Below are positions 1 through 64,000 of a stretch of DNA of 64,000 nucleotides, piece after piece. The position numbers were made by a program, and so were the translations under genes. The stretch lies in assembly GCA_021819525.1 (NCBI GenBank), contig JAKAQW010000001.1, positions 68 to 64,067 on the forward strand, written 5' to 3'. Below the pieces are notes generated by a model that was not told where the DNA came from, did no database searches, and saw nothing but the letters and a program-made list of their open reading frames with translations. Source of the DNA: Actinomycetes bacterium (GTDB lineage: Bacteria; Actinomycetota; Acidimicrobiia; Acidimicrobiales; UBA8190). Position 1 is the stretch's first letter. The number at the start of each line of letters is the position of its first letter.

Positions 1-104
1 CTGCCGCCGAAGGGCCCCCTGTGGCCCCCGAACCTGCCGCGGAGACCCCCCCTGCCGCCGAAGGGCCCGGCGCCGTCACCGAGGCCTCTGCCCCTGCCGA
101 CTGA
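1..104 (+). CDS. rplJ: 50S ribosomal protein L10, C-terminal end (partial, 5' end outside window)
   Basis: Frame 3 is open from base 3 to TGA 102-104. It reads [33 protein letters not shown], an Ala/Glu/Pro tail with G/C third positions. It lies directly upstream of rplL, as in the conserved rplJL pair. Identity rests on synteny only. Confidence 0.35.
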
Positions 105-171
105 CGAGCCCTCGCCTGTATCCCTGCCGACTGACGAGCCCTCGCCTTTACCCCTGGGCCTTTACCCCTGG
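92..171. repeat. 30-bp tandem duplication (x2) followed by a 14-bp tandem duplication (x2) in the rplJ-rplL spacer
   Basis: CCCTGCCGACTGACGAGCCCTCGCCT occurs at 92-117 and 122-147. CCTTTACCCCTGG occurs at 145-157 and 159-171. Confidence 0.92.
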
Positions 172-285
172 CCCGACGAGCGGCTTGGACTGGCGGTGCC
201 GGACCCCGTGCTCGACCGACGGGCAGGGTGCCGGCTCGACCGTAACGATCCCACCGATGCATCGACCACAAGGAGCACGAGCACC

Positions 286-678
286 ATGGCATTGACCAAA
301 GAAGAGATCCTCGACGGCATCGCCGCCCTGTCGGTCCTGGAGCTGTCCGAGCTCCTGAAGGAGTTCGAAGAGCGCTTCGGCGTGACCGCTGCTGCCCCGG
401 TGGCCGTGGTCGGTGCGCCGGCAGCGGCTGGCGCGGACAGCGCCGTGGGCGGGGCTGAGGACGAGAAGTCCGAGTTCGACGTGGTCCTGACCGCGGCAGG
501 TGATAAGAAGATCCAGGTCATCAAAGAAGTCCGGGCGCTCACCAGCCTCGGGCTGAAAGAGGCGAAGGACCTGGTCGACAGCGCCCCCAAGCCGGTGTTG
601 GAGCGGGTGTCCAAGGAAGACGCCGACAAGGCCAGGGCCAAGCTCGAAGAGGCGGGTGCGACCGTCGAGGTGAAGTAG
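286..678 (+). CDS. rplL: 50S ribosomal protein L7/L12
   Basis: ATG 286 is preceded by AAGGAG (270-275). The product [33 protein letters not shown]...[18 protein letters not shown]...[10 protein letters not shown] is typical L7/L12. The tracked ORF from 196 is only an in-frame upstream extension. Confidence 0.96.
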
Positions 679-764
679 CGGGCGGCACCGGCCAGGTCTC
701 GGCCATCGGGGGCTGTGTAGCTCGGGCGGGGTGCGACCGTCGAGGTGAAGTAGCGGGCGGCACC
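654..764. repeat. 36-bp exact direct repeat copying the rplL 3' end and stop
   Basis: GGGTGCGACCGTCGAGGTGAAGTAGCGGGCGGCACC occurs at 654-689 (rplL TAG at 676-678) and again at 729-764. Confidence 0.95.
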
Positions 765-854
765 AGGCCCGGCGAACTGCTCGGGCTCGGGCTCGGGCTG
801 TGGTAGCGGCCAGCTCCGCTCCACGGTGCCGGCAACCGCTCCGATCGCCAGGTC

Positions 855-947
855 GGGCTCCAGCCGCCTCCGGGGGAGAGGGCTCCAGCCGCCCCCGGGG
901 GAAGGTGCTCGACGCCGGGCTCGGGGGAAGGTGCTTGACGCCGGGCT
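855..947. repeat. two adjacent tandem duplications (25 bp x2, 26 bp x2) in the rplL-rpoB spacer
   Basis: GGGCTCCAGCCGCC(T/C)CCGGGGGA occurs at 855-877 and 880-902. CGGGGGAAGGTGCT(C/T)GACGCCGGGCT occurs at 896-921 and 922-947. Confidence 0.9.
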
Positions 948-1452
948 CGGCAATCTTTACCCTGACGGGGAGTGCCGCTGACGGGGAGCGCGCTGCCTTG
1001 CATCGCGGCGCTCGATCGCGTATGCTTGGCTGTTGCCGTGCTCCGCCGTCGCGCCAGTCTTGTCGTCGTCGCCTGAATGACGCGCTCTCCCGCGTCCTCC
1101 TCGGGTGTTTGCCTGTCTCCGGCCCACAGGCGGGCTGCTACGCGCCACCCGGGCCGTTGCCAGCCGGTCACCAAGCCGGCCGGGATCCGCCGTCTCGGTG
1201 CCGAACCGTCTCGGGCATCGGCTGCCACCCCGGCGGCGTGCTCCGGCCGGGTCCGGGTGGCCGGCAGTACGGGTCGTGCTCTGGGAGCGGAGCACGACAT
1301 CGAAGCGCTCCTTCGTGGCACCGGGGCCCGGCGGGGCTCCATGCGTGACGCCGAGCAGCCCCTCGCTCCAGCGCCCTCGGCCCCTGTCCCACAGCTGTCG
1401 CCCCTCGTTCCACCGTTGTCCGCCAGTCCCCGCAATCGGAGGGAGTAGGCCC

Positions 1453-4400
1453 TTGCCTGCACGGTCAAAGAGCCCGGATCGCTTTTCCTTCGCCAACCTC
1501 GACGAGGTCTTGCCCCTGCCGGATCTGGTCGCCATCCAGCGCGACTCGTTCCAGTGGTTCTTGGACCGCGGGTTGGCAGGTGCGTTCGCCGACATCAGCC
1601 CCATCGAGGACTTCACCGGCCAGCTGAGCCTGGAGCTGGAGTTCGACCCGACCGACCCGGATCTGCGTCCCCCGCCCAAGTTCTCGGTGGAGGAGTGCAA
1701 GGAGAAGGACATGACCTATGCCGCCCCGGTGTTCGTCCGGGCGCGGTTCATGAACGCCGGCACCGGCGAGATCAAGGAGCAGACCGTCTTCATGGGGGAC
1801 TTCCCCATGATGACGGACAAGGGGACCTTCATCATCAACGGGACCGAGCGGGTGGTGGTGAGCCAGTTGGTGCGCTCGCCGGGGGTGATCTTCCAGCCCG
1901 GCCGCGACGCCAAGACCATCGTCACCGGCACCATCCACCCCTATCGGGGCGAGTGGGTCGAGTTCGACGTCGAGGCCAAGCCCTCACGTGACGTGACCGC
2001 AGGTGCCCGGGTGGCCCGCAAGCGCCGCCTGTCGCTGTTCGTCTTGCTCCGGGCGCTCGGGTACGAGGACGAGGGGCTCCTGGAGCGTTTCGTTCGCCAC
2101 TTCGACTTCCTCGAAGGTCAGTGGGAGAAGGAGCGCGACCTGGCGCCGTCGCGCGAGGAAGCCCTCCTCGAGATCTACAAGCGAGCCCGTCCCGGCGAGC
2201 CGCTCTCGGCCGAGGCGGCCCGGGTCTACTTCGACAACGCCTTCTTCAATCCCAAGCGCTACGACCTCACCCGGGTCGGGCGCTACAAGCTGAACCGCAA
2301 GCTCGGCCCCGAGATCGAGCGGATCTCCGAGGCGCTGGACGTCGTCTTGGAGCGTCCGGCGCCCGACCAGGGCGTGCTGAGCCCGTCGGAGGTGCTGGCC
2401 ACGGCCACCTACATGCTGCACCTGGCCGACGGCGAGGCTGGATATCGCATCGACGACCAGGACCACTTCGCGAACCGGCGGATCCGCTCGGTGGGCGAGC
2501 TGATCCAGAACCAGGTGCGCGTGGGGTTGTCGCGCATGGAGCGAGTGGTGCGCGAGCGCATGACCACTCAGGACGTCGAAGCCATCACCCCCCAGACGCT
2601 CATCAACATCCGACCGGTCGTCGCTGCCATCAAGGAGTTCTTCGGCACCAGCCAGCTCAGCCAGTTCATGGACCAGAACAATCCGCTGTCGGGGCTGGCC
2701 CACAAGCGCCGTCTCTCCGCGCTCGGGCCCGGCGGCCTGTCCCGGGAGCGGGCCGGGTTCGAGGTGCGCGACGTCCACAGCTCGCACTACGGCCGGATGT
2801 GCCCCATCGAGACTCCCGAAGGGCCGAACATCGGGCTCATCGGGGCGCTGGCCACCTACGCCCGGGTGAACGAGTACGGCTTCATCGAGACGCCGTACCG
2901 CACCGTGACCGACGGTGCGGTGACCGACGAGATCGTCTACCTCGCCGCGGACGAGGAAGAAGAGCACGTCATCGCCCAGGCGAACGCCAAGCTGGACGTC
3001 GACGGCCGGTTCGTCGACGAGCGGGTCCTGGTGCGCCGCGGCCCCCAAGGCGCCGGGGTCCGGGTGGGGGCCACGACCACGTCGTACGGCACCACCAGCG
3101 AGGTCGACTTCGTCCCGCCGGCCGAGGTCGACTTGATGGACGTCTCTACCAAGCAGATCGTGTCGGTGTCCACCGCGCTCATCCCTTTCGTCGAGCACGA
3201 CGACGCGAACCGGGCGCTCATGGGCGCCAACATGCAGAAGCAGGCCGTGCCGCTCGTAGTCCCCGAAGCGCCGTACATCGGCACCGGGGTCGAGGCCCGA
3301 GCTGCCCAGGACGCCGGTGACGTGGTGCTGGCCGAAGGCGACGGTGTGGTGGCCGAGGTCTCCGGCGAGCACGTCATCGTGGCCTACAACCCCGGCCAGC
3401 GCGATCGCAACGGGGTGGAGCTGGGCCGCAAGACCTACCGGCTGGCCAAGTTCCGGCGCTCGAACCAGAACACGTCGATCAACCAGAAGGTCGTCGTCGA
3501 CGAGGGGCGCACCGTCACCGCCGGCGACATCTTGGCCGACGGCCCCGCGACCCACAACGGCGAGCTGGCCCTGGGCAAGAACCTGCTGGTGGCCTTCATG
3601 CCGTGGGAGGGCTACAACTACGAAGACGCCATCATCCTCTCCGAGCGCCTGGTGCGTGACGACGTGCTCACCTCCATCCACATCGAGGAGCACGAGGTCG
3701 ACGCGCGCGACACCAAGCTCGGTGCCGAGGAGATCACCCGTGACATCCCCAACCTGTCCGAGGAGATCCTGGCCGACCTCGACGAGCGCGGCATCATCCG
3801 GATCGGTGCGGAGGTGAACGCGGGCGACGTGCTCGTCGGCAAGGTCACCCCGAAGGGCGAGACCGAGCAGACCCCCGAGGAGCGCCTGCTGCGGGCGATC
3901 TTCGGCGAGAAGGCCCGCGAGGTGCGCGACACGTCGCTGAAGGTGCCTCACGGGGAGTCCGGCAAGGTCATCGACGTGCGGGTGTTCTCGCGTGAGGACT
4001 CCCACGAGCTGCCCCCCGGGGTGAACCAGCTCGTGCGGGTGTACGTGGCGCAGAAGCGCAAGATCTCCGAGGGCGACAAGCTGGCCGGACGGCACGGGAA
4101 CAAGGGCGTCATCTCCAAGATCCTGCCCGTCGAGGACATGCCGTACCTCGCCGACGGGACCCCGGTCGACATCATCTTGAACCCCCTCGGAGTGCCCAGC
4201 AGGATGAACGTGGGCCAGGTGCTCGAGTCCCATCTCGGCTACGCGGCCCGGTGGGGCTGGGAGGGAGTGGAGCCCCACAACCAGCCGGTGCGTGGCACCG
4301 AGACGAAGACCCGGCCCCGGACCGACCCCGCGGTGTGGGTGGCGACCCCCGCCTTCGACGGGGCGCACTGGGACGAGGCGGCCGGTGCGGGACGCCATCC

Positions 4401-5012
4401 CACCATGAAGCAGGTCTTCGGCACGCTCACCTCCGACTCGGCCGACGGTAGGCGCCAGATCGGCACCGACGGCAAGGCCACGTTGTACAACGGTCGAACC
4501 GGAGAGCCCTACGACAACCCGATCTCGGTGGGCTACGTCTACATCTTGAAGCTGGCCCACCTGGTCGACGACAAGATCCACGCCCGCTCCACCGGCCCCT
4601 ACTCGATGATCACCCAGCAGCCGCTCGGCGGCAAGGCGCAGTTCGGGGGGCAGCGCTTCGGGGAGATGGAGGTGTGGGCGCTCGAGGCGTACGGCGCCGC
4701 CTACGCCCTCCAGGAGCTGCTCACCATCAAGTCCGACGACGTGCTCGGCCGGGTGAAGGTGTACGAGGCCATCGTGAAAGGTGAGAACATCCCCGAGCCG
4801 GGGATTCCCGAGAGCTTCAAGGTGCTCATCAAGGAGATGCAGTCGCTCTGCCTCGACGTGGAGGTCCTGTCGGCCACCGGTGAGGAGATCGAGATGCGCG
4901 AGCTCGACGAGGACGTCTTCCGCACCGCAGAGGAGCTGGGCATCGACATCAGCCGGCCCGAGCGGGGGTCGGACGAGGAAGACGAGCGCCGTGCCGCGGA
5001 GAGGAGCCTGTA

Positions 5013-5013
<1 letters not shown>
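1453..5013 (+). CDS. rpoB: DNA-directed RNA polymerase subunit beta
   Basis: In ORF 1105..5013, conserved sequence starts at [30 protein letters not shown] 1453 lies about 10 nt after GGAGGG (1437-1442) and gives about 1186 aa. Motifs include [20 protein letters not shown] and [13 protein letters not shown]. Confidence 0.95.
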
Positions 5014-9185
<4,172 letters not shown>

Positions 9186-9361
9186 GCATCAGGGGCCCGA
9201 TGCAAGCCAGCGCCAGCAGCGACCGCTTGCCGCTCTGGCGCCCGGCGACTAGCATGGCATCGCTGTGTCGCGACGCGCCCGGTGGTGCGTCGCCGGCGTT
9301 CGGGTGCGCCACGTGCCCGACACGCAGTTCGCATCCCAGCTCACCGACCACGAGGTCACGC

Positions 9362-9733
9362 GTGCCCACGATCGAGCAGCTCGTCCGCAAGGGACGGGCC
9401 ACCAAGCCCTCCAAGACCAAGACCCCCGCCCTGCGGGGCGCGCCCCAGCGACGCGGCGTGTGCACGCGAGTGTTCACCACCACCCCGAAGAAGCCGAACT
9501 CGGCACTGCGCAAGGTGGCCCGTGTCCGGCTCACGAGCGGCGTCGAGGTGAGCGCGTACATCCCCGGGGTCGGGCACAACCTCCAGGAGCACTCGATCGT
9601 GCTGGTGCGTGGCGGCCGGGTGAAGGACCTGCCCGGCGTCCGCTACAAGGTGATCCGCGGCGCTCTCGACGCAGCAGGGGTCCGCGAGCGCAAGCAGGCC
9701 CGTTCCCGCTACGGCGCGAAGAAGGAGGCCTGA
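9362..9733 (+). CDS. rpsL: 30S ribosomal protein S12
   Basis: GTG 9362 lies within ORF 9200..9733. Product is [57 protein letters not shown]..., 123 aa. Confidence 0.95.
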
Positions 9734-9734
9734 G

Positions 9735-10205
9735 GTGCCCCGCAACGGACCGGCGACCCGCCGGGATCTGGCCCCCGACCCGGTGTACCACTCGGTGCTC
9801 GTCACCCAGGTGGTGAACAAGGTCCTGTCGCGCGGCAAGCGCACCCTGGCCGAGCGCATCGTGTACCAGGCTCTCGAGCTGGTGCGGGACCGGGGCTCGT
9901 CGGACCCGGTCGCCGCGTTGAAGAAGGCGGTGGAGAACACCCGCCCGGAGCTCGAGGTGCGCAGCCGGCGGGTCGGCGGCGCCACGTACCAGGTGCCCGT
10001 CGAGGTCCGTCCCCGCCGGGCCACCACCTTGGCCATCCGCTGGCTGGTCGGCTACTCCCGCCAGCGTCGCGAGAAGACCATGGTCGAGCGCCTCGCCGGG
10101 GAGATCCTCGACGCCGCCAACGGCTCCGGTGCAGCGGTGAAGCGACGCGAAGACCTGCACAAGATGGCCGAGTCGAACCGAGCCTTCGCCCACTACCGCT
10201 GGTGA
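9735..10205 (+). CDS. rpsG: 30S ribosomal protein S7
   Basis: GTG 9735 follows GAAGGAGG. Product is [44 protein letters not shown]...[11 protein letters not shown]. Confidence 0.96.
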
Positions 10206-10403
10206 ACCTGGCCCGCAGCCACCCCCGGGGCACCTAGCACCCAGACGTTCCAGCCCGACCGGCAGCCGAAGCGCACGGCTCGTCCTCGAGCACCAGCCAC
10301 GAACCTCTCGACCGGCGCTGGCCAGCGCAGCTCCGGCACCGATCTCGCAGCACTCTCTCAGCACCGATCAGACCAGTCCCACGACCGATAGAGCACGACG
10401 ACC

Positions 10404-12497
10404 ATGGCCGACGCCCTCCCCATCCGTGAGTTCCCCCTGGCCCGGACCCGAAACATCGGGATCATGGCCCATATCGACGCGGGCAAGACCACCACCACCG
10501 AGCGCATCTTGTACTACACCGGGAAGAACTACAAGATCGGTGAGGTCCACGAGGGCGCCGCCACCATGGACTGGATGGTCCAGGAGCAGGAGCGGGGCAT
10601 CACCATCACCTCGGCCGCCACGACCTGCAAGTGGCGCGACAGCTGGATCAACATCATCGACACGCCCGGGCACGTCGACTTCACCGTCGAGGTGGAGCGC
10701 TCGCTGCGCGTGCTCGACGGGGCCGTAGCCGTGTTCGACGCGGTGGCCGGCGTGGAGCCGCAGACCGAGACGGTATGGCGCCAGGCGAACAAGTACCGCG
10801 TCCCGCGGATCTGCTTCGTGAACAAGATGGACCGGATCGGTGCCGACTTCGCCCGAACGGTGGAGATGATCAGCGACCGCCTCGACGCCACCCCGGCGGT
10901 GGTGCAGCTGCCGATCGGGGCCGAGAGCGGCTTCGTCGGCGTGGTGGATCTCCTGGGCATGGCGGCGCTGGTATGGGACGAGGGCATGGGCGACACCTGG
11001 CGCGTGGAGCCCGTCCCCGACGACCTGTTGGTCGACGCCGAAGACGCCCGGCACCAGCTGGTCGACGTGCTCTCGAACTTCGACGATGCCCTCACCGAGA
11101 AGTACCTGGGTGAGGAGGAGATCACTGCCGCCGACCTCCGTCGGGCGCTGCGCAGCTCCACCATCGCCAGCCAGGTCGTGCCCGTGCTCTGTGGCTCGGC
11201 GTTCAAGAACAAAGGCGTCCAGCCCATGCTCGACGCCGTGGTGGACTACCTGCCGAGCCCGCTCGACGTGGCGCCGACCGAGGGGCTCTCCATGAAGGGC
11301 GAGCCGGTCCAGCGCAAGCAGGACGATGCCGAGCCCTTCGCAGCGCTGGCCTTCAAGATCATGACCGATCCCTACGTGGGCAAGCTGACCTACCTCCGGG
11401 TCTACTCCGGGACCCTCACCAAGGGTTCGAGCGTCTTGAACTCGACCAAGGACCGCAAGGAGCGGGTCGGCCGCATCCTGCAGATGCACGCGAACCATCG
11501 CGAGGACAAGGACGCCATCTTCACCGGCGACATCGTGGCCGCCGTCGGGCTCAAGGGCACCACCACCGGTGACACCTTGTGCGACCCGGCCAACCCGGTG
11601 ATCCTCGAGGCGCTGGAGTTCCCCGAACCGGTCATCCACGTCGCCGTGGAGCCGAAGACCAAGGCCGACCAGGACAAGCTGTCCAAAGCCCTGTTCGCGC
11701 TCTCCGAGGAGGACCCGACCTTCCGGGTCCGTACCGACGACGAGACCGCCCAGACGGTCATATCGGGCATGGGCGAGCTGCACCTGGAGGTCCTCGTCGA
11801 CCGGATGCTGCGGGAGTTCTCCGTCGACGCGAACGTGGGCAAGCCCCAGGTCGCCTACCGCGAGACCATCCGCAAGCCGGTGGAGAAGATCGAAGAGCGC
11901 TATGTCCGCCAGACCGGCGGCCGGGGCCAGTACGGCCACGTCGTCATCTCGCTCGAGCCCACCGGGCCCGGCGGCGGCTACGAGTTCGTCGACAAGATCA
12001 GCGGCGGGGTGATCCCCAAGGAGTACATCCCCGCCGTCGACGCCGGGATCCAAGAGGCCCTCACGAACGGGGTGCTGGCCGGCTATCCCATGGTGGACGT
12101 CCGAGTCACCTTGACGTTCGGCTCCTACCACGATGTGGACTCCTCGGAGATGGCGTTCAAGATCGCCGGTTCGATGGCGGTGAAGAAGGCTGCCCGTGCC
12201 GCCAGCCCGGTGCTCCTCGAGCCGGTCATGGCCGTGGAGGTGGTCACCCCCGAGGAGCACATGGGCGACGTCATCGGCGACCTGTCGTCACGTCGCGGGA
12301 AGGTCGAGGGCATGGACCAGCGGGGTAGCAGCCAGGTCATCCGGGCGCTGGTCCCGTTGGCCGACATGTTCGGCTACGCTACCGACCTGCGTTCACGGAC
12401 GCAGGGACGCGCCACGTACTCCATGCAGTTCAGCGCCTACCACGAAGTGCCAGACTCGATCGCGCGGGAGATCATCGCCCGAGCCCGCGGCGAGTGA
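10404..12497 (+). CDS. fusA: elongation factor G
   Basis: 697 aa with GTPase motifs [32 protein letters not shown] and NKMD. It sits in the conserved str-operon position. Confidence 0.97.
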
Positions 12498-12629
12498 CCC
12501 AGGGGTCGCCCGGTACCCGACCGGCCGTCCCCCGAGACGCAGTACCAGCGAGCACCGCACCACCAGACGAAGACACCAGGCGCCACCCGACGGGGGGACC
12601 GCCCGAGACCAGGAGCCGTACCGACCGCC

Positions 12630-13817
12630 ATGGCCAAGCAGAAGTTCGAGCGCACCAAGCCCCACGTCAACATCGGCACGATGGGACACATCGACCACGG
12701 GAAGACGACGCTCACCGCCGCCATCACCAAGGTCCTCTCCGAGCAGAACCCCAACGTGCACTTCACGCCGTTCGACCAGATCGACAAGGCTCCCGAGGAG
12801 AAGCAGCGGGGGATCACCATCTCGATCGCCCACGTCGAGTACGAGACCGCGAACCGCCACTACGCGCATGTCGACATGCCCGGGCACGCGGACTACATCA
12901 AGAACATGATCACCGGTGCCGCGCAGGTGGACGGCGCCATCCTGGTGGTCTCGGCGGCCGACGGCCCCATGCCCCAGACCCGTGAGCACGTGCTGCTGGC
13001 CCGCCAGGTGGGTGTGCCCTACATCGTCGTCGCCTTGAACAAGACCGACATGGTCGACGACGAAGAGCTCCTCGACCTGGTCGAGCTCGAGGTGCGCGAG
13101 CTGCTCAGCTCGTACGACTTCCCCGGGGACGACATCCCGGTGGTCCGGGTGAGCGCGCTCAAGGCGCTCGAAGGCGACGCCGAGTGGACGCCGAAGATCC
13201 TGGAGCTCATGGCGGCGGTCGACGAGTACATCCCCGAGCCCGACCGGCCGATCGACCGGCCGTTCCTCATGCCCATCGAAGACGTCATGTCCATCACCGG
13301 GCGTGGCACCGTCGTCACCGGCAAGGTGGAGCAGGGACAGGTGAAGGTCGGGGAAGAGGTCGAGATCGTCGGGTTGCGCAACACCCAGAAGTCCACCGTG
13401 ACCGGCGTGGAGATGTTCCGCAAGCTCCTCGACGAGGGCCGTGCCGGGGACAACATCGGCGCCTTGCTGCGTGGCATCAAGAAGGAGGACGTGGAACGGG
13501 GCCAGGTGCTCGCCAAGCCCGGCTCCATCACGCCGCACACCAACTTCGAGGCGAACGTCTACGTGCTCACCAAGGAGGAAGGTGGGCGGCACAAGCCGTT
13601 CTTCAACAACTACCGGCCGCAGTTCTACTTCCGCACCACCGACGTCACCGGCTCCATCACCCTGCCAGAAGGCACCGAGATGGTCATGCCGGGAGACAAC
13701 ACCGAGATGACCGTCGAGCTGCAGAAGCCCATTGCCATGGACGAAGGGCTGCTCTTCGCCATCCGCGAGGGTGGGCGCACCGTCGGCTCGGGTCGCGTCA
13801 CGAAGATCCTGAAGTAG
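12630..13817 (+). CDS. tuf: elongation factor Tu
   Basis: 395 aa with [40 protein letters not shown] and NKTD. Confidence 0.98.
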
Positions 13818-13855
13818 TCCCGAGCCACACGCGCCAGCGAGGAGACGAGCCGATC

Positions 13856-14182
13856 GTGGCCGACACCACCCGACAGAAGATCCGGATCAGGTTGAAGGCC
13901 TACGACCACGAGATCCTCGACCAGTCCACGGAGAAGATCGTGCAGACCGTGCTGCGCACCCAAGCGAAGATCCTGGGTCCGGTGCCGTTGCCCACCGAGA
14001 AGCACCGCTACACGGTGATCCGCTCACCGCACAAGTACAAGGACAGCCGGGAGCACTTCGAGATGCGGGTGCACAAGCGCCTGGTGGACATCGTCGAGCA
14101 CACGCCGAAGACAGTCGACTCCCTCCAGCGCCTCGACCTGCCGGCCGGGGTCGACATCGAGATCAAGATCCAGAACGTCTGA
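13856..14182 (+). CDS. rpsJ: 30S ribosomal protein S10
   Basis: GTG 13856 follows GAGGAG. Product is [71 protein letters not shown], 108 aa. Confidence 0.95.
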
Positions 14183-14217
14183 GGTGATGATCCTCGCTCT
14201 GTGGCGCGAGCATCACC
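14183..14217 (+). terminator. GC-rich hairpin immediately after the rpsJ stop (possible terminator or processing site)
   Basis: GGTGATG (14183-14189) pairs with CATCACC (14211-14217), and CTCGC (14193-14197) pairs with GCGAG (14206-14210). The loop is 8 nt and no U-tract follows. Confidence 0.25.
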
Positions 14218-14757
14218 CGCTGTGGCGGCCCCTTCCAGAGGCCATGGGGGTCTGACCCGACGGCCGCCCGGTGTCGAGTGCCGGTGGGCTGCCGCGACGC
14301 TGCCAGGCGCAGAGCCGGCAGGCGGCACCAGCTCGCCGGAGCGGGTGGAGCGCCCTCGTAGGGAGCGGGTCGGGGCTGTCGAAAGCGGCGCTCCGGTGGT
14401 CGCCGGACGGCTCGGTCCGTCGATGCCACGGGAGCCGACTGGCGACCTCGGTGGTGGCAGGGTAGACTCGTGCGCCGGTAGCTGGCAGGGCAGTCGGGTA
14501 GCACGGCCAGCTGCGAACAGATCGACGTCTCCGGACGCCCGCCGCGGTGGGAACCACGGAGCAAACCAGACGAGCGCTCCGCTCGGGGGTTCCCGGGCGG
14601 AGCGTTGGCGTGCCGAACGGTCGTCGTTCGCCACGCCGGGCCAGAGCTGGCCACCCGAGCCAGCGGTACGCGCGAAGCAGATCGGCGCCGCAGCGACGGC
14701 GCCACGGGTGCCGACGGCGCCCGCCGAGACGGACAAGACGGAGAGGACCACGGGACC

Positions 14758-15423
14758 GTGGCAACGAAGGCGATCGTCGGCGAGAAGGTCGGCATGACCC
14801 AGGTGTGGGATGAGCAGCACCGTGCCATACCGGTCACGGTCCTGAAGGTCGCGCCGATGCGGGTCGTGGCGGTGAAGACCCCCGAGCGCGAGGGGTACAG
14901 CGCCTTACAGGTGACCTGGGGTGTCCGGCGCCCCAGCACCCTGACCAAGCCGGAGCAGGGGCACTACGCCAAGGCGGGCGTGGAGCCGGGCCGGCGCCTC
15001 GTCGAGCTCCGCCTCGACGACACCAGCGCCTACCAGGTGGGCCAGCAGCTGACAGCCGACCTGATCGCGGTGGGTGACCGGGTCGACGTGATGTCTGTCT
15101 CCAAGGGAAAGGGCTTCGCCGGGGGCATGAAGCGCCACAACTTCAAGGGCCAAGGCGCCGGTCACGGCAACCACAAGAAGCATCGTGCTCCGGGCTCTGT
15201 GGGCGCGTGCGCCACCCCGGCCCGTGTCTTCAAGGGGACGCGCATGGCCGGGCGTCTCGGCGGCCAGCAGGTCACCACCGTGAACCTGCAGGTGATGGCG
15301 GCCGATGCCGAACGCCAGCTCGTCTTGGTGAAAGGGGCTGTCCCCGGTCCCCGCGGCGCCGTCGTCGTGGTGCGCGACACGGTCAAAGGGACGGCGGGCA
15401 TCGTCGACGGGAGATCGGCATGA
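14758..15423 (+). CDS. rplC: 50S ribosomal protein L3
   Basis: GTG 14758 follows GGAGAGGA. Product is VATKAIVGEKVGMTQVWDEQHRAIPVTVLKV...KGKGFAGGMKRHNFKGQGAGHGNHKKHRAPGS, 221 aa. Confidence 0.94.
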   Translation: MATKAIVGEKVGMTQVWDEQHRAIPVTVLKVAPMRVVAVKTPEREGYSALQVTWGVRRPSTLTKPEQGHYAKAGVEPGRRLVELRLDDTSAYQVGQQLTADLIAVGDRVDVMSVSKGKGFAGGMKRHNFKGQGAGHGNHKKHRAPGSVGACATPARVFKGTRMAGRLGGQQVTTVNLQVMAADAERQLVLVKGAVPGPRGAVVVVRDTVKGTAGIVDGRSA

Positions 15424-16385
15424 CCACGTTCGCACCCGACACCCCGGCCCAGCGCCGGCGCGCTGCCCGTCCTGCGCCGGCGCGCCGCACGGTGGCCCGC
15501 AGGTCCGTCGACGGTGCCGTCTTGGGCCACGTCGAGCTGGACCCCGAGCTCTTCGGCATCGAGCCGAACGTCGGGGTCCTGCACCAGGTCGTCACCGCCC
15601 AGCTGGCAGCGGCCCGCGCTGGGACCCAGTCGACGCGGACTCGGGCAGAGGTAGCCGGCGGCGGGGCGAAGCCATTTCGCCAGAAGGGCACTGGCCGGGC
15701 TCGCCAGGGCTCCACTCGCGCGCCCCAGTGGTCCGGCGGCGGGGTGGCGATGGGTCCCAAGCCTCGTTCCTACCGCCAACGCACCCCGAAGAAGATGATC
15801 CGCCTGGCGCTCCGCTCGGCGCTCTCGGACCGGGCCGCGCAAGGCCAGGTGGCGCTCGTCGACGACTGGGCTATGAGCGAGCCGAAGACCAAGTCGGCGC
15901 TCGCCGCGCTGGCAGCCTTGGGATTGACCGGCCGGGTGATGGTGGTGCTCGATCCCGCCGACTGGGCGGCCGAGCGGTCGTTTGCCAACCTGCCCCGGGT
16001 GCAGGTGGTCCCGGTGACCGAGCTGAACGCGTACGACGTCATCCGCAGCGACTGGGTGGTCTTCACGGACCAGACCCTGCCTGGGATGACGTCCCCCGGG
16101 AGCGGCACCGACGTGCAGGCCGACAGCCCGGTCGACCCGGTTGCCGCCGGTGAGACCGGTCGTGGTGTGGGGGCCACCACCACCGACCCGGCCGCCGGGA
16201 GTGCCGCCGGGACCGACCCAGCCGCCGGTGAGACCGGATCGGACCAGCTCGGGACCGACCCAGCCGCCGGTGAGACCGGATCGGGCCAGCTCGGGACCGA
16301 CCGGGCCAACGATGCGGCAGACGAGGCGACGGGTGCGGGCAGCACCGGAGCGCACGGTACGGCGGGCGAGGAGGACGAGGCATGA
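15420..16385 (+). CDS. rplD: 50S ribosomal protein L4 with ~100 aa C-terminal low-complexity extension
   Basis: ATG 15420 overlaps the rplC stop (ATGA). The core contains GGGAKPFRQKGTGRARQGSTRAPQWSGGGVAMGPKPRSY. After about residue 220 comes a Gly/Thr/Asp/Ala tail that contains a 42-bp tandem duplication. Confidence 0.93.
   Translation: MTTFAPDTPAQRRRAARPAPARRTVARRSVDGAVLGHVELDPELFGIEPNVGVLHQVVTAQLAAARAGTQSTRTRAEVAGGGAKPFRQKGTGRARQGSTRAPQWSGGGVAMGPKPRSYRQRTPKKMIRLALRSALSDRAAQGQVALVDDWAMSEPKTKSALAALAALGLTGRVMVVLDPADWAAERSFANLPRVQVVPVTELNAYDVIRSDWVVFTDQTLPGMTSPGSGTDVQADSPVDPVAAGETGRGVGATTTDPAAGSAAGTDPAAGETGSDQLGTDPAAGETGSGQLGTDRANDAADEATGAGSTGAHGTAGEEDEA
16209..16302. repeat. 42-bp in-frame tandem duplication (x2.2) inside the rplD tail
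   Basis: GGGACCGACCCAGCCGCCGGTGAGACCGGATCGGACCAGCTC at 16209-16250 is repeated at 16251-16292 with 1 mismatch, then partially. It encodes TDPAAGETGS(D/G)QLG twice. Confidence 0.9.
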
Positions 16386-16675
16386 GGGCGGCCGAGCAGG
16401 TCCTGGTGCGACCGGTGGTGTCGGAGAAGACCTACGGGCTCATGGACGACGGGGTCTACGTCTTCGTGGTCTCTCCCGACGCCACCAAGGTGGAGGTCCG
16501 CATGGCAGTCGAGCAGATCTTCGGCGTGCGGGTGGCGAAGGTCAACACCCTCAACCGCAAGGGCAAGCGCCGGCGTAACCGCAAGAGCTCCACCTTCGGC
16601 GTCCGACCCGACACCAAGCGAGCCATGGTCACGCTGGTGGGCGGCGACCGGATCGACTTGTTCGAGAAGAGCTGA
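16382..16675 (+). CDS. rplW: 50S ribosomal protein L23
   Basis: ATG 16382 overlaps the rplD stop. Product contains [52 protein letters not shown]. Confidence 0.95.
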
Positions 16676-16685
16676 GAGGTCTCCC

Positions 16686-17522
16686 GTGACGCTTCGCAAG
16701 CGCAAGCCCACCAGTGCCGGTCGTCGCTTCCAGACGTCCTCCGACTTCGCCGAGATCACCCGGTCACGCCCCGAGCGCTCGCTGGTCACCCCGAAGATCT
16801 CGACGGGGGGCCGCAACACCCAAGGTCGCAAGACCGCCCGGCACCGTGGGGGTGGGCACAAGCAGCAGTACCGCATGGTGGACTTCAAGAGGAGCAAAGA
16901 CGGAGTGCCGGCCAAGGTGGCGGCGATCGAGTACGACCCCAACCGCAACGCCCGGATCGCCCTGCTGCACTACTACGACGGGGAGAAGCGCTACATCTTG
17001 GCCCCTGGCGGCGTCAAGGTCGGCGACGTGCTCCAAAGCGGGCAGGGAGCGGAGATCCGCCCGGGTAACGCCCTGCCGTTGCGGTTCATCCCGGTGGGCT
17101 CGACCGTGCACAACGTCGAGCTCCGCCCCGGGCAAGGCGGCAAGATGGCCCGTGGCGCGGGGATGAGCGCTCAGCTGGTGGCCAAAGAAGGCACGTTCGC
17201 CACCTTGCGGCTCCCTTCCACCGAGATGCGTCGGGTGGCCATCGACTGCCGGGCCACCTTGGGCGTCGTCGGCAACGCCGAGGCCGAGCTGATCTCCATC
17301 GGGAAAGCCGGCCGGAACCGGTGGCGTGGGGTGCGTCCCCAGACCCGCGGTGTGGCCATGAACCCGGTCGACCACCCGCTCGGCGGCGGCGAAGGGAAGT
17401 CGTCGGGGGGCCGGCACCCGGTGTCGCCGTGGGGCAAGCCCGAAGGCCGGACCCGGGCGCGCCACAAGCCGTCGGACCAGATGATCGTCCGGCGCCGCCG
17501 CACCCGCGGCGCGCGCCGATGA
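16686..17522 (+). CDS. rplB: 50S ribosomal protein L2
   Basis: 278 aa with [28 protein letters not shown] and [22 protein letters not shown]. Confidence 0.97.
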
Positions 17523-17541
17523 GCCGAGAGAGGACCTGCGC

Positions 17542-17820
17542 ATGCCGCGTAGCCTGAAGAAGGGCCCGTTCGTCGACGGCCACCTCCTGCGCAAGGTGGA
17601 CGCGCTCAACGCCGCCAACGAGAAGCGCGTCATAAAGACCTGGTCGCGTCGCTCCACCATCATCCCGGACATGGTCGGCCACACCATCGCCGTGCACGAC
17701 GGACGCAAGCACGTGCCGGTGTACCTCACCGAGTCGATGGTCGGGCACAAGCTGGGCGAGTTCGCCCCCACCCGGACCTTCCGGTTCCACGCCGGCCAGG
17801 AACGCCAGGGGAGGCGCTGA
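17542..17820 (+). CDS. rpsS: 30S ribosomal protein S19
   Basis: [19 protein letters not shown]...[35 protein letters not shown], 92 aa. Confidence 0.97.
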
Positions 17821-17821
17821 G

Positions 17822-18499
17822 GTGACCGGTCTGAAGACCAACGAGGTCGCCGGTACCCGGGCCGTGCTGCGCCACTACCGGATGTCGGCCACCAAGGCAC
17901 GCCAGGTGCTCGACTTGGTCCGAGGGCACGACGTCGACCGGGCGGAGGAGATCCTCCGCAACACCGAGCGCGAGGCAGCTCGGGTCGTCTCGAAGGTCCT
18001 CGCCTCGGCAGTGTCCAACGCCCAGCACAACGACGCCATGGATCCCGAGGAGCTCTACGTGTCCGCGTGCTTCGCCGACGAAGGCGCCACGCTCAAGCGT
18101 TGGCGACCTCGGGCGCGGGGCCGAGCGACTCGGATCCGCAAGCGAACGTGCCATATCACGGTCATCGTGAGCCGGTTGCCCGAAGACCGTCTCGAGCGTC
18201 GGCGCGCCCGGTCGGCCGGTGCCGGGGTGCAGCGCTCTCGCCGGGTGGCGGCCAGCCGCCGGGGTGAGGATGCCACTTCGACAACCGACGCCGGCACCCC
18301 GGAGCCTGCTCCGGACGCCTCCGGCGAACCGGCCGCCGCGGCCACCTGGGGCACCTCCGGCGAACCGGCCGCCACAGACGCGGCAGGCGGCGAGCGTGCC
18401 GGCGAAGACGGTGCCGCGATGTCGCCGGCCACCGGCGGGGAGACCGGCGCCGGCGACGCCGCGGCAGACCGAACCGGCGACGACGAGGAGAAGGACTGA
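17822..18499 (+). CDS. rplV: 50S ribosomal protein L22 with ~105 aa acidic C-terminal extension
   Basis: GTG 17822. The core contains [22 protein letters not shown] and [24 protein letters not shown]. It is followed by an Ala/Gly/Asp/Glu/Thr-rich tail. Confidence 0.93.
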
Positions 18500-18501
18500 C
18501 C

Positions 18502-19617
18502 ATGGGCCAGAAGGTCAACCCCTACGGGTTCCGCCTCGGCGTCACCACGGACTGGAAGTCCCGGTGGTTCGAGGAGCGCAATTACCAGGAGTTCATCGCC
18601 GAGGACTGGCGTATCCGCAACTACCTCAACTCCCAGCTGGAGGCCGCCGCGGTCAGCCGGATCGAGATCGAGCGAACCCGCGACCGGCTCCGGGTCGACA
18701 TCCACACCGCTCGGCCTGGCATCGTCATCGGTCGGCGCGGCTCGGAGGCCGACCGGCTGAAGAAGAAGCTCGAGCAGATCACCGGCCTGCGCAACAGGAT
18801 CCAGCTGAACATCCAGGAGATCAAGCAGCCCGAGCTCGACGCGACGCTCATCGCCCAGAGCATCGCCGACCAGCTGGTGCGGCGCGTGGCGTTCCGCCGG
18901 GCCATGAAGCGGGCCATGCAGACGGTGACCAAGGCCGGCGCCCAGGGGGTCCGGGTCCAGTGCTCGGGCCGTCTCGGCGGCTCGGAGATGGCCCGGAAGG
19001 AGGGCTACCGCGAGGGTCGGGTGCCGTTGCACACCCTGCGAGCCGACATCGACTACGGCTTTCGGGAGGCACGCACCACGTTCGGCCGGATCGGGGTGAA
19101 AGTCTGGATCTACAAGGGTGACATCCTGCCCTACAAGCTCTCTACGGACGACAAGATCAACCGGGAAGCGGCTATGGCCGTCGGTGAGACCTCAGGCCAG
19201 AGCCGTCCACGGCGCCTGGTGACCGCCGGCGGCGGGCGCCGGCGTGCCGGGCAGGGTGAGCCGGGTATCGGTGTCGACGACGGCGCCGTCTCCGACGCCT
19301 TGGCACCGGGTGCTCCAGTCGTCGAGGCGGCTCAGGCGGCGTCGGCCGACGCCGCAGTGGCCGAGCCGGCCACGGCAACACCTGTGGGAGGGCCGGAGGA
19401 AGTCGTCGCGAGCGCTGAAGTGGCAGGCGAGACGGTGCAGGCCCCCGCTGGCCAGCCGCTCGCCGGCACCGACGCGTCGGCATCGCCGCTTCCAGGCAGT
19501 GTGCCAGTCGACGGCGCAGACGACCTCGAGCGACTGCTCGCCGAGGAAGAGGAGATCGAGCGCCGGACCCGCTCTGAGCACCACGAGGCGCCGCACTTCC
19601 GCAAGGAGTCCGACTGA
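18502..19617 (+). CDS. rpsC: 30S ribosomal protein S3 with ~150 aa C-terminal extension
   Basis: [23 protein letters not shown]... followed by the KH and S3-C domains. Then comes an Ala/Val/Glu/Pro-rich tail to 371 aa. Confidence 0.94.
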
Positions 19618-19618
19618 C

Positions 19619-20056
19619 ATGCTGATGCCGCGCAAAGTGAAGCACCGCAAGCAGCAGCGGGGCCGGTTGACCGGCGCCGCGAAGGGTGGCACGACGGTGA
19701 GCTTCGGCGACTACGGGATCCAGGCGCTCGAGCCGGGCTGGCTCACCGCTCGACAGATCGAAGCAGCCCGTATCGCCATGACCCGTCACGTGCGTCGTGG
19801 CGGCAAGGTGTGGATCCGGGTCTTTCCCGACAAGCCGGTGACCCAGAAGCCGGCGGAGACCCGGATGGGGTCGGGCAAGGGCAACCCCGAGCACTGGGTG
19901 GCGGTGGTCCGTCCCGGGCGGGTGCTCTTCGAGCTGGCCGGGGTGGACCCGGATCTGGCTCGCTCGGCCATGGAGCGGGCGATCCAGAAGCTCCCGTTCA
20001 AGGCTCGCTTCGTGATCCGTCCGGGCAGCCATGGCACCTCCGAAGTGGAGGTCTGA
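19619..20056 (+). CDS. rplP: 50S ribosomal protein L16
   Basis: ATG 19619 lies within ORF 19244..20056. Product is [24 protein letters not shown]...[27 protein letters not shown], 145 aa. Confidence 0.95.
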
Positions 20057-20059
20057 GCA

Positions 20060-20476
20060 GTGGCACGCGCCATGGAGCTGCGTGAGCTCGGTGACGACGA
20101 GCTCGAGAACCGCCTGGCGGAGTCCCGCCGGGAGCTGCTGAACCTGCGCTTCCAGCTGGCCACCGGCCAGTTGGACAACGTGGCTCGCATCCCCCAGGTT
20201 CGCCGTGAGGTGGCCCGGGTGCTCACCGTGCTGCGAGAGCGTGACATCGACGTGGTCGAAGCCGACCTGGCCGCCGCCGAGCGGGCGCCGGTGCTCCTCG
20301 AAGACGCCCGCAGGCGGGCTGAGGAGGCTGCCGAGGCGCGCGCTGGCGAGGCGGACGCGCCTCAGGCGGACCACGGCGACGACGAGATCTCCGAGGCAGG
20401 CGGCGCCATCGCTGACCGAGGTGCAGCCTCGAAGGACGACGGCGCCGAGGGCGCCGGCGAGGAGGAGGACCAGTGA
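20060..20476 (+). CDS. rpmC: 50S ribosomal protein L29 with ~70 aa acidic C-terminal extension
   Basis: GTG 20060 lies 8 nt after GGAGG (alternative ATG 20072). The core is [27 protein letters not shown], followed by an Ala/Glu/Asp-rich tail. Confidence 0.9.
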
Positions 20477-20757
20477 TGGCCGACGAGCAGGCCGGTGCCG
20501 ATGTCGGCGCACGGCGCCAGCGCAAGGTCCGCGAGGGCACGGTGGTGTCGGACGCCATGACGCGGACTGTGGTGGTGGCCGTGGTCGAGCGGGTGCGCCA
20601 TGCCCGCTACGGCAAGACCGTGCAGCGGACGACCAAGCTCTACGCGCACGACGAGCTGGCAGCGAAAGTAGGCGACCGGGTCCGGGTCACCGAGACACGG
20701 CCGCTGTCGAAGCTGAAGCGTTGGCGGGTCACCGAGGTTCTGGAGCGTGCCCGATGA
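20473..20757 (+). CDS. rpsQ: 30S ribosomal protein S17
   Basis: GTG 20473 or ATG 20476 overlaps the rpmC stop. Product contains [45 protein letters not shown]. Confidence 0.94.
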
Positions 20758-21122
20758 TCCAGCAGGAGACCCGGCTGCGCGTCGCCGACAATTCCGGTGC
20801 GCGCGAAGTGCTCTGCATCAAGGTGCTCGGCGGCTCACGCCGGCGCTACGCGAGCATCGGCGACGTGTTCGTGGCCACCGTGAAGGATGCCATCCCGGGT
20901 GCGGCGGTGAAGAAGGGTGACGTGGTGAAGTGCGTGGTCGTCCGCACGGCGAAGGAGAAGCGCCGGCCCGACGGGAGCTACATCCGCTTCGACGAGAACG
21001 CGGCGGTGCTCATCAACGACCAGCAGCAGCCTCGCGGCACGCGCATCTTCGGCCCGGTCGGTCGAGAGCTGCGCGACAAGCGGTTCATGCGGATCGTCTC
21101 GTTGGCTCCGGAGGTGTTGTGA
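20754..21122 (+). CDS. rplN: 50S ribosomal protein L14
   Basis: ATG 20754 overlaps the rpsQ stop. Product is [44 protein letters not shown], 122 aa. Confidence 0.97.
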
Positions 21123-21430
21123 TGCGAATCCGCAAGGGAGACACCGTCCAGGTCCTCTCCGGCAAGCAGCGAGGCCGGCGCGGTCAGGTGATGGTGGTCG
21201 ACCCGGCTGCCGGCACCGTCATCGTCGACGCGGCGAACATGGTGAAACGCCACACGAAGGCTCGTGGCGCCACGATGCAGGGAGGGATCATCGACAAGGA
21301 CATGCCCCTGCCGGCCAGCGTGGTCGGCATCGTCTGCCCGGCCTGCGGGCGCCCCAGCCGTACCGGGGTCCGCTACGACGAGCAGGGGGCGAAGATCCGG
21401 GTGTGCCGTCGATGCGGAGGTGACCTATGA
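21122..21430 (+). CDS. rplX: 50S ribosomal protein L24
   Basis: ATG 21122 overlaps the rplN TGA. Product is [46 protein letters not shown], 102 aa. Confidence 0.94.
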
Positions 21431-21996
21431 GCGCCGCTGTCGCCACCCGTCCCCGGCTGAAAGCCCGCTACGACGCCGAGGTCCGCGAGCAGCTGCGCCA
21501 GCAGCTGTCGCTGGGCAACGTCATGGAGGTGCCCCGCCTCGAGAAGATCGTGGTGAACATGGGGGTGGGGCGTGCCGCCCAAGCCGGCTCGCTCATGGAC
21601 GGAGCGGTGCGCGACCTCCAGGTCATCACCGGCCAGAAGCCCATGGTCACCCGAGCCCGTCGCTCCATCGCCGGGTTCAAGCTGCGCGAGGGCCAGGCCA
21701 TCGGGGCCAAGGTGACCTTGCGCGGCGACCGAGCCTGGGAGTTCTTCGACCGCCTGGTGGCACTGGCCATCCCCCGTATCCGGGACTTCCGAGGGCTGTC
21801 CAGCCGGTCGTTCGACGGCCGGGGCAACTACACCTTCGGCGTCACCGAGCAGCTGATCTTCCCCGAGGTCGACTACGACAGCATCGACGTCACCCGGGGC
21901 ATGGACATCACCATCTGCACCACCGCGCGCACCGACCGGGAGGGCCGTGCCTTCCTGGCGGCGTTCGGCTTCCCGTTCAGGCAGGAGGGCGTCTGA
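21427..21996 (+). CDS. rplE: 50S ribosomal protein L5
   Basis: 189 aa with [39 protein letters not shown] and [27 protein letters not shown]. Confidence 0.96.
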
Positions 21997-22000
21997 CGCC

Positions 22001-22186
22001 ATGGCCAAGCAAGCTCTGATCCAGAAGCAACAGCGCACGCCGAAGTTCAAGGTGCGCGGCTACACGAGGTGCCGGCGCTGTGGCCGGCCGCACTCGGTCT
22101 ATCGCAAGTTCGGCCTCTGCCGGATCTGCCTTCGGGTGATGGTGCATGCCGGCGAGATACCCGGCGTCACCAAGGCGAGCTGGTGA
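22001..22186 (+). CDS. rpsN: 30S ribosomal protein S14, short zinc-ribbon (type Z) form
   Basis: ATG 22001. The 61-aa product is [45 protein letters not shown], with a CxxC...CxxC pattern. Confidence 0.95.
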
Positions 22187-22202
22187 GGGGAGGGAACCGA
22201 CC

Positions 22203-22607
22203 ATGACCATGACCGACCCCATCGCCGACATGCTCACCCGCATCCGCAACGCCAACACGGCGATGCACGACACGGTGCGCATGCCCAGCTCCAAGCTGAA
22301 GGTCTCCCTGGCAGGCATCTTGGCCCGCGAGGGCTACATCGACGGCTTCGACGTACGTCCGGCCCAGCGCGGACCGGGATCGGTGCTCGAGATCAAGATG
22401 AAGTACGCGACCGACCGCACTCGGACCATCGCCGGCCTGCGTCGCATATCCAAGCCTGGTCTGCGCATCTATGCCCAGGCCGATCGGATGCCCCGCGTCT
22501 TGGGCGGCATGGGGGTGGCCGTGCTGTCGACGAGCCGCGGGCTCATGACCGACCGCGAGGCGCGCCAGGCGCGGGTCGGGGGCGAGGTGCTCTGCTATGT
22601 CTGGTGA
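22203..22607 (+). CDS. rpsH: 30S ribosomal protein S8
   Basis: ATG 22203. Product is [33 protein letters not shown]...GGEVLCYVW, 134 aa. Confidence 0.96.
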
Positions 22608-22685
22608 CAGTGAGGTGTCATGCGCTCGACAGCTGACGTCGGCCGCCTTCCAAGGGGTCGGCCGGCACCGTGAGGAGGTCTGCTG

Positions 22686-23225
22686 ATGTCGCGCATCGGG
22701 CGTACCCCCATCCCCGTCCCCGAGGCGGTGACCGTCGCCCTCGACGGGCCCTTGGTGACCGTCAGCGGTCCCCGAGGCAGCTTGTCGCGCCGGCTGCCCG
22801 ATCCCATCACCGTGCGCCAGGACGGCGACAGCTTGGTGGTGGAGCGCCCCGACGACGAGCGCACCAGCCGGTCGCTGCACGGGCTCAGCCGCTCCCTGGT
22901 GGCGAACATGGTCACCGGGGTGACATCGGGCTATACGAAAGAGCTCGAGATCGTCGGAGTGGGCTATCGCGCCGCGGCGAAGGGGGACGATGCCCTGGAG
23001 CTGGCGCTGGGCTTCTCGCACCCGGTACAGGTCCATGCTCCGGCCGGGGTGACCTTCGAGGTGCCCAGTCCCACCAAAGTGGTGGTGAAGGGTATTGACA
23101 AGGAGAAGGTCGGCCAGGTGGCCGCCGACATCCGCAAGATCCGCAAGCCCGAGCCCTACAAGGGCAAAGGGGTGCGCTACGCCGGCGAGCGCGTCCTGCG
23201 CAAGGCCGGAAAGGCAGCGAAGTGA
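22686..23225 (+). CDS. rplF: 50S ribosomal protein L6
   Basis: [33 protein letters not shown]...[14 protein letters not shown], 179 aa. Confidence 0.96.
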
Positions 23226-23226
23226 C

Positions 23227-23592
23227 ATGACGCTCTCCACCAAGCACAAGCAGCAGCTGCGGGTCCGGCGCCACACACGGCTCCGCAAGCGCATCACCGG
23301 CACGGCCGATCGCCCTCGCTTGGCGGTCTTCCGCTCCAGCCGGCACATCACAGCCCAGGTCATCGACGACACCACCGGGCGGACCCTGGCTGCGGCCGGC
23401 ACCGTGGAGCGTGCCTTGCGTGACGGCCCGGGCGGGAACGCCGCCGCCGCCGCCGAGGTCGGTCGCCTGGTGGCCGAGCGAGCCAGGGCGGGCGGGATCA
23501 CCCAGGTGGTCTTCGACCGGGGCGGCTACCGCTATCACGGACGGGTGGCTGCCTTGGCCGACGCGGCCCGACGAGCTGGACTGGAGCTGTGA
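23227..23592 (+). CDS. rplR: 50S ribosomal protein L18
   Basis: ATG 23227. Product contains [18 protein letters not shown] and [26 protein letters not shown], 121 aa. Confidence 0.95.
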
Positions 23593-24146
23593 GCATGCAA
23601 GACGGGCAGTTCGAGGAGCGCACCATCCGGGTCAACCGGGTGGCGAAGGTGGTGAAAGGCGGTCGGCGGTTCTCGTTCACCGCGCTCATGGTGGTGGGCG
23701 ATGGAGAGGGCCGGGTAGGCGTCGGCTACGGCAAGGCCAAAGAGGCCGGGCTGGCCGTGCAGAAAGGCATCGAAGAGGCCCGCAAGACCATGTTCTCGGT
23801 GCCGCTGGCCGGCACCACCATCACCCATCCGGTCGTCGGCTCGGCCGGAGCGGGGCGGGTGCTGCTCAAGCCCGCCGCCCCGGGCACCGGGGTCATCGCC
23901 GGTGGGGCGGCACGCGCCATCTTGGAGCTGGCCGGCATCCACGACGTGCTGTGCAAGTCGCTCGGCTCGTCCAACGGGATCAACGTGGCCCACGCCACCA
24001 TCGCCGGCTTGCGCACCCTGAAGCGCCCCGAGGAGGTGGCCCGACTGCGAGGCAAGCCCGTCGAGGAGGTGGTTCCCCGCGGGGTGCTGCGGGCCTACCG
24101 CGAGCGCCAGCGAGCCGCCGACGTCTTCCAGGAGGTGAAGTCGTGA
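23589..24146 (+). CDS. rpsE: 30S ribosomal protein S5
   Basis: GTG 23589 (alternative ATG 23595). Product contains [42 protein letters not shown]. Confidence 0.96.
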
Positions 24147-24445
24147 GCGCACTGCGTGTCACCCAGGTTCGCTCGGGCATCGGCACCAAACCCAAGCACC
24201 GGGCCACGTTGCGGGCGCTCGGCCTGCGCCGCCTCGGGCAGAGCCGGGTCCTGGCCGACCGCCCGGAGGTGCGCGGCATGCTGGCTCGGGTGCCGCACCT
24301 CGTCGAGGTGGTCGACGCACCGGACGCGGCACTGTCGGGTCCCCGGCGCCGGGTGCCGCACCGGCCGCGGGGAGCAGGATCCGTGCCAGCAGGCGCCGCC
24401 AGTGGCGACAGTGGCCTCGAGGGCGCCGAGGAGGCAGCACCATGA
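24143..24445 (+). CDS. rpmD: 50S ribosomal protein L30 with ~40 aa C-terminal extension
   Basis: GTG 24143 overlaps the rpsE stop. The core is [57 protein letters not shown], followed by a Pro/Ala/Gly tail to 100 aa. Confidence 0.9.
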
Positions 24446-24930
24446 AGCTCCACGATCTGCGGGCCCCGGCTGGCTCGCGCCGGGGAAAGCGCCGGGTGGC
24501 GCGTGGTATCGGCGGCAAGGGGGGCAAGACCGCCGGCCGTGGCACCAAAGGCCAGGGCGCCCGCGATACCGTCAAGCCCGGCTTCGAAGGTGGCCAGCTG
24601 CCCTTGACCCAACGGGTGCCCAAGTTGAAAGGGTTCCACAACCCGTTCCGAGTGGCCTATGCCGTGGTCAACCTGGACACGTTGGCTCGCTTCGGCGGCG
24701 ACGAAGCGACTCCGAGCGCCCTGGCCGACGCAGGATTGGTGCGTGCGGGAGCGCTGGTGAAGGTGCTGGGTCGTGGCCAGATCGACCGGCCGCTGCGGGT
24801 CAGCGTCCATGCGGTGTCCGCCTCGGCCCGCCAGGCCATCGAGGCGGCCGGTGGGCAGGTGGACATCGTGCCGATGCCCTTCGGCCACGGTCGACCGCCG
24901 GCCAAGGGGAACGCGCTCACCAACCGATAG
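24442..24930 (+). CDS. rplO: 50S ribosomal protein L15
   Basis: The ATG overlaps the rpmD stop. Product is [38 protein letters not shown]...FEGGQLPL. Confidence 0.96.
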   Translation: MKLHDLRAPAGSRRGKRRVARGIGGKGGKTAGRGTKGQGARDTVKPGFEGGQLPLTQRVPKLKGFHNPFRVAYAVVNLDTLARFGGDEATPSALADAGLVRAGALVKVLGRGQIDRPLRVSVHAVSASARQAIEAAGGQVDIVPMPFGHGRPPAKGNALTNR

Positions 24931-25047
24931 ACCTGCGCCGGGTAGTCTCGGGATGCGCCGGTCGGATCGGGGCGACCGAGACGTCCGGCGGGGCCCGCCT
25001 GGGCCGGCCGGCACGGCCACCCGACGACGAGGAGGGGGAGGAGACCG

Positions 25048-26337
25048 GTGCTCTCGAGCCTAAGAAACATCTTCAAGGTCCCCGACCTGCGGAACAAGGT
25101 GCTGTTCACCTTGCTCATCATCGCCCTGTACGAGGTCGGGACGAACGTGATCGTCCCCTTCATCGACTTCGCCAAGATCCAGTCCCTGGAGCATACGGTG
25201 AAGTCGGCTGGCATCCTCGGCTACCTCAACCTGTTCTCCGGCGGCGGCCTGCTGCGCATGGCGGTGTTCGGGCTCGGGATCATGCCCTACATCACGAGCT
25301 CGATCATCATCCAGCTGCTGACCACCGTGATCCCCAAGCTCGAGGAGTGGCGGGACCAGGGCGCGGTCGGCCAGAAGCGCCTCACCCAGACCACGCGGTA
25401 CCTGACGGTGGTGCTGGCCGTGCTGCAGGCGTCGGGGCTGGTGTTCGTCTTCCACACCGACGCTTCCAGCCTGCTCGGCGGCACCACGAACAACCTGATC
25501 AACAACTTCACCATCTGGAAAGCCGCCTTCATCGTCCTCACCTTGACGGCGGGCACCGCGTTCGTCATGTGGCTGGCCGAGCTCATCACCCAGCGGGGGA
25601 TCGGCAACGGCATGTCCATCTTGATCATGGCGAACGTGGTGGCCAGCATCCCAGCAGCCGGTGTGGGGGTGCTCACCGAAGGTGGCGATATCGAGTTCAG
25701 CGTGCTGGTCCTGCTGACGTTGGTCCTGCTGGCATGGGTGGTCTTCATGGAGCAGGGGCAGCGGCGCATCCCGGTGACGTTCGCCAAACGGGTGGTGGGC
25801 CGGCGAACCCTCGGAGGCACGTCGACCTACATCCCGCTGAAGGTCAACCAGTCCGGGGTCATCCCCGTCATCTTCGCCAGCTCGCTGCTGTACATCCCCA
25901 TCTTGCTGTCGAACCTGCTGCCCTTCGCCGGCTTCCGGACCTTCGTGAACGCCCACATCGTGCCGACGAGCTACCTGTACGTGAGTGTGTACGGCGTCTT
26001 GATCTTCCTCTTCACCTTCTTCTACGTGTACGTGGCGTTCGACCCGCACCAGCAGGCCGACATCATCCGAAAGCAAGGGGGGTACATCCCTGGCATCCGG
26101 CCCGGACCGCCCACCGAGCGGTACCTGGCGCGCATCTTGAACCGCATCACCGTGCCCGGCGGGCTCTACCTGGCCATCGTGGCCGTGGCGCCGGGCTTCT
26201 TGATGGCGGCATGGCACCTGACTGCCGACCCCTACTACGGGACCACGCTCCTCATCGCCGTCGGCGTGACCTTGGAGACGATGAAGCAGATCGACAGCCA
26301 GCTCATGATGCGCAACTACGAGGGCTTCCTCAAGTAG
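25048..26337 (+). CDS. secY: preprotein translocase subunit SecY
   Basis: GTG 25048 follows GGAGGGGGAGGAG. It is a 429-aa polytopic membrane protein containing LFSGGGLLRMAVFGLGIMPYITSSIIIQLL, in the conserved position after rplO. Confidence 0.96.
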   Translation: MLSSLRNIFKVPDLRNKVLFTLLIIALYEVGTNVIVPFIDFAKIQSLEHTVKSAGILGYLNLFSGGGLLRMAVFGLGIMPYITSSIIIQLLTTVIPKLEEWRDQGAVGQKRLTQTTRYLTVVLAVLQASGLVFVFHTDASSLLGGTTNNLINNFTIWKAAFIVLTLTAGTAFVMWLAELITQRGIGNGMSILIMANVVASIPAAGVGVLTEGGDIEFSVLVLLTLVLLAWVVFMEQGQRRIPVTFAKRVVGRRTLGGTSTYIPLKVNQSGVIPVIFASSLLYIPILLSNLLPFAGFRTFVNAHIVPTSYLYVSVYGVLIFLFTFFYVYVAFDPHQQADIIRKQGGYIPGIRPGPPTERYLARILNRITVPGGLYLAIVAVAPGFLMAAWHLTADPYYGTTLLIAVGVTLETMKQIDSQLMMRNYEGFLK

Positions 26338-26344
26338 TCGACCG

Positions 26345-27088
26345 GTGGTTCCTGGAGCAAGGTTGGTGGTCCTGGGCAAGCAGGGCGCCGGCAAAGGAAC
26401 GCAGTGCGTGCGGCTCTCGCATCACTTCGTGGTGCCGCACATCTCCACCGGCGAAATGCTGCGGGCCGCGGTGAAGTCCCGCTCGCCGCTCGGGCTGAAG
26501 GCCAGGGAGATGATGGATCGCGGCGAGCTGCTCGGCGACGACATCATCATGGAGATGGTCGGCCAGCGCATCGCCGAGCCCGACGCTCGGGCCAGGGGGT
26601 TCATCCTCGACGGGTGTCCCCGTACCACCCACCAGGCAGAGATGCTGGCCGACTTGCTCGCACCGATCGACATCGACCTGACCGTGGACATCGAGGTGCC
26701 CACCGCCCAGGTGCTCCGGCGCCTCGCCGGACGCCGGGTGTGCACCGACTGCGGGGCCAACTACTCGGTCGACGCCCCACCGAAGGTCAACTGGACCTGC
26801 GACATGTGCGGCGGCGAAGTGGTCCAGCGCCCCGACGACACCGAGGAGGCCATCCGCCGGCGCCTGGATCTCTACGAGCACGAGACGGCGCCGCTCATCG
26901 ACTGGTACGACGCCCGGGACCAGCTGGTGCGGGTGAACGGGGTCGGATCGCCCGACGTCGTGCTGCGGCGGATCATCCGGAGCCTCGAGCAGCGCCAGGC
27001 CAGACGCCGGGGGGGATCGAGCCGTCGCCGCCGGCGACCCGAGAGCCCCGAACCTGCATCGCCCACCGACGGGGGACCGTCGAATTGA
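26345..27088 (+). CDS. adk: adenylate kinase
   Basis: P-loop GKQGAGKGTQ and zinc lid CTDCG...CDMCGG. The start is GTG 26345 or TTG 26363 (GGAG lies 5 nt upstream of the latter). An Arg/Pro-rich C-terminal tail overlaps the map start. Confidence 0.93.
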   Translation: MVPGARLVVLGKQGAGKGTQCVRLSHHFVVPHISTGEMLRAAVKSRSPLGLKAREMMDRGELLGDDIIMEMVGQRIAEPDARARGFILDGCPRTTHQAEMLADLLAPIDIDLTVDIEVPTAQVLRRLAGRRVCTDCGANYSVDAPPKVNWTCDMCGGEVVQRPDDTEEAIRRRLDLYEHETAPLIDWYDARDQLVRVNGVGSPDVVLRRIIRSLEQRQARRRGGSSRRRRRPESPEPASPTDGGPSN

Positions 27089-27825
27089 GGCGTAACACCC
27101 GGGAGATCGCCAAGATGCGCAGGGCCGGCCAGGTGGTGGCCGAGATGCACGAAGCCACCCGGGCGGCCGTTCGACCCGGCGTCACCACCGCCCAGCTCGA
27201 CGCGGTGGCCCGTGAGGTGCTCGACCGGCGCCGGGCCCGGTCCAATTTCCTCGGCTACCACGGCTTTCCCGCCGTGATCTGCACCTCGCCCAACGACATG
27301 ATCGTCCACGGCATCCCCGGGGACGTGGTCCTGCACGAGGGCGACATCATCTCGATCGACTGCGGCGCCATCGTCGAGGGCTACCATGGCGACGCCGCGT
27401 TCACCATGGGGGTGGGGGAGGTGAGCGACGCGGCCCAGCGCCTCATCGAGGTCACCGAAGCCAGCCTGTGGGCGGGGATCGCCCAGCTGGTGGCGGGCAA
27501 CCGCCTGCACCAGGTGGGCCGGGCGGTGCAGGAGGTGGCCGAAGCCGCCGGGTTCAGCGTCGTGCGGGAGTACGTCGGCCACGCCATCGGCACGGCCATG
27601 CACGAAGAGCCCCAGGTGCCGAACTACTGGCCCGGCGCGCCGGGCCCGCTGCTCAAGACGGGTATGGTCTTCGCCGTCGAGCCGATGGTGAACATGGGTG
27701 GCCCCGAGACCAAGCTGCTCGACGACGGCTGGGGGGTGGTCACCGCAGACGGGCAGCTCTCCGCCCACTTCGAGCACTCCATTGCCGTCACCGACGACGG
27801 ACCTGAGGTGCTCACCCTCCCTTGA
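27085..27825 (+). CDS. map: type I methionine aminopeptidase
   Basis: TTG 27085 overlaps the adk TGA (alternative ATG 27115). Metal ligand context includes [28 protein letters not shown] and HFEHS. Confidence 0.93.
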
Positions 27826-28183
27826 GCGCTGCCCCGCCAGCCTTCTCCGGCAGGCCAGGTGGTGGCGTCCCGCAAGCGCGCGCCCGGGGCGGCCCGGGAC
27901 CAGAGCCCTCGGCCCGCGCCGTCTCACGAGGCTCGAGGCCCCGGTGCTCGTCTCTGCAGCAGCGCGCCAGGCAGCGGTGCAGTGCTCGTCTCTGCAGCAG
28001 TGCGGCGGAGGTGCGTGCCCGATGGCGCACTGGCCAGGGCGCCTGAGACCGGCTATGCTGGTCGATCGGCTCGCCGGCCCATCGCCTGGCGGGTGCCGGC
28101 GTGGTCGGGCGCCGGTGCTCGACGGTCGTCACTGCGCCGTCGAGCCGGTCGTCCCCATGGTCCTGGCAGGCCTTCGCCCGCCG

Positions 28184-28438
28184 ATGGATGTGCTCACCTC
28201 GAGGAGGAATCACCTGCCCAAGCCCAAGGAGGACGCGATCGTGCTGGAAGGGACGGTCGTCGAGCCGCTCCCGAACGCCATGTTCCGCGTCGAGCTCGAG
28301 AACGGCCACAAGGTGCTGGCCCACAGCTCGGGGAAGATGCGGATGCACCGGATCCGGATCCTGCCCGGCGATCGCGTGCAGGTGGAGATCACCCCGTACG
28401 ACCTCTCCAGGGGTCGCATCACCTACCGCTACAAGTAG
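28184..28438 (+). CDS. infA: translation initiation factor IF-1
   Basis: The product contains [73 protein letters not shown] 28184 is the first ATG. However, CTG 28214 lies 7 nt after GAGGAGG and would give a canonical 74-aa IF-1. Confidence 0.93.
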
Positions 28439-28551
28439 CCGCTACGAACAGCAGTGGCCACAGCGCCGGCGGTCGCAGGGGCCGGCGCCGGCGTGCGGCA
28501 GGCTGCACAGCGCCAGCCCAGGAGCAGCCGGTAGCCCGGCAGCACGACGGC

Positions 28552-28577
28552 GACAGACAGACAGACAGACAGACAGA
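28552..28577. repeat. (GACA)6 tetranucleotide microsatellite in the infA-rpmJ spacer
   Basis: GACAGACAGACAGACAGACAGACAGA was read directly from the sequence, about 30 nt upstream of the rpmJ ATG. Confidence 0.95.
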
Positions 28578-28608
28578 ACCACAGAACGACAGCCCCACGA
28601 GGAACACC

Positions 28609-28722
28609 ATGAAAGTTCGACCGAGCGTCAAGGCGATCTGTGAGAAGTGCAAGGTGATCCGGCGACACGGCCGGGTGACGGTCATCTGCGAAAATCCCCG
28701 GCACAAGCAGCGCCAGGGCTGA
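28609..28722 (+). CDS. rpmJ: 50S ribosomal protein L36
   Basis: ATG 28609. The 37-aa product is [37 protein letters not shown], the zinc-binding form. Confidence 0.95.
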
Positions 28723-28746
28723 GATCGGACGAAGAGGAACACGACC

Positions 28747-29127
28747 ATGGCACGCATCGCCGGTGTGGACATCCCCCGCGAGAAGCGGTTGGAGGTGTCG
28801 CTCACCTATATCTACGGGATCGGGCGGGCTCAGGCCCAGCAGGTCTGCTCGGCGACAGGGACCAGTCCCGAGACCAGGGTTCGCGACCTCACCGACGAGG
28901 AGGTCGCCCGCCTGCGCAGCTACATCGACGCCTCGCTGAAAGTCGAGGGCGACCTGCGCCGCGACGTGGCCCAGGACATCAAGCGGAAGATGGAGATCGG
29001 CTGCTATCAGGGCATCCGTCACCGCCGGGGGCTGCCCGTCCACGGGCAGCGCACCCACACCAATGCTCGTACCCGCAAAGGACCGAAGAAGACGGTCGCC
29101 GGCAAGAAGAAAGTTCGCAAGCACTGA
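28747..29127 (+). CDS. rpsM: 30S ribosomal protein S13
   Basis: [34 protein letters not shown]...[19 protein letters not shown], 126 aa. Confidence 0.97.
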
Positions 29128-29534
29128 TGCCCAAGTCGCAGAAGCCCTCCGGCGCCGCCCGTCGTCCTCGACGCCGGGAACGCAAGAACATCGCCTACGG
29201 GGTCGTCCACATCAAGAGCTCGTTCAACAACACCATCGTCAGCATCTCCGACCAGGAGGGGAACGTCTTGTCGTGGGCCTCCGCCGGGAACGTCGGGTTC
29301 AAGGGATCGCGGAAGTCCACCCCGTTCGCTGCCCAGCTGGCAGCCGAGCAGGCCGCCCGGCGGGCCATGGAGCACGGGGTGCGCAAGGTCGACGTGCTGG
29401 TACGCGGGCCGGGATCGGGGCGCGAGACGGCGATCCGCTCCATTGCCGCCACCGGCATCGAGGTGGCGGGCATCAAGGACGTGACCCCCATCCCGCACAA
29501 CGGCTGCCGTCCGAAGAAGCGTCGCCGGGTATGA
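29127..29534 (+). CDS. rpsK: 30S ribosomal protein S11
   Basis: ATG 29127 overlaps the rpsM TGA. Product contains [46 protein letters not shown] and [14 protein letters not shown]. Confidence 0.96.
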
Positions 29535-29756
29535 GCCTCCTGCCCTCTGCCGTGGGGGACCCGCTCCCGCCCCGCAGCCCCGCCCGACGCCGTCCGGCCG
29601 TGCTGCGGCGCCCCGACGGGCAGTGGCCTGGGGGGGTGCTGGCGCCGCCGAGCCCGCCGTTCTCGATGGCCGTCGCTGCGCTATCGGATCCCCGCCCCCG
29701 CCCCCGTTCCCTGCGCCCGCACCCGCAGCACAGGCAGTAGAGGAGTCGATCGAACC

Positions 29757-30404
29757 ATGGCCCGCTACACCGGACCCGTCTGCCGGCTCTGCCGGCGTGA
29801 GCGCACCAAGCTCTTCTTGAAGGGCGAGCGCTGCTACTCCATGAAATGCCCGGTCTCCGAGGCGGCCAGTGACCGCCACAGCCGGGCGTACCCCCCCGGC
29901 GAGCACGGCCGAGATCGGATGCGCCAGGGATCGGAGTACCTGTCGCAGCTCCGGGAGAAGCAGAAGGCCCGCCGCATCTACGGCCTGCTCGAGAAGCAGT
30001 TCCGCAACCTCTATGCCGAGGCCAACCGCCAACCGGGTATCACCGGAGAGAACCTGCTGCGCCTGCTCGAGCTGCGCCTCGACAACGTCGCCTTCCGAGC
30101 GGTGTGGGGCGCGAGCCGGAGCCAGGCCCGGCAGCTCGTGCGCCACGGCCATGTGCAGGTGAACGGCCGGCGCGTCACCATCCCGAGCTACCGGGTCCGG
30201 GTCGGCGACGTGGTAGGCCTGGTCCCCGCCTCGCGCCAGTCCTTCACCGTTCGCCGTAACCTGGACACCGTCGACCGTCAGCTGCCCCCCTGGCTGGAGG
30301 CGAACGCCGATCGCACGCAGGTGACCGTTGCCAACCTGCCCAAGCGGGAGCACATCGACGAGCCGGTACGCGAGCAGCTGATCGTCGAGCTCTACTCGAA
30401 GTAG
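29757..30404 (+). CDS. rpsD: 30S ribosomal protein S4
   Basis: [31 protein letters not shown]...[11 protein letters not shown]...[13 protein letters not shown], 215 aa. Confidence 0.96.
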
Positions 30405-30482
30405 CCGCCAGGGCCGGCTCCAACCGGCCTCCGACCCACCGTGAACCCGGTACCCACGCCGACCCAGCAGGAGCCCCAGGTA

Positions 30483-31421
30483 ATGCTCATCATCCAGCGC
30501 CCCACCGTCGAAGCGATCGGCGAGGAGGAAGACGCTCGCCAGCGTTTCGCCATCAGCCCCCTCGAGCCCGGCTTCGGCCACACCCTGGGGAACTCGCTGC
30601 GTCGGACACTTCTGTCCTCCATCCCCGGAGCTGCGGTCACCCAGGTCCGCTTCGACGACGCCCTCCACGAGTTCACCACTCTGCCCGGCGTGAAAGAAGA
30701 CGTCACCGACCTGCTGCTCAACTTGAAGGACCTGGTGCTGCGCTGCGAGTCCGACGAGCCGGTGGTGCTGCGCTGCGACGTGCGGGGACCGGCCGAGGTG
30801 ACCGGGGCCGACCTCCAAGGCAGCGCGGATGTCGAGATCCTGAACCCGGCGCTGCACCTGGCCAGCTTGAACGCCAAGGGACGCCTGGCCATGGACGTGA
30901 CCGTCGAGCGAGGTCGGGGCTATGCCTCTGCCGATCGCAACAAGCGAGGGAGCACGATCGGGGTCATCCCGCTCGACTCGATCTTCTCTCCCGTGCGGCG
31001 AGTGGCGTTCACCATCGAGCCTGTCCGGGTGGAGCAGTCCACGGACTTCGACCGCCTGGTGCTCGACATCGAGACCGACGGCTCCATCACCCCGCGCGAA
31101 GCACTGGCCTCGGCGGGTGACACCCTTCGTTCGCTGGTCGGCCTCGTCGCCGACTTGGAGGAGGCTCCCCAAGGCCTCGAGCTCGGGGAGATCAGCAGCA
31201 CAGCCAGCGGCTCGCCCGACCTGGACCTGCCCATCGAGGATCTGGATCTGTCCGAGCGGCCACGCAACTGCTTGAAGCGAGCCCAGGTGAACACCATCGG
31301 CGAGCTGGTCCAGCGCACCGCCGACGACCTGCTCACCATCACCAACTTCGGCCAGAAATCCCTCGACGAGGTGACCCAGCGCCTCGACGAGCGGGGCCTC
31401 AGCCTCCGGGTCAAGGACTGA
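30483..31421 (+). CDS. rpoA: DNA-directed RNA polymerase subunit alpha
   Basis: ATG 30483 lies 9 nt after AGGAG (the tracked ORF starts at GTG 30441). Product is MLIIQRPTVEAIGEE...FAISPLEPGFGHTLGNSLRRTLLSSIPGAAV, with the CTD motif LSERPRNCLKRAQVNTIGELV. Confidence 0.95.
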   Translation: MLIIQRPTVEAIGEEEDARQRFAISPLEPGFGHTLGNSLRRTLLSSIPGAAVTQVRFDDALHEFTTLPGVKEDVTDLLLNLKDLVLRCESDEPVVLRCDVRGPAEVTGADLQGSADVEILNPALHLASLNAKGRLAMDVTVERGRGYASADRNKRGSTIGVIPLDSIFSPVRRVAFTIEPVRVEQSTDFDRLVLDIETDGSITPREALASAGDTLRSLVGLVADLEEAPQGLELGEISSTASGSPDLDLPIEDLDLSERPRNCLKRAQVNTIGELVQRTADDLLTITNFGQKSLDEVTQRLDERGLSLRVKD

Positions 31422-31515
31422 CCCGGGCCCGCCACGAGCCCGACGCCTGCCGCACGCCAGCACTGGTGGTGGGCTGGTGCGGCGAGAGGCACGGCGAACG
31501 AGTCGTACCAGGTCG

Positions 31516-31552
31516 ACCGACACCACACCGACGCACCGACACCACACCGACG
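31516..31552. repeat. 19-bp tandem duplication just upstream of the rplQ ribosome-binding site
   Basis: ACCGACACCACACCGACG occurs at 31516-31533 and again at 31535-31552, with a period of 19. Confidence 0.9.
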
Positions 31553-31563
31553 GAAGGATCCCC

Positions 31564-31917
31564 ATGCGAGCAACCCCCAAGCGCGGCCGTCGCCTCGGCG
31601 GTGACGCCGCTCATCAGAAGGCCATGGTCGCGAACATGATCTCCTCGTTCATCGCGGCGGAGTACCTGGTCACTACCGAGACGAAAGCGAAGCTCCTGCG
31701 TCCGGTGCTCGAGAAGTGCATCACCGCCGCCCGCAAGGGTGGGGTGCACCGCCAGCGCCAGGTGGTGGCGCTCATCCGCGACAAAGAGTTCGCCCACAAG
31801 CTGTTCGCCGAGATCGCTCCCCGCTACGCAGACCGGCCGGGGGGCTACACCCGGATCCTGAAGCTCGGTCCCCGCCAGGGAGACAACGCACCCATGGCGC
31901 GCATAGAACTGGTTTGA
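31564..31917 (+). CDS. rplQ: 50S ribosomal protein L17
   Basis: ATG 31564 follows GGAAGGA. Product is MRATPKRGRRLGGDAAHQKAMVANMISSFIAAEYLVTTETKAKLLRPVLEKCIT...GGYTRILKLGPRQGDNAPMARIELV. The upstream in-frame extension from 31477 is not L17-like. Confidence 0.94.
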   Translation: MRATPKRGRRLGGDAAHQKAMVANMISSFIAAEYLVTTETKAKLLRPVLEKCITAARKGGVHRQRQVVALIRDKEFAHKLFAEIAPRYADRPGGYTRILKLGPRQGDNAPMARIELV

Positions 31918-32006
31918 CCCTGTTCGGCGCCGAGCCGCCGCTCGGGGCCAGTGACCGTTCTGGCGACGCCAGGGGCATCTCGGGCCCCCGGCGCGCCGGC
32001 GGCGAC

Positions 32007-32846
32007 GTGCGAGCTGCCGACCCGGGATCCGGGCTGGCACTCCCCAGACCACCGGTAGCGACCGTCCGGCTCCGGCTCGACATCGCTTACGACGGCTCGG
32101 GCTTCCGGGGGTTCGCCGCGCAGCCTGGCCAGCGGACGGTGGCTGGGGTACTGGTCGAGGCCATCGGCACCGTGGTCCGCCACAGCGTGAGCGTGACCTG
32201 TGCCGGGCGCACCGACGCCGGCGTCCACGCCCAGGGCCAGGTCGTCCACGTCGACGTGACCGAAGACGTGGATCTGGCCCGCCTGGCGCGGTCGGTCAAC
32301 GCGCTGACAGGGCCCGATGTGGTGATCCGCCACGCGCAGGTGGCTGCCCCTGGCTTCGACGCGCGCCGCTGCGCGCTGGGGCGTCACTACCGCTACCTCG
32401 TGCACCACGCCGAGACGGCGGATCCGCTGCTGGCGAGGGTGGCCTGGACCGTCGCCGGTCAGCTGGATCTACGGGCCATGGCTGCAGGAGCCGACGTGCT
32501 CGTCGGGGAGCACGACTTCCGCTCGCTGTGCCGCCGGCCCCCCGGCGCCGGCCCTGACGACCCCATCGTACGCCGGGTGCTCCATGCCCAGTGGTCCGTG
32601 GCCACCGCGGTCGAGCCCATGGCGGCAGTGGTGCAGTGGGGGCGACTGCTGCGCTTCGACGTGTCGGCCACCTCGTTCTGCCACCAGATGGTCCGCTCCA
32701 TGGTCGGCATGCTGGTGGCCGTGGGGCAGCGGCGTCAGACGGTAGCCGACGTCCACTGGATGCTGAAGCGGGCAGACCGCTCAGGGGCCCCTGACCCCGC
32801 ACCTCCTCACGGGCTCAGCCTGGTCCGGGTCGACTACGCGCCCTGA
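32007..32846 (+). CDS. truA: tRNA pseudouridine(38-40) synthase TruA
   Basis: RLRLDIAYDGSGFRGFAAQPGQRTVAG...CAGRTDAGVHAQGQVVHVD...FCHQMVRSMVG. The start is uncertain: GTG 32007 is chosen here, and TTG 31914 overlapping the rplQ stop is also possible. Confidence 0.88.
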   Translation: MRAADPGSGLALPRPPVATVRLRLDIAYDGSGFRGFAAQPGQRTVAGVLVEAIGTVVRHSVSVTCAGRTDAGVHAQGQVVHVDVTEDVDLARLARSVNALTGPDVVIRHAQVAAPGFDARRCALGRHYRYLVHHAETADPLLARVAWTVAGQLDLRAMAAGADVLVGEHDFRSLCRRPPGAGPDDPIVRRVLHAQWSVATAVEPMAAVVQWGRLLRFDVSATSFCHQMVRSMVGMLVAVGQRRQTVADVHWMLKRADRSGAPDPAPPHGLSLVRVDYAP

Positions 32847-32898
32847 CCCCGCACCTCCTCACGGGCTCAGCCTGGTCCGGGTCGACTACGCGCCCTGA
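32789..32898. repeat. 52-bp perfect tandem duplication (x2.1) of the truA 3' end including the stop
   Basis: CCCTGACCCCGCACCTCCTCACGGGCTCAGCCTGGTCCGGGTCGACTACGCG at 32789-32840 is repeated at 32841-32892, followed by CCCTGA again. The truA TGA is 32844-32846. Confidence 0.95.
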
Positions 32899-32985
32899 GC
32901 TCGCCCCCCGCCGCAGCGGTGGACCGGCTGGTCGTCAACTGTGGGCAACCCGTGGAGCCGGCTGCCTGGGTAGTCGCGTCGGCGG

Positions 32986-34236
32986 TCACTGGTCGTCGAG
33001 CCGGCCCCCCAGGTAGTCGTCGTAGGCCTGGAGATCGAGCAACCCGTGCCCCGAGTAGCCGAAGACGATGACCCGTTCGCGCCCTTGCTCCTTGGCGAGC
33101 AGGGCTTCGTCGATGGCGGCCCTGATGGCATGGCTGGTCTCCGGGGCAGGGATCGTGCCCTGGGTGCGAGCGAATTGCACGGCGGCTTCGAACACCTTTC
33201 CTTGCGGGTAGGCCACTGCCTGCATGCGGCCATGGCGGACCAGGGAGCTGATGATCGGGGAGTCTCCGTGGTAGCGCAGCCCGCCGGCGTGGATCGGCGG
33301 TGGCACGAAATCGTGGCCGAGCGTGTACATCGACAGCAGCGGCGTGAGCCCCGCGGTATCGCCGAAGTCGTAGTCGAAGCGGCCTGCGGTCAACGTCGGG
33401 CACGACGACGGCTCCACCGCCACGAGGCGCACCTCGGGATCGGGGAGGAAGGGCAGCGCCAGGCCACCGAAGTTGGAACCGCCACCGCAGCAGCCGATGA
33501 CGACGTCGGGGCGCTCCTCGCCGGCCATCTGCAGCTGCTCCTTGGCTTCCAGGCCGATGACCGTCTGGTGCAGCAGCACGTGGTTCAGGACCGAGCCCAG
33601 CGAGTAGTGCGAGTCGTCGCGGCTCGCAGCGTCGCGCACGGCGTCGCTGATGGCCGAGCCCAGCGAGCCGGGATGGCCTGGTTCGTCGACCGGCGAAGGC
33701 TCGACCGACGCCCCCCAGGTCTGCATCATCACCCGCCGGTAGGGCTTCTGCTCGAACGAGGCGCGCACCATGTACACCTTGCATTCCATCGAGAACAAGG
33801 CGGTGGCGAACCCCAGCGCGCTGCCCCACTGCCCGGCACCGGTCTCGGTGGTGAGGCGGGCCACGCCCTCCTGCTTGTTGTAGTAGGCCTGAGCCACCGC
33901 GGTATTGGGCTTGTGCGATCCTGCCGGCGAGACGGACTCGTCCTTGTAGTAGATGCGAGCCGGTGTGTCGAGGGCCTCCTCGAGGCGCCGAGCCCGCACG
34001 AGCGGCGTCGGGCGCCACAGGCGCAAGATGTCGAGCACCGCACCAGGCACGTCGATCCAAGGCTCGGTGGCCATCTCCTGAGCGATGAGCGCCATGGGGA
34101 AGATCGGAGCCAAGTCCTCGGGCCCCACGGGCTTCTTGGTTGCCGGGTGCAGGGGGGGATCGAGCGGGGCCGCAAGGTGCGGGGCTGCGTTGAACCACGC
34201 TTCGGGTACCTTGTCGCTCGGCATCGTCCAGCGCAT
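32986..34236 (-). CDS. TrpB2-like PLP-dependent enzyme (tryptophan synthase beta-like)
   Basis: 416 aa with the PLP-lysine context [22 protein letters not shown], plus [13 protein letters not shown] and [11 protein letters not shown]. Length and motifs fit the stand-alone TrpB2 class, and no trpA is adjacent. Confidence 0.8.
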
Positions 34237-34335
34237 GGCTGCTCTCCTCCTGTGTCGGGCTCGGTGCCGGGCTCTTCCGAGCCCGGACGCCGCGGTGGCT
34301 GTGGCTGTGGCTGTGGCTGTCGTGGTGGTTGAGTG

Positions 34336-37300
34336 CTACTGCTTCCCGAGCCGCCGGTCAACCTGGCTCGGCCGGTGCGGCTCGTGGTGTCGGTCGGTGT
34401 GGTGAGAGTCGGCGTGGTGAGAGCCGGTACGCGTCTCCAGGGGGCCCATGGCGTAGAACAGCCGCTCCACCACCTCCCGGGAGCGACGGGTGACGCGCCG
34501 GTACTGCTCGCGTAGCGCGGAGGGCGTCGTCTCGAGGCTCCTGGCCAGGCGAGCGAGCTGGTCGGGGCGCGACGGCAGGGCATCGCCAGGGGTGCCGCCG
34601 CCGGCCAGCGCGCCAACCAGGTACCAGCGATTGCGGGTGTGCTCGCAGAAGCGGTAGGCCGCCCGGAGGTGCTGGGCGTCGGTCGAGTCGAGCAGTCCAG
34701 ATGCCTCGAGGCGATCGAGCGCGGCCATGGTCCCCGGCTCGGCTACGCCGTGGCGTAGCTGGAGCAGCTGCACCGTCCACTCGACGTCGGCCAACGAGCC
34801 CCGACCCAGCTTCAGATGGAACTGGGGATCCTCGTGCGTCGGCAGACGTTCGCGCTCGATCCGGGCCTTCATGCGGCGGATCTCGGCGACCTCGCCCTCC
34901 GTCCACGGTCGCTGCCAGACCAGCTCGTCGACCAGCTCGAGGAACCGCCGGCCGAGCGCCCGGTCCCCGGCGACGACTCGGGCCCGGGCCATGGCTTGGC
35001 GCTCCCAGGTCTGGGCCCATCGGGCGAAGTAGGCGCGGTAGCTGGCCATGTCCCGCACCAGAGGCCCGTGGCCACCGTCGGGGCGAAGAGCCAGGTCGAT
35101 CCGCATGACCTGGTCGAACTGCGCCTCACCGTGCATCAGGTCGAGCAGCGACTCGGCGCCGGCGATTGCCCGCTCGGCCTCGCCGTCGCCGCACACGAGC
35201 ACCAGGTCGAGATCGCTCGCGTAGGAGAGCTCCGCCCCGGCGAAGCGGCCCAGACCCACCGCGCACCACGTCGAGCCTGACGCGGCGGTGGCCATGGCCG
35301 CGTCGAGCACGGCTTCTGCGGTTTCAGTGAGCGCTGCGGAGGTCTCGGGCACGTCGTCGATGCCGAGGATGTCCCGGCTCGCGATCTGCAGCAGCCGCCG
35401 TCGGTGGAAGCGGACCAGCCGGTCGCGGATGGAGTCGGGAGCGCCGGCGACGCGCAGGGGTGCCGTGCGCAGCGGGTCTTGCTCTGGTGTCGTGCGCAGC
35501 GGGTCTTGCTCTGGTGTCGTGCGCAGCGGGTCTTGCTCTGGTGTCGTGCGCAGCGGGTCTTGCTCTGGTGTCGTGCGCAGCGGGGAGAGCTCTTGCGGGC
35601 TGACCCGGGCCAGTTCCAGGTCGCCGAGCTCCGCGATGACGTCGGGGCTGCGGGTCAGCGCCTCACCGAGCAGGCGGCTGGTGCCGAGCAGGAGGCACAG
35701 GCGACGGGCAGCCTCGGGGGACTCCCGGAAGGTGGACAGCACCAGGGATCGCTGGTGGTGTCCGACGACGAGGTCACGCAGCTGCTGGAGGCCGAGATCG
35801 GGATCCGGGCTCTGTGACAGCCAGTCGAGCACCAAGGGCAGCATCTGCGCCATCAGCTGCGAGCTCCGGGTGAGCCCGCTGGCCAGGGCATCGATGGCTC
35901 GGCGGGTGCGCTGCGCATCGGCAAAGCCGAAGGCGTCGAGGCGCCGTTGGAGCGCCTCGGGCGACAACCGGTACGTCGGGGCCTGGCCGGCGAGCCCGGT
36001 GCGGTGGTCGAGTCGCGGGACAGTGCTGCAGGCGCCTGATCGCGGTGGGCCGTCGTCGCGTCGTGGTGGACCGGCACCGCGCCTCTCGCCACCGGGGCCA
36101 GCAGCCTTGCCTGACCGCTTCGAGGCGTCGACCAGCCGATCCTCCGGGGCCGCCAATTCCAGCTCGGCGAACGCCTCGAGCAAGGGGCGGAAGTACAGCC
36201 GCTCGTGGACGTTTCGCACCGCCTGTCGCTTGGCGCGCAGCGTCGCTGTCAACGCGCCATCCGCTGACATGGTGGGGGAATCGACGAACCCCAGGACCCG
36301 CGCGAGTCGGTGATAGGCCGCCGGGTCGCTCGGGACACTGTGCACCTGCTGCTCGTCGACCAGCTGCAGCCGGTGCTCGACGGTGCGCAGGAACCGGTAG
36401 CCGTCGGCCAGGATCGCGGCGTCGTCGGCCGCCACGTACCCGGACTCGGCCAGCTGGGCCAGGGCCACCAAGGTGCCGGGCGCTCGGATGCCCGGGTCGA
36501 GGCGCCCGTGGACCAGCTGGAGCAGCTGGACCGCGAACTCGACGTCTCGGATCCCTCCGGCTTCACGCTTCAAGTCCGGGCCGCGGCGAACTTGGCGTCG
36601 CTGGCGGACGCGCCGTGCTGTGAGCTCGGTTCGGGACTTCATCGCTCGCACCTGGGCCAGCTCCTCGGCGCTGAACGGCCGTCCCCAGACGGCTTCGGCG
36701 GCGCCTTCGGCGAACCGGTGCCCGAGGGCCGAGTCGCCGGCCGACGGCCGAGCCTTGAGCAGAGCTTGGCGCTCCCACGGCTGGGCCCAGCGCTCCCAGT
36801 ACGCTCGGTACCCTTCCAGCGTCCGCACCAAAGGCCCGGAACGGCCCTCGGGGCGGAGATCCGCGTCGACCCGGAAGCAGCGACCGGCCACAGCCAGCAG
36901 CCGGCGAGCCACCGCTTCGTCGGAGCCGTCAGCGCCGACGAAGACCACGTCGATGTCGCTGGCGTAGTTCAGCTCCCGCCCCCCGAGCTTTCCCATGGCC
37001 ACCACGGCCAGCGCGTCGCCCCTCGGGCCGGCGCCTCCGGCGATCGCCACTGCGCCGTTCAAGACGGCGTCGGCCAAGCGTGCCAGCTCGATTCCCACGG
37101 TCTCGAGGTCCGCCAGCCCGAGCAGGTCGCGTGCGGCGATCCGCAGCAGCTCGAGCTGCTTCGCCCGGGCCAGGCGGCTCACCTCGGTGTCGTCGGGGTC
37201 TCCGGTCACTGGCACTGGGCGCTCCAGGTGCTCCAGGACCTCCAGGGCTCCAGGGTCGGCCACCAGCAGCCGGCCCAAGGCGTCACTGGCGCCGGCGACG

Positions 37301-37500
37301 GCCGCGACGGCCACGGCCAGCTCCGAGGGATCGCTACCGGCAGCAAGGCGACCCACGACCTCCCGATCACGCTCCACGAGCTGGGTCAGGACCACCTCGA
37401 CCCGCTCGGCGGCGGCGCTGCGCTGCGCCAGCTGGAACAGCGGGACAGGAAGGCCGGCGCGCACCTTCCCAGCTTGCCAGGACCACACCGTGCTGGTCAC
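34336..37500 (-). CDS. glnE: bifunctional glutamine synthetase adenylyltransferase/adenylyl-removing enzyme
   Basis: Two nucleotidyltransferase motifs are present: GKLGGRELNYASDIDVVFV and GRFAGAELSYASDLDLVLV. The start is uncertain. GTG 37500 is chosen here, while the open frame continues to ATG 37710 through a His-Gly repeat that is probably untranslated. Confidence 0.88.
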   Translation of the reverse strand: MTSTVWSWQAGKVRAGLPVPLFQLAQRSAAAERVEVVLTQLVERDREVVGRLAAGSDPSELAVAVAAVAGASDALGRLLVADPGALEVLEHLERPVPVTGDPDDTEVSRLARAKQLELLRIAARDLLGLADLETVGIELARLADAVLNGAVAIAGGAGPRGDALAVVAMGKLGGRELNYASDIDVVFVGADGSDEAVARRLLAVAGRCFRVDADLRPEGRSGPLVRTLEGYRAYWERWAQPWERQALLKARPSAGDSALGHRFAEGAAEAVWGRPFSAEELAQVRAMKSRTELTARRVRQRRQVRRGPDLKREAGGIRDVEFAVQLLQLVHGRLDPGIRAPGTLVALAQLAESGYVAADDAAILADGYRFLRTVEHRLQLVDEQQVHSVPSDPAAYHRLARVLGFVDSPTMSADGALTATLRAKRQAVRNVHERLYFRPLLEAFAELELAAPEDRLVDASKRSGKAAGPGGERRGAGPPRRDDGPPRSGACSTVPRLDHRTGLAGQAPTYRLSPEALQRRLDAFGFADAQRTRRAIDALASGLTRSSQLMAQMLPLVLDWLSQSPDPDLGLQQLRDLVVGHHQRSLVLSTFRESPEAARRLCLLLGTSRLLGEALTRSPDVIAELGDLELARVSPQELSPLRTTPEQDPLRTTPEQDPLRTTPEQDPLRTTPEQDPLRTAPLRVAGAPDSIRDRLVRFHRRRLLQIASRDILGIDDVPETSAALTETAEAVLDAAMATAASGSTWCAVGLGRFAGAELSYASDLDLVLVCGDGEAERAIAGAESLLDLMHGEAQFDQVMRIDLALRPDGGHGPLVRDMASYRAYFARWAQTWERQAMARARVVAGDRALGRRFLELVDELVWQRPWTEGEVAEIRRMKARIERERLPTHEDPQFHLKLGRGSLADVEWTVQLLQLRHGVAEPGTMAALDRLEASGLLDSTDAQHLRAAYRFCEHTRNRWYLVGALAGGGTPGDALPSRPDQLARLARSLETTPSALREQYRRVTRRSREVVERLFYAMGPLETRTGSHHADSHHTDRHHEPHRPSQVDRRLGKQ
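35465..35585. repeat. 27-bp tandem repeat x4.5, in frame within glnE
   Basis: GTGCGCAGCGGGTCTTGCTCTGGTGTC occurs four times exactly (35465-35572) plus a partial copy. On the minus strand it encodes (PEQDPLRTT)x4. Confidence 0.95.
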
Positions 37501-37569
37501 CTGGGCGCGTCGGGAGCGGGGCTGCCGGCTGTCGGTGGCCGGCGGGTGACGGCGCGTGCTCGACGCTTC

Positions 37570-37715
37570 GCCGTGGCCGTGGCCGTGGCCGTGGCCGTGG
37601 CCGTGGCCGTGGCCGTGGCCGTGGCCGTGGCCGTGGCCGTGGCCCTGCAGCGGGCCGACATGGTGGCCGTCGCCGTGCAGCGGGCCGACATGGTGGCCGT
37701 GGCCCTGCACCGGGC
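37570..37715. repeat. (GCCGTG)12 hexanucleotide microsatellite followed by a 30-bp tandem repeat x2.5
   Basis: There are 12 perfect GCCGTG units at 37570-37641 (CACGGC = His-Gly on the minus strand). Then GCCCTGCAGCGGGCCGACATGGTGGCCGTC-like 30-mers occur at 37642-37671 and 37672-37701, plus a partial copy. Confidence 0.95.
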
Positions 37716-37813
37716 CATCGCCGCTGCCGTCGAGTCGGGCTGGCGGCGGCCGTGGCGCCGGGCGGGCCGCCTAGGCTTCCGCCATGGCCTTCGCGGCATC
37801 GACCGACGCCAGG

Positions 37814-39844
37814 ATGTCGATTCGGGTGGCCCTGCACCAGGCCAACACCGTGGTCGGCGATGTCGGGGGGAACGTGGCTGCGATCGTCGATGCCCTGGCC
37901 GGTGCCGAAGCTGCGGGGGCATCGCTGCTGGCTGGACCCGAGCTGGCGGTCACCGGCTACCCACCCGAGGATCTGCTGATGAAGCCGGGGCTGGTGGCGG
38001 CCAACCTCGATGGCGTGGAGCAGGTCGCTGCCCGCTCGGGCACGTGCGCGGTGCTCGTCGGCTTCGTCGACGTGGTCGGCGAGGCCGGTCCACACGTCGG
38101 GCGTTCGGCCCGCCGGGCGATCCTCGAAGGAGGACCACGGCGGCTGCGCAACGCGGTAGCCGTGTGCAGCGGCGGGCGGGTCCGGGCTGTCTATCATAAG
38201 CGTCTCCTGCCCAACTACGGCGTCTTCGACGAGGCTCGCTGGTTCGGCCCTGGCGACGAGGCGTTGTCGGTGTACGGCGTGCACGGTGTGCGGGTCGGGG
38301 TGTCCATCTGCGAGGACCTGTGGTTCGCCGACGGCCCGGTCCCTGTCCTGGGTCGTGGTGGCGCTCAGGTGATCGTGAACGTCAATGCCTCGCCGTTCTC
38401 CATCGGCCGCTATGCGCAGCGGCGCCAGGTCCTCCGGGACCGGGCGGTGGAAGCAGGCTGCCCGATCGTCTACGTGAACCAGGTCGGCGGCCAGGACGAG
38501 CTGGTGTTCGACGGAGGCTCCATGGTGGTCGACGGTTCGGGCCAGGTGGTGGCCGCCGCCGGGAGGTTCACCGAAGAGCTGGTGCTCGTGGACGTCCCGC
38601 TGGCGGCGCCGAGCCGCCGCCGGTGCTCGACGCCTCTGCCCGTGGTGGAGGTGACGCCGTTGCCTCGCGTGGAGGTGACGGCTCTGCCCGTGGTGGAGGT
38701 GACGCCCGGTCAGGGCACAGCTGCGCTGTCCGATCGAGGTCGCAGTGCTGGGCCGGGCATTGGCGAGCCGGTGCCCGCCGGGGCATCGAGCCAGGACACC
38801 GGCGCCGGCTCCCACCACGACCACGCGCTCGCCACAGCGGCAGCAGATCCTCGATCGGGGGCTGCACGGTGCGAGCCGGCTCGAGGCGCTGTTCGCGCGC
38901 CGCGCTGGCCGACCGCCTGCCTCGCCGGCCCGCTGTCTGGACACGCGGAGATCCCGTGGCCGGATCTCGCCGTGGAAGCCGAGGTGTACGCCGCCCTGGT
39001 CCTCGGCACGCGCGACTATCTCACCAAGAACGGCTTCTCCGAAGCCGTCATCGGTTTGTCCGGCGGCATCGACTCCTCCCTCGTGGCGGCGGTGGCGGTG
39101 GATGCCCTCGGCCCGCGCCGAGTCCACGGTCTGGCCATGCCGTCGAGGTACTCGAGCAAGGGGTCGCTGTCCGACGCCCGCGTGCTGGCCGAGGCGCTTG
39201 GGGTGGGTCTCGAGGTCGTGCCCATCGAACCGGCGCACCTCGCTTTCGCCGGCATGCTCGGGGCCATCGACGTGGCGCTCACCGGGGTCACCGACGAGAA
39301 CCTCCAGTCCCGTCTGCGAGGTGTGCTCCTCATGGCGGTGTCGAACGCCCGAGGGTGGATCGTGCTCACCACGGGGAACAAGAGCGAGCTGGCCACCGGC
39401 TACTCCACCTTGTACGGTGACAGCGCGGGTGGGTTCGCCGTGATCAAGGACGTCCCGAAGACGCTGGTGTACCGGCTCTGCCGGTACCGGAACCTGCTGG
39501 CGGGCACCGATCTGGTGCCGCTGGCCGTGCTGGAGAAGCCACCCTCCGCCGAGCTGCGCCCAGACCAGCGAGACGACCAGAGCCTGCCTCCCTACGACGT
39601 GCTCGACCCGGTCCTCGCTGCGGTGGTGGAGGACGACGCCCCCATGGCGGAGCTGATCGGCGAGGGAATGGACCCAGCGATCGTCTCCCGGGTGGTACAG
39701 CTGGTCGACGCGGCCGAGTACAAGCGGCGCCAGTCGCCGATCGGCATCCGGATCACCCCTCGCGCGTTCGGCAAAGATCGTCGGATGCCCATCACGCACC
39801 GCTTCCGCGAGCATCTCGCCGACCCGACTGGCACAGCGAGGTGA
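37814..39844 (+). CDS. nadE: glutamine-dependent NAD+ synthetase
   Basis: It has an N-terminal CN-hydrolase domain (PELAVTGYPPEDL, KRLLPNYGVFDE, VSICEDLW) and a C-terminal synthetase domain (GLSGGIDSS, TGNKSELATGYSTLYGD). ATG 37814 (MSIRVALHQANTVVGD) is preferred over ATG 37784. Confidence 0.92.
   Translation: MSIRVALHQANTVVGDVGGNVAAIVDALAGAEAAGASLLAGPELAVTGYPPEDLLMKPGLVAANLDGVEQVAARSGTCAVLVGFVDVVGEAGPHVGRSARRAILEGGPRRLRNAVAVCSGGRVRAVYHKRLLPNYGVFDEARWFGPGDEALSVYGVHGVRVGVSICEDLWFADGPVPVLGRGGAQVIVNVNASPFSIGRYAQRRQVLRDRAVEAGCPIVYVNQVGGQDELVFDGGSMVVDGSGQVVAAAGRFTEELVLVDVPLAAPSRRRCSTPLPVVEVTPLPRVEVTALPVVEVTPGQGTAALSDRGRSAGPGIGEPVPAGASSQDTGAGSHHDHALATAAADPRSGAARCEPARGAVRAPRWPTACLAGPLSGHAEIPWPDLAVEAEVYAALVLGTRDYLTKNGFSEAVIGLSGGIDSSLVAAVAVDALGPRRVHGLAMPSRYSSKGSLSDARVLAEALGVGLEVVPIEPAHLAFAGMLGAIDVALTGVTDENLQSRLRGVLLMAVSNARGWIVLTTGNKSELATGYSTLYGDSAGGFAVIKDVPKTLVYRLCRYRNLLAGTDLVPLAVLEKPPSAELRPDQRDDQSLPPYDVLDPVLAAVVEDDAPMAELIGEGMDPAIVSRVVQLVDAAEYKRRQSPIGIRITPRAFGKDRRMPITHRFREHLADPTGTAR
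38636..38707. repeat. 24-bp in-frame tandem repeat x3 in the nadE interdomain linker
   Basis: CTGCCCGTGGTGGAGGTGACGCCG-like units lie at 38636-38659, 38660-38683 and 38684-38707. They encode LPVVEVTP / LPRVEVTA / LPVVEVTP. Confidence 0.9.
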
Positions 39845-40836
39845 CCAGCGCGTCGGACATGCCCGAGGCCGCTGTCCCCCCGGGGCGCCCGTTGTGGGTG
39901 GTGGACGGGTCGCTTCCAGGGGACATCGGCGGGCGATGGCGCTCCCCAGCAGGTGGCGTGGCCCCCGGTGGCTCCGGACTGGTGGCGCTGGCTCGCCAGG
40001 TCGGCGCCTACCGGTGGGTCGAGCACCGGCTGTTCGAAGTGCTCGGCGGCTGGTCGGCGTTCGAAGCGCAGCCTGGCCCGGCCACGCTCTTCTCCGTGCT
40101 GTCGATCCAGCACGCCACCCATGCCGAGCAGTTCGCCGCGCGGCTTCCCGTCCTGGCCGGCATCGACGCGGCGGCCTTGGGGGCGCCGTCGCCGGGCTGG
40201 AGCAACCTGCTGGACCAGCTGGCCACCACGGTGGAACCTGGTGCCTCCGCCGCCGGCAGTTCGCCGGGAGATCCCCGCGTTCCGGCGGCCGGCGGTCGGT
40301 CTGGGACCGGTGGCTCGGCACCGGGCAGCCGGCCCGGAGATCCCGGGGCGCCACCGGGCAGCGGCGCTCTACCGGAGACCCAGCAGCGTCGTCTCGACGG
40401 CGCTGGCGACACGCCGAGCGCAGCGGAGCTGTGGGCCACGGTGGCGCGGCTGGTCGGCCTCGGACGCGTGGTTCTCCCCCGCTTGGCTACCGAGTACGCA
40501 CGGAGGCTGTGGTGGTGCACCCCGTCCGAGGCGCCACTGGTCCCGGTGCTACGCGGTGTCCTGGCCGACACCCGCCACGCCTGGCTCACTGTCGAGGCCA
40601 TGGTGCAGGACTATCTGGCGGCACGCGACGTATTGGCGTACGGAAGCGGCCAGCCACCGGGTACCCACGACCCAGCTACCCACGACCCAGCTAGCCACGA
40701 CCCGACCGACCTCGCTCTTGGCGCTGCGATCACCTCGCGGGCAGCTCGACACCAGCAGGCGCTCGAAGCGCTCCTGGTTCGATCAGGTGCCGGCGTCCCG
40801 CCGCTCGGCACCGGCCGAGCCGGCGAGGCGTGCTGA
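39841..40836 (+). CDS. hypothetical protein, translationally coupled to nadE
   Basis: GTG 39841 overlaps the nadE TGA (GTGA). The 331-aa product has strong G/C third-position bias and two helical-looking blocks (LARQVGAYRWVEHRLFEVLGGW..., ...RLVGLGRVVLPRLATEYARRLWW...). These flank a Gly/Pro/Ser-rich insert. I did not recognise any family. Confidence 0.6.
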   Translation: MTSASDMPEAAVPPGRPLWVVDGSLPGDIGGRWRSPAGGVAPGGSGLVALARQVGAYRWVEHRLFEVLGGWSAFEAQPGPATLFSVLSIQHATHAEQFAARLPVLAGIDAAALGAPSPGWSNLLDQLATTVEPGASAAGSSPGDPRVPAAGGRSGTGGSAPGSRPGDPGAPPGSGALPETQQRRLDGAGDTPSAAELWATVARLVGLGRVVLPRLATEYARRLWWCTPSEAPLVPVLRGVLADTRHAWLTVEAMVQDYLAARDVLAYGSGQPPGTHDPATHDPASHDPTDLALGAAITSRAARHQQALEALLVRSGAGVPPLGTGRAGEAC

Positions 40837-41016
40837 GGACGTTCTCGTTGGGTCGGCCGGCTTCCCAGAGCTCGACAGGCTGTCGCGCAGTACGGTTCGC
40901 GCCGGTGGTGACCTGATCTTTTCCTACGACTCGCCCTGCCCCGGGCCAATGCGCGACAGGGTGTCGAGCCCGATCGAGGTGAGGCGTGCCGAGGACGTCC
41001 TCGTTCAGTCGGCCGG
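40825..41016. repeat. 36-bp imperfect direct repeat (32/36) framing the 120-bp spacer between convergent genes
   Basis: GAGGCGTGCTGAGGACGTTCTCGTTGGGTCGGCCGG at 40825-40860 contains the TGA of the orphan ORF. GAGGCGTGCCGAGGACGTCCTCGTTCAGTCGGCCGG at 40981-41016 contains the ino1 stop on the minus strand. Confidence 0.9.
40871..40968. terminator. 19-nt inverted repeat between convergent genes (possible bidirectional terminator)
   Basis: CTCGACAGGCTGTCGCGCA (40871-40889) matches the reverse complement of TGCGCGACAGGGTGTCGAG (40950-40968) at 17/19 positions. Each arm is also a small palindrome. Confidence 0.3.
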
Positions 41017-42102
41017 CCAGAGGGGTCCGGGGTCGCCGGCGGCGAATGCCTCGACGAGCGCATGGGCTTCGTCGTCGTGGAACTGCACCGGCGGCGACTT
41101 CATGAAGTAGGCCGACGGGCCGACCAACGGGCCTCCGATGTGCCGGTCGAGCGCCAGCTTGGCACAGCGAACGGCATCGATGATGACACCCGCGGAGTTC
41201 GGGGAGTCCCACACCTCGAGCTTCAGCTCGACGTTCAGCGGCACGTCACCGAAGTTCCGCCCCTCCATGCGGACATAAGCCCATTTTCGGTCGGCCAACC
41301 AGGGGACGTGGTCAGAGGGGCCGATATGGATGTCGTCGGCATCGAGCACGGTGTGCTCGATCTGGCTGGTGACCGCCTGGGTCTTCGAGATCTTCTTGGA
41401 GCGAAGGCGGTCGCGCTCGAGCATGTTGCGGAAGTCCATGTTGCCGCCGAAGTTCAGCTGGTAGGTGTGGTCCAGGGCGACACCACGGTCCTCGAACAGC
41501 CGGGTGAGAATGCGGTGGATGATGGTGGAGCCCACCTGGCTCTTGATGTCGTCACCGACGATGGGGACCCCCGCATCGCGAAAGCGCCGGGCCCACTCGG
41601 GGTCGCTGGCGATGAAGACCGGGATGGCGTTGACGAAAGCCACCTTCGCTTCCAGACAAGCCCGGGCGTAGCTCCGCTGGGCTTCTTCCGAGCCGACCGG
41701 GAGGTAGCTCACCAGCACGTCCACATGCCGCTCGGCGAGGACTGCGGCCACGTCGACCGGTTCGGCTGGTGACTCTTCCACCACGTCGCGGTAGAACGTG
41801 CCGAGCCCGTCGAGAGTGGGACCGCGTTGCACCGTGACGTCGAGATGGCCGACGTTGGCAAAACGGATCGTGTTGTTGTGGCCGGCGAAGATGGCTTTGC
41901 CCAGGTCGATGCCGACCTTCGTGGCGTCCACGTCGAACGCGGCCACTACCTGCAGGTCGCGGACGTGATATCCGCCGAGCTCGACGTGCATCAGACCGGG
42001 GACCATCTCGTCGACCGGTGCGTCGCGGTAGTAGCCGATCCCCTGGACGAGTGAGCTGGCGCAGTTCCCTACGCCGGCGATGGCCACCCGGATGCTGCTC
42101 AT
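41005..42102 (-). CDS. ino1: myo-inositol-1-phosphate synthase
   Basis: ATG 42102 ([22 protein letters not shown]...) gives 365 aa. Motifs are [29 protein letters not shown] and [11 protein letters not shown]. The tracked ORF start at 42312 is an upstream extension. Confidence 0.93.
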
Positions 42103-42815
42103 GTGCTCTGTCCTTTCGCGGTGGCCGCCGGAACGGCCAGGTCGGTGCCGGCGCCGGGCGCTGGCTGGTCGAGAAGTGCCGGGACCGTGATGCTGGCCCT
42201 CGAAGGGTCGATCTGCTCTGCGGCAGTGGTGCGGAGACGTTCGGACTCGATCAGCTGGTCGAGCCAGGCGATGTCGCGCGCCGTGGAGTCCGCGGCGTGC
42301 TCGATCAGGCATCGGGCATAGCGGTCGAGCTGCGCGGCGGCCACCGATCGCTGCACTGCGGCCAAGCGATCGAGGAGCTGGGCCCGGCGACGCTCGAGCA
42401 GGCGAAGGCGGGCCGGTGGCGGGAGGTACCGTGCGAACGCCAGACGCAGGCCGAAGCCCCGAGCGTCTTCTCCCGCCTGCGGTTCGGCTGCCAGCAGCGC
42501 GGCGAACTGGCGCCGACCCTCGTCGGTGACCCGGTACACCTTGCGGTTGCGGCGTCCCCGGCCGGTCACCGCCCGGCGTGCTCGCAGCGCTGCGCGCTCA
42601 CCTGACAGCGAGCCGGTCATGGGGACCGGGCTGTCGCGGCGTTCGCCGTCGGCAGCTACGAGCGCCCCCGAGCGCTCCAAGCGTGAGAGGGCCGGGTACA
42701 ACGAGCCGAAGGAGACGTTGGCGAACACGCCGACCTCCTCGCGCAGGCGGCGGCGGATCTCGTACCCGTGCAGCTCGTGCTCCTCGAGCACCCCGAGGAT
42801 GGCCAGCTCGAGCAT
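42099..42815 (-). CDS. PadR-family transcriptional regulator
   Basis: [50 protein letters not shown] is a PadR winged helix. Its stop overlaps the ino1 ATG (ATGA). The arrangement matches the mycobacterial Rv0047c-ino1 pair. The start is ATG 42815 (alternatives 42821 or 42896). Confidence 0.88.
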
Positions 42816-42982
42816 CAGGACACGCGGCCCGAAGAAAGAAGAGAGAGTCGATACATCGCTGTCACCTATCGTACCGATACATCGCCAGATTGGCAAACGA
42901 GGGATGTCGACGCAGGTGGGCCCGGAAACAGGGCACGGCGTGAGCGCTCCAGGAGCGCTTCGCGAGGCTCAGCGGCTGGGGC

Positions 42983-43167
42983 GGCTCGCCTGCTGGAACG
43001 GCTGGGACGGCTGGGACGGTTGGGACGGCGCGGCCGGCTCGCCTGCTGGGACGGCTGGGACCGCTCGGACGGCGCGGGCGGCTCGCCTGCTGGAACGGCT
43101 GGGACGGTTGGGACGGCGCGGCCGGCTCGCCTGCTGGAACGGCTGGGACCGCTCGGACGGCCCGAGC
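42983..43167. repeat. 44-bp tandem repeat x4 (88-bp A-B higher-order unit x2) in the padR / DUF5318 divergent region
   Basis: GGCTCGCCTGCTGG(A/G)ACGGCTGGGAC... units start at 42983, 43036, 43080 and 43124. The first copy carries an extra 9-bp CTGGGACGG. Confidence 0.9.
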
Positions 43168-43244
43168 GCCGGTTCGGGCGACCGGTGTGTCGGAGACAGC
43201 CCTCGCCGACCACGACCGGGTCGCGCGGCGCTACCCTGGACCCG

Positions 43245-43754
43245 ATGCATTTCGGTCCCTCGGCCGTCCGCGGTGTTGCCACCAGTGGCAGTGGAGGCCG
43301 GGTGGAGTACCGCCTGGCTCGCAACGCCGTCGTGCGAGAGGTGCAGCGCGGCAGGCTGTCGCGCCTCGACGTGTGCGATGCCCACCCGGAGCTGCTCCGA
43401 GCAGCGCGAAACGTGGGACGGTCGCTCGGCGAGACATGCCCTATCTGCGACGAGGTGGAGGTGGTCCACGTCGCCTACGTGTTCGGGGCTCGGCTGCCAC
43501 CCCAGGGACGGTGCCCGACTACCGCCGCGGAGCTGGACCGCCTGTGCCGCCGGCGGGAACCGGTGGTCTGCTACGTGGTGGAGGTGTGCCCGGGCTGCGG
43601 GTGGAACCACTTGGTCAGGATGTTCTCAGGCGGGGGCCAGGCCCGCCGGGCATCGGCTGCCAGCCAGCCCCAGGCGGAGGTGACGTCGACGGCGAAGAGC
43701 CGTGCCGCCACCTCGCAGCCGCCTGCCAGCGATCCCCCAGGCGAGCAAAAGTAG
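43245..43754 (+). CDS. DUF5318-type zinc-ribbon protein (Rv0049-like, assignment from memory)
   Basis: ATG 43245. Product contains VEYRLARNAVVREVQRGRLSRLDVCDAHPELLRAARNVG...CPICDE...VCYVVEVCPGCGWNHL, with two CxxC pairs. It sits next to padR-ino1, as in mycobacteria. Confidence 0.75.
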   Translation: MHFGPSAVRGVATSGSGGRVEYRLARNAVVREVQRGRLSRLDVCDAHPELLRAARNVGRSLGETCPICDEVEVVHVAYVFGARLPPQGRCPTTAAELDRLCRRREPVVCYVVEVCPGCGWNHLVRMFSGGGQARRASAASQPQAEVTSTAKSRAATSQPPASDPPGEQK

Positions 43755-43924
43755 GGCAACATGGAGTGCTCGAGGGCGCTGGCGGCACCGCTGGCCGCGT
43801 GGTGCTCGAGGGCGGCGATCACCGGCAGCAGGGCTGCAGCTGGCACCAGGATCACCTTCACCGGGATCCCGCACAGCGGGACCACCGACAGCCGGACCAC
43901 GGACAGCAGAAGAGTGGAGTCGTA

Positions 43925-44983
43925 GTGAGCGCAGCACAGAGCAACGGGGGCCGGAGCCGCAACCCCTCCGGCGGCCAGGGTGGCGGTCGCCCCAACCAGC
44001 GGGCGCAGCCCGCCGGCGGTCGCCAACCGGCATCCGCTGCACGCGGCGCGCGCCCGCCAGGGACCGGGGGAGGACGCCCGCCGCGCCCGCCGTCGGGCCG
44101 GCCGGTGTCGGCGCGTCCGCCCAAGCGCGGCGGCCTCTCGCCGTCGACCATCGCCGTGGGGGCGGTGGCCCTGGTGGTGGTGGTGGTCGTGGTCATCGTC
44201 GGTGTCAAGCTGACCGGGGGCAGCTCGTCGTCGACCGGGGCGAACGGGCTGAAGGCACCGGTGGACACCCCGGCGTCGGCCCAGGTGGTGAGCGAAGTCG
44301 AGCATGTGCCCGCCTCGGTGCAGGACGCGGTGGGATCCGGCGGCTCCAACGTGCTGACCGCACCGTCGGTGAAGACCGGGCAGCCGCCGCTGAAGTTGGG
44401 GTCGAGCCTGCTGCCGGCCGCGATGTACATCGGCGGCGAGTTCTGCCCGTACTGCGCGGCGACTCGCTGGGCGCTGCTCATGGCATTCTCGAAGTTCGGG
44501 ACCTTCTCCGGGCTGGAGGAGACGACGTCGTCGCCGTGGGACGTGTACCCGGCCACACCGACGTTCACCTTCGTCCACGCCCACTACACCAGCCCGTACG
44601 TCAATTTCGTGCCGGTGGAGTACCTTGGCCAGGACACGCACGGGGTGAACACCCACGGGATCCTGACTCCCCTCACCAAAGCCGAGAGCCATGCCTACGA
44701 CAAGTACGACACGGTCAACGGCACACAGGGCGTGCCGTTCGTCGATGTCGGCAACAAGTACCTGATCACCAGCGCCCCCATAAACCCCCAGCTCCTCGAC
44801 GGCAAGACCCAGGCCCAGGTGGCCAGCGAGCTGACCGATGCCAAGCTGCCCATGACCCAGGCCATCGTGGGCTTGGGGAACGACCTCATCGCCAGTGTGT
44901 GCGCGCTCGACGGCAACCATCCCGGCGCGGTCTGCTCGAACGCCGGGGTGGCCAAGGCAGCAAAGGCCATGGGCATCAGCTGA
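43925..44983 (+). CDS. membrane-anchored DUF929-like thioredoxin-fold protein (CPYC motif)
   Basis: It has an Arg/Gly/Pro-rich N-terminus, one TM helix (IAVGAVALVVVVVVVIVGV), and an exported domain with AAMYIGGEFCPYCAATRWALLMAFSKFG. The start is uncertain; GTG 43925 after GGAG is chosen, while the ORF is open from 43187. Confidence 0.75.
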   Translation: MSAAQSNGGRSRNPSGGQGGGRPNQRAQPAGGRQPASAARGARPPGTGGGRPPRPPSGRPVSARPPKRGGLSPSTIAVGAVALVVVVVVVIVGVKLTGGSSSSTGANGLKAPVDTPASAQVVSEVEHVPASVQDAVGSGGSNVLTAPSVKTGQPPLKLGSSLLPAAMYIGGEFCPYCAATRWALLMAFSKFGTFSGLEETTSSPWDVYPATPTFTFVHAHYTSPYVNFVPVEYLGQDTHGVNTHGILTPLTKAESHAYDKYDTVNGTQGVPFVDVGNKYLITSAPINPQLLDGKTQAQVASELTDAKLPMTQAIVGLGNDLIASVCALDGNHPGAVCSNAGVAKAAKAMGIS

Positions 44984-45017
44984 TCATGGGCATCAGCTGA
45001 TCATGGGCATCAGCTGA
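44969..45017. repeat. 17-bp tandem repeat x3 copying the last codons and stop of the DUF929-like gene
   Basis: ATGGGCATCAGCTGATC occurs at 44969-44985 and 44986-45002, and ATGGGCATCAGCTGA at 45003-45017. The real stop is TGA 44981-44983. Confidence 0.95.
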
Positions 45018-45159
45018 GCGGTCCACCACTGTCGGCAGCCGAGCGGCCGGCGACGGCGATCGGGTGGGCCGCAGATCCCCGGGGCAAGCCCGTCGACTGC
45101 CCGGGCGCCTGCCCGGACAGCGCCGGCAAGAGGCGGGCACCGTCAGCGATGGTGGGCTG

Positions 45160-45202
45160 GTCGAGGCCCCGAGAACAGGGAGTCGAGGCCCCGAGACAGG
45201 GA
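45160..45202. repeat. 22-bp tandem duplication upstream of the VKOR-like gene
   Basis: GTCGAGGCCCCGAGAACAGGGA at 45160-45181 is followed by GTCGAGGCCCCGAGACAGGGA at 45182-45202, ending 16 nt before ATG 45219. Confidence 0.9.
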
Positions 45203-45218
45203 GACGAACGGAGCAGCC

Positions 45219-45896
45219 ATGAGCGGCAAGCGACACCCCGCAGCGCTGGCTCGTGCCGAGGCGGTACGGGCCGAGGCGGCTCGTCGGCGCAGCGTCGGGC
45301 AGCGGTCCCAGCCGTCGCCTCTCGCCACCGTGGAAGACCGCTCCAGCGGCGCCGCGGAGCGTGCCGATGCCGGCTCGGCACCGCCGGGCCCGGCCAGGTG
45401 GGTCCCGTGGCTGGCCTTCGCCCTGTGCGTCCTCGGCCTGGCCGACTCGGCCTACCTGACCTACACCCACTTCAACCCGGGCGCGCTGGTCTGCTCGACC
45501 TCGGGCCTGATCAACTGCCAGGCGGTCACCACCAGCAAGTGGTCGACGGTCTTCGGGGTGCCGGTGGCGATCTTGGGGCTGGGGTACTACGTGGTCATGA
45601 CGGCGCTGAACCTGCCCGCAGTATGGCGGGTACCCGACATCCGCCTGGTCCGGCTGCGCCTGGCCCTGCTCGTCTGCGGCATCGGCATGGTGGTCTACCT
45701 CGTGGTCGCCGAGCTGTTCCTCATCGGGAACATCTGCGAGTACTGCACCGGCGTCCACATCGTCACCTTCTTCCTCTTCGTCACCGTGGTGCTGAGCTAC
45801 CCGGCCACCTCGTACCGGGCCCGCTGGGTGGCGTGGGCACGCCGCGAGACCGAGGGCCGGACCGACGGCGCCGCCGGGGCGGGAGCCGCCGGCTGA
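45219..45896 (+). CDS. vitamin K epoxide reductase (VKOR) family membrane protein
   Basis: Loop cysteines C-x7-C (CSTSGLINC) are followed by SKWS. The active site CEYC lies in a TM helix, and four or more hydrophobic helices are present. The ATG is preceded by ACGGAG. Confidence 0.85.
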   Translation: MSGKRHPAALARAEAVRAEAARRRSVGQRSQPSPLATVEDRSSGAAERADAGSAPPGPARWVPWLAFALCVLGLADSAYLTYTHFNPGALVCSTSGLINCQAVTTSKWSTVFGVPVAILGLGYYVVMTALNLPAVWRVPDIRLVRLRLALLVCGIGMVVYLVVAELFLIGNICEYCTGVHIVTFFLFVTVVLSYPATSYRARWVAWARRETEGRTDGAAGAGAAG

Positions 45897-45952
45897 ACGC
45901 CAGCGAGGCCCGTGCGGAGCGCTCTGCGAGGCCTCCTCCCCGGCCTGCCCCG

Positions 45953-46882
45953 CTACTCGGCGGCCAAGCGCACCAGGTGGTCGCCATCTTGGAGGACGGG
46001 GTTCTCACGCACGCCGAGGGTCACCTTGCCGTCGCGCACGATGCCCAGCAGCAGGCCGTCGACCTTGTCGCGCACCGCCCGCAAGGTGGAGCCGATCATC
46101 TCCTCGGCCACCGCCACCTCCTCCATGCGGTACCCCTCGCCGTCGAGCATCCGCAGCAGGACGTCGGCGGCGTGAGGTGCCTCGAGGCTCTTGGCCAGGG
46201 TCTGGCCCAACAGCTCCTCGGTCGAGATGGTCCGCCCGACGCCGAGGTCGGTGAGCGCGTGCGCGACCATCGAGGACTGGGCTACCGCCACCGCCGGTAC
46301 GTCCGGCGCCACGTGGCGCAAGAGCACCGCGGTGACCAGCATCTCGCTGTCGTCGGGCGCGACCAGGAGGACGGCTCGGGCCCGGGCCGGCTCTGTGGCT
46401 CGCACGGTCTTCTCGTCGGTAGGTGGTCCAGGTACGTGGTGCACGAACGACGGCAGGACCCCTTTCTCGACATCTGCTGCCACGACCACCGGGATGCCGG
46501 CTGCGTGGAGCTGGCGGGCCACCAACGGCACGGTGGGATGCATGCCGAGCAGGACGACGAAGTGGCCGGCGGGCAGGTGGTGCTCCATGTGTAGATACTT
46601 GTCGAGACGAGCAGCGGTTGCTGCCGCGGCCAGCAGGGCGAAGGCCCCGCCGAAGAGGGGAATGGCCGTCAGCATGACCGCCACGGCCACGATGCGGCCG
46701 GCGGCATTGTGGGGTACTACGTCGCCGTAGCCGACGGTGGTGGCCGTGGTCACCGCCCAGTACAGCCCGGTGCCGATGTCGACGTGCTCGACGAGGGCGA
46801 AGGCAACTCCGCCGACGACCACGGCGACGACGCCGAGGATGAGGACGGTCACGATCTGCGACCGGGTGACCTTTCCGAGCAT
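45953..46882 (-). CDS. potassium channel with RCK/TrkA domains
   Basis: The selectivity filter TATTVGYGD lies between two TM helices. It is followed by a Rossmann-like FVVLLGMHPTVPLVARQL segment and a TrkA-C-like C-terminus. ATG 46882 is chosen, and the long upstream ORF extension is antisense to panB. Confidence 0.85.
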   Translation of the reverse strand: MLGKVTRSQIVTVLILGVVAVVVGGVAFALVEHVDIGTGLYWAVTTATTVGYGDVVPHNAAGRIVAVAVMLTAIPLFGGAFALLAAAATAARLDKYLHMEHHLPAGHFVVLLGMHPTVPLVARQLHAAGIPVVVAADVEKGVLPSFVHHVPGPPTDEKTVRATEPARARAVLLVAPDDSEMLVTAVLLRHVAPDVPAVAVAQSSMVAHALTDLGVGRTISTEELLGQTLAKSLEAPHAADVLLRMLDGEGYRMEEVAVAEEMIGSTLRAVRDKVDGLLLGIVRDGKVTLGVRENPVLQDGDHLVRLAAE

Positions 46883-47005
46883 CAAGGTGATGAGCGCGAG
46901 CACGGGCGTCTCCCAGGGTGCGATTGACGGCGCGATGGTAGGCTGCGAAGACCTGGTCCCGATGCCGCCGGCAGCCCGAGGCGCTGGACGGCGAGGAGGG
47001 CGAAC

Positions 47006-47839
47006 ATGCCGGAGAAGATCACCGTCCCCTCGGTGCGCGCCCGCAAGCGCCGGAGAGGCAGCGAGCCGATCGTGATGCTCACCGCCTACGACACGCCAAG
47101 CGCAGCGGCGGCCGACGCCGGCGGAGCCGAGATCCTGCTGGTGGGAGACTCGGTCGCCAACGCCGTGCTCGGGCATCCCGACACCTTGCAGGTCGACGTG
47201 CACGTCCTGGCCCACCATGCCGGGGCGGTCGCCAGGGCCCGGCCCCGTGCCCTGGTGGTCGTGGACATGCCGTGGCTCAGCTACCACCTCGGAGAGGCCG
47301 ACGCCGTGCGCAACGCCGCCGAGCTCGTGCGCGCCGGCGCCGAGGCAGTGAAGATCGAGGGTGGAGCTGTGCGGGTGCCGGTGGTGCATGCCCTGTTGGC
47401 AGCCGAGATCCCGGTCATGGGCCATCTGGGGCTGACTCCCCAGTCGGTCCATGTCATGGGTGGCTACCGGGTCCAGGCCCGCGAGGACGAGGCGGCCGCC
47501 GCGCTGGTGGCCGACGGCCTGGCCCTCCAGCGTGCGGGCTGCTTCGCGGTGGTGGTGGAAGGCGTGCCCGACGTGGTCGGCGCGGCGCTGTGCGACGCGC
47601 TGGAGGTCCCGGTCATCGGGATCGGCGCTGGAGCCCACACCGACGGCCAGGTGCTCGTCTTCCACGATCTGCTCGGCTTCGGGCAGGTCCCGGTCGCGAA
47701 ATTCGTCCGGCAGTACGCCAACCTGCACGACGTCGCGGCCCGTGCCGTGAGCGCCTGGGCCGCAGATGTCCGCTCGGGATCGTTCCCCTCCGATGCAGAG
47801 ACGTACCATGCGAGCACGAGGATCGCCACATCGCCTTGA
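47006..47839 (+). CDS. panB: 3-methyl-2-oxobutanoate hydroxymethyltransferase
   Basis: 277 aa with IVMLTAYDTPSA, LLVGDSVANAVLGH, VKIEGG, GHLGLTPQSV and VIGIGAG. Confidence 0.92.
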   Translation: MPEKITVPSVRARKRRRGSEPIVMLTAYDTPSAAAADAGGAEILLVGDSVANAVLGHPDTLQVDVHVLAHHAGAVARARPRALVVVDMPWLSYHLGEADAVRNAAELVRAGAEAVKIEGGAVRVPVVHALLAAEIPVMGHLGLTPQSVHVMGGYRVQAREDEAAAALVADGLALQRAGCFAVVVEGVPDVVGAALCDALEVPVIGIGAGAHTDGQVLVFHDLLGFGQVPVAKFVRQYANLHDVAARAVSAWAADVRSGSFPSDAETYHASTRIATSP

Positions 47840-48132
47840 CAGGCGCCTGCTTCGACGCCGCACCGGCTGCAGGCGGGGTCCCGGCCACGTCCCCCTTCCG
47901 AGCGGCCCCTTCCGAGCGGCCCCTGCGACGCCGCACCGGCTGCAGGGGGCCCCGGCCGGCACGGTCGGCTCGCGCCGGAGACGGAGGTGCTGCCCACGAC
48001 GGCAGGCCCCCGTCACCGGTCGGCTAGCATGGTCGCCGGTCACGGTCCGGTGACCCTGAGAGAGCCCCTGCTCCGCTTGGCGGAGCCCCGCGCCGATCGT
48101 CGGCCCGGGTCCGGAGGGAGGCGTGCCCGCCC

Positions 48133-48483
48133 ATGCGGCCTTACGAAACGATCGTCATATTCGACCCCGATGCCGAGGACACCGCGGTGAACGCCGTGCT
48201 CGACCGGGCGCTCGAGGTGCTTCGCAGTCACGGCGGCCAGCCCGGCAGGGTCGAGCGCTGGGGGAAGCGTCCGCTCGCCTATGAGATACGCCACAAGCGC
48301 GAGGGGTACTACGTGCTGGTCGAGTTGGCGGCCGAGCCGTCGGGCGCGGACGAGATGGACCGGGTCCTGCTCCTCGCGGACGAGGTCCTGCGCCACAAGC
48401 TGGTGCGTGTCCCCGACATCGCCGTCGGCCGCCGTCGGCCGTCACCGGGTCGTGCTCCGGCTGCTTCGGCACCGGCCAGCTGA
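48133..48483 (+). CDS. rpsF: 30S ribosomal protein S6
   Basis: MRPYETIVIFDPDAEDTAVNAVLDRALEVLRSHGGQPGRVERWGKRPLAYEIRHKREGYYVLVEL. Confidence 0.95.
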   Translation: MRPYETIVIFDPDAEDTAVNAVLDRALEVLRSHGGQPGRVERWGKRPLAYEIRHKREGYYVLVELAAEPSGADEMDRVLLLADEVLRHKLVRVPDIAVGRRRPSPGRAPAASAPAS

Positions 48484-48504
48484 GCCGGCGAAGGAGGAGA
48501 AGCC

Positions 48505-48978
48505 GTGTCCAATGGAAACACCGTCGTCCTGGTGGGCAACGTGACCCGTGACCCCGAGCTCCGCTTCACCCCGACCGGTCAGGCCACCACCTCGTTCGGG
48601 CTGGCCGTCAACCGCAGGTGGCAGAACCGCCAGACCCAGGAGTGGGAAGAGGCCGTCTCGTTCTTCGACGTCGTCTGCTGGCGGGAGATGGCCGAGAACG
48701 CGGCGGAGAGCCTGGCGCGCGGTTCGCGGGTCATCGTGACCGGTCGTCTCGAGCAGCGCTCGTGGGAGACCGCCGAGGGGGACAAGCGATCGAAGATCGA
48801 GGTGGTAGCCGACGAGATCGGCCCCAGCCTTCGCTGGGCCACCGCCCAGGTCACGAAGAACGAGCGACGCAGTCCCGGTGACGGCGCCGGCCGCAGCGCC
48901 GGTCCACCACCAGCGGAGCGGCCGGCCACCCCGGCAGCTGCCGGCGGCGGCTACGGGTACGACGAGGAGCCTTTCTGA
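48505..48978 (+). CDS. ssb: single-stranded DNA-binding protein
   Basis: GTG 48505 follows GAAGGAGGAG. Product is [35 protein letters not shown]...[13 protein letters not shown], with a Gly/Pro tail ending DEEPF. Confidence 0.95.
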
Positions 48979-48980
48979 CC

Positions 48981-49427
48981 ATGGCCAGGAACACCGACCG
49001 CAGCACGGGGAACAGCAATCGGCGAAACGTCAAGGACGCCGCTCGCCGCACGAAGAAGAAGCCTTGCGCGCTCTGTCGCGACAAGGTGGAGTGGGTCGAC
49101 TACAAGGACACCGGGCTGCTGCGCAAGTACATGAGTGACCGGGGGAAGATCCGTGCCCGCCGGGTCAGCGGCAATTGCACCCAGCACCAGCGGGACGTGG
49201 CTATTGCCATAAAGACCGCACGGGAGCTGGCGTTGCTCCCCTATACCCAGCGGATGGTCACCGAGCGGTCCGCCGGCCGTGGCCGTGGCGGTCGTGGACG
49301 AGGCGGGCCTGGGGAGGAAGGTGCTGGCCGCGAAGGTGGTGGTCGTGGAGCCCCACGTGGCGTGCCGGCAGCTGCTGTGGACGCCTACGGTGACGACATG
49401 GTGCCGGTCGAGGAGGTGGAGGCCTGA
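48981..49427 (+). CDS. rpsR: 30S ribosomal protein S18 with ~55 aa Gly/Arg-rich C-terminal extension
   Basis: [64 protein letters not shown], followed by a [11 protein letters not shown]... tail. Confidence 0.93.
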
Positions 49428-49876
49428 TGCGGGTGCTGCTCCGGCAGGACGTCGATCGGCTGGGCAAGCGTGGAGACATCGTCGAGGTGTCGAAGGGGTT
49501 CGCTCGGAACTACCTGTTCCCCGGCCGTCAGGCTGTCACCGCCGATCCGGGCATCGAGGCGCAGGCGGCGTCCATGCGCCGCGCGCGTGACCTGCGCGAG
49601 CAGGCCAGCCGCGAGGCGGCCGAGACCGTCGCCCGCGTGCTGACCGGGGCGACACTTCGGATCCCGGCTCGTGCCGGCAGCGGCGGGCGCCTGTTCGGCT
49701 CGGTGACGGCGGCTGACCTGGCGGCAGCAGCCGCGGAGCAGGTAGGCGTGACCCTCGACCGGCGGCGGATCAACTTGCCCGATCCGCTCAAGACCGTCGG
49801 CGTGCACAGCGTGTCCGTCCGGCTGCACCACCAGGTCGAGGCCCACATGACCATCGAGGTCGTGGCCGCCGGCTGA
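49427..49876 (+). CDS. rplI: 50S ribosomal protein L9
   Basis: The ATG overlaps the rpsR TGA. Product is [37 protein letters not shown]. Confidence 0.95.
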   Translation: MRVLLRQDVDRLGKRGDIVEVSKGFARNYLFPGRQAVTADPGIEAQAASMRRARDLREQASREAAETVARVLTGATLRIPARAGSGGRLFGSVTAADLAAAAAEQVGVTLDRRRINLPDPLKTVGVHSVSVRLHHQVEAHMTIEVVAAG

Positions 49877-50093
49877 GTGCCGTCACACCCCCCTGGCACC
49901 ATGGGGGCGATGCCTGCGCAGCGTGCGGATCAGAGCCGGAGCCGACGGGTCGTCGAGCCCCACGGTCGCCGTCAGCGCCACGGTCGCCGTCAGCGCCACC
50001 GGCGGCGGATCGACCAGCCGGTTCGCTGGCCGCGGGAGCTCGTCGGTGTCGTGCCAGGAGGGCCGCATCACCCCCGCCACCGGGTACCTCGCG

Positions 50094-50102
50094 TTGTCCA
50101 CA
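50094..50102 (+). promoter_or_regulatory. DnaA-box-like 9-mer TTGTCCACA upstream of dnaB
   Basis: An exact TTGTCCACA lies 85 nt upstream of the dnaB ATG. It is immediately followed by an 8-bp inverted repeat, GGGATTTC (50103-50110) and GAAATCCC (50127-50134), in a locally AT-richer stretch. Confidence 0.3.
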
Positions 50103-50186
50103 GGGATTTCCCCCGCGTTCTGGCCCGAAATCCCCAGGTTTCACCTCTAGCGTTCCGCAGGCTGGACCGGTCAGGGTAAGAGGACC

Positions 50187-51560
50187 ATGCCTCGCGCGCT
50201 CGAAGCCTCCCGTTCTCGTCCCGTGCTGTCTGCCGCCGTCGGCGGTGGCCGTGTGCCTCCGCACAACCTCGAAGCAGAGGAGTCGGTGCTCGGCGCGATG
50301 CTCCTGTCGCGTGACGCCATTGCCGCCGCGCTCGAGTGCTGCACGGCCGACGACTTCTACAAGCCGGCCCATGCCCACGTGTTCGCCGCGGTCACCGCCT
50401 TGTACACCCGGGGCGAGCCTGCCGACCCGGTGACCGTGGCCGACGAGCTGCGGCGCTCCGGGGCGATCGAGGCGATAGGCGACCCGTCGTTGCTGCTGTC
50501 GCTCCAAGTGAACACCCCGTCCACGGCGAACGCCGGGCACTACGCCCGGATCGTCGAAGAGCATGCGCTGCTGCGCCGACTGGTCACTGTGGCCGGAGAG
50601 ATCGCCGAGCTCGGCTACAGCGTGCCCGAGGACGTCGCTGAAGCGGTGGACCGGGCGGAGACCTTGGTGTTCGAGGTCGCCCAGCGGCGCGTGGTGGACA
50701 CCCTGGCACCGCTGCGGGACCTGCTGGCGCAGAGCCTCGACCACCTCGAGCACCTCTACGAGCGTGACGAGTCGATCACCGGCGTCCCGACGGGCTACGC
50801 CGATCTCGACGAACGGTTGGCCGGTCTGCAGCCCTCGAACCTGGTGGTCGTGGGAGCCCGACCCGCCATGGGCAAGACCAGCTTCGCCCTGGGCATCGTG
50901 AACCACGCAGCCATGACCATGCGCAAGCCGGTGCTGCTGTTCTCCCTGGAGATGAGCCACCTGGAGCTGACGCAGCGCCTCTTGTGCTCCGAGGCCCGTG
51001 TCGATGCCACCCGGATGCGAAACGGCCGTCTCCTCGAGAGCGATTGGCCGAAGATCTCCGACGCCATCGGGCGGCTCGGGGACGCTCCCATCTTCATCGA
51101 CGACAACCCGAACGTCACGGTCATGGACATCCGGGCCAAGGCCCGGCGCCTCATGGCCCGTGAGGGTCTGGGCTTGGTGGTGGTGGACTACTTGCAGCTG
51201 ATGACCGGAAGGAACCGGGCAGAGAGCCGGCAGGTGGAGGTGTCGGAGATCAGCCGGGGTATGAAGATCCTGGCCCGAGAGCTGAACGTTCCTGTGGTCG
51301 CCCTCTCGCAGCTGTCGAGGAACCTGGAGATGCGACAAGACAAGCGTCCGGTGCTGGCGGACCTCCGCGAGTCGGGCTCCATCGAGCAAGACGCCGACGT
51401 GGTCCTCTTCATCTACCGTGACGAGGTCTACAACCCCGACTCTCCCGATCGGGGCACCGCCGAGGTGATCATTGCCAAGCACCGCAACGGCCCCGTGGGC
51501 CACGTGCAGCTGGCGTTCGTCGACCACTACACCCGGTTCGCCAACATGGCCCGGGTCTGA
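50187..51560 (+). CDS. dnaB: replicative DNA helicase DnaB
   Basis: 457 aa with PPHNLEAEESVLGAMLL, Walker A GARPAMGKTSFAL and VVVDYLQLM. No intein-sized insertion is present. Confidence 0.96.
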   Translation: MPRALEASRSRPVLSAAVGGGRVPPHNLEAEESVLGAMLLSRDAIAAALECCTADDFYKPAHAHVFAAVTALYTRGEPADPVTVADELRRSGAIEAIGDPSLLLSLQVNTPSTANAGHYARIVEEHALLRRLVTVAGEIAELGYSVPEDVAEAVDRAETLVFEVAQRRVVDTLAPLRDLLAQSLDHLEHLYERDESITGVPTGYADLDERLAGLQPSNLVVVGARPAMGKTSFALGIVNHAAMTMRKPVLLFSLEMSHLELTQRLLCSEARVDATRMRNGRLLESDWPKISDAIGRLGDAPIFIDDNPNVTVMDIRAKARRLMAREGLGLVVVDYLQLMTGRNRAESRQVEVSEISRGMKILARELNVPVVALSQLSRNLEMRQDKRPVLADLRESGSIEQDADVVLFIYRDEVYNPDSPDRGTAEVIIAKHRNGPVGHVQLAFVDHYTRFANMARV

Positions 51561-51671
51561 CCGGTCCATCAGCGGGTGGACTCGGTCTTCGTGCTCGGCG
51601 GTGACAGGTCGATCTGTGACCGCCGACCCGCCCGAGGACGGATCTGGCCGGCGACACGTACCCGAGCGGTG

Positions 51672-52286
51672 CTAGGTGGTGGTGGTGGGATCGGTCGTGT
51701 CGGATGCTGCGCAGCTCGCGCAGGTTCCCTGCACGGCGAAGTGGCGTGGCTGCAGGAGGAACCCGTAGCGACGCAGCACTGCTTGCTCGAGATTGTCGAA
51801 GAGCGCTTCTGGCACTGCGATCGACTGGCCGCAGCGCTCGCAGACCAGGTGCCCGTGACGATCTTCACGCAGGTGGTAGGTGGCGGGGCCGTGGCCGAGA
51901 TGGACGTGCTCGACGACACCGAGCTGTTCGAGCTCGTCCAAATTGCGGTAGACGGTGGAACGATGCACCGCTGGATCCAACGCGTTGACTTGGGCGACCA
52001 GCTCGTCGGCGGTGCGGTGGCCTTGCCGTTCGAACAGGCAGTGCAGCAGCAGCCGACGTGACTCGGTGACCCGGCCACCTCGTGCCCGGAACAGATCGAG
52101 GACTGCAGCTATCGCGTCGTCACCAGCTGGAGCCCCGGTCTGGTCCGGTCCCGGCAGCGCTTCACCTGCTGGCGCCGGTCGCGCCGGGGGGGTCGGACCA
52201 GCTGCAGCCACCGCGTCGGGCGGCGGCGCCGAGCAGGGAGCCACCGGCAGGTGGTCGGGCGTCGTCATCCGTGCCACCCCACTCAC
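51672..52286 (-). CDS. Fur-family metalloregulator with ~55 aa Pro/Ala-rich N-terminal extension
   Basis: Winged helix RSTVYRNLDELEQLGVV, the His cluster HVHLGHGPATYHLREDRHGHLVC, and two CxxC pairs (CERC, CASC). The start is GTG 52286 or ATG 52268. Metal specificity cannot be told from the sequence. Confidence 0.85.
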   Translation of the reverse strand: MSGVARMTTPDHLPVAPCSAPPPDAVAAAGPTPPARPAPAGEALPGPDQTGAPAGDDAIAAVLDLFRARGGRVTESRRLLLHCLFERQGHRTADELVAQVNALDPAVHRSTVYRNLDELEQLGVVEHVHLGHGPATYHLREDRHGHLVCERCGQSIAVPEALFDNLEQAVLRRYGFLLQPRHFAVQGTCASCAASDTTDPTTTT

Positions 52287-52313
52287 GGTACTGCTCTTTC
52301 GGGCGCGGCCCGC

Positions 52314-52520
52314 AGGCGGCTCGGGCCCCAGCGGGCAGGCGGCTCGGGCCCCAGCGGGTAGGCGCCTCGGGCCCCAGCGGGTAGGCGCCTCGGGCCCCAG
52401 CGGGTAGGCGCCTCAGGCCCCAGCGGGTAGGCGCCTCAGGCCCCAGCGGGTAGGCGCCTCAGGCCCCAGCGGGTAGGCGCCTCAGGCCCCAGCGGGTAGG
52501 CGCCTCAGGCCCCAGCGGAC
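52314..52520. repeat. 23-bp tandem repeat x9
   Basis: AGGCG(G/C)CTC(G/A)GGCCCCAGCGGG(C/T) units run head to tail from 52314 to 52520. The last unit contains the final codons and stop (TCA 52505-52507 on the + strand) of the minus-strand small ORF. The array ends 28 nt upstream of the Fur-family start. Confidence 0.95.
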
Positions 52521-52732
52521 ATGCCGGCACGGGTCGGAAGCCCGAGGTCAGCACCAGTCGGCTCCCCGAGGTCAGCACCGGCCGGCGTGCCGGACACCGT
52601 GTCGCGCATCCCCGGTGCGCCGCCCGCAGCGACGGGCAGGGTGCTCGGGAGCGGGTGGTGCAGCGCACCGAGGGTGCCGAGCGTCTCGTCGATGAGCCGC
52701 ACGATCTCGTCGCAGTGTTCCCCGAGTGTCAT
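52505..52732 (-). CDS. small hypothetical protein (75 aa) upstream of and co-oriented with the Fur-family gene
   Basis: ATG 52732 is preceded by GAGAAAGGGGG. The product is MTLGEHCDEIVRLIDETLGTLGALHHPLPSTLP... Third positions are strongly G/C-biased, unlike the in-frame upstream extension to 53044. No family was recognised. Confidence 0.4.
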   Translation of the reverse strand: MTLGEHCDEIVRLIDETLGTLGALHHPLPSTLPVAAGGAPGMRDTVSGTPAGADLGEPTGADLGLPTRAGMSAGA

Positions 52733-52991
52733 GGCCGGCCCCCTTTCTCTGTCAATACCATCGGCGGGTCCGGTCCCGTCCCTGAGTGTTAGCACCACCG
52801 ACGGCACGGCTGGGGGATGCCCAGGCGTGCCGGTGCCCGCCGCCGACGCCGACGCCGACGACCTGGACGGCTGGGAGAACCCCCGAGCTTGCTCGCCAGC
52901 GCTTCGGAGACCTCCGCGACCCCGAAGTAGCGCCGAGGGCTGCATGGGCCAGGCCCGATAGTCGTGGACATCGATGGTCAGGAGGTGTATC

Positions 52992-53147
52992 GTGACCAAA
53001 AAATTTGCTGCCGCGGTGCTGAGCAGGGTGCGAGCATCTGTCACTTACGACGGGGTGGGTCATGAGGTTTGTCGCGAAGGCTGGTGCGCGTGTCCTTGCG
53101 CATCGACTGGCGTCCTGGGGTATCCATGCAGCTGCACGACGACGTAG
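52992..53147 (+). CDS. candidate 51-aa cysteine-rich small protein (metallothionein-like pattern, speculative)
   Basis: GGAGG (52981-52985) lies 6 nt before GTG 52992. The hand translation is (M)TKKFAAAVLSRVRASVTYDGVGHEVCREGWCACPCASTGVLGYPCSCTTT*, with TAG at 53145-53147. There are six Cys in the last 25 residues, in CxCxC and CxC spacing. Codon usage is poorer in G/C third positions than the genome norm, so this may be spurious. Confidence 0.25.
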   Translation: MTKKFAAAVLSRVRASVTYDGVGHEVCREGWCACPCASTGVLGYPCSCTTT

Positions 53148-53794
53148 CCCTTGGCCAGGCGTGACGCGACAGCAGGGATCCAGATGAGAGGTGGTGTGAG
53201 CTCAGCCGCGCGTCGGTGCCGTAGGCATCCACGGCTCTCGGGCGAACGGTGGGGTCAGTACGACGAGCGCGCCGACGCCGTGCTTGGACGCCGTCGAGAT
53301 GGAGGAGCGAGCCTTGGCCAGTCGCGCGGGACCGTGGACTGCACGAGACGATCCCGAGATCTTTCGGTAGTGCTTGGCCATGCGCCGCTCGGATCCTGCG
53401 TAGTTGTTCAAGAGTTTGACGGAGAGGTCCGCCCCGCAGCAGGTGCATGCCCGTGGCCTACCGACGACGACCTCGTCGGGGTCTGTTACCGCAGCGAGGT
53501 GTGCTCCGGGAGCGCCAGGCTGCTCGCCGGGCACTCTGTCCAGAGCGGGGTCCGGAGCGGGGTGCGGGTGGTCGATGTGTCCTTGGCCTGCGGGTCTGGG
53601 CACCTCGGGTGGCGATGACTCCGATCGGCGGTTGCGCCGCTCGGTCCATGAGGGAGCTCTGCTCCTAGGAGTTAGGTGAACCGTAAACCGGTCCTACGAC
53701 GGTGGGCGTCGAACGGACCCGACCAACTCATCTTGATATTTGGAAGACTCGGTGCCTGGCAGATGGGCACCGACTAATGGCAGGGGGAGGGCAC

Positions 53795-55129
53795 ATGCAC
53801 TTGTGGAGCCGTCGTCGGCAACCGAACGACATCACCGACCGACCGCGAGGACCTACCGCGCGGAGCAAGAGGAGGTCGGCGCTTGTAGCTGCCGTCGGCG
53901 TCGGGCTGGTCGCAACTGCATGCGGGAGCAGCAGCCCTGCCCCCAGCGCGAGCGCACAGGTGCCGCTCAGCGCCAAGCAGACGATCGTGTTCTCGACCCA
54001 GGGGTTGGGGTTGGAGGGCCAGGCCACGAAAGCAGCGGTGAAGGCCTTCGAGAAGGCGAACCCCAATATCACGGTGCAGATCCAGACGCTGTCATCGAGC
54101 TCGAACGTGGCGCTCGAGCAGCAGCAGCAGGCCTTCATGGCAGGAGCGAGCACACCGGACGTGCTCAACGTCGACGTCATCCGGCCGGCCGAGTACGCGA
54201 AACCCAAGTGGATCTTGAAGCTCAACAAGTTCCATCCGAACACCGCGAACTTCTTCCCAGGGCAGATGGCCTCGGGTGAGTACAAGGGCGGGATCTACGC
54301 GATCCCGTGGTTCATGAACGCCGAGGGCCTGTTCTACCGGACCGATCTGATCAAGACCCCGCCCAAGACGATCTCCCAGCTCATCGCCGATGCCAAGCAT
54401 GCCATGGCGGTAGACCCGTCCCTCAAGATGGGCCTGGCATTCGAGGGCGCCAAGTACGAGGGCGCGGTGACCGCTTTCCAGAGCATGGGTGGGCAGTTCA
54501 CCGCGTCGAACCTGTCCAACATCAACACGTCGGCGAACAGGGCAGTGCTGCAATTCGAGTACGACGCCATCAACAAGTACAAGATCACACCTTCGGCGGC
54601 GTCGACTTGGGAGGAGCCCAACGTCCAGAGCGCGTGGCTGGCCGGGCAGACGCCGTTCGCCCTGAACTGGCCGTACTTGGTGCAGCTCTCGGAGGCCAAA
54701 GGCTCGCTCGTCGCCGGTAAGACAGGATGGGTGCCGTTCCCGAGCGTCTGGGGCGGGTCGCCACAGGCCTCGCTCGGTGGCTCGGACCTGGTGATCAACG
54801 CCAGGAGCGTGCACCAGGCAGCGGATTGGAAGTTCATCTCCTATCTCACCAGCAACAGTGCGCAGATCGCCCGCGCTGTCTTCAGTGGAGATCCTCCGTC
54901 GGTGAAGTCCGCTTATAACTCCACCCTGTTCGCCAAGGCTCCCTACTTCAAGATGGAGCCGGCGGTGTACAACGCAGCGGTCTCCCGACCGGTCACTCCG
55001 GTGTACGCGTCCATCTCGAGTCAGATGCAGACGCTGATCTCGTCGGTCATCACCGGCCAGGAGAGCCCTGCTGCGGGACTGGCGGCGACGGCGCCAGTCG
55101 TGAAGCAGCTGGCGGCAACCGGAGGTTGA
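53795..55129 (+). CDS. sugar ABC transporter substrate-binding lipoprotein (CUT1 family)
   Basis: ATG 53795 follows GGGGGAGGG. The signal peptide has the lipobox LVATAC. The mature part is typical of family-1 extracellular solute-binding proteins (IPWFMNAEGLFYRTDL, LNWPY). Confidence 0.88.
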   Translation: MHLWSRRRQPNDITDRPRGPTARSKRRSALVAAVGVGLVATACGSSSPAPSASAQVPLSAKQTIVFSTQGLGLEGQATKAAVKAFEKANPNITVQIQTLSSSSNVALEQQQQAFMAGASTPDVLNVDVIRPAEYAKPKWILKLNKFHPNTANFFPGQMASGEYKGGIYAIPWFMNAEGLFYRTDLIKTPPKTISQLIADAKHAMAVDPSLKMGLAFEGAKYEGAVTAFQSMGGQFTASNLSNINTSANRAVLQFEYDAINKYKITPSAASTWEEPNVQSAWLAGQTPFALNWPYLVQLSEAKGSLVAGKTGWVPFPSVWGGSPQASLGGSDLVINARSVHQAADWKFISYLTSNSAQIARAVFSGDPPSVKSAYNSTLFAKAPYFKMEPAVYNAAVSRPVTPVYASISSQMQTLISSVITGQESPAAGLAATAPVVKQLAATGG

Positions 55130-55215
55130 CAGCGAAACCACTCCCCGCTCCTGCGGTGCCACCCGCCAAGGAGCGGGGAGCACCGCGGGCAGCAAGGGGC
55201 AGGCAGGGCTCCACC

Positions 55216-56094
55216 ATGCTCGCTTCGGACCGCCGGCTCGGCTATGCGCTGGTCGCGCCGACCGTCATCGTGCTGGTCGTGATCACCGGCTACCCGCTGG
55301 CCTACAACCTCTGGAACTCGTTCCACCACTACGTCGTCACCAGCGGTCAGCCGGCCACCTTCAATGGATTGGCGAACTACGCCCGCCTGTTCCATGGCCA
55401 GAGCTTCCTGCCAGCTCTGGAGAACACCGCAGGGTTCACGGTCGTCTCGGTGGTCCTGGAGACCGCGATAGGCCTCGCCCTCGCCCTCGCCCTCAACCGG
55501 CCATTTCGTGGTCGAGGTGCCGTTCGTGCGGCTGTGTTCATTCCCTGGGCTGTTCCGACCGTCGTCTCGGGCATGCTCTGGAAGTCCATGTTCGACCCCC
55601 AGCAGGGGTTCGTCAACTACGTGCTGAGAGTGCTCCACTTGCCGGGGGGACACGTCACATGGCTCGCCAACACCGGGACTGCCTGGGGAGCGATCCTCGT
55701 CGCGGATGCCTGGCGCAACACGCCGTTCATGGCCATCTTGCTGCTCGCCGGACTGCAGGTGATCCCCTCTGAGATCTACGAGGCGGCCCGCATCGACGGG
55801 GCTACCGCCTGGCAGTCGTTCCGGCGGATCACCCTGCCCATGCTCAAGCCCGCTCTCATGGTGGCGTTGATCTTCCGTACGCTGTCGGCGTTCCTCATCT
55901 ACGACGTCGTCTACGCCATGACGAGCGGAGGGCCTGGGAGCTCGACCGACGTCCTCTCCTATCTGGACTGGAGAGCGTTCCTCGTGCAATCTGACTTCGG
56001 GTATGGAGGAGCCGTGGCCGTGTTCTTGATCATTGTCTGCCTGGCGATCGCGGCTGCGTACGTCCGGGCCTTTCGTGTCGAGACCGTGCGATGA
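55216..56094 (+). CDS. sugar ABC transporter permease (MalF/UgpA-like)
   Basis: MLASDRRLGYALVAPTVIVLVVITGYPLAYNLWNSF... with the EAA loop IYEAARIDGATAWQSFRRITLPMLKP. The ORF is open from 55126, and ATG 55216 is chosen. Confidence 0.88.
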   Translation: MLASDRRLGYALVAPTVIVLVVITGYPLAYNLWNSFHHYVVTSGQPATFNGLANYARLFHGQSFLPALENTAGFTVVSVVLETAIGLALALALNRPFRGRGAVRAAVFIPWAVPTVVSGMLWKSMFDPQQGFVNYVLRVLHLPGGHVTWLANTGTAWGAILVADAWRNTPFMAILLLAGLQVIPSEIYEAARIDGATAWQSFRRITLPMLKPALMVALIFRTLSAFLIYDVVYAMTSGGPGSSTDVLSYLDWRAFLVQSDFGYGGAVAVFLIIVCLAIAAAYVRAFRVETVR

Positions 56095-57020
56095 GCGCTC
56101 TTTCGGCGCCCCAGAGCACCGGTGCTCCAACGCATGTCGCGACTCCGGACGTAGCTCCGCGCCTTCGCCGTCCCCCGGGAAAGATCGCGCTCAGGATCGC
56201 GTTCGCCCTGCTCATCGTGATCTTCGTCGTCGGTATGCTGTTTCCTTTCTACTGGATCATCATCACCTCCCTGAAGAGCCCGGCTGCGCTGAACCGGGGC
56301 ACCAGGAGCGTCCTGCCCAGCGCGCACCTCACGCTCGGCGCGTACCGGACCGACCTCCTCATGACCTCGGTGACAGGCGTCAACTTCGGCCGGGCGCTGC
56401 TCAACAGCGTCGGCATCGGGTTGTGCGTCGTCGCAGTTACCGTCGTCCTCACGACCATGGCAGGGTATGCCCTTTCGCGGACACGGATCCGCGGCAAGAA
56501 GAGCATTCTCGGCTTCGTGCTCATCGCCGGGTTCTTCCCTCCCCTGGCGATGGTGGGGCCACTCTTCCTCACCTACGAGCGGGTGCATCTCCTTGACAGC
56601 TATCCGTCACTGATCATCACGTACATGGTCTACACGCTGCCGCTCGCGACGTGGTTCCTCGCCAACTTCTTCTCCCAGATCCCGCACCAGCTCGAGGAGG
56701 CCGCGCTGGTCGATGGGGCGACCAGGTTGCAGGCGTTGCGGAAAGTGATCCTGCCCGTTGCCGCGCCGGGGATCTTTACCGTGGCCATCCTCTCGTTCAT
56801 CCTCTCCTGGAACGATTTTGCTTTCTCGGTCAGCTTCATCAACACGCCGAACATGTTCACGGCCCCACTTGCCCTGATGGGTCTGGGGCAAAGTCAGTAC
56901 CAGGTGTTCTACAACCGGATCGATGCCGCCGTCGTCATGATCACGTTGCCCGTGGCCTTGCTCGTGATCTTTGCGCAGCGTCGGATCGTCTCCGGACTGA
57001 CCGCCGGTGCACTCAAGTAG
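56091..57020 (+). CDS. sugar ABC transporter permease (MalG/UgpE-like)
   Basis: The ATG overlaps the upstream stop (ATGA). Product contains FPFYWIIITSLKSP and the EAA loop LEEAALVDGATRLQALRKVILPVAAPG. Confidence 0.9.
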   Translation: MSALSAPQSTGAPTHVATPDVAPRLRRPPGKIALRIAFALLIVIFVVGMLFPFYWIIITSLKSPAALNRGTRSVLPSAHLTLGAYRTDLLMTSVTGVNFGRALLNSVGIGLCVVAVTVVLTTMAGYALSRTRIRGKKSILGFVLIAGFFPPLAMVGPLFLTYERVHLLDSYPSLIITYMVYTLPLATWFLANFFSQIPHQLEEAALVDGATRLQALRKVILPVAAPGIFTVAILSFILSWNDFAFSVSFINTPNMFTAPLALMGLGQSQYQVFYNRIDAAVVMITLPVALLVIFAQRRIVSGLTAGALK

Positions 57021-57082
57021 CCAGAGCTCAGATCGCCCGAGCTCGATCAGCCCGAGAGAACTGTCGGTTACCAGGGGGAGTC

Positions 57083-58237
57083 ATGGCGAACGTCAGTCTG
57101 GAGCGCATCACCAAGATCTACAACAACGACTTCGAGGCGGTGCACCAGATCGACCTCGAGATCGCCGACGGCGAGTTCATGGTGCTCGTCGGCCCCTCGG
57201 GGTGTGGCAAGACGACGGTCCTGCGCATGGTTGCCGGCCTCGAAGAGATCACCTCCGGCATTCTCCGGATAGGCGACCGAGTGGTCAACAACCTCAGCCC
57301 GAAGGACCGCGACATCGCCATGGTATTCCAGAACTACGCCCTCTACCCTCATATGACGGTCGGCGAGAACATCGGGTTCGGCCTGAAGATGCGCAAGCTC
57401 GGGAAGGACGAGATCCAGCGCAAGGTGAGAGACGCCACCGCCATTCTCGGGCTCGACGACTGGATCGACCGCAAGCCGGGCCAGCTGTCAGGCGGCCAGC
57501 GCCAACGGGTTGCCATGGGACGGGCTATCGTCCGCGATCCGTCGGTGTTCTTGATGGACGAGCCACTGTCCAACCTGGATGCCAAGCTGCGAGTCCACAT
57601 GCGGGCCGAGGTGAGCCGCATCCAGCGTCGACTCGGCGCCCCCACGATGTACGTCACCCACGACCAGACCGAGGCCATGACGATGGGCGACCGAGTGGCG
57701 GTGTTGCTCTCTGGCAACGTGCAGCAGTGCGACGCACCCCAGAACCTTTACGACCACCCGGACAACCTGTTCGTGGCCGCGTTCATCGGTTCCCCGTCGA
57801 TGAACCTCTATGAAGCCCATTTCGCCGACGATGGGACAAGGCTGCTGCTCGGCTCCCAATCGCTCAGTCTGCCTGAGCGGATCCGAGCCGCCCGCCCAGG
57901 GCTCGCCGCCTACTCCGGGAGAAAGATCATCATCGGGCTACGGCCTGAGCACCTTCCACTCGCCGGCCCAGTCGATGACCAGGTCCTCTGCGGCGATGTC
58001 GACCTCGTCGAGGCTCTCGGCAGCGAGCTGCTCGTCCATTTCACGATCGATGCGCAACGGGTGCGCGCTGAGGCCGCCGACGAGGAGGAAGAGGACCAGT
58101 TCGCAGGCCGGGGTGCTGGTGTGGCGCGCGTCGATCCGCGGCTGCCGATCAAACCGGGCGACGCAGTTCGCTTCGCTGTCGATGTCGACCGAATGCAGTT
58201 CTTCGACCCGGCTACCACCAAGGCAATCTGGGCGTGA
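57083..58237 (+). CDS. sugar ABC transporter ATP-binding protein (MalK/UgpC/MsiK-like)
   Basis: ATG 57083 follows GGGGGAG. It has Walker A GPSGCGKTT, the signature LSGGQRQRVAMGRA, Walker B VFLMDEPLSNLD, and a C-terminal regulatory (TOBE-like) domain. Confidence 0.93.
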   Translation: MANVSLERITKIYNNDFEAVHQIDLEIADGEFMVLVGPSGCGKTTVLRMVAGLEEITSGILRIGDRVVNNLSPKDRDIAMVFQNYALYPHMTVGENIGFGLKMRKLGKDEIQRKVRDATAILGLDDWIDRKPGQLSGGQRQRVAMGRAIVRDPSVFLMDEPLSNLDAKLRVHMRAEVSRIQRRLGAPTMYVTHDQTEAMTMGDRVAVLLSGNVQQCDAPQNLYDHPDNLFVAAFIGSPSMNLYEAHFADDGTRLLLGSQSLSLPERIRAARPGLAAYSGRKIIIGLRPEHLPLAGPVDDQVLCGDVDLVEALGSELLVHFTIDAQRVRAEAADEEEEDQFAGRGAGVARVDPRLPIKPGDAVRFAVDVDRMQFFDPATTKAIWA

Positions 58238-58521
58238 GCCGCAAAGGGTAAGTGCAAGGGCGCGGAGCCGCACAGCTCACTGCAGGACAGAGATAGCGCT
58301 GCTCATGGCAGGACACGGACAGCACATCGTGATCCCGAGATGCCGGCGAGGCGGCGGTGCGCGATCCACAGCTCACACACAACCCAGGAAGCTCCACCAG
58401 GGCGATACAGGGGGCTTCGTGCGTGGCCGATGTCGGCTCGCAGCTCGTGGGCTCGACGGACGGATCGCGGCGCGGGAAGACGACGCCGGCGGTTCCCGCA
58501 GCATCGGCTGACGGAGGACGA

Positions 58522-59868
58522 CTACGACCGACCGCGAGGCATGACCCCGGTCCCCCCCGCCTTGTCCTGTGCGTCGCGCACGTCACGCGACACACGCGCT
58601 TCGCCCTCGGAGTCCTCGTCAGCTGCCTCGATCTCGGAGCGCGGCACGCCCAACAGGTACAAGATCGTGTCGAGATAAGGGACGTTGACCGCTGTGTCGG
58701 CGACGTCTCGGACCACGGGCTTGGCGTTGAAGGCGATGCCCAGGCCGGCCCGGGCCAGCATGTCGACGTCGTTCGCGCCGTCGCCGACCGCTACCGTGCG
58801 GGCCAGGGGGATACGGGCCTCTGCGGCGAAGCGCTCGAGCGCGGCAGCCTTGCCTGGCCGGTCCACCACCGGGCCGATCAGGGAGCCGGTGAGATGACCG
58901 TCGATCACCTCTAACGTGTTGGCTGCCACCCGAGCGATCCCCAGCTCGCTCGCCACCGGCTCGATGACCTGCAAGAAACCACCGCTCACCACGGCAGTCA
59001 CGTAGCCGAGCCGTTCGAGGGTCCGGATGAGCGTGCGGGCACCGGGGGTGAGCTCGAGCGAGCGACGGACGTCGTCGAGCACCGACACGGGCAATCCTGC
59101 GAGGAGCGCCACTCGCCGGCGGAGCGCTGCTTCGAAATCGAGCTGCCCGGCCATGGCGGCGGCGGTGATGGCGGCCACGTCACCGGCGCAGCCTGCCCGT
59201 TCGGCCAGCAGGTCGACCACCTCACCGCGGATGAGGGTGGAGTCCACGTCCAGCACGATGAGGTGCCGGGCACGGCGGTGCAGGCCTGCACGCTGCACGG
59301 CTGCGTCCACGTCGATGCGGACGGCGGTGGCTGCCACCAGCCGACGGAGCCGGTCGGGCTCCGCTCCGGCCACTACGAGCTCGTAGCTCTGGACCGGCAC
59401 GGTGGCCAGCTGCACGATGCGCTCCACGTTGCCGCCCGCTGCGCCGATCGCCGAGAACAGCTCGCGCAGCGCGTGGGCGCCGAGGCGGCGGGCCATGACG
59501 GTGACCAGCTGGCGCCCGGTCGTCGACGACGCCAGCTGTACCGACGTGCTCGACACGTCGACCTGGACCCGCCAGGTGGTGGCCACTGGTGCCGTGGCCC
59601 GGCGTACCGTGTCGGCCCGCAAGCCACCCACCACCACGGCCAGCAGGAGCTGTCCCAAGATGTTGACCTGTTCGACGTCGAGGATCTCTCCGCCGCAGGT
59701 GCCCAGCGCAGCGAACAGGTCGGCCGCGATGCCGGGGCGGTCTGGTCCGGACACCGTGACCAGCAAGGGCACTGGGACGGCTGTGCGGGGTCGCACTTCC
59801 GCACCTTCAGGGCTCGGGGGAGTGCGCCGAGCGGGCGACGGTGGGGACTTAGGGCCAGGAAGGCGCAC
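58522..59868 (-). CDS. serB: phosphoserine phosphatase SerB with N-terminal ACT domains
   Basis: HAD motifs LIVLDVDSTLIRGEVVD and AVGDGANDVDML. Two ACT-like repeats lie N-terminal (LLVTVSGPDRPGIAADLFAAL...). The start is GTG 59868 or GTG 59796. Confidence 0.88.
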   Translation of the reverse strand: MRLPGPKSPPSPARRTPPSPEGAEVRPRTAVPVPLLVTVSGPDRPGIAADLFAALGTCGGEILDVEQVNILGQLLLAVVVGGLRADTVRRATAPVATTWRVQVDVSSTSVQLASSTTGRQLVTVMARRLGAHALRELFSAIGAAGGNVERIVQLATVPVQSYELVVAGAEPDRLRRLVAATAVRIDVDAAVQRAGLHRRARHLIVLDVDSTLIRGEVVDLLAERAGCAGDVAAITAAAMAGQLDFEAALRRRVALLAGLPVSVLDDVRRSLELTPGARTLIRTLERLGYVTAVVSGGFLQVIEPVASELGIARVAANTLEVIDGHLTGSLIGPVVDRPGKAAALERFAAEARIPLARTVAVGDGANDVDMLARAGLGIAFNAKPVVRDVADTAVNVPYLDTILYLLGVPRSEIEAADEDSEGEARVSRDVRDAQDKAGGTGVMPRGRS

Positions 59869-59877
59869 GACGCCGGT

Positions 59878-60318
59878 TCAGCAGTCGGCGACGTCGACCG
59901 GCCACGCTCCCGCCGCTGGCGCCGCGGTGCCGGCGGGGGCAGAGATGCCGGCGGGGGCGATGCCGACGGGGGCGGAGATGCCGGCGGGGGCGGAGATGCC
60001 GGCGGGGGCAGAGATGCCGGCGCGGGCGGAGATGCCGGCGCGGGCGGAGATGCCGGCGGGGGCGGAGCTGGGTTTCCCGTTTTGCCCGCTCCGGGTGCGG
60101 CGCGTGGCTTGGCCAGTGGCCACCAACACCTTGATGCACCACCACCGGGGGCGGATGCCGGTGAGCATCCAGGTGAGGACCCGGAAGGCGGCGGTGGCCG
60201 GCGTGGAGAGGCGAAGCGCACGATGTGACAGCGAGCGGTGGAGGTAGACGGTGGTCACCACGAACGCGACTTGGGTGATCAGCAGGCCGACCAGCACCGC
60301 CCCGAGGACGGGCAGCAC
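59878..60318 (-). CDS. hypothetical membrane protein; N-terminal ~60 aa resemble an acyl-CoA desaturase start, so probably a gene remnant
   Basis: VTTVYLHRSLSHRALRLSTPATAAFRVLTWMLTGIRPRWW resembles the start of membrane delta-9-type desaturases. The expected WVAxHRKHH box and the rest of the enzyme are missing. The C-terminal half is encoded by an 18-bp repeat array. Confidence 0.45.
   Translation of the reverse strand: MLPVLGAVLVGLLITQVAFVVTTVYLHRSLSHRALRLSTPATAAFRVLTWMLTGIRPRWWCIKVLVATGQATRRTRSGQNGKPSSAPAGISARAGISARAGISAPAGISAPAGISAPVGIAPAGISAPAGTAAPAAGAWPVDVADC
59931..60071. repeat. 18-bp tandem repeat x8 (one 15-bp unit)
   Basis: GCCGGCG(G/C)GGGC(A/G)GAGAT units run from 59931 to 60071. 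On the minus strand they encode (ISAPAG/ISARAG)n in the 3' half of the desaturase-like ORF. Confidence 0.9.
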
Positions 60319-60535
60319 CGCGCCAGCCTAGCCAAGCTACGACGACGGGTCCTTCGAGGTGGCCGGCGCCGAGGGGCAGGACCTGCTCTGTAGGCCGGGC
60401 ACAGCGAGGGACAGAACCTGGCCCGTGGCCGGCACGGGCGCCAGACCTTGGTCAGACCTCCATGGCCCCCTGACGAGGGCCGCCAGGGCAGATGGGAACC
60501 CGCAGGTCGGGACGGTGTGCGTCCTTGTTCCTCCA

Positions 60536-62131
60536 TCAGAGGCCAGCGCCCACCAACGGTTCGAGGCACCAGTCTGGGTGGTCGCCCGCGAGACGAACCA
60601 GCCGGTAGGGACTCTCGAAGAGGGCCAGCAAGCTGCCGTCGGACCGGGCCAGGATCCGGGTCCCGGGCACCGAGCGAAGCGCGGCGGCGGTGGCCAGGTC
60701 GGTGCGCCGCGCTGCGGAGTAGGCCGACGGCTCCAGCTCGACCGATGCCCCGAACTCGTGGATGAGCCGGTAGGCAGCCACCTCGAACTGCATGGGTCCC
60801 ACGGCGCCGAGGACGGGAGCCGGGTCGCCGCCGGGGTCGGAGAGGACCTGGACGGTGCCTTCCTGCTCCAAGCGCTCGAGACCACGGCGGAACTGCTTGG
60901 CCCGGGAGCTGTCGCGGTTCCGGGCGGTGGCGAACAGCTCGGGGGCGAAGGTCACGAGCCGCGGGAAGGTCACCGGCTCACCGAGGTACAGCGAGTCGCC
61001 GATCCGCAGGTCGCTGGCGTTCACCAGACCGATCACATCCCCGGGGTAGGCGACGTCGACGGTGGCCCGTTCCGCCCCGAACATGGCGGCCGCGTACTTG
61101 GTGGCGAACGGCCGGCCGGTGGTGGCGTGGATCGGGGTGGATCCTCGTTCGAACCGACCCGAGCACACCCGGACGAAAGCGACGTGGTCTCGATGGGCCG
61201 GGTTCATGTTCGCCTGGATCTTGAACACGAAGGCGGAGAACCCGGCGTCGAGCGGCCGGGGCCGGCCGGTGTCGTCGATCCGGGGCCCCGGAGCAGGGGC
61301 CAGGTCCACCACCGCGTCGAGCAGGTGGCGAACGCCGAAGTTGGTGATGGCCGAGCCCACGAACAGCGGGCTCGACTCGCCGGCCAAGAAGGTGGCCCGG
61401 TCGTAGGTGGCGCCTACCTCGTCGAGCAGATGGCAGCCCTCCTCGGCGCGCACCCAGGCGTCGCCCTCCTCGGCACGGGCCCGGGCGGCGGGGATGCGCT
61501 CCTCGTGGGCAGTGGTGGCGCCGTGGGCGGTGCGCAGGAACCGGACCAGATCGCCGTGACGCCGGTCCAGGACGCCGCGGAAGTCGCCTGCGGTGCCGAC
61601 CGGCCACGTGACTGGGGTGGGACGCAGGCCGATCTGTGACTCGATGTCGTCCACCAGCTCGAGCGGGTCGAGCCCGGGCCGGTCGTACTTGTTCAAGAAG
61701 GTGATGACCGGCAGGTTCTGGGCCCGGCACACCTCGAAGAGCTTGCGGGTCTGGGCTTCGATGCCGCGCGCCGAGTCGAGGACCATCACCGCGGCGTCCA
61801 CCGCGGTGAGCACCCGGTAGGTGTCCTCGGAGAAGTCCCGGTGGCCGGGGGTGTCCAGCAGGTTCAGGACGTGGCCTCGATAGGAGAACTGGAGGACGGT
61901 CGAGGTGATCGAGATGCCGCGTTGCCGCTCGAGGGCCATCCAGTCGCTGCGGGCTCGCCGGGCTCCCGCACGAGCCTTCACCGCGCCGGCTTCGGCCACC
62001 GCGCCGCCGTACAGCAAGAACTTCTCGGTGAGGGTGGTCTTGCCGGCGTCAGGGTGGCTGATGATGGCGAACGTTCGCCGTCGAGCGGCTTCGGCGAGCG
62101 TGTCGTCGCCGTCGGATGCTGCTGATGCCAC
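60536..62131 (-). CDS. prfC: peptide chain release factor 3
   Basis: GTG 62131 lies 10 nt after AAGGAG and gives 531 aa. Motifs are RTFAIISHPDAGKTTLTEKFLLYGG, DTPGHRDF and NKYD. The tracked ORF start at 62833 is an extension. Confidence 0.93.
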   Translation of the reverse strand: MASAASDGDDTLAEAARRRTFAIISHPDAGKTTLTEKFLLYGGAVAEAGAVKARAGARRARSDWMALERQRGISITSTVLQFSYRGHVLNLLDTPGHRDFSEDTYRVLTAVDAAVMVLDSARGIEAQTRKLFEVCRAQNLPVITFLNKYDRPGLDPLELVDDIESQIGLRPTPVTWPVGTAGDFRGVLDRRHGDLVRFLRTAHGATTAHEERIPAARARAEEGDAWVRAEEGCHLLDEVGATYDRATFLAGESSPLFVGSAITNFGVRHLLDAVVDLAPAPGPRIDDTGRPRPLDAGFSAFVFKIQANMNPAHRDHVAFVRVCSGRFERGSTPIHATTGRPFATKYAAAMFGAERATVDVAYPGDVIGLVNASDLRIGDSLYLGEPVTFPRLVTFAPELFATARNRDSSRAKQFRRGLERLEQEGTVQVLSDPGGDPAPVLGAVGPMQFEVAAYRLIHEFGASVELEPSAYSAARRTDLATAAALRSVPGTRILARSDGSLLALFESPYRLVRLAGDHPDWCLEPLVGAGL

Positions 62132-62224
62132 CTGCTGTCGCTCTCCTTCGGTGCGCCGGTCCGGAAGATCTCCCCTCCTGGGAGACGACGCCCTGTCGTC
62201 TCCTACGGGGCTCCTCGTCGCAGC

Positions 62225-62340
62225 GGCGCCCGGCACCCTACCTGCGCCCGGCGCCCGGGGCGCGCACCTACCTGCTCGAGCCCGGCGCCCGGCGCCCGGC
62301 GCCCGACACCCTACCTGCTCGAGCCCGGCGCCCGGCGCAC
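62225..62340. repeat. imperfect 31-42-bp repeats x3 with internal (CCCGGCG)n upstream of prfC
   Basis: CACC(C)TACCTGC...GCCCGGCGCCCGG occurs at about 62234, 62265 and 62307, with CCCGGCG x3 at 62281-62301. Confidence 0.8.
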
Positions 62341-64000
62341 CGGCTGTTTGCTGGAGCGAGGCCGCCGTGGACCGCGTGCGCTGCTCGCTGCGACTCGATC
62401 CCCGGCCACATGAACGCCGCTGCTCATCACGGAGCTGGTCGCTGGTCGCTGCCGGTCGCGTCGGGCGGCCGGCCGACCGCTGCAGGTGCCGGGCGCGACG
62501 GTGAGCGTCACGGCGCCGGTGGTGGTGGCGTGCACGTCGAGACTGGAGGCTCCAGCCGGCGACACCACCGTGCCGCCGAGCACCGAAGCGCAGTACCCGT
62601 GGCGATAGTGCTGTGGGGGAACGAAGACCACGCTGGGAGCGTGCATCGTAGGGTTCGGGATGTAGCGAAGCGTGAAGCGGTCGCTGCTCGGCTCGTATGT
62701 CATGGACACCGGCGTGCCGGCTATGGCCTGGGCGTAGGGCTGGACGAGGGCGGGCATGGCCGTCGAATAGCGACCCGAGGCGGTGACGAGTGCTTCGGCG
62801 CTCGAGCCTGTGGGGTCGTCGTAGTACTTCCACGACCAGTACGACCAGCCCAGCAGCAGCTGGTTGGCGGTGGCGGTGATCGCGCCGACCAAGGCGGGAT
62901 CACTGGTGGCGCCGAACTCGCTCATGAACAGCGCCGGGCCGCCGGGCTGCGCCGCGCTGCGAAGACCGGGCTGGCGCGCTGACCACAGCACCATGGTGTG
63001 CTCCACTTGGGCAGCGCAGGCCCGCAGGTTGGTCGGGTTGCCGGTCACCGGGCTGCGGGCTGAGCAGTAGGCGTGGAAATTGAGCACCAGGTTCGGGTAG
63101 TCCATGGGGCCGAGCAGGCTGGGGGCACCGCGACTGGTGAAGATGTCCGGCTCCACGAACAGCAGATGGTGGGGATCGGCCTGCTCGATGGTGGGGATCA
63201 ATCCCTTGGCCGGGTCGTTGGGCGGGCAGTGCAGCGGCGTCGTCGAACCCAGAGCCCGACCCGGGTGGCCCCGGCCGGTGTAGAAGCATTCGAGCAGGGC
63301 ATCGAACGTGCTATGGGCCCGGCGGGGTGCGACACCGCCCCGGCGACGAGCACCGATGCCGGTCTCCGGGCGGCGGGCCGCTCGGGTGGTGGCCGGCTCG
63401 ACGGCGGTCGCCCTCGACGCGCTCCGACGGGTGGTGGTCGGCCTGGCGGCGGTCGGGAACGTGCCTGGTGTGGTCGTGGCATCCGGGTGCGGTGACCGCC
63501 GGGCGGCACCGGTGAGCTGGTGGACAGGTCGATCGAGGCCTACCGGGCCCGACGTCGGTCGGGCGAAGGGCTCGTTGAACAGGTCGTAGCCGATCACCCA
63601 GGGATCGTTGCGGAACGACTTGGCGACCAGCCGCCACACCTCGTCGTACTGGCCTTGGAGGTTGCCCACCACGTCGTTGGTCCAGAAGTTGCCGAACGCG
63701 GCGTTCAAGGCGGCCGTGGCGTAGACCCGCGACCAGCGCCCCGGGGGGTGTACCACCGGCAGCCCGTTCGTGCACACCGCCCACGGCGGGGCGCCGTCGC
63801 CGCCGAACACCCGGCTGTAGATGTCCTGGTGCATGTCGAGCAGGGTGTAGATGTGGTGCTCGGCCAGCAGATCCACGGTCTGGTGCACATGGGCCAGATA
63901 GGCGTCCAGCGTCGCCATGTCGAGCTGCCTGGGGTTGCCTGGCCGGCCCGGGGTGCAGATCGACGGGGCGTTCGGGCCGGCGGTGCCGGGCTCCAACCCC
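62311..64000 (-). CDS. glycoside hydrolase family 5 (endoglycoceramidase/cellulase-like), 5' end outside window
   Basis: LLDMHQDIYSRVFGGDGAPPWA, the acid/base motif GYDLFNEP, HAYC, the nucleophile motif FMSEFG, and a C-terminal beta-rich domain. The frame is open to the window edge. Confidence 0.8.
   Translation of the reverse strand, partial: GLEPGTAGPNAPSICTPGRPGNPRQLDMATLDAYLAHVHQTVDLLAEHHIYTLLDMHQDIYSRVFGGDGAPPWAVCTNGLPVVHPPGRWSRVYATAALNAAFGNFWTNDVVGNLQGQYDEVWRLVAKSFRNDPWVIGYDLFNEPFARPTSGPVGLDRPVHQLTGAARRSPHPDATTTPGTFPTAARPTTTRRSASRATAVEPATTRAARRPETGIGARRRGGVAPRRAHSTFDALLECFYTGRGHPGRALGSTTPLHCPPNDPAKGLIPTIEQADPHHLLFVEPDIFTSRGAPSLLGPMDYPNLVLNFHAYCSARSPVTGNPTNLRACAAQVEHTMVLWSARQPGLRSAAQPGGPALFMSEFGATSDPALVGAITATANQLLLGWSYWSWKYYDDPTGSSAEALVTASGRYSTAMPALVQPYAQAIAGTPVSMTYEPSSDRFTLRYIPNPTMHAPSVVFVPPQHYRHGYCASVLGGTVVSPAGASSLDVHATTTGAVTLTVAPGTCSGRPAARRDRQRPATSSVMSSGVHVAGDRVAASSARGPRRPRSSKQPVRRAPGSSR

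Follow-up and report, generated by a model that had tools for sequence, protein, structure and literature searches.

Variable short tandem duplications in genes, spacers and gene ends of an uncultured Acidimicrobiales soil bacterium

Repeat arrays in the 64-kb window

The stretch of DNA analysed here (the window, 64 kb) runs from rplJ and rplL, through further ribosomal-protein genes, truA, glnE, nadE and ino1, to a GH5 cellulase gene. Its host is an uncultured high-GC Acidimicrobiales soil bacterium that makes and loses short tandem duplications very often. TRF, with arrays defined by a period of at least 10 and a score of at least 50, identifies 24 arrays in the window, whereas 20 codon/intergenic shuffles average 2.25 and 50 kb of E. 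coli has 0. The window arrays have periods of 14–88 bp and scores of 53–361, and their head-to-tail units lie within the ~10–100 bp range of known VNTR loci; the density of ~3.75 arrays per 10 kb is extreme and an outlier within the order Acidimicrobiales. All repeats listed in an earlier, sequence-only reading of this DNA are present at or near the positions it gave, and the comparison with shuffles bears out their excess. The rplL and ino1 duplications are not strictly tandem but have an A-B-A layout with periods of 75 and 156 bp; the 39-bp filler at rplL is unique in the window. The stop-spanning array of the GH5 cellulase gene was absent from that list. There is no Fur-family gene near 52.5–53.5 kb, where it placed one after the small ORF; Pfam and NCBIfam identify nothing there. 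Of its "orphan ORF" (39958-40836) convergent with ino1 the repeat pair stands, while the ORF itself has no family and ambiguous coding statistics. No Rfam gathering-score match and no tRNA is present in the window, which speaks against known structured-RNA or tRNA-derived repeats.

Table 1. Repeats in the window (coordinates are window positions; strand and program as reported)
Location	Coordinates	Strand	Repeat	Program
rplJ (L10) stop	84..173		30 bp x2.4 at 84-156, overlapping 14 bp x2.6	TRF
rplL 3' end and stop	654..764		exact 36-bp pair, 654-689 / 729-764	
rplL-rpoB spacer (775 bp)	855..950		25/26 bp x3	TRF
upstream of rpoB, end 29 nt before start	1358..1424		21 bp x3.1 (72% matches)	TRF
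rplD (L4, 321 aa) C-terminal extension	16208..16302	+	42 bp x2.3, in frame	TRF
rplV (L22) tail	18318..18373	+	36-bp unit x1.55, in frame	
rpsK-rpsD spacer	29689..29725		19 bp x1.9	TRF
upstream of rplQ, ends just before ribosome-binding site	31516..31552		19 bp x1.9 (100%)	TRF
truA stop (32844-32846)	32789..32898		52 bp x2 + 6 bp (x2.1), 100% identical	TRF
near glnE C-terminus	34393..34427	-	15 bp x2.3, in frame	TRF
glnE	35459..35584	-	27 bp x4.7, in frame	TRF
glnE N-terminus and start codon	37568..37730	-	GCCGTG x12.5 (His-Gly repeat) and 30-bp units	TRF
nadE	38607..38706	+	24/48-bp repeat, in frame	TRF
doubtful ORF 39958-40836	40662..40703		15 bp x2.8	TRF
ino1 pair	40822..41017		40-bp direct repeat, 88% identical, 40822-40861 / 40978-41017, period 156	
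divergent padR-DUF5318 promoter region	42948..43177		nested 9/44/88-bp array	TRF
DUF929 stop (44981-44983)	44968..45017		17 bp x2.9	TRF
upstream of VKOR, end 11 nt before start codon	45160..45207		22 bp x2.2	TRF
just 3' of panB stop	47843..47949		34-bp pair (85% identical, period 73) + 14 bp x2.4	TRF
rplI-dnaB spacer	49951..49999		18 bp x2.7	TRF
23-bp array	52314..52518		23 bp x8.9	TRF
24-bp array	52533..52586		24 bp x2	TRF
orf146 (truncated DesA-like fragment)	59928..60067	-	18 bp x7.9, in frame	TRF
GH5 cellulase (minus-strand gene) stop (62311-62313)	62244..62344		43 bp x2.4	TRF

The rplJ array illustrates how a gene end is copied. This gene encodes L10 and ends at position 104 according to Pfam-annotated gene calls in sister contigs (L083-L091); its TGA at 102-104 is repeated at 132-134, and the translation reads ...SAPAD-stop and then ...IPAD-stop. 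The ino1 stop (41005-41007, minus strand) sits in the second copy of its pair, and a 75-aa minus-strand ORF (52505-52732), whose coding signal is only weak, has its stop in the last unit of the 23-bp array. The rplQ and VKOR arrays both end 11–12 nt before the start codon. Between strains, L10 itself varies in length from 215 to 273 aa.

Copy-number variation among strains

Co-occurring strains that share more than 99.5% identity with the window, and cover 61 kb of it, differ by 24 indel alleles at 15 loci versus 119 SNP sites (23 alleles at 14 loci across the 61 kb, 11 of them whole-unit changes, plus the truA 52-bp allele). Whole repeat units change at 12 of the 15 indel loci; the copy-number polymorphism that the earlier reading proposed to look for in close strains is thus found, mainly as whole-unit differences. 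Four stop-spanning duplications exist as present/absent or copy-number alleles: the rplL 75 bp is missing from strains L085 and L088, truA has one 52-bp copy in L106, the DUF929 17-bp array has two copies in L001, and the GH5 array lacks 43 bp in L101. The proteins are unchanged between alleles, being identical for rplL (L7/L12), truA (310 aa) and DUF929 and of equal length (680 aa) for GH5, and exact-protein look-ups return both alleles for DUF929, rplL and truA. One-copy and two-copy alleles coexist in co-occurring strains at rplL, truA, GH5 and the rplQ-upstream array, which is single-copy in L093. In L106 the single-copy truA allele carries CCCTGA twice, 52 bp apart; the truA array is a microhomology-mediated tandem duplication, and the CCCTGA pair is its substrate.

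Arrays away from stop codons vary as well. The rplV tail has one extra unit in L092, the glnE 27-bp array has 3 units (81 bp) fewer in L001, the orf146 array differs among strains by +18, -18 and -90 bp, and the padR-DUF5318 array shows 11-, 9- and 44-bp indels in L001. Five copy-number alleles of the 23-bp array (differences of 1, 4, 5 and 6 units) occur among strains, with the proviso that copy number may depend on assembly for this and other arrays longer than the assembly k-mer (141). At rplJ, the array is the same in all six strain contigs, from five samples, that align fully over it (L082-L084, L086, L089-L091).

Placement of arrays and alternative explanations

The sequence-only reading considered the concentration of duplications at stop codons striking and suggested that it could reflect a mechanism tied to gene ends. 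The comparison with neutral positions that it had itself named as decisive was run on ~1 Mb of loci of the lineage rather than the whole genome, with random placement among positions outside CDS interiors, and reveals no excess at stops: 14 of the 90 non-CDS-interior arrays span a stop codon versus 14.1 expected. In the window alone the count is 6 of 20 non-CDS arrays versus 4.97 expected (P=0.37), and no subset is enriched, including periods not divisible by 3 (9 versus 8.0 expected). Most arrays in the ~1 Mb lie elsewhere, 163 in CDS and 72 in intergenic sequence. Gene calls in the relatives come from a codon model made for this analysis, and 53% of the "intergenic" arrays have periods divisible by 3; some of these are thus probably in unannotated coding sequence, in which case the expected number of stop-spanning arrays would fall somewhat. 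A process that favours stop codons through breaks at gene 3' ends (termination or R-loop breaks, or replication-transcription collisions) could account for the six window arrays and for ino1, whose stop is spanned by independent repeats in four relatives (L002, L017, L023 and L026) and in the window. This recurrence hints at local hot spots, but a convergent gene faces ino1, so its downstream spacer is of the least constrained kind. Moreover, the affected genes include co-directional ones (rplJ, rplL, truA, DUF929) as well as ones on the opposite strand (ino1, GH5). With observed and random frequencies agreeing in the ~1 Mb and in every subset, and most arrays away from stops, the gene-end mechanism is largely refuted and we regard it as very improbable.

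That the arrays are artefacts of short-read metagenome assembly is scarcely credible. The contigs are MEGAHIT k141 assemblies, an N-gap in one JGI scaffold falls exactly at the rplQ array, and arrays above 141 bp may be collapsed, but most arrays are far below the k-mer length, and an artefact is excluded because independent assemblies reproduce them: over 10.7 kb that include the rplJ and rplL repeats, the window aligns with 0 indels to a JGI contig and to several MEGAHIT contigs assembled from other samples. MAGs of relatives from long contigs (the Microflora Danica MFD series, which we take to be long-read assemblies) bear the same kind of arrays, stop-spanning ones included, as in the 2.09-Mb contig L017. 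The 36-39-36 bp repeat-filler-repeat shape at rplL would fit copies of a dispersed repeat family, mobile or interspersed (MIRU-, REP- or MITE-like), or ectopic CRISPR-type insertions with target duplication, and mycobacterial MIRUs, as Supply and colleagues reportedly described in 1997, lie between operon genes and overlap stop and start codons. However, all-against-all blastn of the unit consensus sequences returns only two 11-nt chance matches in place of a shared consensus, and the rplL filler has no second occurrence in the window. The A/B lengths vary widely (36/39, 29/14 and 40/116 bp), so that neither repeat nor spacer has a fixed size, and each A-B-A locus has only two repeat copies; the chance that either origin applies is minimal. 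Selected functional elements, whether expression-tuning contingency loci, back-up stop codons or elements that stabilise mRNA 3' ends, are very unlikely. Several strain-variable arrays do lie directly before ribosome-binding sites or within divergent promoter regions, and in M. tuberculosis the length of a VNTR upstream of fpg1 correlates with expression (PMC2734929). Yet the units here are locus-specific and share no motif, Rfam detects nothing in the window, tolerant contexts of every kind carry arrays at close to random frequency, and presence/absence alleles coexist in near-identical strains, as neutral variants would.

Origin of the arrays and comparison with known systems

The pattern within genes points to a selection filter. 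Periods are divisible by 3 in 150 of 163 CDS arrays (92%) versus 4 of 13 stop-spanning arrays (31%), and start-spanning arrays are depleted (3 observed versus 14.5 expected, z=-3.4). In keeping with such a filter, the rplQ and VKOR arrays stop short of the ribosome-binding sites of these genes. Together with the polymorphism and the unchanged proteins, this contrast in frame supports the earlier suggestion of a high duplication rate with selection sparing harmless copies. Copies inside genes would survive only where they keep the frame and fall in tolerant tails or linkers; copies in spacers would persist, and stop-containing copies would be kept whatever their frame, since translation stops within the first copy and yields an unaltered protein. 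Such neutral survival would make duplicated gene ends a neutral by-product at random-placement frequency.

The window is thus likely to represent a VNTR/minisatellite landscape of frequent short duplications that slippage creates and selection filters, and in which no gene-end mechanism takes part. Short segments (~10–90 bp) would very often be duplicated head-to-tail and then lost again, probably because replication slips or switches template between short direct repeats; microhomology-mediated tandem duplication would come first, and VNTR-type expansion and contraction would follow. Duplications would arise regardless of genes, and purifying selection would remove the damaging ones. Slippage as the molecular route, in preference to end joining, is inferred, as is the cause of the high rate. 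Among 62 perfect two-copy duplications, half show 4 nt or more of microhomology at the junction and the other half 0–3 nt, so microhomology accounts for only part of them. Filler separates copies at rplL (39 bp), GH5 (14 bp) and DUF929 (1 nt); as simple slippage does not predict it, an end-joining or template-switch component may contribute, and the junction pattern, with its short homologies and filler, is partly compatible with NHEJ (Ku/LigD) fill-in. A more tentative possibility, which we consider rather doubtful, is that the clade is a natural "minisatellite mutator", in which a lineage-specific change in replication or repair lifts duplication and contraction far above the rate of same-GC relatives. 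The data show the extreme density and turnover; as to their cause, a factor that suppresses slippage or template switching may have been lost or altered, or an end-joining or translesion route may be active. If real, a mutator of this kind would keep remodelling spacers, ribosomal-protein tails and gene ends.

Duplicated gene ends need no new mechanism and mark spots where duplications escape selection. The arrays are ready for use as VNTR markers with which to follow strains of an abundant, as yet uncultured actinobacterium of soil and peat. They also call for caution in assembly and annotation, where arrays may be collapsed, scaffolds interrupted by gaps, and false ORFs called in spacers filled with repeats. 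Studies of what sets bacterial tandem-duplication rates, and of how low-complexity ribosomal-protein tails grow, could use the lineage as a natural system.

Three known systems bear comparison. Phase-variable contingency loci of Haemophilus, Neisseria and Campylobacter likewise consist of hypermutable repeat tracts that change by slippage, but their units are 1–8 bp and placed so that a change in length switches a gene on or off, whereas the changes kept here leave proteins unaltered and no switching is evident. The VNTR loci of M. tuberculosis (MIRU-VNTR, ETR, MLVA) are closer: head-to-tail units of ~10–100 bp, mostly intergenic or in frame, some upstream of genes or between operon genes, with copy number differing between near-identical strains. 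With 41 MIRU loci in a 4.4-Mb genome (PMC2734929), their density is far below that of the window, whose units are moreover locus-specific with no dispersed family and whose arrays also occur in ribosomal-protein and other core genes. The microhomology-mediated tandem duplications (MTDs) of fission yeast, mostly subclonal variants (Dan et al. 2021; PMC8639346), are likewise tandem copies of a segment that has a short direct repeat at its boundaries, and they readily revert; as here, alleles coexist in populations, retained coding events are biased to in-frame and about half of the insertions are microhomology-flanked (roughly 50% of natural S. pombe insertions; PMC8639346). The present arrays differ in belonging to a bacterium, in being now often multi-copy and in having some junctions with filler or without microhomology, but the two truA alleles make a textbook case of an MTD.

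Tandem arrays and their setting

The window has a GC content of 69%, and its Pfam-annotated gene calls include rplJL-rpoBC, the S10/spc/alpha ribosomal operons, truA, glnE, nadE, ino1, a DUF929-VKOR pair, rpsF-ssb-rpsR-rplI-dnaB, and a sugar ABC transporter. At species level, the nearest genomes belong to uncultured Acidimicrobiales/Acidimicrobiaceae (MAGs), with Ino1 identity of at most 85%. TRF returns 96 rows at score ≥30, which reduce to 24 distinct arrays at period ≥10 and score ≥50. In twenty shuffles retaining the codon usage of genes and the composition of spacers, arrays average 2.25 and the top score is 76, against scores of up to 361 for the real arrays; 50 kb of E. coli K-12 around the equivalent rplJL-rpoBC genes contains none, and same-GC relatives served as a third control. 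All repeats listed in the sequence-only reading are present, and an additional array spanning a stop codon occurs at a minus-strand GH5 cellulase gene. The proposal that gene ends are copied directly downstream holds for rplJ, truA and DUF929, where the last codons and stop are repeated head to tail, but not for rplL and ino1, where unrelated sequence separates the copies and the stop-containing copy recurs 75 bp and 156 bp further downstream, respectively. The Fur-family gene reported beside the 23-bp array was not recovered: neither it nor the small ORFs around it match Pfam or NCBIfam, and the ORF ending within the array has a weak coding signal.

Could the repeats be assembly artefacts? 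Comparison contigs obtained by exact-protein look-up comprise MEGAHIT metagenome contigs (ENA ERZ2723xxxx), one JGI contig, and NCBI MAGs. Over 10.7 kb, the JGI contig and contigs from other samples match the window with no indels, rplJ and rplL repeats included; independent samples and a contig of different source reproduce the arrays. The assembly k-mer is much longer than most arrays, and copy numbers may be collapsed in those exceeding 141 bp. The rplQ array coincides with an N-gap in one JGI scaffold, and what seemed a 99-bp insertion there in sister-strain contig L092 was rejected as a run of N. MAGs of relatives from the Microflora Danica MFD series, presumably long-read assemblies with contigs as long as 2.09 Mb, contain similar arrays. 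The repeats are not an artefact. Dispersed elements of MIRU, REP or MITE type were rejected, as the unit sequences form no family, and the sequence between the rplL copies has no second copy in the window. Structures with two direct copies around unrelated filler lack a constant repeat or spacer size, and a CRISPR-like origin was rejected. The long spacers gave no matches in scans against Rfam or for tRNAs.

The rpsJ and rplC genes are normally almost contiguous; here, and in all sister strains, a 575-bp non-coding spacer separates them inside the S10 operon. It has no tandem repeat, Rfam match or credible ORF, and a 198-aa ORF called there has no Pfam match. Numerous ribosomal proteins carry low-complexity extensions and are longer than usual (L4, 321 aa; L22, 225–237 aa; S3, 371 aa; L29, 134–138 aa; L30, 100 aa). 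The 775-bp rplL-rpoB spacer is dense with repeats. In most strains a 267-aa antisense ORF without a Pfam match is called over this spacer, probably in error. The most variable array (23 bp, 3–9 copies) adjoins a 1.7-kb lower-GC stretch without a recognizable gene, in which every ORF lacks a Pfam or NCBIfam match and has weak coding statistics. In orf146, the initial ~60 residues align with the N-terminus of DesA-family fatty-acid desaturases (NCBIfam, E=7e-10, profile 6–64 of 385) and the remainder is an (AGISAP)n repeat, with a length of 116–152 aa among strains; orf146 is likely a truncated gene remnant. The SSB tail is a normal DEEPF without obvious lesion.

Coordinates of arrays, spacers and neighboring features
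Feature	Sequence	Coordinates	Strand
rplL-rpoB spacer	window	679-1452	
Long ribosomal proteins	window	13856-24930	
rpsJ-rplC spacer	window	14183-14757	
198-aa ORF	window	14201-14797	
GlnE (His-Gly)12 tract, GCCGTG x12.5	window	37570-37644	-
SNP cluster, 5 sites	window	47841-47849	
SNP cluster, 4 sites	window	47932-47950	
Supposed Fur gene and small ORFs	window	~52-53.6 kb	
Lower-GC stretch	window	52062-53794	
orf146	window	59878-60318	-
GH5 stop-spanning array (gene strand given)	window	62244-62344	-
L10, with tail repeat just upstream of window start	sister-strain contig L083	9079-9819	
ino1-stop repeat	Acidimicrobiales MAG L002	11086-11138	
ino1-stop repeat	Acidimicrobiales MAG L017	11090-11125	
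ino1-stop repeat	Acidimicrobiales MAG L023	11090-11121	
ino1-stop repeat	Acidimicrobiales MAG L026	7295-7336	

Array placement relative to genes

The apparent concentration of duplications at stop codons was evaluated by neutral placement on ~0.99 Mb, comprising the window, 48 ino1 loci of relatives (GC ≥0.68), and strain flanks. Gene calls came from a codon model in which each frame is scored relative to every shadow frame and to non-coding sequence; on the window, the model finds 58 of the 60 curated 3' ends. Each array was collapsed to one unit plus remainder, and the expectation is the chance that a randomly placed segment of the same size holds a stop, holds a start, is intergenic, or is gene-interior. 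The 253 arrays include 163 in genes, 72 intergenic, 14 with a stop, 3 with a start, and 2 others, one array having both a stop and a start. Among the 90 that are not gene-interior, 14 contain a stop where 14.1 are expected. Subsets defined by identity ≥95%, fewer than three copies, period ≥20, array-dense loci, or period not divisible by 3 show no enrichment either; the last and cleanest gives 9 stop-spanning arrays against 8.0 expected. On curated genes, and counting the rplL and ino1 pairs, the window by itself has 6 of 20 arrays spanning a stop (4.97 expected, P=0.37), or 6 against 3.99 when only stop or intergenic positions are considered (P=0.18). The frequency at stop codons matches random expectation, and neither a concentration there nor a dedicated gene-end mechanism is supported. 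Literature searches gave nothing specific that describes tandem duplication of stop codons, whether in Acidimicrobiia or across bacteria.

The ino1 stop is spanned by independent repeats in four other Acidimicrobiales MAGs, with units of 13, 13, 14 and 21 bp; in L002, the final 10 nt plus TGA are present four times. This stop may be a recurrent hot spot, or its spacer may simply be the least constrained, as it lies between convergent genes.

Selection is visible in both the positions and the periods of the arrays. Fewer arrays hold a start codon than expected (3 against 14.5, z=-3.4), and the rplQ and VKOR arrays end immediately before the Shine-Dalgarno sequence. Periods are divisible by 3 in 92% of gene-interior arrays, 31% of stop-spanning arrays, and 53% of "intergenic" arrays, the last value suggesting that some of these fall in unannotated coding sequence.

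Turnover among sister strains

Most differences between the window and strains of >99.5% identity to it fall at arrays. At least one other strain covers 61.4 kb of the window, and this part holds 119 SNP sites plus 23 indel alleles spread over 14 loci; 11 of these loci exhibit whole-unit changes, with units of 4–75 bp, and a truA allele adds one further indel allele. Five alleles of the 23-bp array occur, and several of the 18-bp array in orf146; in glnE, strains are three 27-bp units apart. The length of L10 runs from 215 to 273 aa, with at least seven length alleles in nine strains, because the copy number of its 30-bp (ten-residue) tail repeat varies.

The stop-spanning duplications are young and leave their proteins unchanged. 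The 75-bp rplL segment is missing from contigs L085 and L088, the 52-bp truA copy from L106, and the 43-bp GH5 segment from L101; the DUF929 repeat has three copies in the window and two in L001. The alternative DUF929, rplL and truA alleles were found by look-up of the identical protein sequence, and the GH5 protein is 680 aa in either allele.

Two SNP clusters distinguish L001 from the window, both within or beside the pair of 34-bp direct repeats downstream of panB; they look like gene conversion or compensatory hairpin change rather than independent mutations. Two further L001 SNPs fall inside the (His-Gly)12 tract near the GlnE N-terminus.

Lineage density, junctions and possible mechanisms

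Across the syntenic ino1 region of 80 Acidimicrobiales, array density ranges from 0 to ~8 per 10 kb, and the strain cluster of the window, at 7.7 per 10 kb, ranks top among loci of at least 10 kb. Some relatives of 69–71% GC have no arrays, and GC content correlates only moderately with density (rho=0.43, loci of GC ≥0.68). Copy-number polymorphism among strains, unchanged proteins, and the frame bias bear out the simpler explanation in the sequence-only reading, namely frequent short duplication with selection keeping protein-neutral copies.

In the lineage data set, 62 duplications are perfect and two-copy; half of them have at least 4 nt of junction microhomology, where chance predicts a few percent, and the remaining half have 0–3 nt. 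Filler occurs at the rplL, GH5 and DUF929 junctions. The filler and the low-microhomology half leave room for a contribution from end-joining or template switching. In the single-copy truA allele, CCCTGA opens the 52-bp segment and recurs directly after it, the second CCCTGA holding the TGA stop. This allele pair shares its substrate and product geometry with microhomology-mediated tandem duplication (PMC8639346). The window carries a VNTR/MTD landscape that is dense, evolves fast and has passed through a selective filter, an extreme new case of a known phenomenon.
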